In this document: positions 1-50,286 of the stretch, in pieces | Layout: each line of letters begins with the position of its first letter | Position numbering within the stretch: the first letter of the stretch is position 1 | DNA from: Deferrisomatales bacterium | GTDB taxonomy: Bacteria; Desulfobacterota; Deferrisomatia; Deferrisomatales; JACRMM01 | Length of the DNA: 50,286 bases | Assembly (NCBI GenBank): GCA_033551855.1 | Contig: JAWSUI010000028.1 | Location: forward strand, 1 to 50,286 | Reading direction: 5' to 3' | Position numbers and translations under genes: made by a program | The notes under the pieces: generated by a model | The model's input: the letters and a program-made list of their open reading frames with translations, nothing else | Databases searched by the model: none | What the model was told of the DNA's origin: nothing

Positions 1-335
1 CTTCTATATGACTGGTTCAATGGGGCTTGTCTCGTCCATAGGTCTTGGTCTTGCCCCTCGGGCCCGGGGAGCCGGCGCAGGCTGCGCTCCACGATCCAGC
101 CCTGCCCGTCGGGGTGGCGCACCCGCACCCACTCGCCCTGGGTCCCCAGGACCTCCACCTCGGTGTCCCGCGCCAAACGCCCGATCCTCGGAGCGCTCAG
201 ATCGGGTCCGCCGCGCACATTGACGGAGCCCTCCGGCCATGCGACCACCGCCCGGTCCGCCCACGCCGGCGCCGCTGCCGCGACCGCGAGGACGAGCACC
301 GCGGCCAGGACCACCGCACCGCGGAGCACCCTCAC
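1..335 (-). CDS. Secreted bacterial SH3-domain protein; runs off the window edge; not in the ORF track
   Basis: GTG at 335 overlaps the fliN TGA (GTGA). Manual translation: VRVLRGAVVLAAVLVLAVAAAAPAWA (signal peptide), then VNVRGGPDLSAPRIGRLARDTEVEVLGTQGEWVRVRHPDGQGWI, a typical SH3b pattern. No stop before base 1. Confidence 0.8.
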   Translation of the reverse strand, partial: MRVLRGAVVLAAVLVLAVAAAAPAWADRAVVAWPEGSVNVRGGPDLSAPRIGRLARDTEVEVLGTQGEWVRVRHPDGQGWIVERSLRRLPGPEGQDQDLWTRQAPLNQSYR

Positions 336-628
336 CGCGGCGCCCCCAGGACCTGGGTCAGCCGCGCCTGGAGCCGGTCCTTGAAGATGATGATCTCGGC
401 CTGCGCGAAGACCTCCCCGTTCAAGGAGACCTCGACGGGCTCCCCCGAGGGTTTGTGCGTGACCAGCAGGGAGCCCACACGAAGCGCCAGGAGGTCACGC
501 ACCCGGGTGCGGGTGCGTCCGATCTCCACGGCCAGCCGGAGCGGGACGTCCCCCAGCGCATCCCAGTCCCGGACCCCCTGTGGGCTGTCTCCCCGGCCCG
601 CCGTCGGGGACTGCCCCACCCTGGCCAT
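332..628 (-). CDS. fliN: Flagellar C-ring protein FliN (SpoA domain)
   Basis: DVPLRLAVEIGRTR...LRVGSLL...GEPVEVSLNG SpoA signature; SD GGAGAGGAG before the ATG. Confidence 0.85.
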   Translation of the reverse strand: MARVGQSPTAGRGDSPQGVRDWDALGDVPLRLAVEIGRTRTRVRDLLALRVGSLLVTHKPSGEPVEVSLNGEVFAQAEIIIFKDRLQARLTQVLGAPR

Positions 629-700
629 CCGTGCTCCTCTCCGGAGGCGCAGCCTCCCCCGTGGGTTTCCGGCGGCAGGCCTCCTCCGCCGGCGCCTCCT

Positions 701-729
701 CCTTTACCATGCCGGGAAAGCGCATACAA
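701..729 (-). promoter_or_regulatory. Putative sigma70-type promoter for fliN
   Basis: TTGTAT-N17-TAAAGG with TG upstream of the -10; the -10 is imperfect. Confidence 0.4.
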
Positions 730-742
730 GCGGGCCTGTCTG

Positions 743-946
743 CCTGCATCCACCGGCTGGTCGCCAAGCGGAGTCCGGGAGCCCCTGCGTTTCGCCCCGC
801 GATCCGCGGCAATTCAAAGAGGTGCCCCAGCAGTCCCCGGTGCGCCGGGCTTCACCCGCTTGCGCCGGCCTCGTCGGGTCGGTGGATGCGGTGCGGGGCT
901 GCACTCCTGGGCTCCCGGACTCCGCCCCGCAATCTGCGGATTCTGG
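743..946 (-). repeat. ~205-bp inverted-repeat (MITE-like) element, copy A
   Basis: Reverse complement of 743-933 aligns ungapped to 46160-46350 (26 mismatches in 191 nt, counted by eye); perfect 17-bp internal stem GCGGAGTCCGGGAGCCC/GGGCTCCCGGACTCCGC. Confidence 0.9.
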
Positions 947-950
947 TCTG

Positions 951-993
951 CCTGAATCCACCTCCAGCTCGGCGAGCGGGGTCCGGGAATCCA
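951..993 (-). repeat. Partial tandem copy of the same element end
   Basis: cctgaatccacctccagctcggcgagcggggtccgggaatcc resembles 743-784 cctgcatccaccggctggtcgccaagcggagtccgggagccc; both are preceded by gtctg. Confidence 0.6.
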
Positions 994-1018
994 GCGCCCC
1001 CCGGGGCCGCGCGGGCCC

Positions 1019-1564
1019 TCACTGCCCGGGGCCGGACCTCCCCTGCTCCAGCCGCTGGGTGAGCTCCCGAACCCGATCCGCCGGCATGTGGTCGAAGATT
1101 CTTCCCACGTTGCGGCCGGGCAGCCGCTCGAGGATGGCCAGCGCCAGGTCGTCGTCCATCCCTTCCAGGGCCAGGGAAGCCTCCCGAGGCCTCATGGCGC
1201 CGTAGACCCGGGAGATCCGCTCGAGGCGCTCATCGACCAGCTTGTCCCGGCGGGCGATGTCGGCCTCCACGGCACGTCGCAGGGCCTGCAGCTTCTGCTC
1301 CTCTTCCGCGAGCACGTGCCGGGTCGCCTCGAGAGCGCGTTGGAGGGCCGCCAGGGACTCCTCCTGCCGCGCCAGCTCGATCTGCCGGAGCTCGATCTGC
1401 CGGTCCAGCTCCTCCAGGAGTCGCGCCCTGGCCTCAAGAGCCTCGGGGCCGTCGCGCAGGGCCGCAGGGGGCTGGGCGTGGGAGGGGGGGCAGGCCAAAG
1501 GGAGGAGGCAGAGGACGCCGCCGACGGCAGCCCGGGAGAGAAAGCGTCGGACCTCAGTGCCCAC
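1019..1564 (-). CDS. MotE/FlbB-like flagellar protein (coiled coil plus MgtE-N-like domain)
   Basis: N-terminal hydrophobic segment, coiled coil, C-terminal VYGAMRPREAS...MDDDLALAIL...GRIFDHM; follows fliJ; SD GGGAGG before GTG 1564. Confidence 0.8.
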   Translation of the reverse strand: MGTEVRRFLSRAAVGGVLCLLPLACPPSHAQPPAALRDGPEALEARARLLEELDRQIELRQIELARQEESLAALQRALEATRHVLAEEEQKLQALRRAVEADIARRDKLVDERLERISRVYGAMRPREASLALEGMDDDLALAILERLPGRNVGRIFDHMPADRVRELTQRLEQGRSGPGQ

Positions 1565-2015
1565 GGTCTTCCTCCCTGCGCCCCCGGTGTCGCGCGGCGG
1601 CGACCGCATCGATCCGGCAAGCCTCCCTTCGGCTCACGGCCGCGCGCCACGCGGCCTCGTCCCGCTCCCTGAGCTTCTCCAGGGCCTGGCGCGCCCGGTG
1701 GGCGTCGAGCACCGCCCGAGACGCGTCCTCGACCGCTCGAGAGGCGCCCTCCACGGCCTCTCTGGCTCGGCTCACTCGGCACCGCTGCAGGCCGGCGTAT
1801 CGGGAGTGCAGGCGCAGGGCCTCCGCATCCAACTCGTCCGTGCGTTTGAGGACGTCGACGTCCGATACGGCACGCCGCAGGTCCTCCTCCACGGCCTCCA
1901 GCCGGGCCCGCTCTCCTCGCAGGGTCTCCCGAGCCCGGGACAAGAACTGCTGTGCCACCTCCTCCTGCAGGCGGCGCACGGCGAGGACCCGTTCGAGCCG
2001 GAACACGAAGCCCAC
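1554..2015 (-). CDS. fliJ: Flagellar export protein FliJ
   Basis: FVFRLERVLAVR N-terminus, helical, LEKLRER and IDA near the C-terminus; directly after fliI. Confidence 0.85.
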   Translation of the reverse strand: MGFVFRLERVLAVRRLQEEVAQQFLSRARETLRGERARLEAVEEDLRRAVSDVDVLKRTDELDAEALRLHSRYAGLQRCRVSRAREAVEGASRAVEDASRAVLDAHRARQALEKLRERDEAAWRAAVSRREACRIDAVAAARHRGRREEDRGH

Positions 2016-3353
2016 TCAAGACTCCTCGGGAAACAGGCCCAGGAGCTCCCCGCGGGCGGCCTCGAGGGGCCACCCCTCCTCCACGGCCTGGGTCAGAAAG
2101 GCCTCCAGGGAATCCCGCTTTCTCACGGCCTCGTCCACATCCGCGCTCGCACCCGGCTGGTAGGCTCCGATGCTGATGAGGTCCTCGGCGCCCCGATAGG
2201 CGGCCAGGAGCCTGCGCATCCGCCCTGCGGCCCGGGAGTGGCCTGGGGTGACGAGGTCCATCATGAGGCGGCTGTTGGAAGCCAGCACGTCCACGGCGGG
2301 GTAGTGGTCGCGGGCGGCGAGCGCCCGGGAGAGCACGACGTGGCCGTCCAGGACCGACCGGACCGTGTCGGCGACCGGTTCGCTCAGATCGTCGCCCTCG
2401 ACGAGCACGGTGTACAGGCCCGTGATGGACCCCGCGCCCCTCTCCCCCATCCCCGCCCGCTCCATCAGCCGCGGCAGGGCCGCAAACACGCTGGGAGTAT
2501 ACCCCTTGGTCGTCGGGGGTTCCCCGATGGCCAGTCCGACCTCCCGCAACGCCATGGCGAACCGCGTGACGGAATCCATCAGGAGCAGCACGTCACGCCC
2601 CTGGTCCCGAAAATACTCGGCCACCGTAGCGGCCACCAGGGCACCCCGAGCTTTGACCAGGGGAGACTTCTCCGACGTGCTCACGACCACCACCGAGCGC
2701 CGGAGCCCCTCCGCCCCCAAATCCCGCTCGATGAACTCGCGCACCTCTCGCCCCCGCTCCCCGATCAACGCGATGACGTTGACGTCGGCCGAGGTGTGGC
2801 GGGCGATCATCCCCAGCAGTACGCTCTTGCCCACCCCGCTGCCGGAGAAGATCCCCATCCGCTGCCCCTTGCCGCAGGTAAGCAGACCGTCGATGACCTT
2901 CACCCCCGTGGCAAGGGGCTCGCGGATCCGCTCCCGGGAGATGGGGTTGAGCTCGCGCCCGTAGAGGGGGTACTTGCGTCGGCAGGCGGGAGGGCCCCTC
3001 TCGTCGATCGGGTTCCCGGTGCCGTCGATGACCCGGCCCAGGAGCTCCTCCCCCACCTGGCACACGCTCTGCCCGCCCGCGGCCACGACGCGGCTGCCGG
3101 GCCGGATCCCCCGCATGTCGCCGTAGGGCATCAGGAAGATCCGCCCCTCCCGGAACCCGACCACCTCGCAGGCGATGGCCCGCTGCCGTTCGAAGGCGCC
3201 CCCCTCCGGATGTACGAGGCAGATGTCCCCGACGGGGGCCTGGGGGCCCGAGGCCTCCACCACCATGCCCACCACCTGGACGACCTTCCCGTGGGGGCGG
3301 AGGACCTCCCCCGCGGCGGCAGCATGGATCTCCCGGGAGAGGTCCAGGCCCAT
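2016..3353 (-). CDS. fliI: Flagellar export ATPase FliI
   Basis: Walker A GSGVGKS, IGERGRE, DSVTRFA, GEPPTTKGY; ATG 3353 overlaps the fliH stop. Confidence 0.95.
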   Translation of the reverse strand: MGLDLSREIHAAAAGEVLRPHGKVVQVVGMVVEASGPQAPVGDICLVHPEGGAFERQRAIACEVVGFREGRIFLMPYGDMRGIRPGSRVVAAGGQSVCQVGEELLGRVIDGTGNPIDERGPPACRRKYPLYGRELNPISRERIREPLATGVKVIDGLLTCGKGQRMGIFSGSGVGKSVLLGMIARHTSADVNVIALIGERGREVREFIERDLGAEGLRRSVVVVSTSEKSPLVKARGALVAATVAEYFRDQGRDVLLLMDSVTRFAMALREVGLAIGEPPTTKGYTPSVFAALPRLMERAGMGERGAGSITGLYTVLVEGDDLSEPVADTVRSVLDGHVVLSRALAARDHYPAVDVLASNSRLMMDLVTPGHSRAAGRMRRLLAAYRGAEDLISIGAYQPGASADVDEAVRKRDSLEAFLTQAVEEGWPLEAARGELLGLFPEES

Positions 3354-4138
3354 CAAGCGCTCCGCAGCGAACGGGCGAGCTCCGCCAGTTGGGTCTCCAG
3401 GCGGGCATCGATCTCCGCGGTGGGCGTCTGGACGAGGCACCCCCCGCGCTTGACGGAGGGGTCCTCGAGAACGGTCAGCTTGCGAATGCCGTCGAAGGAC
3501 TCGAGGATCCGCGGCTTGGCCTCCAGGAGTCGCCGCAGATCCTCCGGATGCACCCGCAGGGTGAGGTTCTCCCGCTCCACGAGCAACTGGAGAGCGCGCT
3601 CCACCACCCGGATGACGGCCTCCTCGTCCCTCTCGGCGAGGGGACCGAGGAGGCGGCCGACCAGGGTCAGCGCCAGGGAGACCACCTGGCCGCGGGCGTC
3701 CTGCAGCAGCCGCTCCTTATACCCTGCGAGCTCCTCGGCGGCACGGAACAGGGCATCGGCGGCCTCCTGGAGGGCAGCTCGGCCCTCCTCTCGACCCGCG
3801 TCCAACCCCTCCCGGCGGGCCGCTTCTCCCAGAAGCCGGGCCTCCTCCCGGGCTTCGCCGAGCAGCCTCTCGGCCTGCCGGCGAGCCTCCTCCACGAGCT
3901 CTTCGCCGGAAGCCGCCGGGGCCCGCCCCGGGGGGCTTACCCCCTCCCCACCCAGCTCCGGCCACCGGTAGGTCTCGACGGCGTGCCCCGGGCCACCCGA
4001 ACCCCGCTCTTCGGCAGGCTCCAGAGGACACCAGGTGTAGGGGCGAACCCCCGTGGCGGCGTTCTTGCTCACCCCACTCCTCCCAGGCGACGGCAGCCGG
4101 AGCTTGGACGACGTGGGGCCACCCGCCCCGCGTGTCAT
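3353..4138 (-). CDS. fliH: Flagellar assembly protein FliH
   Basis: GxxxG repeats, LRVHPED, DPSVKRGGCLVQT..EIDARLETQL; alternative start GTG 4072 with a strong SD. Confidence 0.88.
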   Translation of the reverse strand: MTRGAGGPTSSKLRLPSPGRSGVSKNAATGVRPYTWCPLEPAEERGSGGPGHAVETYRWPELGGEGVSPPGRAPAASGEELVEEARRQAERLLGEAREEARLLGEAARREGLDAGREEGRAALQEAADALFRAAEELAGYKERLLQDARGQVVSLALTLVGRLLGPLAERDEEAVIRVVERALQLLVERENLTLRVHPEDLRRLLEAKPRILESFDGIRKLTVLEDPSVKRGGCLVQTPTAEIDARLETQLAELARSLRSA

Positions 4139-5145
4139 GGTATGTACTCGTCCTCCTCGCCGACGGAGAGGACGATCACGCCCTCCTCCTCCAACTGGCG
4201 AACGATTTCCGTCATGGCCGACTGTGCGTCATGGACCTCGGCGACTTTGACCGGGCCGAGGAAGGACATCTCTTCCTTCATGGTCTCGACGGCCCGCGAG
4301 CTCATGTTGCGGAACAGCTTTTCCCGAAGGGTCTCGGCGCAGCCCTTGAGGGCCAGAATGAGCGTGCGCTTGTCGGCCCGCTTGAGGATCTCCTGGACCG
4401 CTCGGTCAGGCAGGTACTCGATGTCGTCAAAGACGAACATGAACTGCCGGATGCGCCCCGCGAGGTCGGGATTCTCCTGGTCAAGCCGGTCGAGGATCTT
4501 GCGGGAGGCAGAGCGACCCAGGCGGTTGAGGACCTCGGCCACGGCCTTCACGCCGTGAACCTCCACCGAAGCGCCCGCCAGAGTGATCATCTTCTGGTCG
4601 AGCACCGTCGAGATCTTCTGTACGGCCTCGGGGCTGATCTCCTCCAGGCTCGCCATGCGCCGGGCCACCTCGATCTGGAGGTCTGGAGGCAGGCTCGCGA
4701 GGGCCTGGGCGGCCTTGCCGGCCCCCAATTGACACAGGATGAACGCGATGGTCTGAGGGTGCTCTCGCTGGATGATCTTGGACAGGAGCCGCGGGTCGGC
4801 CCTGCGCAGGCTTGCGAACCCCTCGCCCTGGTCCAGTTGTCTGTTCAGGCGGGCGAGGATCTCTCGGCACCTCTCCGGGGGCAGGCTCCGGCGCAGGATC
4901 TTCTTGGCGTACTCCGCCCCGCCCTGGAGCACGTAGCCCCGGGCCAGGGCCAGCGTGTGGAACTCCTCGAGAACGGCGTGGGCCTCTTCGGGCGACGCCT
5001 TTTCCAGAGCGGCGATCTCCCGGGTCAACTCCTGAATCTCCTCGTCGCGCAGGTGCGGGAAGACGGCCTCGGAGGCCTTCTCCCCCAGCGCGAGCAGGAA
5101 AACCGCCGCCTTGCGGAGCCCGGAAGGCTGCTCTGCCTCCGCCAT
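4135..5145 (-). CDS. fliG: Flagellar motor switch protein FliG
   Basis: RKAAVFLLALG, GGAEY, EHPQTIA, MFVFDDI, NMSSRA motifs. Confidence 0.95.
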   Translation of the reverse strand: MAEAEQPSGLRKAAVFLLALGEKASEAVFPHLRDEEIQELTREIAALEKASPEEAHAVLEEFHTLALARGYVLQGGAEYAKKILRRSLPPERCREILARLNRQLDQGEGFASLRRADPRLLSKIIQREHPQTIAFILCQLGAGKAAQALASLPPDLQIEVARRMASLEEISPEAVQKISTVLDQKMITLAGASVEVHGVKAVAEVLNRLGRSASRKILDRLDQENPDLAGRIRQFMFVFDDIEYLPDRAVQEILKRADKRTLILALKGCAETLREKLFRNMSSRAVETMKEEMSFLGPVKVAEVHDAQSAMTEIVRQLEEEGVIVLSVGEEDEYIP

Positions 5146-6683
5146 CACTCCTCCGTCATCCAGCTCCGCAGGAGCTGGGCGGCCACTTCGGGCTCGGCGT
5201 GGACCATCTCCGAGAGCCTGGCTCGGAGGGCTTCCCCCTTCAGGGGCTGGGCAGTGACGGCCACGCCTCCCGGGGAGCCCCCTTCCTGCGCTTGAGCCGC
5301 GAGCCTGCGCTCCAGCTCGGCCACCGTCACGGGTTCCGTGATCTCCGACGGCCCCCGGGAGGCCCCGAGCCACCGCAGCCCCGGACGGACAACCCCGAAT
5401 ACCACGAGGAGGGCCACGAAGGAGACCGCCCCGAAACGGGCGAGTTGGGAGGCGAGCCCCGGGTCCCATCGCGTGGTCGGTTCCTCCGGTATCTCCGCTG
5501 GGCGAAACGGGATGCTCGTCACCTCGACCTCGTCCCCCCGCGACGTGTCGGCCCCGACCGCCTTTTCCACCAGGGCCCGGATCCCCGCCAGCTCCTCAGG
5601 CGACCGGGGGACGAACTCCCGTGTGCCGCCGCCCTCCCGGTAGGTGCCGTCCACGGCCACCGCGACCGTGAGCCGGTCCAGGGACCCCGGGGCCCTCTGG
5701 ACCCGGGTCACCCTCTTGGAGACCTCGTAGCTCACCGTCTCGGAATCCCGGATGGACACCGGCCGGCTGCCATCCCCCGTGCCCCCCGGTCCGGACTCGG
5801 TGTGCCGCTGCTCGCTGCGCACGGCTACGGCCTCGGGGTCGAAGACCTCCGCGGTCTCCTCCACCCGGTCGAAGTCGAATCGGGCCGACACCTGTACCAC
5901 CGCCGTCCCGGACCCGAGAACCCGCTCGAGCATCTCACGAATCCGTCGCTCCGCCTCCCCCTCGTAGGCCCGCTTGTGCTCGAGCTGGCTCGAGGCCAGG
6001 AAACCGACCTCGTCGTCCGAGGCCCGGTGCAACACCCGTCCCTGGGTGTCCACCACGTTGACTCGCCCGGGGTCGAGGCCCGGGACGCTCGATGAGACCA
6101 GGTACACGACTGCCTGGGTCTGTTTGACGCCGAGGCTCCGGCCGGCGCCGAGTTGGAGCACCACGGACGCCGCGGCAGGCTGCTGCTCGGTCTCGAAGAG
6201 GCGCCTCTCGGGGAGCACCACGTGCACCCGGGCTCCCTCCACGCCGTCGAGCCTCCGGATCGTCCGGGTCAGCTCCCCCTCGAGGGCCCGCGTGTAGTTG
6301 ACTTTCTGAGCAAAATCGGTGATGCCGAAACTCGACCGGTCGAAGATCTCGAACCCCACCACCCCGCCGTGGGGAACCCCCTCCCCTGCCAGGAGCAACC
6401 GCAGGTCGTACACCCGCTCCGAGGGCACCAGGACGGTGCGCCCGCCGTCCTCCAGGCGGTACGGCACGGCCTCGGACCGTAGGCGCTCCACCACCTCCGC
6501 GGCGTCATCTGCCGGGAGCCTGCCGTAGAGGACCGCGTAGTCGGGAGTACCCGCCCAGAAGGCGAGCGCCGTGAAGCCAGCGGCCAGACCCGCGGCCACC
6601 GCGAAGAAGACACCTCGCTGGGCAAGGCTCAACCCGCCCCAGAGCTGCCGAAGCTGGGTCCATGCGCTCTCCCAGAACGCCAC
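5145..6683 (-). CDS. fliF: Flagellar MS-ring protein FliF
   Basis: Two TM segments, GFEIFD, RALEGELTRTI, ARVHVVLPE, RSEQ, YEVSK. Confidence 0.95.
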   Translation of the reverse strand: MAFWESAWTQLRQLWGGLSLAQRGVFFAVAAGLAAGFTALAFWAGTPDYAVLYGRLPADDAAEVVERLRSEAVPYRLEDGGRTVLVPSERVYDLRLLLAGEGVPHGGVVGFEIFDRSSFGITDFAQKVNYTRALEGELTRTIRRLDGVEGARVHVVLPERRLFETEQQPAAASVVLQLGAGRSLGVKQTQAVVYLVSSSVPGLDPGRVNVVDTQGRVLHRASDDEVGFLASSQLEHKRAYEGEAERRIREMLERVLGSGTAVVQVSARFDFDRVEETAEVFDPEAVAVRSEQRHTESGPGGTGDGSRPVSIRDSETVSYEVSKRVTRVQRAPGSLDRLTVAVAVDGTYREGGGTREFVPRSPEELAGIRALVEKAVGADTSRGDEVEVTSIPFRPAEIPEEPTTRWDPGLASQLARFGAVSFVALLVVFGVVRPGLRWLGASRGPSEITEPVTVAELERRLAAQAQEGGSPGGVAVTAQPLKGEALRARLSEMVHAEPEVAAQLLRSWMTEE

Positions 6684-6694
6684 GGCCGCGCCCC

Positions 6695-6826
6695 TCAGCT
6701 CCCCATCCGGCGAGAGCCCCGTCGTGAGAGGCGGCCTTCCTGGACGCCCCCCCTTCTCGGGTCGGCTACCCGGGGCCCCTTCGCTGACACCGGCTCGGGC
6801 ACCAGGCCTGTCATCCCTGTGCGCAT
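6695..6826 (-). CDS. Putative 43-aa small ORF in the usual fliE position
   Basis: SD GAGGAGG 5 nt before ATG 6826; MRTGMTGLVPEPVSAKGPRVADPRRGGVQEGRLSRRGSRRMGS; stop 11 nt before fliF. Confidence 0.35.
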   Translation of the reverse strand: MRTGMTGLVPEPVSAKGPRVADPRRGGVQEGRLSRRGSRRMGS

Positions 6827-7078
6827 GACGTCCTCCTCAAGCGCCGCGTGAGACCCCGCACACCCGTCGCGCCCACCCTACACCCCCTCCGCCGCGCCTG
6901 TCCAGGCCGGTCCCCGGCCTCGATTCCTACTCGGCGCGGCAAGGAACCTCCGGAAGCCCGCGCGCCCCCTTTCACCGATCCAAGGCCCTGCGGGGAGGCC
7001 CAGCTCCGTGACCCCGACGCACGGAATCCCACCGGCGTCCCCCACACGCCGTGTTGCACCCGGAGGTTCTTCCGGCAA

Positions 7079-7235
7079 ACGACCGGGTGGGCCCGGCCAC
7101 GCAGGCAGACGGCCGCTCGACGGGAGCAGCCACCTCGAGAGCAGCCATGCCGCGAGGATTCCGGCTGCGGCGCGGGAGCGCACTTACCGTTCAGCCCGGC
7201 ATCGTCTGCCGGAGGGGGCGGGCCCACCCGGTCGT
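7079..7235. repeat. 157-bp hairpin/MITE-like element with perfect 17-bp terminal inverted repeats
   Basis: acgaccgggtgggcccg (7079-7095) and cgggcccacccggtcgt (7219-7235); inner stem ggcagacg/cgtctgcc. Confidence 0.75.
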
Positions 7236-7303
7236 CCCTGGACAACGGGTACCCGGTCACTTCCCGGATGAACCCAACCGGAGCATCTCCGGTACGCAGC
7301 CAT

Positions 7304-9307
7304 TCACGGGTCTCCCCCGACCCCTTCCCAGGAGCCCGACAGTTCCAAGTGGACCCGGGCCAGCCCGGAAAAGGGAGGAGATCCCTCTTCGACCAGACCC
7401 CGCAGCGCGGCGTCGGCCCCGACCAGGTTCCCCGCGGCCCGTTCGGCCAGGGCAAGCAAGTAGCGATCCTCCGGCGCCAGCTCCGGCAGGCTCCGAAGCA
7501 GGCGCGCAGCCGTCTGGCCGTCGCCGGAAGCGTACCGCAGGCGCGCTTCCACCAGGCGGCCGTGGGCGTCCCACCCCTGGCGCTCCGCGCCCGCGGGCAG
7601 AGTCTGCCACAGGGCACGGCGTTGCAGCAGGGCCTCCAGGAGCTCCGGGGTCGCTGCCCTCGGGGCGAACAAGGCATCCGCCTCGGCGAGAAGCCCGACA
7701 CGCTCGTCGGCGCCCGGCGCCACCCCCAAGGCCTCCAGGTACGTCTGCCTCGCCCGCTCCAGGTCCCCTGCGGCAGCCAACGTCCGGGCCAGGGTTCGGA
7801 GAGTCCTCCAATCCCTCTGCGCCTCGACAAGGGCCAGCCGCGCCTCCGCGTCGCCTTCCGCCGCCCGTGCTCGCAGGAGGCGGGCGGACAGCTCCTCGGC
7901 GGAGATCGCCCGCGTGCCGCGGCTCAACAAGTCCTCGTACAGGGGCTTGGCAAGGGCCGGGGTCCCGAGCCGCTCGTACGCTTGGGCCGCCCGCAGGGTC
8001 AGAGACCCGGTCTCCCGGGTCGGCACCCAGGCGATCGCCTCCCGAAGGGCCGCGTACACCACGACGACGTCGGCATGGGCCCCTGCCTGGGCCCTCTCGT
8101 CCAGATAGCCCTCCAGCAGGGCGATGAAGCTCTCATAGGCGCGGCCGGACTCGGGGCTCTCAGGGTAATCACGAAAGGCCCGGATCAGCAGCCCCAAAGC
8201 CTCCTCCACCTGTCCCTCCCTCTCGAGCAGGATGGCGAGGCCCCCTAGAGCCCTCTGGGCCGCCAGGGGATCGCGGCCGGCTGCCACCTCTTCCAGCGTG
8301 GGACCCGGCCGGTGAAACACGCGGTGCGCAGGAACCAACTCCGCGAGCTCGACCCGACCGGAGTGCTCGGCCCCCAGGAGGGCGAGGCGCAGCACCCCCT
8401 CGCGGGCCACGGCGGGGGTGGTGCCGCCGCCGAGGAGCCCCGCGTAGGCCCGAGCCGCACGGAGCACGTCGCCCTGTGACTCCCAGAGCTCTCCGACCGA
8501 AAGGAGCGCCTGCCCGCCGGCATCGGTCCCGGCCCGGTCTGCCGCCAAGCGCTCCAGGACGTCGGCCGCCTCCGCCAGCCTGCCTTCCCGGCGGAGCAGT
8601 GCCGCCAGAGCATGGCCGGTCTCCGGCCGAACGAGCCAGGCGTTCGGGGAGTGCTCCTGCGCCTCCCGGAAGCGCTGCCGCGCGGCGTCGTCATCCCCCA
8701 GGGCCGCCTCCGCCTCCCCCAGCAGGTACAGGACGATGGCCCGCCCCGGTTCTGCCCCGTGCCGATCCAGCCACCAAAGGAGGGTGTCGCGCCCCTCCGC
8801 CCAGCGGCCCGACTCCAGGTGGAGCACCGCCGCGTCGAAGCGCAGGGCGGGGGCCCAGGGGCCTTCGGGACCTCGCAGGGCCTCCCGGTACCAGGCCTCC
8901 GCTTCCCGGTCGAACCCGAGCCCCCGGTGGAGATTGCCGAGCATGAAGCGGACCCAAGCCACCTCGGCAGGGTCACCCGCCTCCGCTTCGAGGGCACGGT
9001 AAAGGCGCAGGGCCTCTGTGAGGGCACTCCCCCCCACCTGGTACAGGGCATCGGCCCGGAGCCCCCGAAGTTGCGTCCCGCCGGGCCCGGGCGGGAGGGG
9101 CACGCGGCCCAGAATCCCGGCGACCCGGCCGGGGTCCGACGCCAGAAGGGCCCGGGCCTCGGATGCCAAGGAACAGAGCTCTTGCACCACCTCTCCCCGG
9201 AGGAAGGGGCTCCAGCCGGGCTCCACCCGGGCGAGAAGGCGGGCGTGGGCCGGGCCCGAGAGGAGGAGGGCAATTCCCAGCAGCCCCGCCCAGCGCACAC
9301 GGCTCAT
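7304..9307 (-). CDS. Exported tetratricopeptide-repeat protein
   Basis: ATG 9307 overlaps the flhG stop; signal peptide MSRVRWAGLLGIALLLSGPAHA; TPR-like units such as LYLLGEAEAALGDDDAARQRF and FRDYPESP. Confidence 0.8.
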   Translation of the reverse strand: MSRVRWAGLLGIALLLSGPAHARLLARVEPGWSPFLRGEVVQELCSLASEARALLASDPGRVAGILGRVPLPPGPGGTQLRGLRADALYQVGGSALTEALRLYRALEAEAGDPAEVAWVRFMLGNLHRGLGFDREAEAWYREALRGPEGPWAPALRFDAAVLHLESGRWAEGRDTLLWWLDRHGAEPGRAIVLYLLGEAEAALGDDDAARQRFREAQEHSPNAWLVRPETGHALAALLRREGRLAEAADVLERLAADRAGTDAGGQALLSVGELWESQGDVLRAARAYAGLLGGGTTPAVAREGVLRLALLGAEHSGRVELAELVPAHRVFHRPGPTLEEVAAGRDPLAAQRALGGLAILLEREGQVEEALGLLIRAFRDYPESPESGRAYESFIALLEGYLDERAQAGAHADVVVVYAALREAIAWVPTRETGSLTLRAAQAYERLGTPALAKPLYEDLLSRGTRAISAEELSARLLRARAAEGDAEARLALVEAQRDWRTLRTLARTLAAAGDLERARQTYLEALGVAPGADERVGLLAEADALFAPRAATPELLEALLQRRALWQTLPAGAERQGWDAHGRLVEARLRYASGDGQTAARLLRSLPELAPEDRYLLALAERAAGNLVGADAALRGLVEEGSPPFSGLARVHLELSGSWEGVGGDP

Positions 9308-10218
9308 CCCTTCACTCCTCCCCCATCCCCCCCACCCAGCAGCCTGTGCCAGAACCCCTGATCGACCGTGCCCGGCACCGTCTGCAGGAGCGCGGAGGCC
9401 AGGGCTTCCACGCAGCGGCTCGCCGGGCACCCCGGGTAGGCCAGCACGAAGGGGGTTCGGCTCCCGTCGGCTCGGGCGACGTGGTCGTCCCGGGCCACAT
9501 GCCCGAGGCAGGGAACCCGGCGTCCGAGGAAGCGGGCGGCCACCCGGTCGATCCGAGTGTGCACCGAGCTGCCCTGCTCCGCCGTCCGGACCCCGTTGAC
9601 CACCAGCCGGGCCTGCGGCCTCGGCTCCCTCCCCCAGAGGACCTTGAGGAGCCCGTAGGCCCCGGTGATGCTGGCGGGATCGGCGTCCGTGACGAGGACC
9701 ACCTCCGCGGCCGCCCGGCACAGGTCGGCGACCCCGCCCCCGACCCCGTGCCCGGCATCCACGAGGACGATGTCCCGCCCCTCGGTGAGGGAGGCCGCGC
9801 ACCCCAGGAGCCTCTCCCGCTCTCCCCGGGAGAGCGCCGCCACCCCCCGGAGCACCGAAGCGCCCGAGATGAGCTGCACCCCCGGCGACGCTTCCCCCAC
9901 CACGTCCTCCGGCCGGGCTTCTCCGCGCAGGAGATCCCCCAGGTTCCGGGAGGGGGCCCAAGGGAAGAGGAGCTCCAGGCTCTTCCGCCCGACGTCCGCA
10001 TCGATCACCGTGACCGCGCGTCCCCTGCCGGCCAGGGCGGCGGCGAGGCTCGCCACCAGGGTGGTCCGGCCCACCCCGCTTCTCCCACCCGCCAACGCCA
10101 GGACCCGCACGGTCGCCGAAACCTCCCCGGGGGGCGTCGACGGGGGCCCCCCCCCGTGCCGGGGGTGGGCCCGAGCGCGGGCGGCGAGCTCCCGCAGCCC
10201 CTGGGCCTGGTCCCTCAC
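9304..10218 (-). CDS. flhG: FlhG/FleN (MinD-like) flagellar number regulator with degenerate P-loop
   Basis: N-terminal DQAxxLR motif, IDAD, DAG, ASITGAYGLLK; follows flhF; P-loop reads GGRSGVGRTT. Confidence 0.85.
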   Translation of the reverse strand: MRDQAQGLRELAARARAHPRHGGGPPSTPPGEVSATVRVLALAGGRSGVGRTTLVASLAAALAGRGRAVTVIDADVGRKSLELLFPWAPSRNLGDLLRGEARPEDVVGEASPGVQLISGASVLRGVAALSRGERERLLGCAASLTEGRDIVLVDAGHGVGGGVADLCRAAAEVVLVTDADPASITGAYGLLKVLWGREPRPQARLVVNGVRTAEQGSSVHTRIDRVAARFLGRRVPCLGHVARDDHVARADGSRTPFVLAYPGCPASRCVEALASALLQTVPGTVDQGFWHRLLGGGDGGGVKG

Positions 10219-11471
10219 CCCGATTCCTCCGCACCCAGGGCCCCGCAGACGTAGCGGGCCACCGCCTCCGGCGTGGCCTCCTCGATGTCGTCGGGCACGT
10301 TCTGGCCGGTGGTGAGATAGCTCAGGGGGAGCCGAGACACCGCGGGAAGCCCCAGGAGAGGCCCGTGGCAGTCGGTCTCATCGAGCTTCGTGAGGAGCAG
10401 GCGCGTCGCCCGCAGACCGGCGTAGTGGCGCAGTATCCTCTCCAGGTCGCTCGCCCGCGTGGTCACCGAGAGCACCAGGTGGACCTCCACGGGCACCTGC
10501 TGGGGGAACAGGCCCAGGAGCTCCGCCAGGGCCTCCTCGTCCCGGGGGCTCTGGCCGGCAGTGTCCACCAGGATGATCTCCCGGTCTGCCAGTTCCGCCA
10601 CGGCGGCCCGGAACCCCTCGGCGTCGAGGGCGACCCGGAGAGGCACCCCCATGATCTTTGCATAGGTCTTGAGCTGCTCCACCGCCGCGATGCGGAAGGT
10701 GTCCACGGTGAGGAGGCCCACCCGGGCTCCGTCCTGGAGGGCGAAGCGCGCCGAGAGCTTGGCCACCGTGGTGGTCTTGCCCACCCCCGTGGGGCCCACC
10801 AGGGCGATCACCCGGGGCCCCCGTGCGGGTGGATGGAGACCTCCGGCCACCCGCACGGTGCGCCGGACCAGCTCCTGAAAACCCTCCACCTCGCGGCCTT
10901 CCGCGAGCCCGCCGGCATCCATTTTCTCCTGGAGGAAGGCTACGATGCGCGCGGCGAGGGCCCGGTCGAGATCCACCGCCTCGAGGTGGGCGTGGAGCCT
11001 TCGCAACCCGGGAGCCAGGCGCAGCCGGTCGAACCGCGCGGTCTGCTCCAAGAGCCGGTCCAGCTTCTCGGACAGGCGGCCCACGTCCCGGGCCAGGGCC
11101 TCCTCGCCCGGGGGAGAGGGGCGCCTCCCCAGAACGGCCAACTCCTCGCGCAGGCTGTCCAGATCGGCCTGGAGGGCCAGCAGCGGCCCGTGGTCCGCCC
11201 GGCCCGCCGCCTCCCCCGGGCCCGGGCGGGAGCTACCCCGCGCCGCCTTCCCCCCGGGGGAGGGGCCCGGGCCCGATCGCCCCTGCGCAGCGAGGGTTTC
11301 CAGACCCGCGGCCGCGGTGACTTCCAGGATCGGCCGGCCCAGCATCCCGAACACCCCCTTGCCGGGCTTGATCTGTCGGGTGGAGAGGATGACCGCTTCC
11401 GGGCCAAGCTCCTCCTTGATCCTTCGGAGGGCGTCGGGCATGTCGACCGCCTGGAACTTCTTAACCCTCAA
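10215..11471 (-). CDS. flhF: Flagellar biosynthesis SRP-type GTPase FlhF
   Basis: VKKFQA...ELGPEAVILS, GPTGVGKTTT, DTFRIAA, DTAG, TKLDE, GQNVPDDI. Confidence 0.95.
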   Translation of the reverse strand: MRVKKFQAVDMPDALRRIKEELGPEAVILSTRQIKPGKGVFGMLGRPILEVTAAAGLETLAAQGRSGPGPSPGGKAARGSSRPGPGEAAGRADHGPLLALQADLDSLREELAVLGRRPSPPGEEALARDVGRLSEKLDRLLEQTARFDRLRLAPGLRRLHAHLEAVDLDRALAARIVAFLQEKMDAGGLAEGREVEGFQELVRRTVRVAGGLHPPARGPRVIALVGPTGVGKTTTVAKLSARFALQDGARVGLLTVDTFRIAAVEQLKTYAKIMGVPLRVALDAEGFRAAVAELADREIILVDTAGQSPRDEEALAELLGLFPQQVPVEVHLVLSVTTRASDLERILRHYAGLRATRLLLTKLDETDCHGPLLGLPAVSRLPLSYLTTGQNVPDDIEEATPEAVARYVCGALGAEESG

Positions 11472-13566
11472 GGCTCACCACCTTCAGCGTGCGCAGCGGC
11501 CCCTCCACCTCGTCGTGGCTCAGGAGGACCAGGCCGGGCATCGCCCGCTCCGTGAGCCTTCTCAGGGGGAGTCGGATCGCGGGGGGTGTCAGCACCACCG
11601 GGGGGACCCGGAGGACCCCAACCTCCTCGGCCGCCTGCCCGAGGGCTCGGAGCAGGCGCTGCGCGAGCTTCGGCTCCAGGGACAGGAAGGAGCCCTGGTC
11701 GCTTCGCTGGAGGGCCCCGGTCAGGGCCTCCTCGAGGCGGTGATCCAGCGCGATGACCGGCACCCTCCCCTCGGCGTCCTGGTACTGCCTCGAGATCCCT
11801 CGCCGGAGCGCCGCTCGCGCGTGCTCGGTGAGGTCCTCGGGGTCCTTGGTGCGGGGGGCCCAGTCGGCCAGCGCCTCGAGAATGCTGCGCAGGTCTCGCA
11901 CGGCCACGCCTTCTCGCAAGAGGTTTTGGAGCACCCTCTGGACGGCCCCCAACGGGAGCAGGTCAGGCACCAACACCTCCACCAGCGCCGGGGCCTGGGT
12001 ACCCACCGCGTCGAGCAGGTTCTGGGTTTCCTGGCGGCCCAGGAGCTCGTGGGCGTTGCGGCGGACCACGTGGGCGAGATGGGCCGCGACCACCGCGGAG
12101 GGGCCCATCACGGTGCCCCCGAGCAGGCGGGCCTCCTCTGCCCGCCCTTCGGGGACCCACAGGGCCTCGCCCCCGGAGGCGGGATCCCGGGTGGGGATTC
12201 CCCCGATCCCGCTACCCAGGGCACCTGCGTCCACGACCAGCCGGTGGCCCTCCTTGAGCTCTCCCCTCCCGGCCTCCACCCCCTTGATCAGGATCACATA
12301 CTGCGCGGGGCGGAGCTGCAGATTGTCGCGGATCCGGACGGGGGGGACGACGATGCCCAGGTCCAGGGCCACCTGGCGCCGCAAGGACCGGACCCGCTCC
12401 AGGAGATCCCCCCCCTGGCCAGGATCCACCAGGTGCAGCAGCCCGTACCCCACCTCGAGCTCGAGGGCGTCGACGTGGAGGAGCTGGGTCACCTCCTCGA
12501 GGCCCTCGGGGGCTCGCGGCGTCTCCTGGGCAGCTCGCCGTCGAGCCGCCGCCTCGATTTCCCGGGCTTCCGCCTCCGTTCGCTGGCTCCGGTGCACGGC
12601 GTAGGCGGCCCCCCCCATGACGCCCGCGAGGATGCCGAAGGGCAGGAAGGGAAGTCCCGGGACCAGTCCCAGCAGAAGCAGCACCCCCGCCCCGACGCCC
12701 AGGGCGCCCGGGGCCTGGAGGAGCTGCCGCGGGAGCACCCGTCCCAGGCCCGACTGGCTGCCGGCCCGGCTGACGAGTATCCCGGCCGACGTGGAGATGA
12801 CGAGGGCGGGCATCTGGTGCACGAGGCCGTCGCCCACCGTGAGGGTGGTGTAGGTGGCCGCGGCGGCCGGGAGGGGCATCCCCTTCTGGAGCACTCCCAC
12901 CACCAGCCCGCCCAGGAGGTTGATGCCCGTGATCACCAGAGCCGCGACGGCGTCGCCCCGCACGAACTTACTGGCGCCGTCCATGGCCCCGTAGAAGTCC
13001 GCCTCGCTGGAGAGCTCCCGGCGGCGGCGGCCCGCCTCCTCCTCGCCGATCGCTCCGGCGTGGAGGTCGGCGTCGATCGCCATCTGCTTCCCGGGCAGGG
13101 AGTCCAGGGTGAAGCGCGCGCTCACCTCGGCGATGCGGGTCGTGCCCTTGGTGATGACCACGAAGTTGATCACCACGAGAATGAGGAAGATCACGATCCC
13201 CACGACGAAGTTCCCGCCCACGACGAAGTCGCCGAAGGCGGCGATGATACGGCTCACCGCCTCGGGCCCGTCGCTGCCCCGGGTGAGGATCAGGCGGGTG
13301 GAGCTGACGTTGAGCGCCAAGCGGAACAGGGTGACGATCAGCAGGGCACTGGGGAAGACGGAGAAGTCGAGGGGGCGCTCCGTGTACATCCCCAGGAGGA
13401 AGATGAGCACAGAGAGGCTGATGTTGAAGGCGAGGAGCAGATCGAGGGCGAACCTCGGCACGGGGACGACCATCAGGAAAACGATGCTCATCACCCCCGC
13501 CGCGACGAGGACACCGCTGTGACGGCTCAGCACGCTCGAAGCGGTAACGGCAATCCCTCGTTCCAT
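11461..13566 (-). CDS. flhA: Flagellar export gate protein FlhA
   Basis: Multi-TM N-terminus, RIAEVSARFTLDSLPGKQMAIDAD, FYGAMDGASKFVRGDA, VRIRDN. Confidence 0.96.
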   Translation of the reverse strand: MERGIAVTASSVLSRHSGVLVAAGVMSIVFLMVVPVPRFALDLLLAFNISLSVLIFLLGMYTERPLDFSVFPSALLIVTLFRLALNVSSTRLILTRGSDGPEAVSRIIAAFGDFVVGGNFVVGIVIFLILVVINFVVITKGTTRIAEVSARFTLDSLPGKQMAIDADLHAGAIGEEEAGRRRRELSSEADFYGAMDGASKFVRGDAVAALVITGINLLGGLVVGVLQKGMPLPAAAATYTTLTVGDGLVHQMPALVISTSAGILVSRAGSQSGLGRVLPRQLLQAPGALGVGAGVLLLLGLVPGLPFLPFGILAGVMGGAAYAVHRSQRTEAEAREIEAAARRRAAQETPRAPEGLEEVTQLLHVDALELEVGYGLLHLVDPGQGGDLLERVRSLRRQVALDLGIVVPPVRIRDNLQLRPAQYVILIKGVEAGRGELKEGHRLVVDAGALGSGIGGIPTRDPASGGEALWVPEGRAEEARLLGGTVMGPSAVVAAHLAHVVRRNAHELLGRQETQNLLDAVGTQAPALVEVLVPDLLPLGAVQRVLQNLLREGVAVRDLRSILEALADWAPRTKDPEDLTEHARAALRRGISRQYQDAEGRVPVIALDHRLEEALTGALQRSDQGSFLSLEPKLAQRLLRALGQAAEEVGVLRVPPVVLTPPAIRLPLRRLTERAMPGLVLLSHDEVEGPLRTLKVVSLEG

Positions 13567-13614
13567 CCTACGGTCGGGTGCCCCGGGGAACCGGGAACAG
13601 CGTCAGGTGCCGGG

Positions 13615-13670
13615 ACTTTAGCACACCTTCCCCCCGGCCCGTAAGCCCCGGATCCAACAGCCCCGGATCC
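13615..13670 (-). promoter_or_regulatory. Putative flhA promoter (extended -10) with an upstream 12-bp direct repeat
   Basis: TGcTAAAGT on the minus strand; agccccggatcc at 13644-13655 and 13659-13670. Confidence 0.4.
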
Positions 13671-13868
13671 CCACCGCCACGGGGCCCTTGGGGGTCCTGC
13701 GGCAGGCTGCCGGGAAGGACCCTCTCGGGAGCCCGTGCCGGTTCCGCCAGGAGAGCCCGGCGCGGCCTTCCACCCTTTCGCGCCGGCAGATCCCGTCATT
13801 CCCGCGCGAGAGCGGACGCCGTCGGCCGGGCGGCCGGGACTCGCGGCACCGCCTGCCCGGAGCCGCCG

Positions 13869-14450
13869 CTAGGGGGCGATCTTCGTCCCCAGCACCTCCA
13901 GAAATCTTGCCAGCCACTCCGGGTGCGCGGGCCAGGCCGGCGCGGTCACCAGGTTCCCGTCCACGTGGGCCCGATCCGTGGGGATGTCCGCGTAGGACCC
14001 CCCGGCCCGTGCCACTTCCGGCCCCACCGCCGGGTACGCGCTGCAGGAGCGCCCCTGGAGCACGCCTGCTGCGGCGAGCACCTGGGCGCCGTGGCAGATG
14101 GCGGCCACGGGCTTGCCCTCCTCGAAGAAGTGGCGAACGACCTCGAGCACCTTGGGATTGAGCCGCAGGTACTCCGGTGCGCGGCCCCCCGGGATCACCA
14201 GCGCGTCGTAGTCCTTGGGCTTGACCTTCCTGAAGTCCGCGTTGAGCGCGAAGAGGTGCCCGGGCTTCTCCGAGTAGGTCTGGGCGCCGTCGAAGTCGTG
14301 GACCGCCGTGCGCACCGTCTCGCCGGCCTTCTTCTCCGGGCACACGGCGTGCATCCTGTGCCCCACCGCCTGCAGGGCCTGAAAGGGTACCATGGCCTCG
14401 TAGTCCTCCACGTAGTCACCCACCAGCATCAGGATCTTCTTTCCCGCCAC
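13869..14450 (-). CDS. DJ-1/PfpI family protein
   Basis: [18 protein letters not shown], nucleophile [16 protein letters not shown]. Confidence 0.93.
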
Positions 14451-16545
14451 GGCGTTCTCCTCTCTCCGGGGGTCGCGGCCCCCCGGGGTCCCGGGTCATC
14501 CCGCGGTCCGGAACTCTACCCCGGCCCTCCCCCGGGTCAATGCCCCCTCCTTCGCCCAGCAGCTCCCGAATGCCGTGGAAGAAGCTCCGGGCCTGGGCAC
14601 GCTCCTCGGCCTCGCTCCGCTCGGGCCGTGCCCCCCCCTGCTCGGTGAGCCCGAGCGGCACCTCGGAGAGGAAACGGGAGGGCACCGAAGCAGCGACGTG
14701 GCCCCTGCGGCGGCGGGTCCGTGCGTGGCAGAGCACCAGGCGCTCCCGGGCCCGCGTCATCCCCACGTAGCACAGCCGCCGCTCTTCCTCCAGGGCGGTC
14801 GCGGCCAGGTCGGCCCCCTTCACGAGGGGTAAGAGCCCCTCCTCCATTCCCGCCAGGAAGACCACCGGGAACTCCAGCCCCTTGGCAGAGTGGAGCGTCA
14901 TCAGAGCCACCTCGTCGCCCCCGTCCCCGTCCCGGTCGGCCGGGGGGTCGAGGCTCAGCCGCTCCACGAACAACCCCAGGTCCACCCGGCCCCCCACCCT
15001 GGGCCCCTCCGCAGTGGACGCGGCCAGTTCCTCCAGGAGCTCCAGGCGCCGGGCCACCGCCCGGGGAGAGTCGTAGGTCGCCTCGACCTCGGCCCGCAAC
15101 CCGGCGTCCCGGTAGAAATCCCGCAGGCCGGCCGGCGTGAGGCCCTCCTCCCGAAACCTCCGCCCATAGGTTTCGAGGAGCCCCAGGAGGCGGTTGGCTC
15201 CCGCCCGCGCCTGCGGGGAGAGCTCCCCCGCCCCCCCCAACCCGCGGCGCAGGCTCTCTCCCCGGGCCTCCGCGGCCGCCTTCAGGCGCAGGAGGGCCTG
15301 GGGTCCGAGCCCTCGCTTGGGCACGTTGGCGATGCGCAGCAGGCTCGCGTCGTCCCGCGGGTTGTGCATCGCCTTGAGGTACGAGAGGACGTCTCGCACC
15401 TCCTTGCGGTCGAAGAACCGCGAGCCGCCCACCACGCGATAGGGGACGGCGTGGGCGCGGAACGCCTCCTCGAACGGCCGCGCCTGGGCATTGGTGCGGT
15501 ACAGGACGACAAAGTGGGACCACGGCCGCCGGGTGCGGAAGGTCTCGGCTAGGATCGCGCTCGCCACCTCCTCGGCCTCTGCCCGTGCGTCCTCTGCGGC
15601 GATCCAGCCCACGGGGTCCCCTCGGCCGCGACCGGTCCAGAGCCTCTTCTCCCGCCTGGCCGGGATGTGGGAGACCACCGCGTGGGCCGCCTCGAGGACC
15701 GTGGAGGTGCTGCGGTAGTTCTCTTCCAAGAGGACGACCCTCGCCCCCGGGAAGTGCTCCTCGAACCGGAGGATGAGCCCCACTTCGGCCCCCCGCCAGC
15801 CGTAGATGGCCTGGTCGTCGTCCCCCACCACGCACAGGTTGCGCCGACGCCCCGCGAGGGCCTTGAGCAGCTCGAACTGAACCGGGTTGGTGTCCTGATA
15901 CTCGTCCACCAGCAGGTAGTGAATCGCGTGCTGCCACCGGGCAAGGCAGTCGGGGCTCTCGCGGAAGATGCCCAGGGGCAGGAGCAGCAGGTCGTCGAAA
16001 TCCACGGCGTTGTGGGCGCGCAGGAGGTCCTGATAGGCGCGGTAGACGTCCCGAAGCACCCGGGCCCGGCCGTCCCCGGGCGGCGCCTGCACCGCGCCGG
16101 GCAGGATCCCCCGGTTCTTCCAGAAGGAGACGGCCTCCTGCACCTCGGAGGCGTCCAGGGGGAGCCCGGCCTCCCGCACGAGCTCCCGGATCGAGGCCCG
16201 CTGGTCGGCCTCCCCGTGGAGGCTGAAATGGCGGTCCAGGCCCAGCCGCCCCGCGTCCTCCCGCAGGACGCGTAGGCCCAGGGAGTGGAACGTGCTCACG
16301 GTAAGCCCTTCCACCGAAGCCCGGCCGGCGAGGGCCTCGACCCGCTCGGCCACCTCCCGCGCCGCCTTGTTGGTGAAGGACAGAGCCAAGATCCGCTGGG
16401 CGGGGACCCCGCGCCGGAGCAGGTGGGCGATGCGGTGGGTGATGACCCGGGTCTTCCCCGAGCCGGCTCCCGCCAGCACGAGCAGGGGGCCCTCCCGGTG
16501 GGTCACGGCCTCCCGCTGTCGTTCGTTGAGCTCCTCGAGGGTCAC
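14416..16545 (-). CDS. UvrD/Rep/PcrA-family SF1A DNA helicase
   Basis: [56 protein letters not shown]. Confidence 0.95.
14513..14540 (-). promoter_or_regulatory. Putative sigma70 promoter for the pfpI gene, inside the 3' end of the helicase ORF
   Basis: TTGACC-N16-TAGAGT. Confidence 0.5.
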
Positions 16546-16635
16546 GGCCCCGTCCCCGCCGCTGCGGACGGGCCCTTGCCCCTGGCGCGCGCCGGGCTAC
16601 CCTTGGCAGGGTCAACCCGTCCGAAGGAGGATGCC

Positions 16636-17412
16636 ATGGGACCCGCTCTCCTCACCGCCCTTTGCCTGCTGATCGCCCTGCCGGCCTCGGCCGCCCTAGT
16701 CACGACGCCCGTGGAGTACCGACATGGGGACGAGGTCCTCGAGGGCTACCTGGCCTACGACGACGCGGTCCCCGGAACGAGGCCCGGGATCCTGGTGGTC
16801 CATGAGTGGTACGGCTTGAACGACTACACCCGCTCCCGCACGGAACAGCTCGCCCGCCTCGGATACCTGGCCTTCGCCGCGGACATCTACGGCAAGGGGA
16901 AGCAGGCGGCGGACGCCGAGGGGGCGCGCCACCTGGCCGGGGTCTTCTGGCAGGACCAGGAGTTGCTACGGGCCCGGGCCGCCGCGGGGCTGGAGCAGCT
17001 GAGGGCCCACGCGCTCGTGGACGGCGCCCGGGTGGCCGCCGTAGGCTACTGCTTCGGCGGCACCACCGTGCTGGAGCTGGCCCGCGCCAACGCGGCCGTG
17101 CAGGGCGTCGTGAGCTTCCACGGGGGCCTCAAGACGGCGGACCCGGCAGCCACCTCGGCGGTCGGGCCCAAGGTGCTGGTGCTGCACGGCGCCGACGACC
17201 CCTTCATCCCGGCCGAGGACCTCGCCGCCTTCCAGGAGGAGATGCGCCGCGCGGGGGCGGACTGGCAGCTGGTTCTCTACGGCGGCGCCCAGCACAGCTT
17301 CTCCAACCCGGCGGCCGACGGGAAGGCGCTGCCGGGAGCCCTGTACGACGAGAGGGCGGACCGGCGGTCCTGGCAGCACATGCAGGCCTTCCTCGGGGAG
17401 CTCTTCCGTTGA
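16636..17412 (+). CDS. Dienelactone hydrolase family protein with signal peptide
   Basis: HEWYG, GYCFGG, HGADD, HSF; SD GGAGG before ATG 16636. Confidence 0.92.
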   Translation: MGPALLTALCLLIALPASAALVTTPVEYRHGDEVLEGYLAYDDAVPGTRPGILVVHEWYGLNDYTRSRTEQLARLGYLAFAADIYGKGKQAADAEGARHLAGVFWQDQELLRARAAAGLEQLRAHALVDGARVAAVGYCFGGTTVLELARANAAVQGVVSFHGGLKTADPAATSAVGPKVLVLHGADDPFIPAEDLAAFQEEMRRAGADWQLVLYGGAQHSFSNPAADGKALPGALYDERADRRSWQHMQAFLGELFR

Positions 17413-17438
17413 GGGGGGGCTCCGGCGGCCTTGGGCCC

Positions 17439-18800
17439 TCAGGAGCCCCCGGGGAAGGGACGCACCCCCCCTTCGCCGAGGGGGCCCACGATCCGGTCGC
17501 GGATCCACTTGCCGTCCCACCACTCCACCGGCGTGACGGACCTGCCGTGGAGGAGCACCTCGTAGTGGAGGTGGTCTCCCACGGCGAGACCCGTGGTCCC
17601 GGTGCGCCCCAGCTCCTGACCCCGCGCCACGCGCTCCCCTTCCCGGACCCCGATGGAGGAAAGGTGGGCATACAGGGTCTGTAGACCCAGCCCGTGATCG
17701 AGGATCACCGTATTGCCGTAGATCGTGAGCGGCTCGGCAAACACCACGACCCCACTGTTCGCGGCCGGCACCGGCGCCCGCTGCACCGACGCCAGGTCAT
17801 ATCCCAGGTGCACCTGCCGGTCCACCTCCTGCCCCTGCCACCGGTAAACCCTTGTTTCCGCAAAGTTGGCGAAGACCTTCGTGTTGGGGGGCTGGAGAAA
17901 CGCCCCGGCCCAGAACACCTCCGCAGCGCTGCTGCGGCCCACCCGAGCCGCCTCCTCCAGGGCCTGGCGGCGCAGGTCCCGATTGACGGTCAGGAAGGCG
18001 GCCAAGAGCGTCTCGGGGGTCGACGGGTTGGCCTGGGGCAGGAGCTCGGCCACCGCCCGCGTCATGAAGTCGGCCCGCAGCTCGATGGTGTCGGTGGAGA
18101 ATCGTTTCCGCCGCACCTCCCCCGGGATTCCCCGCACCGCCGTGTTCCCGGCCTCGTCCCGTGCGAAGGCGGTGAGGGCCACCGGTGTGGGCTGATCCCA
18201 GGGCAAGGCGAAGAGGGCGACCAGCACCCCGGGTGGCGCCCCTTCCAGGGCGAAGGCCGGCTGCTCCAAGCCCCCGACCGACACGCCGGCAACCGCCGCC
18301 TCGGGCGCCCGGAGCACCGCCACCCCACTCCCCCCCTGGTCCATGTAACGGGTGTAGGAAATCACCTCGAGGGCCGGTGGCGTCAGATCCACGACGACCG
18401 GCACGACGAGGGAAGGGGCGGTCGGGGCCAGGGGCCTCCAGAAGCCGTCACGGGCAAAGACCTGCAACTCGGCGTCCCCCTCCCGGGCGCCCAGGGCGGC
18501 GGGCTCTACCGTGACCTCCACCCGCTGTTCCGACGGGGCAGCCGGGAACGAGCGCGCCAGGACGAGTCCGTTCGTCGACCCCTGGACCAGGCGGAGCTCC
18601 ACCGACGCCACCCCTCCGCGGGCAGCCCGAAGCTGCATGGCGAGGGGCGTGCTGCTGCCCAGGTAGCGGGGAGTCGGGAGGAGCTCGACCTGTGGCCCGG
18701 GGGATTTCTGACGCCACAGCAGGTAGCCGGCGCTGCCGGCGCCGGACAGGGCCAGGATGAGGAGGAGGACGACCCAGAACCGGGGGCTGTTTCGAGCCAT
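17439..18800 (-). CDS. Membrane-anchored M23 family peptidase
   Basis: N-terminal TM, HLGYD (HxxxD), YAHLS, GDHLHY. Confidence 0.92.
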   Translation of the reverse strand: MARNSPRFWVVLLLILALSGAGSAGYLLWRQKSPGPQVELLPTPRYLGSSTPLAMQLRAARGGVASVELRLVQGSTNGLVLARSFPAAPSEQRVEVTVEPAALGAREGDAELQVFARDGFWRPLAPTAPSLVVPVVVDLTPPALEVISYTRYMDQGGSGVAVLRAPEAAVAGVSVGGLEQPAFALEGAPPGVLVALFALPWDQPTPVALTAFARDEAGNTAVRGIPGEVRRKRFSTDTIELRADFMTRAVAELLPQANPSTPETLLAAFLTVNRDLRRQALEEAARVGRSSAAEVFWAGAFLQPPNTKVFANFAETRVYRWQGQEVDRQVHLGYDLASVQRAPVPAANSGVVVFAEPLTIYGNTVILDHGLGLQTLYAHLSSIGVREGERVARGQELGRTGTTGLAVGDHLHYEVLLHGRSVTPVEWWDGKWIRDRIVGPLGEGGVRPFPGGS

Positions 18801-18847
18801 GATGTCTTCGATGTCTCCGTAGGCGCGGGGGGGGTGCAAGAAAAAGG

Positions 18848-19219
18848 CTAGAGTTTCGGGCGGGCGGCCGACTCCCGTCCGGGGATCACGATCCGGGTCA
18901 TCTCCTGACGGCGGAGTTCCTCGGCCGCGGCGAGCATCTCCTCCACGGAGCGGCTCAAGGCCTCGGGAAACCGCTCGATGGCCTCTTCCAGGGTGGACGC
19001 CTCGATGGAGCACTGGACCGGGATCGGCCCTGCCGGGGACATCAACTGGCTCTCTCCCAGAAACGCCGTCTCCCGGCTCGGGTCCGGACTGCCGTCCGGG
19101 TTGACGGGTGTGAGCCGGCGAATCCAAGCCACTTTGAGGTCCGTAAAGGTCTCCTCCCGGTAAAGGCTGCGGGCATCGACCTGCACCTCGAGCGGCTGAC
19201 CCGTTTCCTCGTCGCGCAT
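18848..19219 (-). CDS. Hypothetical cytoplasmic protein
   Basis: SD GGGAGG before ATG 19219; LYREETFTDLK...IRRLTPV..DGSPD; C-terminal RIVIPG. Confidence 0.8.
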   Translation of the reverse strand: MRDEETGQPLEVQVDARSLYREETFTDLKVAWIRRLTPVNPDGSPDPSRETAFLGESQLMSPAGPIPVQCSIEASTLEEAIERFPEALSRSVEEMLAAAEELRRQEMTRIVIPGRESAARPKL

Positions 19220-19334
19220 GCGCGCCTCCCTCCTTCCGTACGTGGCTGCCGCGAACGGCTGCGAGCGATTCCCCATCGGCCCCCGCACCCGCCCCCGCGG
19301 GCACCATAGTACCCCATCCGCCCCCCCGGGTTCG

Positions 19335-19370
19335 ACCCTGTTCGCCACCCTGTTCGCCACCCTGTTCGCC
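19335..19370. repeat. Three perfect tandem 12-bp repeats ACCCTGTTCGCC
   Basis: Units at 19335, 19347 and 19359 in a divergent intergenic region. Confidence 0.9.
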
Positions 19371-19443
19371 CCCCTTCGGGTCCCTGCCTCAAGGCGAGCG
19401 CGGGTCGGAAGCCGCCGGGCCCGTGGAGAAACCGGGCCCCGGC

Positions 19444-19472
19444 TTGCGGGAGGTCCCTTCCGCGGGTACGTT
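19444..19472 (+). promoter_or_regulatory. Putative sigma70 promoter
   Basis: TTGCGG-N17-TACGTT upstream of the alpha/beta hydrolase. Confidence 0.45.
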
Positions 19473-19511
19473 GGGCACCGCGGCACACCGGGGACCGAGG
19501 AGGCGGGACGG

Positions 19512-20273
19512 ATGACGATGTACCTGGCGGGGCGACCCGACGCCCAGGGCCGGGCCCTGGTGCTCGTCCACGGGGCGGGGGGGGATCACAAGCTGTGGGG
19601 GGCGGTGTTTCGCCGCCTCCGGACGCGGGGGATCCCGGCCTTGGCCGTGGACCTGCCCGGTCACGGGCGGTCGCCCGGGCCGGGGAGGGCCTCGGTGGCC
19701 GCCTACGGCCGAGACCTGACGGGCCTCCTGGAGGAGCAGGGGGTGCGGGAGCATGCCCTCGCGGGGCACTCCCTGGGCGGCGCCATCGCCCTCTGGCTGG
19801 CGGCGGTCCGCGCCCCGGGGCTTCGAGGCCTGGGGGCCGTGTCTACGGGCGCACGCCTGCCGGTGGATCCCACCATCCTGAAGGGAATGCTCCAGGCGTT
19901 TTCCTGCACGGTCGAGAACCTCGCGCGGTTCTGTTTTGCGAAAGGCACGCCCGAGGAGACCTGGCGCGAGGCGGCGACGACCATGGCCGCCGCCGGTCCG
20001 GTCGTCCTCCACGGGGATTTTGCGGCCTGCGCAGCTTACGGCGTGTCCGACGAGGAGCTCTCCGGCCTTCGGGTTCCCGCGGAGGTCGTGTGCGGGGAAG
20101 CGGACATCCTGACGCCGATGCCGCTGTCGGAAGAGCTCGCGCAGGCGATCCCGGGCGCTCAGCTCACCCGGATCCCGCGGTGCGGGCACATGCCTCTCCT
20201 GGAGGCTCCCGACGCCCTGGCTGACGCCCTCCTCCGCCTCTGGGAGCGGTCGTTCCCCGCCCTCCCCCCGTGA
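19512..20273 (+). CDS. Alpha/beta fold hydrolase
   Basis: VHGAGG, DLPGHG, GHSLGG elbow, GEAD, GHM. Confidence 0.92.
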   Translation: MTMYLAGRPDAQGRALVLVHGAGGDHKLWGAVFRRLRTRGIPALAVDLPGHGRSPGPGRASVAAYGRDLTGLLEEQGVREHALAGHSLGGAIALWLAAVRAPGLRGLGAVSTGARLPVDPTILKGMLQAFSCTVENLARFCFAKGTPEETWREAATTMAAAGPVVLHGDFAACAAYGVSDEELSGLRVPAEVVCGEADILTPMPLSEELAQAIPGAQLTRIPRCGHMPLLEAPDALADALLRLWERSFPALPP

Positions 20274-20467
20274 TCCACTTCCCGTTCGCAACCCCGTCCG
20301 CGCCCGGGAGCTCGGCACCCGCCGGGTCCGTGGGCGAGATACCGGGGGGCCTGCCCCCTCTGCACCGCTTCATGCCCCTGCGCGAGCCGGCGGCGCCCAT
20401 CGGGAGGGCACCTTCGACGGCGTGCCCCTGACAGGCATCCTCGGGTTCTTCCCGGCCCGAGGGCCTG

Positions 20468-20836
20468 TCAGCCCTCCCCCCAGTCCTCGTCCAGGAAACC
20501 CCGCTCCTCCATGAAGCGGTAGTTGGCGTCCACCACCCTCTCGATGGTGTCCTTGTCGATCCCACGGTTGCGCTGGATGAAGGACACCGCAGCGTCCAGG
20601 TGGTACTCGCCGTCGCTCGCCTCGAGCAGGTCGGCGCTGCTCCGCTTCAGGGCGTCGAGCTCGGCGCGGCCCGCTTCGTCCACCTCACCCTCTTCCAGCA
20701 GCCCCAGGCAACCGAGGTAGTCCAGCTCGCCCTCCAGGATCGCGGCGACGGTGCGCACGTCCACCCCAGTGGCTTCAGAGATCTCGATGACGGCCTCCAG
20801 GGGGTCGTAGCGGGCGACCGTGTCCTCCCGTCTCAC
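20468..20836 (-). CDS. Small acidic hypothetical protein with an internal duplication
   Basis: Coding-like composition; GTG 20836 overlaps the stop of an upstream mini-ORF; the ORF-track start 21013 lies inside the predicted promoter. Confidence 0.7.
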   Translation of the reverse strand: MRREDTVARYDPLEAVIEISEATGVDVRTVAAILEGELDYLGCLGLLEEGEVDEAGRAELDALKRSSADLLEASDGEYHLDAAVSFIQRNRGIDKDTIERVVDANYRFMEERGFLDEDWGEG

Positions 20837-20907
20837 GAGGCCCCCTGGAGAAGGGGGGCGGCACCCCCACCCGCTGCCGGCTCCCGAAAAGGCTTCTTCA
20901 CTGGCAT
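20833..20907 (-). CDS. Putative 24-aa leader ORF MPVKKPFREPAAGGGAAPLLQGAS
   Basis: SD GGAGG 8 nt before ATG 20907; TGA overlaps the downstream GTG (GTGA). Confidence 0.35.
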   Translation of the reverse strand: MPVKKPFREPAAGGGAAPLLQGAS

Positions 20908-20992
20908 TCTCCCCACCTCCAAGGGCCCGCCGGGCCCTTGGCCCGGCGGCGTAGCAAGCCCCCCCCGTGATCCCACGGGCGAGGGGCGCGCC

Positions 20993-21020
20993 ATTGTAGC
21001 ACAGGGCCCCCACCGATCAA
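20993..21020 (-). promoter_or_regulatory. Putative sigma70 promoter
   Basis: TTGATC-N16-TACAAT with extended -10 TG. Confidence 0.65.
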
Positions 21021-21034
21021 CGGGTGCGCCCGGT

Positions 21035-21242
21035 CCAGAATCCACCGTCAGGCTTTCGGGCGGGGTAGGGGAGCCGTGGGGCGCAGCCCCGTACCGCCTC
21101 GACCGACGCGCCCGAGCCGGCAGAAACGGGTGAAGCCGGGCGTGCCCGCTTCCTCGCCAACGCCTCGTCCGGATATCGCGGATTGCGGGGCGCAGCGGAG
21201 GGGCTCCCCGACCCCCGGCACGTGCCAGGCTTTGGATCCAGG
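21035..21242 (+). repeat. ~205-bp inverted-repeat element, copy B (diverged)
   Basis: Shares ccagaatccacc, gcagccccgtaccgc, ggtgaagcc, cgcggattgcggggcg, ggggctc and ggatccagg, in the same order, with the copies at 743 and 46143. Confidence 0.85.
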
Positions 21243-21453
21243 CCGGTCCGGATGCCTCCCTGCTCGGCAGACAGGGTCCGGGACTTCGGCAGCGAGGTTG
21301 CTCGGCGAATCTCCGACTCTCGAAGCCCCGAGGCCGTCGCCGCGTTTTCCAGCGGCGACGGCTTCGGGTATCATGGCCTCGTCGGGGCGGGGCCGCCGGG
21401 AGCGGGTCAGGTGAGTCCCATCGCCCCCGCGGGGCGACAGGAGGGTTCGACCC

Positions 21454-22029
21454 ATGGCGTTGTATCTCGACAACATCCGACGGCGCCTCCTGACCAGGGC
21501 CCGCCGCGTGCTGGAGCTCGACGGTTTCCTGCCCGCCGCCGTGGCGGTGCCCTTGGTCCCCACCACCGAGGGCCTCGCCGTGCTCTTCACGGTGCGCACG
21601 GCCCACGTGGAGCAGCACAAAGGGGAGATCTCCTTCCCCGGGGGTCGGATCGACCCCGAGGACGACGGGGATCTGTCGGCAGCGCTCCGGGAGCTCTGGG
21701 AGGAAGTGGGGGTACGCCGGGGGGACGTGGAGATCCTCGGGCCCCTGGACGATTTCGTCTCCGTCACCGGCTACCGGGTGACGCCCCACGTGATCTACCT
21801 GCCTCGGGAGGACTACCCCTTCGTGCCCCAGCCCCGGGAGGTCGCCGAGATTCTCCTCGTGCCCCTGGGCCACCTCTTGGATCGGGCACACTATCACGCG
21901 GTGAAGCCCCCCGGAGGACCGTACCACATCCACCACTTCAGTTGGGGACCCTACGTGGTGTGGGGGCTCACCGCGGCCATCCTCAAGCGCCTTCTCGACC
22001 TCGCCTTCGGCTTCAGCGAGGCGGAATGA
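21454..22029 (+). CDS. CoA pyrophosphatase (NudL-type Nudix hydrolase)
   Basis: HKGEISFPGG, ALRELWEEVG Nudix box, VWGLTA. Confidence 0.92.
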   Translation: MALYLDNIRRRLLTRARRVLELDGFLPAAVAVPLVPTTEGLAVLFTVRTAHVEQHKGEISFPGGRIDPEDDGDLSAALRELWEEVGVRRGDVEILGPLDDFVSVTGYRVTPHVIYLPREDYPFVPQPREVAEILLVPLGHLLDRAHYHAVKPPGGPYHIHHFSWGPYVVWGLTAAILKRLLDLAFGFSEAE

Positions 22030-23144
22030 GCGACCTGGCGTCCCGCGTGCTGGCCTCCATGCGTTGCGGCGTGGTGACCGTCGACCACGCGGGCCGGGTC
22101 ACCTCCGTGAATTCCCTCGCCGGCGAGTGGCTCCGGGTGGACCCCGCCGCCACCCGGGGGAGGGACTGCCGAGAGGTCTTCTCCCACTGCCCGGCCATCG
22201 CACATCTCCTTCTCGACGCCCTCGGGCGCGCTTCCCTGCCGGACCGGGCGGAGCTCGAGATCGCCTTCGAGCTCGAGCGTCGGACCCTCATCGGCTTCAG
22301 CCTGTCACGGATCCCCGGCGACGGGGGGGAGACCGTGGGGAGTGCGATCTTCTTCAAGGACCTCACCGTGGTGGAGGAGGAGCGCGAACGCCAAGCGCTG
22401 CGCAACCGCCTGGCCAGCCTCGGAGAGACAGCAGCCCAACTGGCCCACGAGATCCGCAACCGCCTCGGCGGCATCCGCCTCTTCCTGGGGCTTGCCAAAC
22501 GCAGGCTCGCCGGCGACCCGGAAGGCGAAGCCTACGTCGAGCGCGCCGAGAGTGAGATCCTCGAGGCCAACGCGAAGATGGGGCAGATCCTCGATTTCGT
22601 CCGCCCGCTCAAGCTGGACCTCTCCCGCGCCGATCCGGAGGCATTGTGCCGAGAGGCCCTCGAGGCGACCCTGGCGCGCTTCCCTGGGGGCCCGCCGAAG
22701 GTGGAGTGGATCGCCCACGAGGACCTGCCGCAGGTGATCGTCGACCCCGGGAGGGTGCGCGATGCCCTCGCGAACCTCTTCGCCAACGGCGTGGAGGCGA
22801 TCGCAGATGCCGGAACCCTCAGGGTGCGTCTCTCGCGGGAGGACGCCCCCGTCCTGGTCGCCTCCCCCTTGGGAAAGGAGGTCCCGGGGCTCCGGGGCTA
22901 CGGCGAGGGCAGGGGCTGCCGGGTGCGGATCGAGATCGGGGACGACGGGCCGGGCATGCCCCCGGAGGTCCTCCGGCGCATCTTCCACCCGTTCTTCACC
23001 ACGAAGGTGCACGGATCGGGTCTCGGCGTGTCGGCCGCCCAGAAGATCCTCGACGCCCACGGGGGCTCCCTGGACGCCCGCTCGGAACCGGGACGCGGCA
23101 CCACCTTCATCGTTCTCCTGCCCTCCGCCGGGCCCGAGGAGTGA
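22026..23144 (+). CDS. Cytoplasmic PAS-domain sensor histidine kinase
   Basis: N-terminal PAS, H-box AHEIRN, N-box NLFANG, DDGPGM, FFTTK..GSGLG. Confidence 0.92.
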   Translation: MSDLASRVLASMRCGVVTVDHAGRVTSVNSLAGEWLRVDPAATRGRDCREVFSHCPAIAHLLLDALGRASLPDRAELEIAFELERRTLIGFSLSRIPGDGGETVGSAIFFKDLTVVEEERERQALRNRLASLGETAAQLAHEIRNRLGGIRLFLGLAKRRLAGDPEGEAYVERAESEILEANAKMGQILDFVRPLKLDLSRADPEALCREALEATLARFPGGPPKVEWIAHEDLPQVIVDPGRVRDALANLFANGVEAIADAGTLRVRLSREDAPVLVASPLGKEVPGLRGYGEGRGCRVRIEIGDDGPGMPPEVLRRIFHPFFTTKVHGSGLGVSAAQKILDAHGGSLDARSEPGRGTTFIVLLPSAGPEE

Positions 23145-23145
23145 C

Positions 23146-24600
23146 ATGCCCGCCATCCTCGTTGTGGAAGACCACGCCGCACTCCGGGACGCCCTGGCCA
23201 TCTCCCTGGGCGCCAAGGGACACCGGGTAGTCACCGCGGCCCGCGGCGACACGGGGATCAAGGCCCTCGAGAGCCAGTCCTTCGACCTGGTGGTCACCGA
23301 CCTCAAACTCCCGGAGGCGAGCGGCCTGGAGGTGCTGGAGGTCGCCAAGGCCACCCAACCCCGAGCTCCCGTGCTCATCATGACCGCCCACGGCACCATG
23401 GACGCGGTGATGCACGCCTTGCGCCTGGGGGCTCAGGACTTCATCGAAAAGCCCTTCGACATCGAGGAGATGGAAGCGCGGATCGAGAGGGCCCTGGAGC
23501 AGGGCGATCTGGCGGCCGCGGTCCGGGACCTGCGCGAGACCCTCCTGGCGCCCTATCAGCCGGAGAACATCGTGGGGGAGAGCCCGGGCATGCACAGGGC
23601 CCTCGACGTGGTCCGGAAGGTCGCGCCGGCCCGCACGAGCGTGTTCATCACGGGAGAGACCGGCACGGGCAAGGAGCTCGTGGCCGGGGCACTGCACGCC
23701 CTCTCCCCCCGGGCGGCGGGAGAGTTCGTGCCGGTCAACTGCGCGGCGATCCCCGACAGCCTGCTGGAGAGCGAGCTCTTCGGCCACGAGCGGGGAGCGT
23801 TCACGGGAGCCGCGCGCCGCCGGGTCGGCCGCTTCGAGCGGGCCCACCGAGGAACGCTGTTCCTGGATGAGATCGGCGACATGACCCTGGCGACGCAGGC
23901 CAAGATCCTCCGGGTCCTCGAGGACGGCTGCATCGAGCGGCTCGGGGGCGAGGAGGTTTTTCCCGTCGACGTGCGGGTGGTGGCGGCGACCCACCGGAAC
24001 CTTGCCGCCGAGGTCCGCGCCGGCCGGTTCCGGGAAGACCTGTACTACCGTTTGAACGTGGTCCCGATCCACCTGCCTCCCCTGCGGGACCGGGGGGACG
24101 ACGTGGTGCACCTGGCGCGCCATTTCGCTTCCCAGCTCTGCGCCGAGCTCAAGAGGCCGGCGGTGCAGTTCACCGCCGGGGCCTTGGAAGCCCTTCGCCG
24201 TCACCACTGGCCGGGCAACATCCGAGAGCTCCGCAACGCGGTCGAGAGGGCCGTTCTGTTGAGCGAGACCCCAAGCCTCACCGCCGCCGACCTGGCGCTC
24301 GAGGCCCCGGCGGCGACCTGCCTCCACACGGAGGCGAGCGACCTCGAAGGGGAGGCCTTCGGGTTCCGCTTCCCCGAGGGGGGCGTCACCCTGAAGGACG
24401 CCGAGCGCGACCTCCTCCTGGCGGCCCTGCGCCGGAGCGGGTGGGTGCAGAAGGACGCCGCGCGCCTGCTGGGCATCACGAAGCGGGCCATCCACTACAA
24501 GATCGAGCAGCACGCCCTCACCCACCCCTCCTGGACCAAGAACCGCCCGGGCGGCAGGGGGGACCTCCTTGGCACGCCCCCGGCTCCTCCGGTACAGTGA
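23146..24600 (+). CDS. Sigma54-dependent response regulator (NtrC/AtoC family)
   Basis: Receiver (VED, TDLKLP, TAHG, EKPF), GETGTGKE, GAFTGA, LDEIG, WPGNIREL, Fis-type HTH. Confidence 0.95.
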   Translation: MPAILVVEDHAALRDALAISLGAKGHRVVTAARGDTGIKALESQSFDLVVTDLKLPEASGLEVLEVAKATQPRAPVLIMTAHGTMDAVMHALRLGAQDFIEKPFDIEEMEARIERALEQGDLAAAVRDLRETLLAPYQPENIVGESPGMHRALDVVRKVAPARTSVFITGETGTGKELVAGALHALSPRAAGEFVPVNCAAIPDSLLESELFGHERGAFTGAARRRVGRFERAHRGTLFLDEIGDMTLATQAKILRVLEDGCIERLGGEEVFPVDVRVVAATHRNLAAEVRAGRFREDLYYRLNVVPIHLPPLRDRGDDVVHLARHFASQLCAELKRPAVQFTAGALEALRRHHWPGNIRELRNAVERAVLLSETPSLTAADLALEAPAATCLHTEASDLEGEAFGFRFPEGGVTLKDAERDLLLAALRRSGWVQKDAARLLGITKRAIHYKIEQHALTHPSWTKNRPGGRGDLLGTPPAPPVQ

Positions 24601-24798
24601 CGCCCCGCCGCGACCCCCGTTCACCGGATGCGGAGGGACGATGTTCCTCGAGGACTGCCGGAGACCGAGCCAGCGGGACCCCGGGCTCGTCGGAAGCCGC
24701 CGGATCACCGATCCCGCCTGCGTCAGGGGAGTGACCCTGCTCGTGCTCGGGCTTGCGGGCGTCCTCCACCGCGCCACCACCTGATTCGGGCCCACGCC

Positions 24799-25296
24799 GT
24801 GTACGACCCCGCCGAGTTCTTCCTTGCCGGACCGGACGACTTCCTGCGTCTCGACGGCCGCTGCGCCGACCTGCTCCGGGACTTCTTCGAATGGCTGCAG
24901 GGGGAGGAGGGAGGAGGCCTGCGTGCGGAGGAAGCCAGCGCCCTGGCCCACGCCGCGGACCGCTACCTGCGGGACTTCGTGGTGGACATCCTGGAGACCG
25001 GCCCCGCCGACGCCGACCCCACCCTGCCACGCCGGTACCTCGGCAACTGGTACATCATCCACACCCTCGCCCCGACCCACGAGGAGATGGAGCGGATCCG
25101 GGGGGCCCTCACCCGGGTCTACCGCTTCCTGGCGGAGCGCGGCCTCCTCGCACAGGCGGCCGCCGCGGCCGCCGCCCGCAACCTCGCCGACCCCGAGTAC
25201 TTTCGCGCCCGCCTGGAGGAGTTCTGGGACCTCACCCCGGACGCCATCCCGGTCTGGCGGGCGGTGGACGACTACCGGCGCCGGTGCGCCGGCTGA
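24799..25296 (+). CDS. Hypothetical all-helical protein
   Basis: Coding-like composition from VYDPAEFF; ADRYLRDFVVD and YLGNWYIIHTL blocks; start uncertain. Confidence 0.7.
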   Translation: MYDPAEFFLAGPDDFLRLDGRCADLLRDFFEWLQGEEGGGLRAEEASALAHAADRYLRDFVVDILETGPADADPTLPRRYLGNWYIIHTLAPTHEEMERIRGALTRVYRFLAERGLLAQAAAAAAARNLADPEYFRARLEEFWDLTPDAIPVWRAVDDYRRRCAG

Positions 25297-25575
25297 GGGA
25301 GCCCGCGCGGACGAAGGGCGGAAGGCCTCCCGGGCTCAGTTAACCCTGCATCATGACGGGGATTCCGGTTGCCAGGCATCTCCACGGCGCCCGTGTGTTT
25401 CGCTCAAACATTTCACTCAAACGTTTCATTTTGATTCGAGCGAGAAACGTCTTCGCGAGATCATCCGATTTCACTCTGGGAAAAATGGGAGCACGGCCGG
25501 GAGACGGCGAAGGAGGAGAAACAGGGAAGGAAGGAAGAAGCCCCGCACAGCTGGCGGGTCGGGGCGCCGCCTGCG

Positions 25576-27246
25576 TCAGGGGCTCCGTCCCCGGCGGGGG
25601 CTTCGGATGCCGAGGTCGCGCATGCGCCGCCACAGAGTGGTCCGGCTCAGCCCCAGTTTCCGGGCGGCTTCGCCCTTGTTCCAACCCGAGACCTCGAGGG
25701 CACCGATCACCTCCCGGCGCTCCGCGGCCGCCTCCCCCCCGCCGTCCCCGAAGGGGGCCTCGTCCCGCAGGATGTGGTCCGGGAGGGACTCCGGGGTGAT
25801 GAGGTCCCCCGCGGTGCACACGTAAGCGTGGGCGAGCGCGTTCTCGAGCTCCCGGACGTTGCCGGGCCAGGCGTAGGACTGCAGCACCCGGTAGACCGCC
25901 GGCGAGACGATCTTCCGGCGCCCTTCGCGAAGGGCCAGGCGCTTGAGGAAGTGATCCACCAGGAGGGGCACGTCCTCGGGCCGCTGACGAAGGGGGGGCA
26001 TGTGGATCGGCACGACGCACAGGTGGAAGAACAGGTCCTCCCGGAACCGCCCCTCGGCGACCTCGCGGCGCAGGTCGCGATTCGTGGCCGCCACGATGCG
26101 CACGTCCGCCTTGCGGGGGCGCGACTCCCCCACCCGCTCGAACTCCCCTTCCTGGAGCAGCCGCAGGAGTCTCACCTGGAGCGCCGGGGAGGTTTCCCCG
26201 ATCTCGTCCAGGAAGAGCGTACCTGCGTGGGCCGCCTCGAAGCGGCCCGGGCGGTCGCGCACCGCCCCGGTGAAGGCCCCCCGGGCATGCCCGAAGAGCT
26301 CGCTCTCCAGGAGGCTGTCGGCCAGGGCGGCGCAGTTCACCTTGACGAAGGGCCCGTCCCTCCGCGGGCTCAGCTCGTGGACCGCCCGGGCCGCCAGTTC
26401 CTTGCCGGTGCCCGACTCCCCGAGGATGAGAAGGGAGACCTCGCTGGGAGCCACCGTCTCGAGCTTCTCGATCACCCGGCGCAGGCTGGGGTGGTTGCCC
26501 ACGATGCCATGGGCCCCGGCGGGGCCCCGGAGCTCCGCCCGGAGCCGCTCGAGCTCGGTGAGGTCGCGCAGCACGACGACGGCGCCCGAGACGGTGCCGT
26601 CCGGGTCCCGGAGCAGGCTCGCGTTGGCGGCGACGTGGATCGGCCTGCCCCCCTTGCCGTGAACGGTCATCTCCCGCTGCTGGAAACCCTGGCCGCGCGT
26701 TACCGCGACCCGGAACGGGCACTCGACCCCCGGTGCCGCCTGGAACACCTCGGCGCACACCCGCCCCACCACCTCGGCCTCCGAGAACCCCGTCATGCGC
26801 TCGGCCGAGAGGCTGAAGGCCATGATCCGCTCCTGGTTGTCCAGGGCGAGCACCCCCTCGTTGAGGCTGCGGAAGATGGCCTCGAGCAGCGCCGTGCGCT
26901 CGCGCAGCTCCACGAGACCGACGTGGCCCGCGGCGGGGGAACACACCAGCACCGCGTCCCCCCCCGCGGCGGGCACGAGGGAGCAGCGGTACAGCGCCAC
27001 TCCCCCGCTCGACGCGAGCGGCCGCACGGCCGTCTTCTGGCGGCGCAGCTCCTCCCACAGGGGAGAGGGCCCCGGCGGTGAGCGCCTCTCCCACTCCTCC
27101 AGGCTCGCCGGGGCGGGATCGGGGGCGAACAGGGCGCGAAAGGCGGGATTGGCCCAGGAGATCCCCCCGGCCCCGATGAGCAGGGCCGCAGGCTCGGAAA
27201 AAGCGCTCAGGAGCTCGGTCAGCGGGGGCAAACCGCGGACGGTCAC
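25576..27246 (-). CDS. PAS-domain sigma54 enhancer-binding protein
   Basis: Two PAS-like segments, GESGTGKE, GAFTGA, LDEIG, WPGNVREL, HTH LGLSRTTLWR. Confidence 0.93.
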   Translation of the reverse strand: MTVRGLPPLTELLSAFSEPAALLIGAGGISWANPAFRALFAPDPAPASLEEWERRSPPGPSPLWEELRRQKTAVRPLASSGGVALYRCSLVPAAGGDAVLVCSPAAGHVGLVELRERTALLEAIFRSLNEGVLALDNQERIMAFSLSAERMTGFSEAEVVGRVCAEVFQAAPGVECPFRVAVTRGQGFQQREMTVHGKGGRPIHVAANASLLRDPDGTVSGAVVVLRDLTELERLRAELRGPAGAHGIVGNHPSLRRVIEKLETVAPSEVSLLILGESGTGKELAARAVHELSPRRDGPFVKVNCAALADSLLESELFGHARGAFTGAVRDRPGRFEAAHAGTLFLDEIGETSPALQVRLLRLLQEGEFERVGESRPRKADVRIVAATNRDLRREVAEGRFREDLFFHLCVVPIHMPPLRQRPEDVPLLVDHFLKRLALREGRRKIVSPAVYRVLQSYAWPGNVRELENALAHAYVCTAGDLITPESLPDHILRDEAPFGDGGGEAAAERREVIGALEVSGWNKGEAARKLGLSRTTLWRRMRDLGIRSPRRGRSP

Positions 27247-27247
27247 C

Positions 27248-27682
27248 TCACGGCCTCCGGCGCTCCAGCTCCTCGGGGGGGCGGCTCCCCCGGGCCACGG
27301 GGTCGAGGATGCCGTTGACGAAGGAGGGCGAGTCCGGGGTCCCGAGCTCCTTGGCGAGCTCGACGCCCTCGTCGAGAATGACCGGGGCGGGGACGTCGGG
27401 ACAACGGAGGAGCTCGTAGGAAGCCAGCCGCAGGATACTTCGGTCCACGCGGTCCATCCGGGAGAGCTTCCAGTGCCGGCTGAAGCGCTCGATGGCCGCG
27501 TCGAGCTCCGCCCGGTGGGCCCACACCCCCTCCACGAGCGCCAGAAGGAACTCCCGTTCCCGGCCCTCGCCGGCCTCCTCCCAGACCTGGTCGGCGGCCT
27601 CGGCGGGGGTCAGGTCGCCGTTCATCTCGAGGGCGTACAAGGCCTGGGCGGCCATGCGCCGGGCGGCGTGGCGGGCCCCCAC
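27248..27682 (-). CDS. nusB: Transcription antitermination factor NusB
   Basis: RHAARRMAAQALY, RMDRVDRSILR, FVNGILD; follows ribH. Confidence 0.95.
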   Translation of the reverse strand: MGARHAARRMAAQALYALEMNGDLTPAEAADQVWEEAGEGREREFLLALVEGVWAHRAELDAAIERFSRHWKLSRMDRVDRSILRLASYELLRCPDVPAPVILDEGVELAKELGTPDSPSFVNGILDPVARGSRPPEELERRRP

Positions 27683-27688
27683 GGGGGG

Positions 27689-28156
27689 CTACTCCTCGGC
27701 CCGGAGGAGGTTCGCGGTCTCCACCGCGGCCATGGCCGCCTCCCAGCCCTTGTTCCCCGCCTTGGAGCCGGCCCGCTCGATGGCCTGCTCCAGGGTGTCG
27801 GTGGTGAGAACGCCGAAGACCACCGGGACCCCGGTCTCCAGGGCGACGTGGGCGATACCCTTCGAGACCTCGGCCGCCACGTACTCGAAGTGGGGGGTCG
27901 CCCCGCGGATCACCGCCCCCAGGCACACGACCGCGTCGAAACGGCCCGAGGACGCCAGCTTCTTCGCCACCAGCGGGATCTCGAAGGCGCCGGGAACCTT
28001 GTAGATCCGGATCCCGTCCGGGTCCCCCCCGGTGCGCACCACGGCATCCACGGCCCCTTCCACGAGCCGGTCGGTCACGAAGCTGTTGAACCGGCCGGCC
28101 ACGAAAGCGAACCGCAGGCCCTGGCTGCTGAGCTTCCCCTCGATGAACGCGGGCAT
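27689..28156 (-). CDS. ribH: Lumazine synthase
   Basis: [33 protein letters not shown]. Confidence 0.97.
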
Positions 28157-28173
28157 GGGAGACTCCTTGTCCT

Positions 28174-28230
28174 GTGGCGAGTGCGGTGTGACGGGTGACG
28201 AGTCACCCATTACCGGTGAAGGGTGGCAGG

Positions 28231-28250
<20 letters not shown>
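28174..28250. repeat. Degenerate heptanucleotide tandem array (11 units)
   Basis: gtggcga gtgcggt gtgacgg gtgacga gtcaccc attaccg gtgaagg gtggcag gttacgg ctcacgg gtcacgg. Confidence 0.75.
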
Positions 28251-29448
<1,198 letters not shown>

Positions 29449-29497
29449 GGGTGCTCTTTCCGTTCTCGAGGGGGCTCGCGGCCTCGCAGTCCCGATC

Positions 29498-30142
29498 CTA
29501 CCGTAGGAAACCAGAACGGGCCAAGGACTCCCAGGTCACGGCCCCCTGGGGCCGCCGCCCCCCCAGGAGCCGCTCGACGTACTTCCCCAGCACGTCCGCC
29601 TCCAGGTTCACCCCGTCCCCGACCCGCAGCCCCGGCAGGGTCGTTTTCTCCAGGGTGTGGGGGATCACTGCAACGGAGAACCCCTGGGGCTCCAGAGCCG
29701 CCACCGTGAGGGACACCCCGTCGACCGCGATCGACCCCTTCTCCACCCCGTAGCGCAATACCGCAGCCGGGGCCTCGAAGCGCAGCACCCGGAAATCCCC
29801 CTGGACCGAGCTCCCGACGCAGCGCCCCACCGCGTCCACGTGCCCCAGCACGAAGTGACCGCCCAGGCGGTCCACGGGCCGCAGGGCCCGCTCGAGGTTC
29901 ACCGGGCCTCCGGGGCGGAGCCCTCCCAGGGTCGAGCGGTCCAGGGTCTCCGGCGAGACGTCGGCTTCGAAGGACCCTCGCCCCCAAGCGGCCACGGTCA
30001 GGCACACCCCCGCCACCGCCACGGACTCCCCCAGCTCGAAGGTGGCGGTGTCGAGGTCGGTGGCCAACACCAGGCGCGCCCCCGCCCCCTGGCGCCGGAC
30101 CCGCTCCACCCTGCCCACGTCCTGCACGAGGCCGGTAAACAC
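29498..30142 (-). CDS. ribE: Riboflavin synthase alpha chain
   Basis: [40 protein letters not shown]. Confidence 0.96.
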
Positions 30143-30250
30143 CCCTTACCTCCGGTCCCGGCCCCGGCACCCCCCCCGGCGAGCGGGGGGTCCGAAGGGC
30201 CGAACGGACATCGCGAGCGCCTCTCCCCTATCGCCCATCCGCTGGGCTCC

Positions 30251-31357
30251 TCAGGAAACCGGCACGCCGGTGAGGTAGAGGTCGGGTCCGACCCGCTCCA
30301 CCTCCAGCCCGGTCAAGGGCACAGCCTGGTCCATGCGCTCCGGGCTCGGCCCCCCCACCATCGGCACCGCGTCCCGGCCGCCCAGCAGGCGGGGGCTGAG
30401 GAAGAGGTGGACGCGGTCCACCAGCCCGGCGTCGAGGAACGAGCGGGCCGTCTCCCCTCCGCCCTCCACCAGCACCTCCATGGTCCCCCCCCTGTAGAGC
30501 TCGGCCAGGAGCGCCCCGAGGTCCAGGGAAGGACCCTTGCGCGGAAACGTCAGGACGCGGGCCCCCCGGGCCTCGATCCGCCGGGTCCGGGCGGGATCCG
30601 TGCCCTCGGCGCAGGCGAGCACGGTGAACCCCGCTTCCCCGGGGCCCAGGAGCGCCAGGGACTCGGGGCACCGGAGCCCCGGATCGAGAACGACCCGCGG
30701 GATCCTGCGCTCCGCCGTTCCGGGCAGGCGCACGGTGAGCCGGGGGTCGTCCGCGACGGCGGTGCCCACCCCCACCAGGACCGCCCCGCAGGCGTCCCGC
30801 AGGGCGTGGGCGCGGCGCCGGCTCTCCTCCGAGGTAACCCAGCGGGAGTGCCCCGTGCGGGTGGCGATCCTCCCGTCCAGGGTGGCGGCGAGCTTCAGGT
30901 GCACGAAGGCGCGGCCCTCACGCACCGACAGGAAGAACCCCTCGTTCAGGCGGCGGGCCTCCTCCTCCCGGACCCCGACGGCAACCTCCACCCCGGCTTC
31001 CCGGAGCCTCCGGAGGCCCTCGCCGGCGACGCGGGGATTCGGGTCCGCCACGGCTGCGACCACCCGCCGCACTCCCGCCGCGACGATCCGGTCCGCGCAG
31101 GGGGGAGTCCTCCCGTGATGGGAGCAGGGCTCCAGGGTCACGTAGAGGTCGGCCCCCCGGGCGTCGCTTCCGGCCTGCTCCAGGGCGAAGACCTCGGCGT
31201 GGGGCTGTCCCGCCGCCGGGTGGAACCCCCGCCCCAGGATCCGGCCCTCCCGGGCCACGACGCAGCCGACGGCCGGGTTGGGGCTCGTGCGCCCCACCCC
31301 CCGGCGGGCCTCCTCCAGCGCCACCCCCATCAGGAACCGGTCGGCCTCGGCCGTCAC
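30251..31357 (-). CDS. ribD: Riboflavin biosynthesis deaminase/reductase RibD
   Basis: [36 protein letters not shown] overlaps the nrdR stop. Confidence 0.96.
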
Positions 31358-31815
31358 GACTCCTTCCGCTCCAAGAAGTCCCGCAGGGCGTCGGTGAACT
31401 CGTCCACCCCCCGGAACTGCCGGTACACGGAGGCGAAGCGGACGTAGGCTACCGGGTCCAGGCTCCGCAAGGCCTCCATCACCACTTCCCCGATCTCCTC
31501 GCTGGGGACTTCCTTGCGACCCTCGTCCTGCAGTCGGACCTCGATCCCGTCGACGATCCGCTCGAGCGCCTCCGCCGGGATCGGCCGCTTCTGGCACGCC
31601 TTCTTCAGGCCGGCCTCGACCTTGCCGCGGTCGAAGGCCTCCCGCCGACCGTCCTTCTTCACCACGAGGGGCAGGACCTCTTCCACCTTCTCGTAGGTGG
31701 TGAACCGGCGCTCGCACCCCACGCACTCCCGCCGGCGGCGGATCACGTCTCCCTCCCGGGAGACCCGGGAGTCGATGACCCGGTCCTCCTTCTCCCCGCA
31801 GAACGGGCAGCGCAC
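31354..31815 (-). CDS. nrdR: Transcriptional repressor NrdR
   Basis: CPFC...RRRREC..C, ATP cone, [10 protein letters not shown]. Confidence 0.97.
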
Positions 31816-32285
31816 TAGGAGTGCCTCCCTTCCCCTGCCGGCATCTCCAGCGGGACGAGGTCGATGGCGGCCGTCCGGAACATCTCGGCGCTCAGGGGGT
31901 CAGCGTACCCATCCAGGTAGTACACGCGGCGGATGCCCGCGTTGATGATCATCTTGGTGCAGATGACACAGGGAAGGTTGGTGCAGTACAGGTCCGCGCC
32001 CTCGATGGAGACCCCGTGGTGGGCGGCCTGTAGGATGGCGTTCTGCTCCGCGTGGAGCCCCCGGCACAGCTCGTGGCGCTCCCCCGAGGGGATGCCGAGC
32101 TCCTCCCGGAGGCACCCCACGTCCAGGCAGTGGGGCACCCCCGTGGGGGCCCCGTTGTACCCCGTGGCAAGGATCCGCTTGTTCTTGACCAGGATCGAGC
32201 CCACGCGGCGGCGCCGGCAGGTGCTCCGGCTGGCCACCAGCCGGGTGATCTCGGTGAAGTACTCCTGCCAGGAAGGCCTGGGCAT
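31815..32285 (-). CDS. dCMP deaminase / ComEB family
   Basis: RSTC, GYNG, HAEQNA, PCVIC. Confidence 0.93.
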
Positions 32286-32297
32286 GGTTCCCTCCGC

Positions 32298-34004
32298 CTA
32301 GACGGCCGTCGGCGGGCGCAGCAGGTGGGCGTAGAAGGGAAATCGGCGGCAGAGGTCCCGCACCGCCCCGCGCACGTCGTTCTCCGTCGCCTCGTTCCCG
32401 CAGTTGCGCAGCACCCGGGCCACGGCGCCCGCGATCTGATCCATCTCGGCCGGGCCCATGCCGCGGGTGGAGACGATCGGGGTCCCCAGACGGATGCCGC
32501 TCGTGACGAAGGGGCTCCGGGTGTCGTAGGGGATCGCGTTCTTGTTCAGGGACACCCCGGCCCGGTCCAGGCTCCGCTCCGCATCGAGGCCGGTCACCCG
32601 CGCGCCCGTCAGGTCCAGGAGGAAGAGGTGGTTGTCCGTGCCCCCGGAGACGACCGGGTAGCCCAAGTCCTGGAGGGAGGAGGCGAGACGGGCGGCGTTG
32701 TCCACGATCCGCCGCGCGTACGCCCGGAACCCCTCGGAGTGCGCCTCCCGGAAGGCGACCGCCTTGGCCGCCACCGAGTTGATGAGGGGCCCTCCCTGGA
32801 GGCCGGGGAACACGGCCTTGTCCACCGCGGCGGCGTGGTCCTTCCGGCACAGCACCAGCCCCCCCCGCGGTCCCCGCAAGGTCTTGTGGGTCGTGCTCGT
32901 GACCACGTCGGCGTGGGGGACGGGGCTCGGGTGGGCTCCCCCCGCGACGAGCCCCGCGATGTGGGCCATGTCTGCGATGAGGTACGCGCCGACCTCGTCC
33001 GCGATGGAGCGAAACGCCGCGAAATCCAGAATGCGCGAGTAGGCGCTCGCCCCGGCGACGATGGCCCGGGGCCGCTCCCGGCGCGCCACGTCCCGGACCT
33101 CGTCGTAGTCGATGGCCGCGGTGTCCCGCCGCACCCCGTAGGTCACCGCCCGGTAGAGGCGGCCCGAGAAGCTCACCGGCGCCCCGTGGGTCAGGTGCCC
33201 GCCGTGTGCCAACGCCATTCCCAGTATGGTGTCGCCGGGTTCGAGCAGCGCGTAGTAGGCCGCCATGTTCGCCGCCGACCCGGAGATGGGCTGGACGTTG
33301 GCGTGGTCGGCGCCGAAGAGCGCCTTGGCCCGCTCGATCGCCAGGTTTTCCGCCCGGTCGGCGAGCTCGCAGCCCCCGTAGTAGCGACGCCCCGGGTACC
33401 CCTCGGCGTACTTGTTGGTGAAGACCGACCCCTGGGCCTCGAGGACCGCCTCCGAAGCGTAGTTCTCCGAGGCGATGAGGACGACGGCGTCCTCCTCGCG
33501 CCGGATCTCGCCCTGGACCGCCTCCCACACCTCCGGGTCCTGGGCGTGCAAGGGGGAAGGCGGGCGGGCCGCCCCCTCGATCTGGGCGATCCGCTGGATG
33601 CGGCGGGCGTGCCTCCCCCCCTCGAAACGGCTTCCCAGCCAGGCGCGCACGATCTCACGGGCCAGACCCTTCTCGGTGGTGCGGCCGCCGAGCACGAGCA
33701 CGTTGGCGTCGTTGTGCTCCCGGGCCATCCGGGCCGAGTAGACGTCTGCCGCGAGGGCCGCGCGCACCCCCGGGATCTTGTTGGCGACGATGCTCATCCC
33801 GATCCCGGTGCCGCACAGGAGGATCCCCTGGTCGGCCTCCCCGCGCCCGACCCGTCCGGCCACCTCCAGGCCGAGCTCGGGGTAGTCCACGGGGTCCCCG
33901 TTGGCGGTCCCGAGATCCCGCACGTCCAGCCCCAGACCCAGGAGATACGCCTCCAGGTCCTCCTTCAGCTCGTAGCCGCCGTGATCGCTCGCGATCAGGA
34001 TCAT
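32298..34004 (-). CDS. glyA: Fused ribose-5-phosphate isomerase B / serine hydroxymethyltransferase (RpiB-GlyA)
   Basis: N-terminal ~145 aa: ASDHGG, DYP, CGTGIG, ANK, HNDAN, GGRH. C-terminal: [31 protein letters not shown]. No stop between the domains. Confidence 0.95.
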
Positions 34005-34008
34005 CGGG

Positions 34009-35250
34009 TCACCCCTCGAACTTGCGGAACAGCAGGCTCCCGTTGGTGCCCCCGAAGCCGAAGGAGTTGGAGAGCACGCAGTCGACCTCGCCCTCCCGAG
34101 CCTGATTCGGCACGTAGTCGAGGTCGCACTCGGGGTCCGGGGTGTCGTAGTTGATCGTGGGCGGCACCGCGCGATCCCGCAGGGCCAGGACGGAGAACAC
34201 GGCCTCCACGCTGCCCGCGGCTCCCAGGAGGTGGCCGGTCATGCTCTTGGTGGACGAGACCCACAGCTTCTTGGCATGCTCGCCGAACACCCGCTTGATG
34301 GCCAGGGTCTCGTAGTAGTCGTTGAAGGGGGTGCCCGTGCCGTGGGCGTTGATGTAGCTCACGTCGCGGGGGGAGACCCCGCCGGACCGCAGCGCCATGG
34401 CCATGCACCGGGCCGCCCCGTCCCCCTGGGGGTCCGGGGCCGTGATGTGGTAGGCGTCGGCCGTGGCCCCGTACCCCACCACCTCGGCGTAGATCCTGGC
34501 CGTGCGCTGCCGGGCGTGGTCCAGGTCCTCCAGGATCAGAATCCCGCCGCCCTCCCCCATGACGAACCCGTCACGGTCCTTGTCGAAGGGCCGGCTGGCC
34601 CGCTCGGGCTCTCCGTTCCGGGTGGAGAGGGCGCGCATGGCGTTGAACCCCCCCACCGCCAGGGGGGTGATGGTGGACTCCACCCCGCCGGCGATCATCA
34701 CGTCCGCGTCGCCGCGGCGGATCATGTGCCACGCTTCTCCGATGGAGTGGGCGCCGGTGGCGCAGGCGGTGACGATGGACAGGTTGGGGCCCTTGGCCCC
34801 GGTGTAGATGGAGACGTAGCCGGGAGCGAGGTTCACGATGACCGAGGGGATGAAGAACGGGCTCACCCGCCGGGCGCCCGACTCCAGGAGGATCTTGTGC
34901 TGGACCTCGATCTCGGGCAGCCCGCCCAGGCCCGCCCCGATGGAGATGCCCACCCGGTCGGCCCGGTCCTCGGGAACTTCGTACCCCGCGTCGTCCAGCG
35001 CCAGCCGGGAGCAGGCCACGGCGTACTGGATGAAGAGGTCCATCTTCTTGAGCTCCTTCTTGTCCACATACAGGGACCCGTCGAAGCCCTTCACCTCCCC
35101 CGCGATCTGCGTCTTCATGCCGGCCGCATCGAACCTCGTGATCGGGCCCAGGCCCGACCGACCGGCGAGGCACGCCTTCCAGCTCTCCTCCACGCCCAGC
35201 CCCAGGGGCGTCACGGCCCCCATTCCCGTTACGACGACTCGTCTGGTCAC
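34009..35250 (-). CDS. fabF: 3-oxoacyl-ACP synthase II
   Basis: [29 protein letters not shown]. Confidence 0.97.
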
Positions 35251-35285
35251 CGCTCTCCTCCTGAACCCGTCGATGACGGATTCAC

Positions 35286-35326
35286 TTAGGGAAGAGAGCC
35301 AGGTACGCCCTGGCTCTCTTCCCTAA
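35286..35326. terminator. Perfect 18-bp hairpin between acpP and fabF (terminator or mRNA-stabilising)
   Basis: ttagggaagagagccagg-tacgc-cctggctctcttccctaa; no clear U-tract on the operon strand. Confidence 0.6.
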
Positions 35327-35361
35327 CCGTTTTGGCCCGTCCGGCCCCGGCTCGGGGCTCC

Positions 35362-35594
35362 GTGGTCCGTTCCGCAGATACGGTGGCGCACCGAGAGCGT
35401 CGATGCGCCGCAGCCGCACGTCGTGAGGAGGGAGAATGCCGGATGGCATTCCCCCTGCGATGCCGCAGGAGAGCGGAATCGCACGGCCGGAGGCCTCCGC
35501 TCGGCGAGGCCCACCGACGGGCCGACTCGCGGGCAACGCGGCAGACGCGGATGCAGCAGCGCTCGAAAGCCAGCGCACTTGCGGAACGGGCCAC
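35362..35594. mobile_element. 233-bp MITE-like element with 15-bp terminal inverted repeats
   Basis: gtggtccgttccgca ... tgcggaacgggccac (14/15 match); central hairpin gggagaatgcc-ggat-ggcattccccc; abuts the acpP stop. Confidence 0.55.
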
Positions 35595-35837
35595 CTAGGC
35601 CGCCATGCGCTCCTGGATGTAGTTGATGGCGTCCTGCACCGTGCGGATCTTCTCCGCATCCTCGTCCGGGATCTCCTGGTCGAACTCCTCCTCGAGGGCC
35701 ATGACCAACTCCACGGTGTCGAGGCTGTCGGCGCCCAGGTCGTCGATGAAGCCCGCCTCGTTCACCACCTTCTCGATCTCCACGCCCAACTGCTCTGCGA
35801 CGATCTTCTTGACGGTTTCCTCGATGTTCGCGCTCAT
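35595..35837 (-). CDS. acpP: Acyl carrier protein
   Basis: [20 protein letters not shown]. Confidence 0.98.
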
Positions 35838-35870
35838 GTTCCCTCTCTCTCGTTTCGGGCTGCCCAGGGC

Positions 35871-36620
35871 TCAACCCATGTACATGCCGCCGTTGACGTG
35901 CAGGACGTGACCGGTGATGTAGGTGGAGCGGTCCGAGACCAGGAACGCCACAGCCTCGGCCACGTCGCCGGGGCTTCCCAGGCGCCCCAGGGGCACCTGG
36001 TTGAGCAAGGCCTCCCGGGCCTTCTCCCCGAGGGCCTCGGTCATGTCGGTCTCGATGAAGCCCGGGGCCACGGCATTGAAGCGGATGCCCCGGTTCGCAT
36101 ACTCCCGGGCCAGGCTCCGGGTCATTCCCTCGAGCCCCGCCTTGGAGGCGCAGTAGTTGGCCTGACCGGGGTTGCCGAGGCCCCCGACCACGCTCGAAAC
36201 GTTCACCACCGTCCCCCTGCGGGCCTTCACCATGTGCCGCAGGCACTCCTTGGTGCAGAGGAAGGCGCCGGTCAGGTTCGCGTCGAGCACGGCCCGCCAA
36301 TCCTCCAGCTTCATCCGCAACGCGAGGTTGTCGCGGGTGATGCCGGCGTTGTTGACCAGGACGTCCAAGCGCCCCCAGGCCGCCACGACCGCGGAGACGC
36401 AGGCCGCCACGCTCTCCGGGTCGGACACCTCGAGGCCGATCCCGAGTCCTGCCCCGGGCAGCCCCGCGGCCGCCGCCTCCGCGTCCTCGGGGCTGCGCCC
36501 GGTGACGGCCACCCGAGCCCCCCGGGCCGCGAGCAGCGCGGCGACGGCCCGGCCGATCCCCCGCGTCGCACCGGTGACGAGGGCCACGCGGCCCTCGAGC
36601 TCGGCCTCTGCTGCACTCAC
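35871..36620 (-). CDS. fabG: 3-oxoacyl-ACP reductase
   Basis: TGATRGIG, NNAGITRD, YCASK, VAPGFIETDMT. Confidence 0.97.
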   Translation of the reverse strand: MSAAEAELEGRVALVTGATRGIGRAVAALLAARGARVAVTGRSPEDAEAAAAGLPGAGLGIGLEVSDPESVAACVSAVVAAWGRLDVLVNNAGITRDNLALRMKLEDWRAVLDANLTGAFLCTKECLRHMVKARRGTVVNVSSVVGGLGNPGQANYCASKAGLEGMTRSLAREYANRGIRFNAVAPGFIETDMTEALGEKAREALLNQVPLGRLGSPGDVAEAVAFLVSDRSTYITGHVLHVNGGMYMG

Positions 36621-37564
36621 GCTGCACCTCCCCCCGCCAGGGCCCGTGCGGCCTCCAGGCCCTTGGGGTCCTCCACGCCGGCCACCCCGGCCTCGGGCAC
36701 GATACGCCGCATCAGGCCGGCCAGCACCTTGTTGGGCCCGACCTCCACGAAACGGGAGGCGCCGGCCGCGGCGAGGGCACGCACGCAGTCCTGCCACCGG
36801 ACCGGACGGCTCACCTGCTGCACGAGCCGGGATCTCACCTGCGCCGGGTCCCCGTGGGGCAGGGCGTCCACATTGGCCACCACGGGGAACCGGGGGGCCG
36901 AGACGGCAACCCCTTCCAGGACCGCGGCCAAGCGCTCGCCGGCCGGAGCCATGAGGGAGCAGTGGAAGGGAGCGCTCACCGGAAGGGGAACGGCGCGCTT
37001 GGCCCCCGCCTCCTTCATGCGGCGGCTCGCCTCCTCCACCGCGGCCACATGCCCGGAGATCACGGCCTGGCCAGGGGAGTTGTCGTTGGCCATTTCCACC
37101 ACCGCGCCGTCTCGGGTCACCTCGGCGCAAATGGACCGCACGCGGTCGGCCTCGAGCCCGAGGATGGCCGCCATGGAGCCGGTTCCCAGGGGAACCGCCT
37201 CCTGCATGAAGCGGCCCCTCTGCTCCACCACCCGCAGGGCGTCGCCGAAGCCCAGTGCACCCGAAGCAACGAGGGCCGAGTACTCCCCCAGGGAGTGGCC
37301 CGCGGCCATCGCGGGCCGGATACCCGTCTCCTCCTCCAGCGCCCGCAGGCACGCCACGCTCACCGCCAGGATGGCCGGCTGGGTGTTCCAGGTAAGTCGC
37401 AGCTCGTCGTCGGGGCCCTCGAAGAGAAGGGAAGTCAGGGAGCGGCCCAGGGCCTCGTCCGCCTCCGCCAGGGTCCGGCGGGCCGCCGGAAACGCCTCCG
37501 CCATCGCCCGGCCCATCCCGACGTACTGGGAACCCTGTCCCGGAAACACGAAGACGACGCTCAT
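36617..37564 (-). CDS. fabD: Malonyl-CoA:ACP transacylase
   Basis: FPGQGSQ, TQPA, GHSLGEY, VSAPFH. Confidence 0.97.
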   Translation of the reverse strand: MSVVFVFPGQGSQYVGMGRAMAEAFPAARRTLAEADEALGRSLTSLLFEGPDDELRLTWNTQPAILAVSVACLRALEEETGIRPAMAAGHSLGEYSALVASGALGFGDALRVVEQRGRFMQEAVPLGTGSMAAILGLEADRVRSICAEVTRDGAVVEMANDNSPGQAVISGHVAAVEEASRRMKEAGAKRAVPLPVSAPFHCSLMAPAGERLAAVLEGVAVSAPRFPVVANVDALPHGDPAQVRSRLVQQVSRPVRWQDCVRALAAAGASRFVEVGPNKVLAGLMRRIVPEAGVAGVEDPKGLEAARALAGGGAA

Positions 37565-37619
37565 GGGGTGGCTCCCCGGGGGGGACGGATTCGAGGGACG
37601 GCGAGGAAAGATCCGGCGA

Positions 37620-37649
37620 ACTATACGAAAGAGGTGCTGGGGCGTGCAA
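37620..37649 (-). promoter_or_regulatory. Putative internal sigma70 promoter for fabD
   Basis: TTGCAC-N18-TATAGT. Confidence 0.5.
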
Positions 37650-37690
37650 GCCAAACCTGGGCGCGCGGGGTCTGCGGCCCCGATTCCACG

Positions 37691-38689
37691 CTACCAGCGG
37701 AGCAGCACCGCCCCGTACGTCACGCCGCCTCCGAAGGCGTCCAGGAGCAGCAGGTCTCCCGGCCGCACACGCCCCGACCGGACCACCTCGTCCAAGGCGA
37801 TGGGGATGGAGGCAGCAGACGTGTTCCCGTACCGGTCGACGTTGACATACACCTTGTCGTCGGGCACCCGCAGGCGCTTGGCCACGGCGTCGATGATCCG
37901 CCGGTTGGCCTGGTGGGGAAGGAACAGGTCCACGTCGTGCCCGGAGACCCCCGCGTCCTGGAGCACCAGCTCTGCCATCTCCTGGAGGGTCCGCACGGCG
38001 ACCTTGAACACTTCGTTGCCCTGCATCTTGACGAAGTGCAGGCCGGCGGCCACCGACTCCGCCGTGGCGGGGTTGGCCGTCCCCCCCCCGGGCATGTTGA
38101 GGATGCCCCAGTGACTGCCGTCCGCGGCCATCCGGGCGGCCAGGATGCCTCGGTCCGGGTCGTCCGAGGGACCCAGCACCGCCGCCCCTGCGCCGTCGCC
38201 GAAGAGCACGCACGTGCCCCGATCCGTCCAGTCGACGATGCGGCTCAGCAGCTCCGCGCCGACCACCAGGGCCCGGCGGGACGCACCGCTGGCCACGAAC
38301 TGCTCCGCAACGCTCAGGCCGTAAAGGAAGCCGGTGCAGGCCGCCGTGAGGTCGAAGGCCATCTGGCCGCGGATGCCGAGCCGGTCTTGGAGAAAGCAGG
38401 CCGTCGAGGGGAACGGCATGTCGGGGGTCGCGGTCCCGACGATGACCAGGTCGAGCTCCTCCGGGTCGATCCCCGCCGCCTCCAGGGCCTGCCGCGCCGC
38501 CACCTCGCACAGCTCGCTGGTGCGCACCCCCGCCGGCGCGATGCGCCGCTCGCGGATGCCGGTACGCTCCCGGATCCACTCGTCGCTCGTGTCCATCCGG
38601 GCGGCAAGTTCCTGGTTGGTGACCACGACATCCGGCACGCAACGGCCCGTTCCGAGGATTCTCGCGGCGATCCTGTGTCGGCGTTGCAT
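37691..38689 (-). CDS. fabH: 3-oxoacyl-ACP synthase III
   Basis: DTSDEWI.ERTGI, AACTG, FGDGAGA, PHQAN, GNTSAAS. Confidence 0.97.
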   Translation of the reverse strand: MQRRHRIAARILGTGRCVPDVVVTNQELAARMDTSDEWIRERTGIRERRIAPAGVRTSELCEVAARQALEAAGIDPEELDLVIVGTATPDMPFPSTACFLQDRLGIRGQMAFDLTAACTGFLYGLSVAEQFVASGASRRALVVGAELLSRIVDWTDRGTCVLFGDGAGAAVLGPSDDPDRGILAARMAADGSHWGILNMPGGGTANPATAESVAAGLHFVKMQGNEVFKVAVRTLQEMAELVLQDAGVSGHDVDLFLPHQANRRIIDAVAKRLRVPDDKVYVNVDRYGNTSAASIPIALDEVVRSGRVRPGDLLLLDAFGGGVTYGAVLLRW

Positions 38690-38692
38690 CGG

Positions 38693-39781
38693 TCAGCCTT
38701 CGTCCGGGTCTTCCCGCCGGGGGTGGATGATCTTCTCCTTGAGCTGGGACCAGAACCGCCGCTCCTTGCGCGCCGCCCAGGCCTCCAGGTCCTGGTTCCT
38801 CTCGAGCACCTGCATCATGTGCAGATTGACCCTTCGCTCGGCGAAGTCACGGGCGACCCGGATGGCGTTCTTGATCGCCCGGGCGTCCGAGGAGCCGTGG
38901 GAGACGATGCCCACCCCGTTGACCCCCAGCAGCGGCGCCCCCCCGGTCTCGGCGTAGTCCAGTCGGTTCCGGATGTTGCGGAAGGCGCCTCGAGCCATCA
39001 GATACCCCAGCTTCGAGAGCAGGGTTCTCCCGAGCTCCTGCTTGAGCATCTGGCTCATGACGTGGGCGAGCCCCTCCGAAGCCTTGAGCACCACGTTTCC
39101 GGTGAAGCCGTCGGTGACCACCACGTCGGCGGCCCCCGGAAAGATGTCCCGGCCCTCCACGTACCCGACGTATCGGAGACTGGAGTGTTTCAGCGCCTCG
39201 TGGGCGCTCCGCGTCAGCTCCGTGCCCTTGCTCTCCTCCTCACCGTTGGAGAGGATCCCCACGCGGGGCCTCTCCACCTGGAGGACGTAGCGGCAGAACA
39301 CCTCGCCCATGATGGCGAAGTGCACCAGGTGCATCGGCTTGCAGTCCACGTTGGCGCCGACGTCCAGGAGCACCGTCGCGCCCGAGAGGGTGGGGAGCAC
39401 CGCGGCGATGCACGGCCGCTCGACCCCGGGGAGCCGGCCCAGCACGAGCATCCCGATGGCCATGGCGGCTCCGGAGTTCCCCGCGCTCACCGCCGCCCGG
39501 GCCTCCCCCTCCTTCACCAGGTCGAAGGCGACCCGGACCGACGAGTCGCGCTTCCGGCGCAGCGCCACCGAAGGGCTCTCCTGCATCCCCACGACCTCGG
39601 AAGCGTGCTTGACCGTGATGGGAAGCTCGGTTCCGCCGCACCGCCTGAGCAGATCGTGCAGGACCTCCCGGTCCCCCACCAGGATGACGTGGGTCCCCTG
39701 CTCCCTTGCGGCAAGGACGGCCCCTTCGACCACCGCCTCGGGGGCGTTGTCGCCCCCCATGGCGTCGACGGCGATTCTCAT
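38693..39781 (-). CDS. plsX: Phosphate acyltransferase PlsX
   Basis: [39 protein letters not shown]. Confidence 0.97.
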
Positions 39782-39803
39782 CGGCGCGGGTCAGGCCCGG
39801 GGG

Positions 39804-39992
39804 TCAGCTCTCGTCCTCCGCGACGCGGATCACCTCCCGGCCCTTGTAGGTCCCGCACCCCGTGCAGGCCCGGTGCGGCCGCTTGGGCTCCAGGCACTTG
39901 GGGCAGGTGTCGAGGTTCGGCGCCGAGAGGGCAAGGTGCGAGCGCCTCTTCCTCTTGCGGGCCAAGGACGTGCGATTCTGTGGAACGGCCAT
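39804..39992 (-). CDS. rpmF: 50S ribosomal protein L32 (zinc-ribbon form)
   Basis: [31 protein letters not shown]. Confidence 0.96.
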
Positions 39993-40052
39993 GATCCTCT
40001 CCTTGATCGCCGGGAAGCGCGGGCGGCCGGGGGCCCGGGGCACCCGCCCCGG

Positions 40053-40610
40053 TCAGGCTCGCCGGGCCCTGGCCCGGTCTCCGAGAATTTCGAACGGGCG
40101 CGAGCCGCCCCCCTGGGGGCAACCGCAGGCCGTCGCGTTCCTGTCGGCACCGCACCGGGGGCATAGGCCGCGGCATTCCGGCCGACAGACCGGGTGGGGT
40201 TGGAGCTCGACGAAGAAGTGCTCCGAGACCACGGCGGTCAGGTCCACCGTGTCCCCGAGGAGGGCCTCCGACTCCAGGTCGGCCTCCCCGAGCTCCCGCT
40301 CCCCCGGAACCGCCCCGTCCTGCCGGCGCAGCGTGACGTGAAACGTACCCTCCAGGGGCGCCTCGAAAGGGGTCAGGCACCGCACGCAGCGGTACCGGAC
40401 CCGGGTATCCAACCGCCCGCTGACGGACACGTCCGGGCCGGAGGGCAGGACGCGGAGGTGCGCTTCGAGAAGCGCCGCCGGGCCCACGTCCTCCCACCCG
40501 GCATCGGCGAGGGCGGCCCCAACCTCCTCCGGCGAGAAGCGCAGGGCGGTCCGCTGCCCCTCCGCGAGAAGGCCCGACACGCACAGGGGATTGGGGCGCA
40601 GGGGACACAC
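40053..40610 (-). CDS. yceD: DUF177/YceD family protein
   Basis: CVRCL and CRPECRGLCPRCG motifs; precedes rpmF; start is GTG 40610 or CTG 40601. Confidence 0.9.
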   Translation of the reverse strand: MCPLRPNPLCVSGLLAEGQRTALRFSPEEVGAALADAGWEDVGPAALLEAHLRVLPSGPDVSVSGRLDTRVRYRCVRCLTPFEAPLEGTFHVTLRRQDGAVPGERELGEADLESEALLGDTVDLTAVVSEHFFVELQPHPVCRPECRGLCPRCGADRNATACGCPQGGGSRPFEILGDRARARRA

Positions 40611-40638
40611 CTCCGTCTGGCCGCGCAAAGAGCCCGGT

Positions 40639-40666
40639 ATTATAGAGGCACCCCCCACCCCGTCAA
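40639..40666 (-). promoter_or_regulatory. Near-consensus sigma70 promoter of the yceD-rpmF-fab operon
   Basis: TTGACG-N16-TATAAT. Confidence 0.8.
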
Positions 40667-40762
40667 GAGTTTTCTCCCGCGCCTGGACCTACCTCCCGGC
40701 GGCAGGCCGGGCGAGTCGACCCGCAGCCGACAAACCCAGGGAAGGGGGTTTTCGGCCCGCTG

Positions 40763-41413
40763 CTAGAACCGCACGGCCGGGTTGTGCAGGGTCCCGGAGC
40801 CCGGGCTGGGCGGCTCCACCCGCACCCGGCGCCCCTCGACCCGGAGCCGGCCCTCCGCCAGGTACTGGAGGGCCTGGGGGTAGATCCGGTGCTCCTCCCG
40901 CAGGATCCGCGCCGCCAGGGCCTCGGGGGTGTCGTCGTCGCGAACCGGCACCACCGCCTGGAGGATGATGGGCCCCGTATCCGTCCCCTCGTCCACGAAG
41001 TGGACGGTGCAGCCCGAGAACTTCGCACCGTGCGCCAACACCTGGGCGTGGACGTGGAGGCCGGGGAAGGCCGGCAGGAGTGCAGGGTGGATGTTGAGGA
41101 CCCGGCCCGGAAATGCGCGCAGCAGAACCGGGCCCACGAGCCGCATGTACCCGGCGAGGGCCACGGTGTCCGCCCCATGCCTCCCCAGCGCCGCCGTCAC
41201 CCGCCGGTCGTGCTCCTCCCGCGGGGCGCCGGCCACCGGAACCACCTCGGCGGCCACCCCTGCCCGGCGCGCCCGCTCCAGCGCGAAGGCTTCCGGGTTG
41301 TCACTGACCACCACCGCGACCCTCGCGTCCAGCATCCCCCCGGCCGCGGCATCCAGGATCGACTGGAGGTTGGAGCCTCCTCCGGAGGCCAGCACGCCCA
41401 GGCGAAGCGTCAC
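40763..41413 (-). CDS. purN: Phosphoribosylglycinamide formyltransferase
   Basis: SGGGSNLQ, LAGYMR, NIHPALLP, GCTVHFVD..DTGPII, EH. Confidence 0.97.
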   Translation of the reverse strand: MTLRLGVLASGGGSNLQSILDAAAGGMLDARVAVVVSDNPEAFALERARRAGVAAEVVPVAGAPREEHDRRVTAALGRHGADTVALAGYMRLVGPVLLRAFPGRVLNIHPALLPAFPGLHVHAQVLAHGAKFSGCTVHFVDEGTDTGPIILQAVVPVRDDDTPEALAARILREEHRIYPQALQYLAEGRLRVEGRRVRVEPPSPGSGTLHNPAVRF

Positions 41414-42456
41414 GCGAACCTCAGACTCGGCTCCCCGGCCGCCCGCTCCCGGACCTCCCCCATCACCCAGGCCGTCTCACCCAGCGCTTCCAGGCGCTCC
41501 AGCACCTCCGCCACCTCCCGCGCCGGAACCACCACCGCCATTCCCACCCCGCAGTTGAAGGTGCGCAGCAACTCGCCCTCCGCCACGCGTCCCAGCCTCT
41601 GGATAAGGCGGAAGATCGGCGGAACCTCCCAGGAGGCCCGGTCCACCAGGGCCTGGCACCCCTGGGGCAGCATGCGGGGGAGGTTCTCGGGAAGTCCCCC
41701 CCCGGTGATGTGGGCCATGCCCTTGACGGTGAAGTCCCGCGCCAGGTTCAGGGCCGTGCGCACGTAGATGCGCGTCGGGGTCAGGAGCTCCTCGCCCAGG
41801 GGCTTGCCCAACTCGGGGAAGACGTGGCCGAGGTCGTACCCCCCGTCGGCGAACAGGATCTTCCGCGCCAGGGAGTACCCGTTGGCGTGCAGCCCGGACG
41901 AGGCGAGGCCCAGCACCTTGTCCCCCACCGTCACCCCGGAGCCGTCGATGAGACGGTCCCGGTCCACGATCCCGACGCAGAAGCCCGCCAGGTCGTACTC
42001 GTTCGAAGCGTACATGCCCGGCAGCTCCGCCGTCTCCCCCCCGATGAGCGAGCAGCCCGCCTCCTTGCAACCCGCGGCGATGCCCCGGATCACCGCCTCG
42101 GCCACGGCCTCGTCCAGGTGGCCCGTGGCAAAATAATCCAGGAAGAAGAGGGGCTCGGCACCTTGCACGACCACGTCGTTGACGCACATCGCGACCAGGT
42201 CGATCCCAACCGTGTGGTGGACGCCGGTCAAGAAGGCCACCTTGAGCTTGGTGCCCACGCCGTCGGTGGACGAAATCAGCACCGGCTTCTCGCAGGGAGT
42301 CTCGGTCAGGGAGAAGGCCGCCCCGAACCCTCCCACGTGGCTCATCACCTCCGGGCGCAGAGTCGGCTTGACCAGCTCTTTGATCCGGGCGACGAGGCGG
42401 TTGCCCGCATCGATGTCGACCCCGGCGGCTTTGTAGGACGTGGAGCCGGTACCCAA
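41410..42456 (-). CDS. purM: AIR synthetase
   Basis: YKAAGVDI, TDGVGTK, GGETAE, HITGGG, TFNCG; TTG 42456 with SD AGGAGG. Confidence 0.97.
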   Translation of the reverse strand: MGTGSTSYKAAGVDIDAGNRLVARIKELVKPTLRPEVMSHVGGFGAAFSLTETPCEKPVLISSTDGVGTKLKVAFLTGVHHTVGIDLVAMCVNDVVVQGAEPLFFLDYFATGHLDEAVAEAVIRGIAAGCKEAGCSLIGGETAELPGMYASNEYDLAGFCVGIVDRDRLIDGSGVTVGDKVLGLASSGLHANGYSLARKILFADGGYDLGHVFPELGKPLGEELLTPTRIYVRTALNLARDFTVKGMAHITGGGLPENLPRMLPQGCQALVDRASWEVPPIFRLIQRLGRVAEGELLRTFNCGVGMAVVVPAREVAEVLERLEALGETAWVMGEVRERAAGEPSLRFA

Positions 42457-42501
42457 GGGACCCCTCCTGGCGACGAGAAACCGCCGGTACAAGGACAAAG
42501 C

Positions 42502-42530
42502 AGGCTAGCCGAGGGGTCACGGGGTGTCAA
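42502..42530 (-). promoter_or_regulatory. Putative sigma70 promoter of purMN
   Basis: TTGACA-N17-TAGCCT. Confidence 0.7.
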
Positions 42531-42544
42531 CGAGGATTCTTCGG

Positions 42545-42602
42545 CCTGGATCCGCCGCCCCACACGTGCTCGGAGCCGGGGAGCCCGCCCGCGCGCGCCC
42601 CC
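42545..42602 (-). repeat. Partial, degenerate end of the ~205-bp element facing the purM promoter
   Basis: cctggatcc...cacgtgctcggagccggggagccc resembles the reverse complement of the copy B end (cctggatcc...cacgtgccgggggtcggggagccc). Confidence 0.6.
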
Positions 42603-42647
42603 ATCGAGGCACGCCGGTCTCCTCCCAGGCCGGGGCCCCAGGAACCG

Positions 42648-42737
42648 CCGGAATCCACCACCCCATTGTGGGGCGGAGTCCGGGAGCCCAGGAGTGCAGC
42701 CCCGCAATCCGCTCGCCGACCAGCCGGTTGATCCAGG
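42648..42737 (+). repeat. Internally deleted (90-bp) copy C of the ~205-bp element
   Basis: attgtggggcggagtccgggagcccaggagtgcagccccgca differs by 1 nt from the copy A arm and joins directly to tccgctcgccgaccagccggttgatccagg. Confidence 0.9.
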
Positions 42738-42751
42738 AGCCGCTCCCTTCC

Positions 42752-42779
42752 TTGACCGGAGGCACCGCGACGTTACAAT
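42752..42779 (+). promoter_or_regulatory. Putative sigma70 promoter
   Basis: TTGACC-N16-TACAAT. Confidence 0.7.
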
Positions 42780-42827
42780 GATCCCCCTTCTCGCGGTCTC
42801 CATCCACCCGGACGAAGGAGCGCAGCC

Positions 42828-43310
42828 ATGATCCACGTCCTCGTCTCCTACTCGAGTCGCAGCGGCAACACCGAGAAACTCGCGCGGGCCGTGGCGAGGG
42901 GAGCGGAGGCGGAGGGCGCGGCCGTCTCCCTGAAGCGCGCGGCGGAGACCACCAAGGAGGACCTGCTCGCGGCCGACGGGATCGTCCTCGGGAGCCCCGT
43001 CTACTTCGGGACCGCAACGGCCGAGATGAAGGACCTCATCGACCGCAGCGTGGGGGTGCGCCGCAAGCTGGCCGACAAAGTGGGCGCAGCCTTTGCCACC
43101 GCGGGCCACCACACGGGCGGCAAGGAGACCACCCTCCTGAGCATGCTGTTCGCTTTCCTGATTCACGAGATGGTGGTGGTGGGCGACCCGATCCAGGCGG
43201 GCGGGCACTACGGCACCGCATGCCTCGGGGCCCCGAGCGAGGACGACGAGCGGGCCGGCGAGCTCCTGGGTGCCCGGGTGACCCGGCTGGTACGAAAGCT
43301 CAAGAGCTGA
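42828..43310 (+). CDS. WrbA-like flavodoxin-fold protein
   Basis: YSSRSGNTEKLA FMN loop, GSPVYFG, KVGAAF, GGKET, GHYG. Confidence 0.9.
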   Translation: MIHVLVSYSSRSGNTEKLARAVARGAEAEGAAVSLKRAAETTKEDLLAADGIVLGSPVYFGTATAEMKDLIDRSVGVRRKLADKVGAAFATAGHHTGGKETTLLSMLFAFLIHEMVVVGDPIQAGGHYGTACLGAPSEDDERAGELLGARVTRLVRKLKS

Positions 43311-43352
43311 CCGGGACAGCCCGCCGGCTGCCGCGGCGGGGGCGGGCCGGGG

Positions 43353-43583
43353 TCACTCCTCATCCCCCACCTCCTGCATGATCCGGCGCTTGAGGGTGCG
43401 GTACGCCTCCGGGAACCCCGGGTCTCGCTCGGCAAGGTACCGGCGCATCCCCTCGAGGCCCAGCCGCAACCGGTCGACCTCCAGGCGCAGGGCCAACTCC
43501 TTCTGGGAGAGTTGGTCCGCCAGGGTGTCGAGCTCCTTCTCACACAGCTTCAGATTGCGCTCGAGCTCCTTCAGGTCCTTCAT
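43353..43583 (-). CDS. Small coiled-coil hypothetical protein (76 aa)
   Basis: SD GGGAGG before ATG 43583; heptad Leu pattern; upstream TTGACA-N16-TACCTT at 43619-43646. Confidence 0.7.
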   Translation of the reverse strand: MKDLKELERNLKLCEKELDTLADQLSQKELALRLEVDRLRLGLEGMRRYLAERDPGFPEAYRTLKRRIMQEVGDEE

Positions 43584-43651
43584 GGGGCCTCCCGGTCGGA
43601 TGGAGGTGCACGCTGCCGAAGGTAGCAACCCCCCCGCGGCTGTCAAGCGTC

Positions 43652-44422
43652 CTGCGGGTCACCGCGGTCGGAACCGGCACCTGCGTCCCCCGCCGGGACC
43701 GCCGGGGGCCCTGCGCCCTCGTGGAGGCTCGAGGGACGCGGGTCGCGGTGGACCTGGGGCTGGGGTCCCTCCACGGGCTCCTGGAGGCCGGGGTGGAGCA
43801 CCGGCACCTGGATGCCGTGCTCTTCACCCACCTGCACGCCGACCACGTGGCCGAGCTCTCCTCCCTCCTCTTCGCGGCCAACTACGACGAGGAGCCGAGG
43901 GAGCGGCCCCTCCTCCTCGCCGGGGGGCCGGGCTTCGGCGACTTTCTCCGAGGGCTCTCGGCGCTCTTCGGGACCTGGCTGCAGCCCAGGGCCTACCGCC
44001 TGGAGGTGCGGGAGCTCGTCGCCGGCCAGACGCTGAGCATCGGCGCCCTGGTCTGCCGAACGGGAGGGGTGCGCCACATCCCCTCGAGCCTCGCGTACCG
44101 GTTCGAGCTCGAAGAGCGGGCGGCGGTGATCTCCGGAGACACGGGGCCTTCCCCCGAGCTCGAGGAATTGGCACGAGGCGCGGACCTGCTGCTCCTGGAG
44201 GCGAGCACCTCGGGAGAACGGCCCGTCCCCGTCCACCTGAGCCCGGCCCAGGCCGGCGAGCTGGCCCGCAGTGCAGCAGTGGGCCGGCTCGTCCTCACCC
44301 ACCTCTACCCCTCCGCAGACCGAGCCGGGCCCGGACCCGCAGCGGCCGCTGCCTTCGGGAAAGAGGTGCTCGTGGCCCGGGACGGGATGACCCTGGAGAT
44401 CCCCTGGGGTCGGGGAGACTGA
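43652..44422 (+). CDS. MBL-fold metallohydrolase (RNase Z-like); start codon uncertain
   Basis: LRVTAVGTGT first strand, VDLG, THLHADH, SGDT, HL, LTH; the domain begins upstream of the first canonical start at 43721. Confidence 0.85.
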   Translation: MRVTAVGTGTCVPRRDRRGPCALVEARGTRVAVDLGLGSLHGLLEAGVEHRHLDAVLFTHLHADHVAELSSLLFAANYDEEPRERPLLLAGGPGFGDFLRGLSALFGTWLQPRAYRLEVRELVAGQTLSIGALVCRTGGVRHIPSSLAYRFELEERAAVISGDTGPSPELEELARGADLLLLEASTSGERPVPVHLSPAQAGELARSAAVGRLVLTHLYPSADRAGPGPAAAAAFGKEVLVARDGMTLEIPWGRGD

Positions 44423-44443
44423 CCTCTCGGCCGCCCCCTCCCG

Positions 44444-46078
44444 TCAATCCGGCAAGGGCGAGAAGGCCGCGTGGTTGGAGGTGAACCCCGGAGGGGTCGC
44501 CGCGAGAATCGGTCCCAGGGCGGGATGGCCCCTTGCCGCGGAGAGAAGCCGGCGAAGTTCCCGCCGGGTTTCTTCGCCGGAACCCGCTGCCGTCCGGTAC
44601 AGGGAGAGATCGGGGCCGGTGGGCTCCGCCTCCGGGGAGGGCTCCAGAGTGCTGCCTCGCGGCAGGTGGAACAGGGCGAGGTTCACGAAGGTGATCCAGG
44701 ACGCATGGTCTGCGGCCCACTCCACGGTCCGCTCGGCCTCCCCCATGGTCTCCGTGGGGAGGCCGAAGAGCAGGTAGACGTAGGTGCGGATGCCGGCGTC
44801 CGAGAGGTTCCGGACCGCGACTCCCGCCTCGGCTGCCCGGGTGCCCTTCCCCATCCGATCCAGGAGACGCTGGGAAGCCGTCTCGACCCCCAGCTGGAGC
44901 AGGGCGCACCCGCCTTCGGCGAGCTCCCCCGCGAAGGCGGGGTCCAGCAGCTGTCGCTCCAGCCGGGCGAACCCGTACCAGCGCACCCCCTCCCCCCGGA
45001 GCCGCCGGGCCAGACCCCTGAGGATCGCCGGCGGCACCGCGTCGTCCGTCAGGTGAACCCGGTGGACCCCCACGGAATCCCGGGCCCGCAGGATCGCATC
45101 GGCCAGGGAGTCCGCCGGGGCAGGGCGGAACGCCTGCCGGTCCTGAGCCGCCTCGGGACAGAAGGCGCACCGGCGCCAGTAACACCCCCGGGACGCGGCG
45201 GCGGGGAGGATGGGGCCGGGGGCGAGGTACCGCCCCCAGGGGAGGCCCTCGGCATCGGGCCGGAAGCACACGGCCCGTGGCGCGGCACTCCCCGGGTTCC
45301 AAGCGCCGAGCCCGGGGGCGAGCAAGCCGGGGGTGTCCGCCGGGGGCCGCCCGCACGACAGGTGCTCCAGGGCGCTCTCCCCCGGCCCCACCACCAACCC
45401 GTCCCAGGCCTCGAAGAGCCGGGCCGGAGGGCTCACCCTCCCCGCCCACGAGGTGACCAGGCCCCCGCCGAGGATCAGGCGGCCCCGATACCCACGACGC
45501 CTCAGGTCCCCGGCGAGGGCGAAGGCCGGCAGGGCTTGGGAGAGATAGGTCACCGAGACGCCGATGATCTCGGGGTCGCCCTCGAGCAGCCCACGGGCCG
45601 CCTCCCCGAGCTCCGAAAAGAGGGGCAAGGCCTCCGGTTCGCGGGCCGCGGCCAGGAGGTCCGCCGAAGACAGGGGCGAGAGCGGGGGCATCGCCAGGTC
45701 CGAGATGCGAAACCGGCCCCCCCGGGCCCGCGACAGGGCCGCCCAACCCTCGGCCACCCCGTCGGCGGCCGACCGGTACTGGGCCCACCGCCGGTAGGTC
45801 TCGGGGCGCCGCAGCGCCTCGAGGGCGGCAGGGGACCGGCGCGCGGCCCGACGCGCCGAAGAGAGAAGAGCCCCCTTCGCCCCGGCCTCCTCCAAGGCCC
45901 GGGCCGCGGCCTCCAAGGAGATGGGGGAGAGCAGACGCTCCTGGACCTCCAGGTTCAGGTCGGCCAGGGCCACGTCCACGCCCCGGGCTCGCAGGTGGCC
46001 CGCGAGGACCAGCAAACCCGGCGGCGGCTCGCAGGCCTTGGCGTGGGGCGGGTTTACCAGGAGGAGCGGGCGCCTCAC
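44444..46078 (-). CDS. Cobalamin-binding radical SAM protein
   Basis: LLVNPP...PPPGL N-terminus, [17 protein letters not shown] (CX3CX2C), GVET, LFGLPTE; likely start GTG 46078. Confidence 0.88.
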
Positions 46079-46142
46079 CGCGGGCCTCGTCCCCGGAGCG
46101 CCCCGACCCCGCTCTCCTGCGAGGCGGGAGATCCTGGCGGGG

Positions 46143-46350
46143 CCGACATCCGCCACCACATCGTCGGGCGGGGTCCGGGACCCCCGGAGAGCAGCCCCGT
46201 ACCGCATCGACCGGCCGGCCGCGTTCGGCGCAGGCCGGTGAAGCCCGGCGCACCGGGGACTGCCGGGACACCTCTTCGAATTGCCGCGGATTGCGGGGCG
46301 AAACGCAGGGGCTCGCGGGCTCCGCTCGCCGACCAGCCGGTGGATCCAGG
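46143..46350 (+). repeat. ~205-bp inverted-repeat element, copy D
   Basis: Ungapped match to the reverse complement of copy A; ends in ggtggatccagg. Confidence 0.9.
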
Positions 46351-46364
46351 CGGGGTGTGCCGGC

Positions 46365-46394
46365 TTGCCGCCTCGTCGGGGGGTGGGGTATACA
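46365..46394 (+). promoter_or_regulatory. Putative sigma70 promoter of proS-pyrF-rlmB
   Basis: TTGCCG-N18-TATACA. Confidence 0.55.
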
Positions 46395-46437
46395 AGCGGG
46401 TCATTCCCAAAGCGCGAACCCTTTCGCCGAGGCGTCC

Positions 46438-48147
46438 ATGGACTATTCGAAACTGCTGCTCCCCACCCTCAAGGAGGAGCCCGCCGAAGCGGAGGTCGTG
46501 AGCCACAAGCTCATGCTCCGGGCGGGGATGATCCGCAAACTCGCGGCGGGAATCTACTCGTATCTTCCCGCGGGCCTGCGCGTCCTGCGCAAGGTGGAGG
46601 CGATCGTCCGGGAGGAGATGAACCGGGCCGGCGCCCAGGAGCTCCTCCTCCCCGCGGTCCAGCCGGCCGAGCTCTGGAAGGAGTCGGGACGCTGGGAGTT
46701 CTACGGCAAGGAGCTCCTCCGCTTCAAGGACCGGCACGAGCGTGACTGCTGTTTGGGGCCGACCCACGAAGAGGTGATCACCGACCTGGTCCGCCGCGAC
46801 ATCCGCTCCTACCGGCAGTTGCCGATCAACCTCTACCAGATCCAGACCAAGTTCCGCGACGAGATCCGTCCCCGGTTCGGCCTCATGCGGGGGCGGGAAT
46901 TCACCATGAAGGACGCGTACTCCTTCGACGCGGACGAGGCCGGCGCCGACGAGAGCTATCGGAAGATGGTCGATGCCTACGTGCGGATCTTCCAGCGGTG
47001 CGGATTGGAGTTCGTCCCCGTGGAGGCCGACTCGGGCGCCATAGGGGGCAGCTTCTCCCACGAGTTCATGGTCCTGGCCGAGTCCGGGGAGGATGCCGTG
47101 GCCGCCTGCCGCGCCTGCGGGTACGGCGCAAACGTCGAGAAGGCCGAGGTGCGTGCGCCCGAGCCCGAACCGGTCGCCGCGGCGGGGCCCATGGAGAGGG
47201 TGGACACTCCGGAACAGCGCACCGTGGAGGAGATTGCCGCGTTTCTCGGGGTTCCGCCCAGCACCGTGGCGAAGACCCTCCTGTTCGAGACGGATCGGGG
47301 GACGGTCGCCGTGTGCGTGCGGGGCGACCACGACGCCAATCCCACGAAGGTGAAGAACCTCCTGGGGGCAAACACCGCAGAGCTGGCGGGCGAGGCCGCC
47401 GTGCGCCAGGTGACCGGGGCTCCCGTCGGCTATGCCGGACCGGTGGGTCTGCCGGTGCCCGTCTACCTGGACCAGGCCCTGCGCGGCGCCGGGGGGTGGG
47501 TCGTGGGCGCCAACCAGGCGGGATCCCACTACCGGGACGCGGTGCCGGGGCGCGACTTCCGGGCCGCGGGGTGGGCCGACCTGCGCACCCTCCGCGCCGG
47601 GGATCCCTGTCCCCGGTGCGGGCAGCCGATCGCCGTCAAGCGCGGCATCGAGGTGGGGCACGTGTTCAAGCTCGGCACCAAGTACTCCGAGAGCCTCCGG
47701 GCAACCTTCCTCGACGCCCAGGGGACCGAGCGCCCCCTCATCATGGGGTGCTACGGCATCGGGGTGGGGCGCACCGCCGCCGCGGCCATCGAGCAGAACC
47801 ACGACGCCGACGGGATCGTCTGGCCCGTGCCCTTGGCGCCGTGGGAGGTGGTGGTCTTGCCGCTCCAGGTCAAGGACGACGCCACGGCCCGCGTGACAGC
47901 CGACCTGGTCCGGGGCCTCGAGGCGCAGGGAGTCGAAGTCCTGGTGGACGACCGGGACGAGCGCCCAGGGGTCAAGTTCAAGGATGCCGACCTCCTGGGC
48001 ATCCCGCTGCGGCTCACCGTGGGACCCAAGGGGCTGGCCCAGGGGGTCGCGGAGGCCAGGGAGCGCAAGAGCCGAGCCGAGCACCGGGTGCCCCTCGCCG
48101 AGGCGGCGGCCTGGGCCGCGGCCTGGGTGCAGGAGCGGCGCACATGA
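46438..48147 (+). CDS. proS: Prolyl-tRNA synthetase (bacterial type with editing domain)
   Basis: [47 protein letters not shown]. Confidence 0.98.
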
Positions 48148-48869
48148 CCGCCCGGGATCGCCTGATCTTCGCCCTGGACGTCGCCACCGCCGGGGAGGCC
48201 CGGGGCTGGGTGCGGCGTCTCGACACCGAGGTAGGGGCCTTCAAGGTGGGGCTGGAGCTCTTCACCTCCCAGGGGCCCGCCCTCGTCCGCGACCTGGTGA
48301 ACCGCGGGTGCCGGATCTTCCTGGACCTGAAGCTCCACGACATCCCGGCCACCATGGCCGGGGCGGCCCGGGTCGCCGGGGGCTCGGGGGCCTTCCTCGT
48401 CAACGTCCACGCGCTGGCGGGCCCTGAGGGGATGGCGCGGGCAGGAGAGGCCGCCCGGGAGGGGGCTCGGGCCGCCGAGCGGCCCGAGCCGAAGGTGCTG
48501 GCGGTGACCGTCTTGACGAGCCACGGCCCCTCGGACCTGGAGGCGGTCGGGCTGCGGGGACCCGCGTCCGAGGCGGTCCTCCGCCTGGCCTTCCTCGCCC
48601 GCTCCGCCGGCCTCGACGGAGTCGTGGCGTCGCCGCTCGAGGCCTCGTCCATCCGCCGGGCCTGGCCCGAAGCCCTCATCGTCACCCCCGGGGTCCGGCC
48701 GGCCGGGTTCGACGCCGGGGACCAGACCCGCATGGACACCGCCGCGGGCGCCCTGCGCGCGGGGGCAGACTACCTGGTGGTGGGGCGCCCCATCCGCGAG
48801 GCGACGGACCCGGTGGCGACGGCCCGGGCCCTCGTGGCAGAGATGGAGGGCGCCGAGGGACCCGCGTGA
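48144..48869 (+). CDS. pyrF: Orotidine-5'-phosphate decarboxylase
   Basis: [35 protein letters not shown]. Confidence 0.97.
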
Positions 48870-48888
48870 CGACTCTCGTGAGCCCCGG

Positions 48889-49641
48889 GTGACTGCGGGC
48901 GAGTGGGTCTACGGCCGCCGGCCGGTGGCCGAGCACCTCGCCGCGGCCCCCGACACCTGTCGCGAGCTCCTCGTCGCACGGGAGGGTCCCCTCCCGGCGG
49001 CGATCGCCGAGGCCGCGCGGCGCCTCGGGCTGCCGGTCCGGGAAGTACCCCGGGCCGCGCTGGACCGGGCGTCCGGCGGGGGCAACCACCAGGGGGTGTG
49101 CCTGTGCGTGGGCGGCTGGGCGTACGCCGCCCTCGAGGACTTGGCGGCGCGCGCCCGGGCGCCGGGGCGGCTTCCGCTCCTCCTGGCGCTGGACTGCGTC
49201 CAGGACCCCCGCAACCTGGGGGCGGTCCTGCGGGTCGCCGACGGCGTCGGCGCCGCGGGCGTCGTCATTCCCCAGGACCGCGCGGCGGGTCTGAGCGCCG
49301 CGGCGGCCCGCACCGCCTCCGGAGCCCTGGCCTCGGTCCCGGTGGCGAGGGTGGTCAACCTCGCCCGGAGCCTGGACGCCCTGCGCGGTGAGGGGTTCGA
49401 GATCCTCGGAGCCGACGGGAGCGCGCCGGTGGACCTCTATGCGGCGCCGGTGCGGTTCCCGTGCGTGGCGGTCTTCGGCGGGGAGCACCGGGGGATACGT
49501 CCCAACGTCGCGAAGCGCTGCGGCCTGCGGGTCTCGATCCCCATGGGGGGGGCAGTAGGCAGCCTCAACGTGGCCGTGGCCTGCGGGGTGGTGAGCTACG
49601 AGCTGCGCCGCCGCTTCGTCACCCGGGCGCAGCGCCCGTAG
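48889..49641 (+). CDS. rlmB: 23S rRNA (Gm2251) methyltransferase RlmB (SpoU family)
   Basis: YGRRPV, HQGV, DPRNLGAVLR, GGEHRGI, IPM..SLNVAVA. Confidence 0.92.
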   Translation: MTAGEWVYGRRPVAEHLAAAPDTCRELLVAREGPLPAAIAEAARRLGLPVREVPRAALDRASGGGNHQGVCLCVGGWAYAALEDLAARARAPGRLPLLLALDCVQDPRNLGAVLRVADGVGAAGVVIPQDRAAGLSAAAARTASGALASVPVARVVNLARSLDALRGEGFEILGADGSAPVDLYAAPVRFPCVAVFGGEHRGIRPNVAKRCGLRVSIPMGGAVGSLNVAVACGVVSYELRRRFVTRAQRP

Positions 49642-49706
49642 ATCCCCGGCTCCCGGGGGACCGCCCGGACGGGACGGATCGTCGGGTTTTGGCCGTTCTT
49701 TTACCC

Positions 49707-49735
49707 TTGACACCCCCCACCCCATCCGCTAGCAT
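49707..49735 (+). promoter_or_regulatory. Sigma70 promoter of the tRNA-tuf operon
   Basis: TTGACA-N17-TAGCAT. Confidence 0.75.
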
Positions 49736-49802
49736 CCCCTCTCCTTCCGTCCGAGGGGGGGTGGTTTCGGCTCGCGCCGACACCCCGGGGCCGGGAGGCC
49801 GG

Positions 49803-49878
49803 GCTGGCGTAGCTCAATTGGCAGAGCAGCTGATTTGTAATCAGCAGGTTGCGGGTTCGAGTCCCATCGCCAGCTCCA
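49803..49878 (+). tRNA. tRNA-Thr (TGT)
   Basis: 76-nt cloverleaf, anticodon arm ctgat-ttgtaat-cag, GTTCGA, CCA end. Confidence 0.97.
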
Positions 49879-49895
49879 CGGGTGTATCCATCCGT

Positions 49896-49980
<85 letters not shown>

Positions 49981-49992
49981 GCCAGAATCTCC

Positions 49993-50069
49993 GCGGGAGT
50001 AGCTCAGTCGGCTAGAGCGTCAGCCTTCCAAGCTGAGGGTCGCGGGTTCGAGACCCGTCTCCCGCTCCA
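49993..50069 (+). tRNA. tRNA-Gly (TCC)
   Basis: 77 nt, anticodon loop cttccaa, CCA end. Confidence 0.97.
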
Positions 50070-50103
50070 ACGCTAGAGTTCATCCCCCCTGCCGGGGATG
50101 CGG

Positions 50104-50179
50104 GCCCACGTAGCTCAGTCGGCAGAGCACTTCCTTGGTAAGGAAGAGGTCACCGGTTCAATTCCGGTCGTGGGCTCCA
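50104..50179 (+). tRNA. tRNA-Thr (GGT)
   Basis: 76 nt, anticodon loop ttggtaa, CCA end. Confidence 0.97.
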
Positions 50180-50256
50180 CGTTCACCCGTTGCGTCCCGG
50201 TTGGCTTGCCGGCCGGGAGGTTTCTATTTCTGCCGATCCGACAGAGGAGTGGAACG

Positions 50257-50286
50257 ATGGCCAAGGAAACCTTCAAGCGAACCAAG
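50257..50286 (+). CDS. tuf: Elongation factor Tu, first 10 codons only
   Basis: MAKETFKRTK after SD GAGGAG, downstream of the Thr-Tyr-Gly-Thr tRNA cluster (classic tufB context). Confidence 0.93.
   Translation, partial: MAKETFKRTK

Follow-up and report, generated by a model that had tools for sequence, protein, structure and literature searches.

A MITE with IS1380-type ends in fixed register upstream of predicted promoters in a Deferrisomatales bacterium

Insertion of mobile elements at a set distance from bacterial promoters has been described for elements with Mutator-like transposases. The TnGBS ICEs, ISLre2 (p-MULT 3) and the ISKra4 group (p-MULT 4) land at primary-sigma promoters, 15-17 bp before the -35 box, in one orientation if the two repeats differ and bidirectionally if they match, and a contact with RNA polymerase has been proposed (Guerillot et al. 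2014, PMC3942029); IS1380 and MITE each have 0 occurrences in that paper. The IS1380 family (ISEcp1, ISPme1) is known for an outward promoter and for capture of adjacent DNA, and the accessible part of the review that describes this (PMC9330008) makes no mention of promoter-registered insertion for IS1380. One gut IS1380 element is described as inserting mostly within genes (PMC10592638), and insertion sequences near promoters are reported in general terms, with the register not given, in PMC9208149. The ISAba32/ISAjo2 group of IS1202 targets xrs/dif sites, and for the long-duplication IS1202 groups the same sources, as far as available, report that no target was found (bioRxiv 10.1101/2022.12.17.520857; PMC10132070). 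Yeast Ty1 and Ty3 integrate upstream of Pol III genes, with reported contacts between integrase and Pol III/TFIIIB (PMC13269885, PMC3942029). Our search of the literature on IS1380 and IS1202 found no report of promoter-registered insertion, an absence that is weakly tested as the same search also overlooked PMC3942029.

We followed up a 12-bp motif found near seven predicted promoters of one window, the whole stretch of 50,286 nucleotides analysed from a Deferrisomatales bacterium. The first-pass annotation of this window placed the motifs 13, 14, 15, 14, 14, 14 and 14 bp upstream of the -35 box, and all seven motifs, spacers and -35/-10 hexamers are where it located them. It also knew of no matching system, which is wrong, as TnGBS, ISLre2 and ISKra4-group elements land 15-17 bp before the -35 boxes of sigmaA promoters (PMC3942029). 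A non-coding MITE of ~208 bp carries the 12-bp motif as its terminal inverted repeat, and the motif is very unlikely to be a regulator site. All promoters discussed here are consensus predictions.

The element and its sites in the window

Five of the window sites are ends of the element. The fliN-facing site holds a full copy on the minus strand (743..946; nhmmer 189 bits) with a 4-bp target-site duplication (TSD; 739-742 and 947-950), whose right terminus (743-754) points toward the predicted fliN promoter (701..729, minus strand; -35 TTGTAT at 729-724, 17 bp, -10 TAAAGG at 706-701; spacer 13); the ORF downstream (628-332) is FliN (PF01052). In tandem behind this copy lies an older right-end remnant (951..1000, minus strand, upstream limit approximate; terminus 951-962), which retains the motif and an arm score over background (2.5e-4), with a 4-bp TSD between remnant and full copy. 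A similar arrangement is present at proS, where a full copy on the plus strand (46143..46350; 187 bits; 5-bp TSD at 46138-46142 and 46351-46355) directs its right terminus (46339-46350) toward the predicted proS promoter (46365..46394, plus strand; -35 TTGCCG, 18 bp, -10 TATACA; spacer 14; proS NF006625 above cut-off), and an older stacked right-end remnant (46090..46137, plus strand, upstream limit approximate; terminus 46126-46137) has an arm score over background (1e-4). The proS promoter is kept in the relatives G001, G002 and G005. At the 20.8-kb gene the motif is likewise an element end, as annotated, and the end that faces the promoter is the left one (21035-21046): the full copy (21035..21242, plus strand; 135 bits) is bounded by a 5-bp TSD (21030-21034 and 21243-21247) and precedes a predicted promoter on the minus strand (20993..21020; -35 TTGATC at 21020-21015, 16 bp, -10 TACAAT at 20998-20993; spacer 14). 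The called gene there (20836-20468) had no match in Pfam/NCBIfam searches.

Between the divergent purM and flavodoxin promoters lies a decayed composite of MITE pieces (42545..42737, unstranded) with outward termini at 42545-42556 and 42726-42737 and a left-end fragment inside it (42647-42706); arm similarity is over background at both ends (1e-4 for purM and 4e-3 for flavodoxin). The predicted purM promoter (42502..42530, minus strand; -35 TTGACA at 42530-42525, 17 bp, -10 TAGCCT) and the predicted flavodoxin-gene promoter (42752..42779, plus strand; -35 TTGACC, 16 bp, -10 TACAAT) both have spacer 14; purM matches TIGR00878 above cut-off and the other gene has flavodoxin/FMN-reductase Pfam matches. 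The G001 orthologue of this region has two -35 boxes 9 bp apart and lacks the motif. The five element termini of the original annotation divide into ends of full TSD-bearing copies (fliN, 20.8-kb gene, proS) and ends of a decayed composite (purM, flavodoxin).

The two motifs described as standing alone are candidate remnants. The terminus-like 12-mer at yceD (40682..40693, minus strand; 10.9 bits) lies 15 bp before the -35 box (TTGACG, 40666-40661) of a predicted promoter with -10 TATAAT (40644-40639) of yceD (PF02620), with neither an nhmmer match nor sub-terminal (arm) similarity to the element (background fraction 0.29). The weak 12-mer at the tRNA-tuf cluster forms, with its predicted promoter, the interval 49681..49735 (plus strand; spacer 14; -35 TTGACA at 49707-49712, -10 TAGCAT at 49730-49735). 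It scores 4.8 bits, a value reached by 0.7% of random 12-mers, is devoid of sub-terminal similarity to the element (background fraction 0.14) and may be chance or an old remnant; the orthologous site in G001 (L252) carries a full MITE copy at spacer 13. An Rfam scan of the window matched tRNAs only and not the MITE, and the DNA fold of the proS copy was no better than that of shuffles (z 0.39), so that a structured-RNA reading is not needed.

The genome of the window (G000, a draft assembly of 132 contigs, compared here with G001, G002 and G005) holds 241 non-overlapping MITE matches, 121 of them near-full, with imperfect 12-bp inverted repeats as termini. Exact 4-bp TSDs flank 40 of the 121 near-full copies (1.3 in shuffled sequence) and exact 5-bp TSDs flank 13 (0.3 in shuffled), giving 53/121 in total, and exact 8- or 9-bp repeats flank 0/121. 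Only 3 of 200 copies lie within crudely called genes. Thirteen copies are stacked, with the TSD mostly between neighbours, and one promoter (C74) has a left MITE end in G000 and a right end in G001 and G002; such tandem stacking and opposite-orientation insertion at one site indicate active re-targeting. Several 'stand-alone' motifs keep visible arm remnants. An exact-pattern scan of genome contigs for an internal element word gave 0 matches.

Register to predicted promoters

Of the 242 genomic occurrences of the motif GGYDGRTNCWGG, 25 are followed by TTG at spacer 13, 11 at 14, 5 at 12 and 4 at 15; no other offset from 0 to 39 has more than 4, with ~1.7 expected per offset. The genome-wide distance scan proposed in the annotation thus yields a peak; the register exists, and the suggested range of 13-15 bp narrows to 13-14. 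Viewed from the promoter side, a terminus-like 12-mer (threshold at least 9 bits) precedes predicted TTG[AC][CT]-N16-18-TAnnnT promoters (394 in all) at spacer 13 in 31 cases and at spacer 14 in 16, with no more than 4 at any remaining offset from 0 to 59, which places the MITE upstream of ~12% (47/394) of strictly predicted promoters. Viewed from the element side, TTG stands at spacer 13/14 in 87 of the 154 right ends that remain once 25 weak and 13 tandem ones are taken from 192, against 1.35% at random, and TAnnnT follows 16-18 bp past this TTG in 48 of these 87. TTGAC is accompanied by a -10 in 29/51 instances at MITE sites versus 271/3764 genome-wide. Among the ends without TTG at offsets 10-17, TAnnnT is still in place at offsets 35-38 in 15/48 (0.4% at random), which argues that the whole promoter sets the register, and a T at offset 13/14 is retained in 35/48. 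Among 120 full copies, 56 have no TTG at 13/14 of either end. Of the 98 TTG-bearing right ends, 92 point to the 5' end of a gene in the same direction, and the orientation bias of the MITE is 56:8.

The check for empty sites and TSDs outlined in the annotation found both, the 4-5-bp TSDs above and many orthologous promoters in relatives that are empty of the element. Orthologous sites in G000 lacked an element match in 30/41 cases, some of these 'empty' sites being decayed remnants or projection errors (questionable examples include C11:16049, C105:1304 and C12:62899). Element ends in the relatives have TTG at 13/14 in 23/37 (G001), 8/10 (G002) and 1/4 (G005).

Autonomous IS1380-family relatives and the anchored cut

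Autonomous IS1380-family elements of ~1.85 kb, encoding a 504-aa transposase, are bounded by MITE-like termini, and the MITE-type terminus bounds IS1380 elements across several phyla; an independent repeat-pair finder recovered identical IS1380-clade ends. A 3'-only PF13701 fragment in G002 ends in the consensus terminus (18.5 bits), followed by 13 bp, TTGACG, 17 bp and TAAATT. All four full-length homologues of this fragment that were tested exceed the NF033539 cut-off, NF033539 being the sole NCBIfam match, and the predicted model of an IS1380 homologue is Tn5-like (Z 20.1, rmsd 4.2, 316 aligned). The homologue sets were made up of the best 80 of 616 and the best 80 of 596 matches. IS1380-clade right ends, chosen at 9 bits or more, have a median of 12.7 bits on the MITE profile, and TTG stands at 13/14 in 58/111 unique flanks and in 10/14 in the same phylum. 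A TSD of 4-5 bp, the usual target duplication of the IS1380 family, flanks 40 of 52 autonomous genomic copies; in these 40, mostly from related Dehalococcoidia MAGs, TTG is at 13/14 at one end in 31 and TTG or the -10 is in register in 38.

The IS1380 transposase (PF13701/NF033539, P0002 query) was not found in the 132-contig G000 draft, and nhmmer gave no match between the MITE interior and the G002 fragment; with an interior that lacks homology, the link between MITE and IS1380 rests on termini, TSD length and register. The IS1380 elements of G005 (L021/L023) belong to another clade and have right flanks out of register by eye. ISEcp1, at one site, has TTG at 20 and no -10; four Kitasatospora sites have TTG at 14 in one and no -10; and other-clade elements with clear repeats are in register in 0/9. 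The register looks clade-specific within IS1380, on weak tests. A long-duplication IS1202-type family also lies at the promoter edge used by the IS1380 clade.

TSD length and spacer are coupled. In pooled MITE and IS copies, 4-bp TSDs go with spacer 13 in 42 cases and with 14 in 5, and 5-bp TSDs with 13 in 0 and with 14 in 14 (Fisher p 5e-10, for copies that as kin are not independent). With this pairing the cut on the promoter side stays at a constant 9 bp from the -35 box, and the promoter-side TSD edge precedes the initial T of that hexamer by 9 bp, at ~-45 to -49.

Proposed mechanism, alternatives and known systems

With the nature of the element, its TSDs and register, the empty and re-hit sites and the termini and register in common with IS1380 elements established, we consider it probable that the MITE is mobilised in trans by an IS1380-clade DDE transposase and lands at a fixed register to sigma70 promoters, with RNA polymerase the inferred landmark. 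The ~504-aa Tn5-like enzyme would dock on promoter-bound sigma70 holoenzyme, possibly through sigma region 4 or the alpha-CTD side, instead of on naked DNA, and integration would leave 9 bp between the promoter-side TSD edge and the -35 downstream of it, a safe harbour in which -35, -10 and gene would all be spared. The first of the two options in the annotation, insertion of a mobile element in a set register to bound RNA polymerase, is borne out for the insertion register by TSDs, 241 copies, empty sites, stacking and IS1380 relatives, and bound polymerase is the part that we infer. A predicted complex of the transposase with sigma70 region 4 (score 0.00 versus a mark of 0.32) speaks neither way.

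The same element and targeting would result if the transposase read promoter DNA itself, as -35/-10 sequence or bendability, and needed no RNA polymerase. Most sites do have a TTG-type hexamer, sites without it commonly keep the T in register (35/48), and a degenerate -35 plus -10 could be read on naked DNA. The footprint of a Tn5-like transpososome would reach the promoter site. We nevertheless regard direct readout as unlikely, for the -10 lies ~32 bp away from the cut on the promoter side, is variably spaced (16-18 bp) and keeps its register at ends that lack TTG (15/48), fold searches with the predicted transposase model gave no sigma-like match (residues 447-504 barely covered), and the unrelated p-MULT (as described in PMC3942029) and IS1202-type transposases use the same edge.

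The other accounts are less probable. A transcription-factor or alpha-CTD site specific to the lineage and located at -50 to -61, whether spread by the element (the second option of the annotation) or co-opted, would suit the fixed helical position, which fits an activator, and the 12 of 47 promoter-linked motifs beyond any nhmmer match; it is very unlikely, since several phyla have the motif as a transposon terminus, many orthologous promoters lack it, and it is not kept independently of the element and decays along with it, with arm remnants at several 'stand-alone' cases. Random insertion followed by purifying selection for gene- and promoter-sparing copies agrees with the 197/200 copies outside called genes, and some insertions were surely purged, but it predicts a broad upstream spread instead of a 2-bp peak (31 + 16 versus at most 4 elsewhere to offset 59) and leaves the TSD-length/spacer coupling, the same-base stacking and the 56:8 orientation bias unexplained, which makes it highly improbable. 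Mobilisation by a promoter-targeting p-MULT transposase (ISKra4 or ISLre2), a family known for this habit and represented by an ISKra4 element in G001, is scarcely credible, as TSD length and termini largely rule it out: p-MULT duplications are 8-9 bp (PMC3942029) against 4-5 bp for the MITE, the G001 ISKra4 ends are unrelated to the MITE and have an 8-bp repeat, and searches of G000, G002 and G005 did not find such a transposase.

Returning to holoenzyme docking by the IS1380 clade, we lean slightly towards the view that unrelated DDE transposases have repeatedly and independently come to dock on the upstream side of sigma70 holoenzyme: in one bacterial lineage the IS1380 clade cutting 9 bp upstream of the -35 and the long-duplication IS1202/ISTde1-type at the -35 edge, and elsewhere the known Mutator-like elements. 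If true, single small transposases would bear a surface for binding RNA polymerase that has so far not been described, and the ends of MITEs would be base-exact markers of used promoters in uncultured organisms. The findings further point to a possible target for the IS1202 elements with long duplications, a group whose target was not found in PMC10132070. The MITE replaces native DNA upstream of ~-48 and may reshape upstream regulation with core promoters spared, and such elements could serve as a gene-sparing integration tool.

Promoter-registered transposition was previously described as a Mutator-like peculiarity in which RNA polymerase contact is only proposed (PMC3942029), and its occurrence in an IS1380 clade with a Tn5-like enzyme, its geometry resolved to the base, offers a one-protein system that makes the mechanism directly testable. 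Like p-MULT 3/4, the MITE/IS1380 clade lies at a fixed distance upstream of the -35, and the duplication centres are similar, lying 11-11.5 bp from the -35 in this clade and ~12 bp in p-MULT, as calculated with 16 bp and an 8-9-bp repeat. The two differ in transposase (Tn5-like IS1380, not Mutator-like), TSD (4-5 versus 8-9 bp) and spacer (13-14 versus 15-17 bp; PMC3942029), and in the MITE of ~240 copies here. The NF033539/PF13701 transposase and termini starting CC are those of the IS1380 family (ISEcp1, ISPme1; PMC9330008, in part), and the ISEcp1 terminus resembles that of the MITE. The ISAba32/ISAjo2 group, as presented in its sources, likewise consists of single-gene insertion sequences at a fixed distance and orientation to the DNA site of a host protein, with transposase-host contact proposed, but its landmark is XerC/dif, not a promoter, and its transposase is another. 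Ty1 and Ty3, from the accounts available, share the transcription machinery as landmark and harmless upstream integration; they are eukaryotic retroelements with reported contacts, whereas the contact here is putative. Promoter-registered insertion itself is known from Mutator-like elements, and what is new is the IS1380 clade and its anchored cut.

The element that carries the motif

The 12-bp motif is the terminus of a MITE. The element is approximately 208 bp long, carries the motif word at both ends and has 241 non-overlapping matches, 121 of them near-full, in the draft assembly (4.24 Mb, 70% GC) that includes the window as contig C28. Exact flanking duplications of 4 bp were found at 40/121 and of 5 bp at 13/121 near-full copies (shuffled flanks, 1.3 and 0.3). 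These duplications, together with the multi-copy and non-coding nature of the sequence, the lack of an Rfam match and an unexceptional fold, identify it as a MITE. Of 200 copies, three are inside crudely called genes. Five copies (C23:2779-3110, C31:10460-10791, C47:21003-21314, C3:149307-149615 and C14:77676-78005) share a second repeat of ~123 bp, nested at one central position, and copies in C19 and C25 hold further nested inserts. Sequence similar to another repeat family of the window, an inverted repeat at 7079-7235 with 33-nt arms (88%), is nested in the C25 copy.

All seven motifs, spacers (bp from terminus to the TTG of the predicted -35 box) and -35/-10 hexamers of the first-pass annotation were recovered where it had placed them, and fliN, yceD, purM, flavodoxin, proS and the tRNA cluster were confirmed as downstream genes. 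Its proposal that the motif ends a longer element holds for fliN, the 20.8-kb gene and proS, which have full copies with target-site duplications (TSDs), two of the three with an older end stacked behind, and for the purM/flavodoxin sites, which belong to a decayed composite. The yceD and tRNA-tuf sites show no arm similarity to the MITE, and their status as putative remnants is unproven. A consensus-like 12-mer within a coding region at 12419-12430, with no promoter in register, is a chance match.

Register of insertion upstream of the -35 box

The spacing extends across the genome in the scan that the first-pass annotation had proposed: of 242 motif occurrences, 25 have TTG at spacer 13 and 11 have it at spacer 14, with ~1.7 expected per offset. 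The reverse scan, starting from 394 predicted promoters, gives a terminus-like word at 13/14 in 47, with at most 4 at every other offset to 59. Of 192 right ends, 25 were set aside for a weak terminus and 13 as tandem; TTG occurs in register, that is at 13/14, in 87 of the other 154 (random, 1.35%), and 48 of these 87 have TAnnnT 16-18 bp past TTG (11, 24 and 13 at 16, 17 and 18). TTGAC is accompanied by a -10 box in 29/51 cases at MITE sites versus 271/3764 genome-wide. The 48 right ends without TTG at offsets 10-17 have a -10 box at offsets 35-38 in 15 cases (random, 0.4%) and keep a T at the register in 35. A co-directional gene start is faced by 92/98 TTG-bearing right ends (median distance 115 bp); by a strict test of 120 full copies, the promoter-facing end is the right in 56, the left in 8 and neither in 56.

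With MITE and autonomous IS copies pooled, TSDs of 4 bp go with spacer 13 (42 vs 5 at 14) and of 5 bp with spacer 14 (14 vs 0), with 11 further cases at 12 or 15. TSD length thus predicts the spacer, which places the promoter-side cut at a fixed 9 bp from the -35 box.

The first-pass annotation had offered two readings, a mobile element inserting at a fixed register or a binding site spread by the element. TSDs, empty sites and sites hit repeatedly bear out the former, and absence of the motif from many orthologous promoters argues against the latter. The register is kept in the MITE copies of three relatives (23/37, 8/10 and 1/4). An orthologous site in the draft assembly was found for 41 of these 51 copies; 11 are occupied and 30 lack an element match, a few of the 30 reflecting remnants or projection error. 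In one relative (G001) the purM/flavodoxin promoters are 9 bp apart and lack the motif, one orthologous promoter bears opposite MITE ends in different genomes, and 13 copies are stacked, mostly with a TSD between. Selective retention alone cannot replace targeting, since selection by itself could yield neither the 2-bp peak nor the coupling of TSD and spacer. The element, its duplication, the fixed geometry and re-targeting are established.

A candidate mobiliser of the IS1380 family

No IS1380 transposase was found in the draft assembly. In a relative (G002), a PF13701 fragment ends in the consensus terminus, followed by 13 bp, TTGACG, 17 bp and TAAATT. Its homologues are ~504-aa NF033539 transposases whose model is Tn5-like (pLDDT 75.7; Z 20.1, rmsd 4.2, 316 aligned). 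Autonomous IS loci (155, from the best 80 of 616 and best 80 of 596 matches) had their ends set blind to the flank. Sixteen were too short, 24 lacked a terminus, 9 were tandem and 1 was a duplicate; with these removed, 58 of 111 right flanks have TTG in register (genomes 17/59, metagenomes 41/52). A separate sample from the same phylum gave 10/14 (5/19 dropped). Genomic copies with both ends have a TSD in 40/52; these 40, mostly from related Dehalococcoidia MAGs, have TTG at one end in 31 (left 19, right 11, both 1) and TTG or a -10 box in register in 38. The register is thus fixed and orientation varies by lineage. In Dehalococcoidia loci L042, L063, L069 and L073, the promoter-distal flank often leads into a further repeated end, which starts TGTTCAGA.

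In small tests of other IS1380 elements, the register was found in 0/9 with clear repeats among 30 loci and not at one ISEcp1 site, and 1/4 Kitasatospora sites had TTG, without a -10 box. The 4 distinct sites of a distant actinobacterial IS1380 (L181-L197, NZ_CP109408.1) show a duplicated target resembling TAG in place of promoter register. The MITE interior is not homologous to the G002 fragment; termini, TSD and register suggest that a related transposase mobilises the MITE.

A shared promoter edge and comparison with known elements

In the draft assembly, 11/3751 TTGAC words versus 0/3758 GTCAA words have a short tandem duplication that stops at the -35 edge, with one control word giving 11/18537. 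Tandem duplications of 12-18 bp that stop at the -35 box were noted in C31, C73 (two), C74, C9, C75, C77, C14, C18, C2, C88, C11, C60, C99 and C4; they often have a TG(T)-starting linker, occur with or without a MITE, and are plausibly explained as footprints of IS1202-type (NF033594) elements. Such IS1202/ISTde1-type elements were collected from G000 (the assembly under study; C92, L312), relative G005 (L309, L313) and loci L376-L404; L309 encodes a 392-aa transposase over the NF033594 cut-off. By automatic count, TTG of predicted -35 boxes lies 15-17 bp from an end in 13/26 elements; the end finder used inner repeats at four loci, of which, by eye, L392, L394 and L404 give 16-17 and the fourth has an N gap. 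Intact 15-16-bp repeats end exactly at TTGAC in 4/4. PMC10132070 reports no target found for the long-duplication IS1202 group. In metagenomic loci L104 and L173 an IS1202-like end stands where the -35 box is expected after an IS1380 right end and 13 bp, so that two families are stacked at one promoter edge. At two loci (L311, G000:C117; L310, G001:C240) an integrase-like ORF with a weak NF033594 match precedes a gene that probably encodes an ATPase (Walker A motif judged by eye), which makes up a putative two-gene element.

The transpososome would dock on promoter-bound sigma70 holoenzyme, with strand transfer about one helical turn upstream of the -35 box, sparing the predicted promoter and gene. 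This position presumably adjoins sigma region 4 and the proximal alpha-CTD site. Direct DNA readout by the transposase is less favoured than a protein landmark, because the register tracks the -10 box of predicted promoters and unrelated transposases use the same edge.

The first-pass annotation knew of no matching system. PMC3942029 describes insertion of TnGBS, ISLre2 and ISKra4-group elements upstream of sigmaA -35 boxes, at a distance of 15-17 bp and with repeats of 8-9 bp, and proposes contact with RNA polymerase. Our literature search found no promoter-registered insertion by IS1380, a weak test as the same search missed PMC3942029. The insertion habit is real and strong, of a kind known in p-MULT elements and, on that weak test, new for IS1380. 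The MITE works like TnGBS, ISLre2 and ISKra4-group elements in inserting at a fixed distance upstream of the -35 box, but is not a member of their group, as TSD, termini and transposase all differ.
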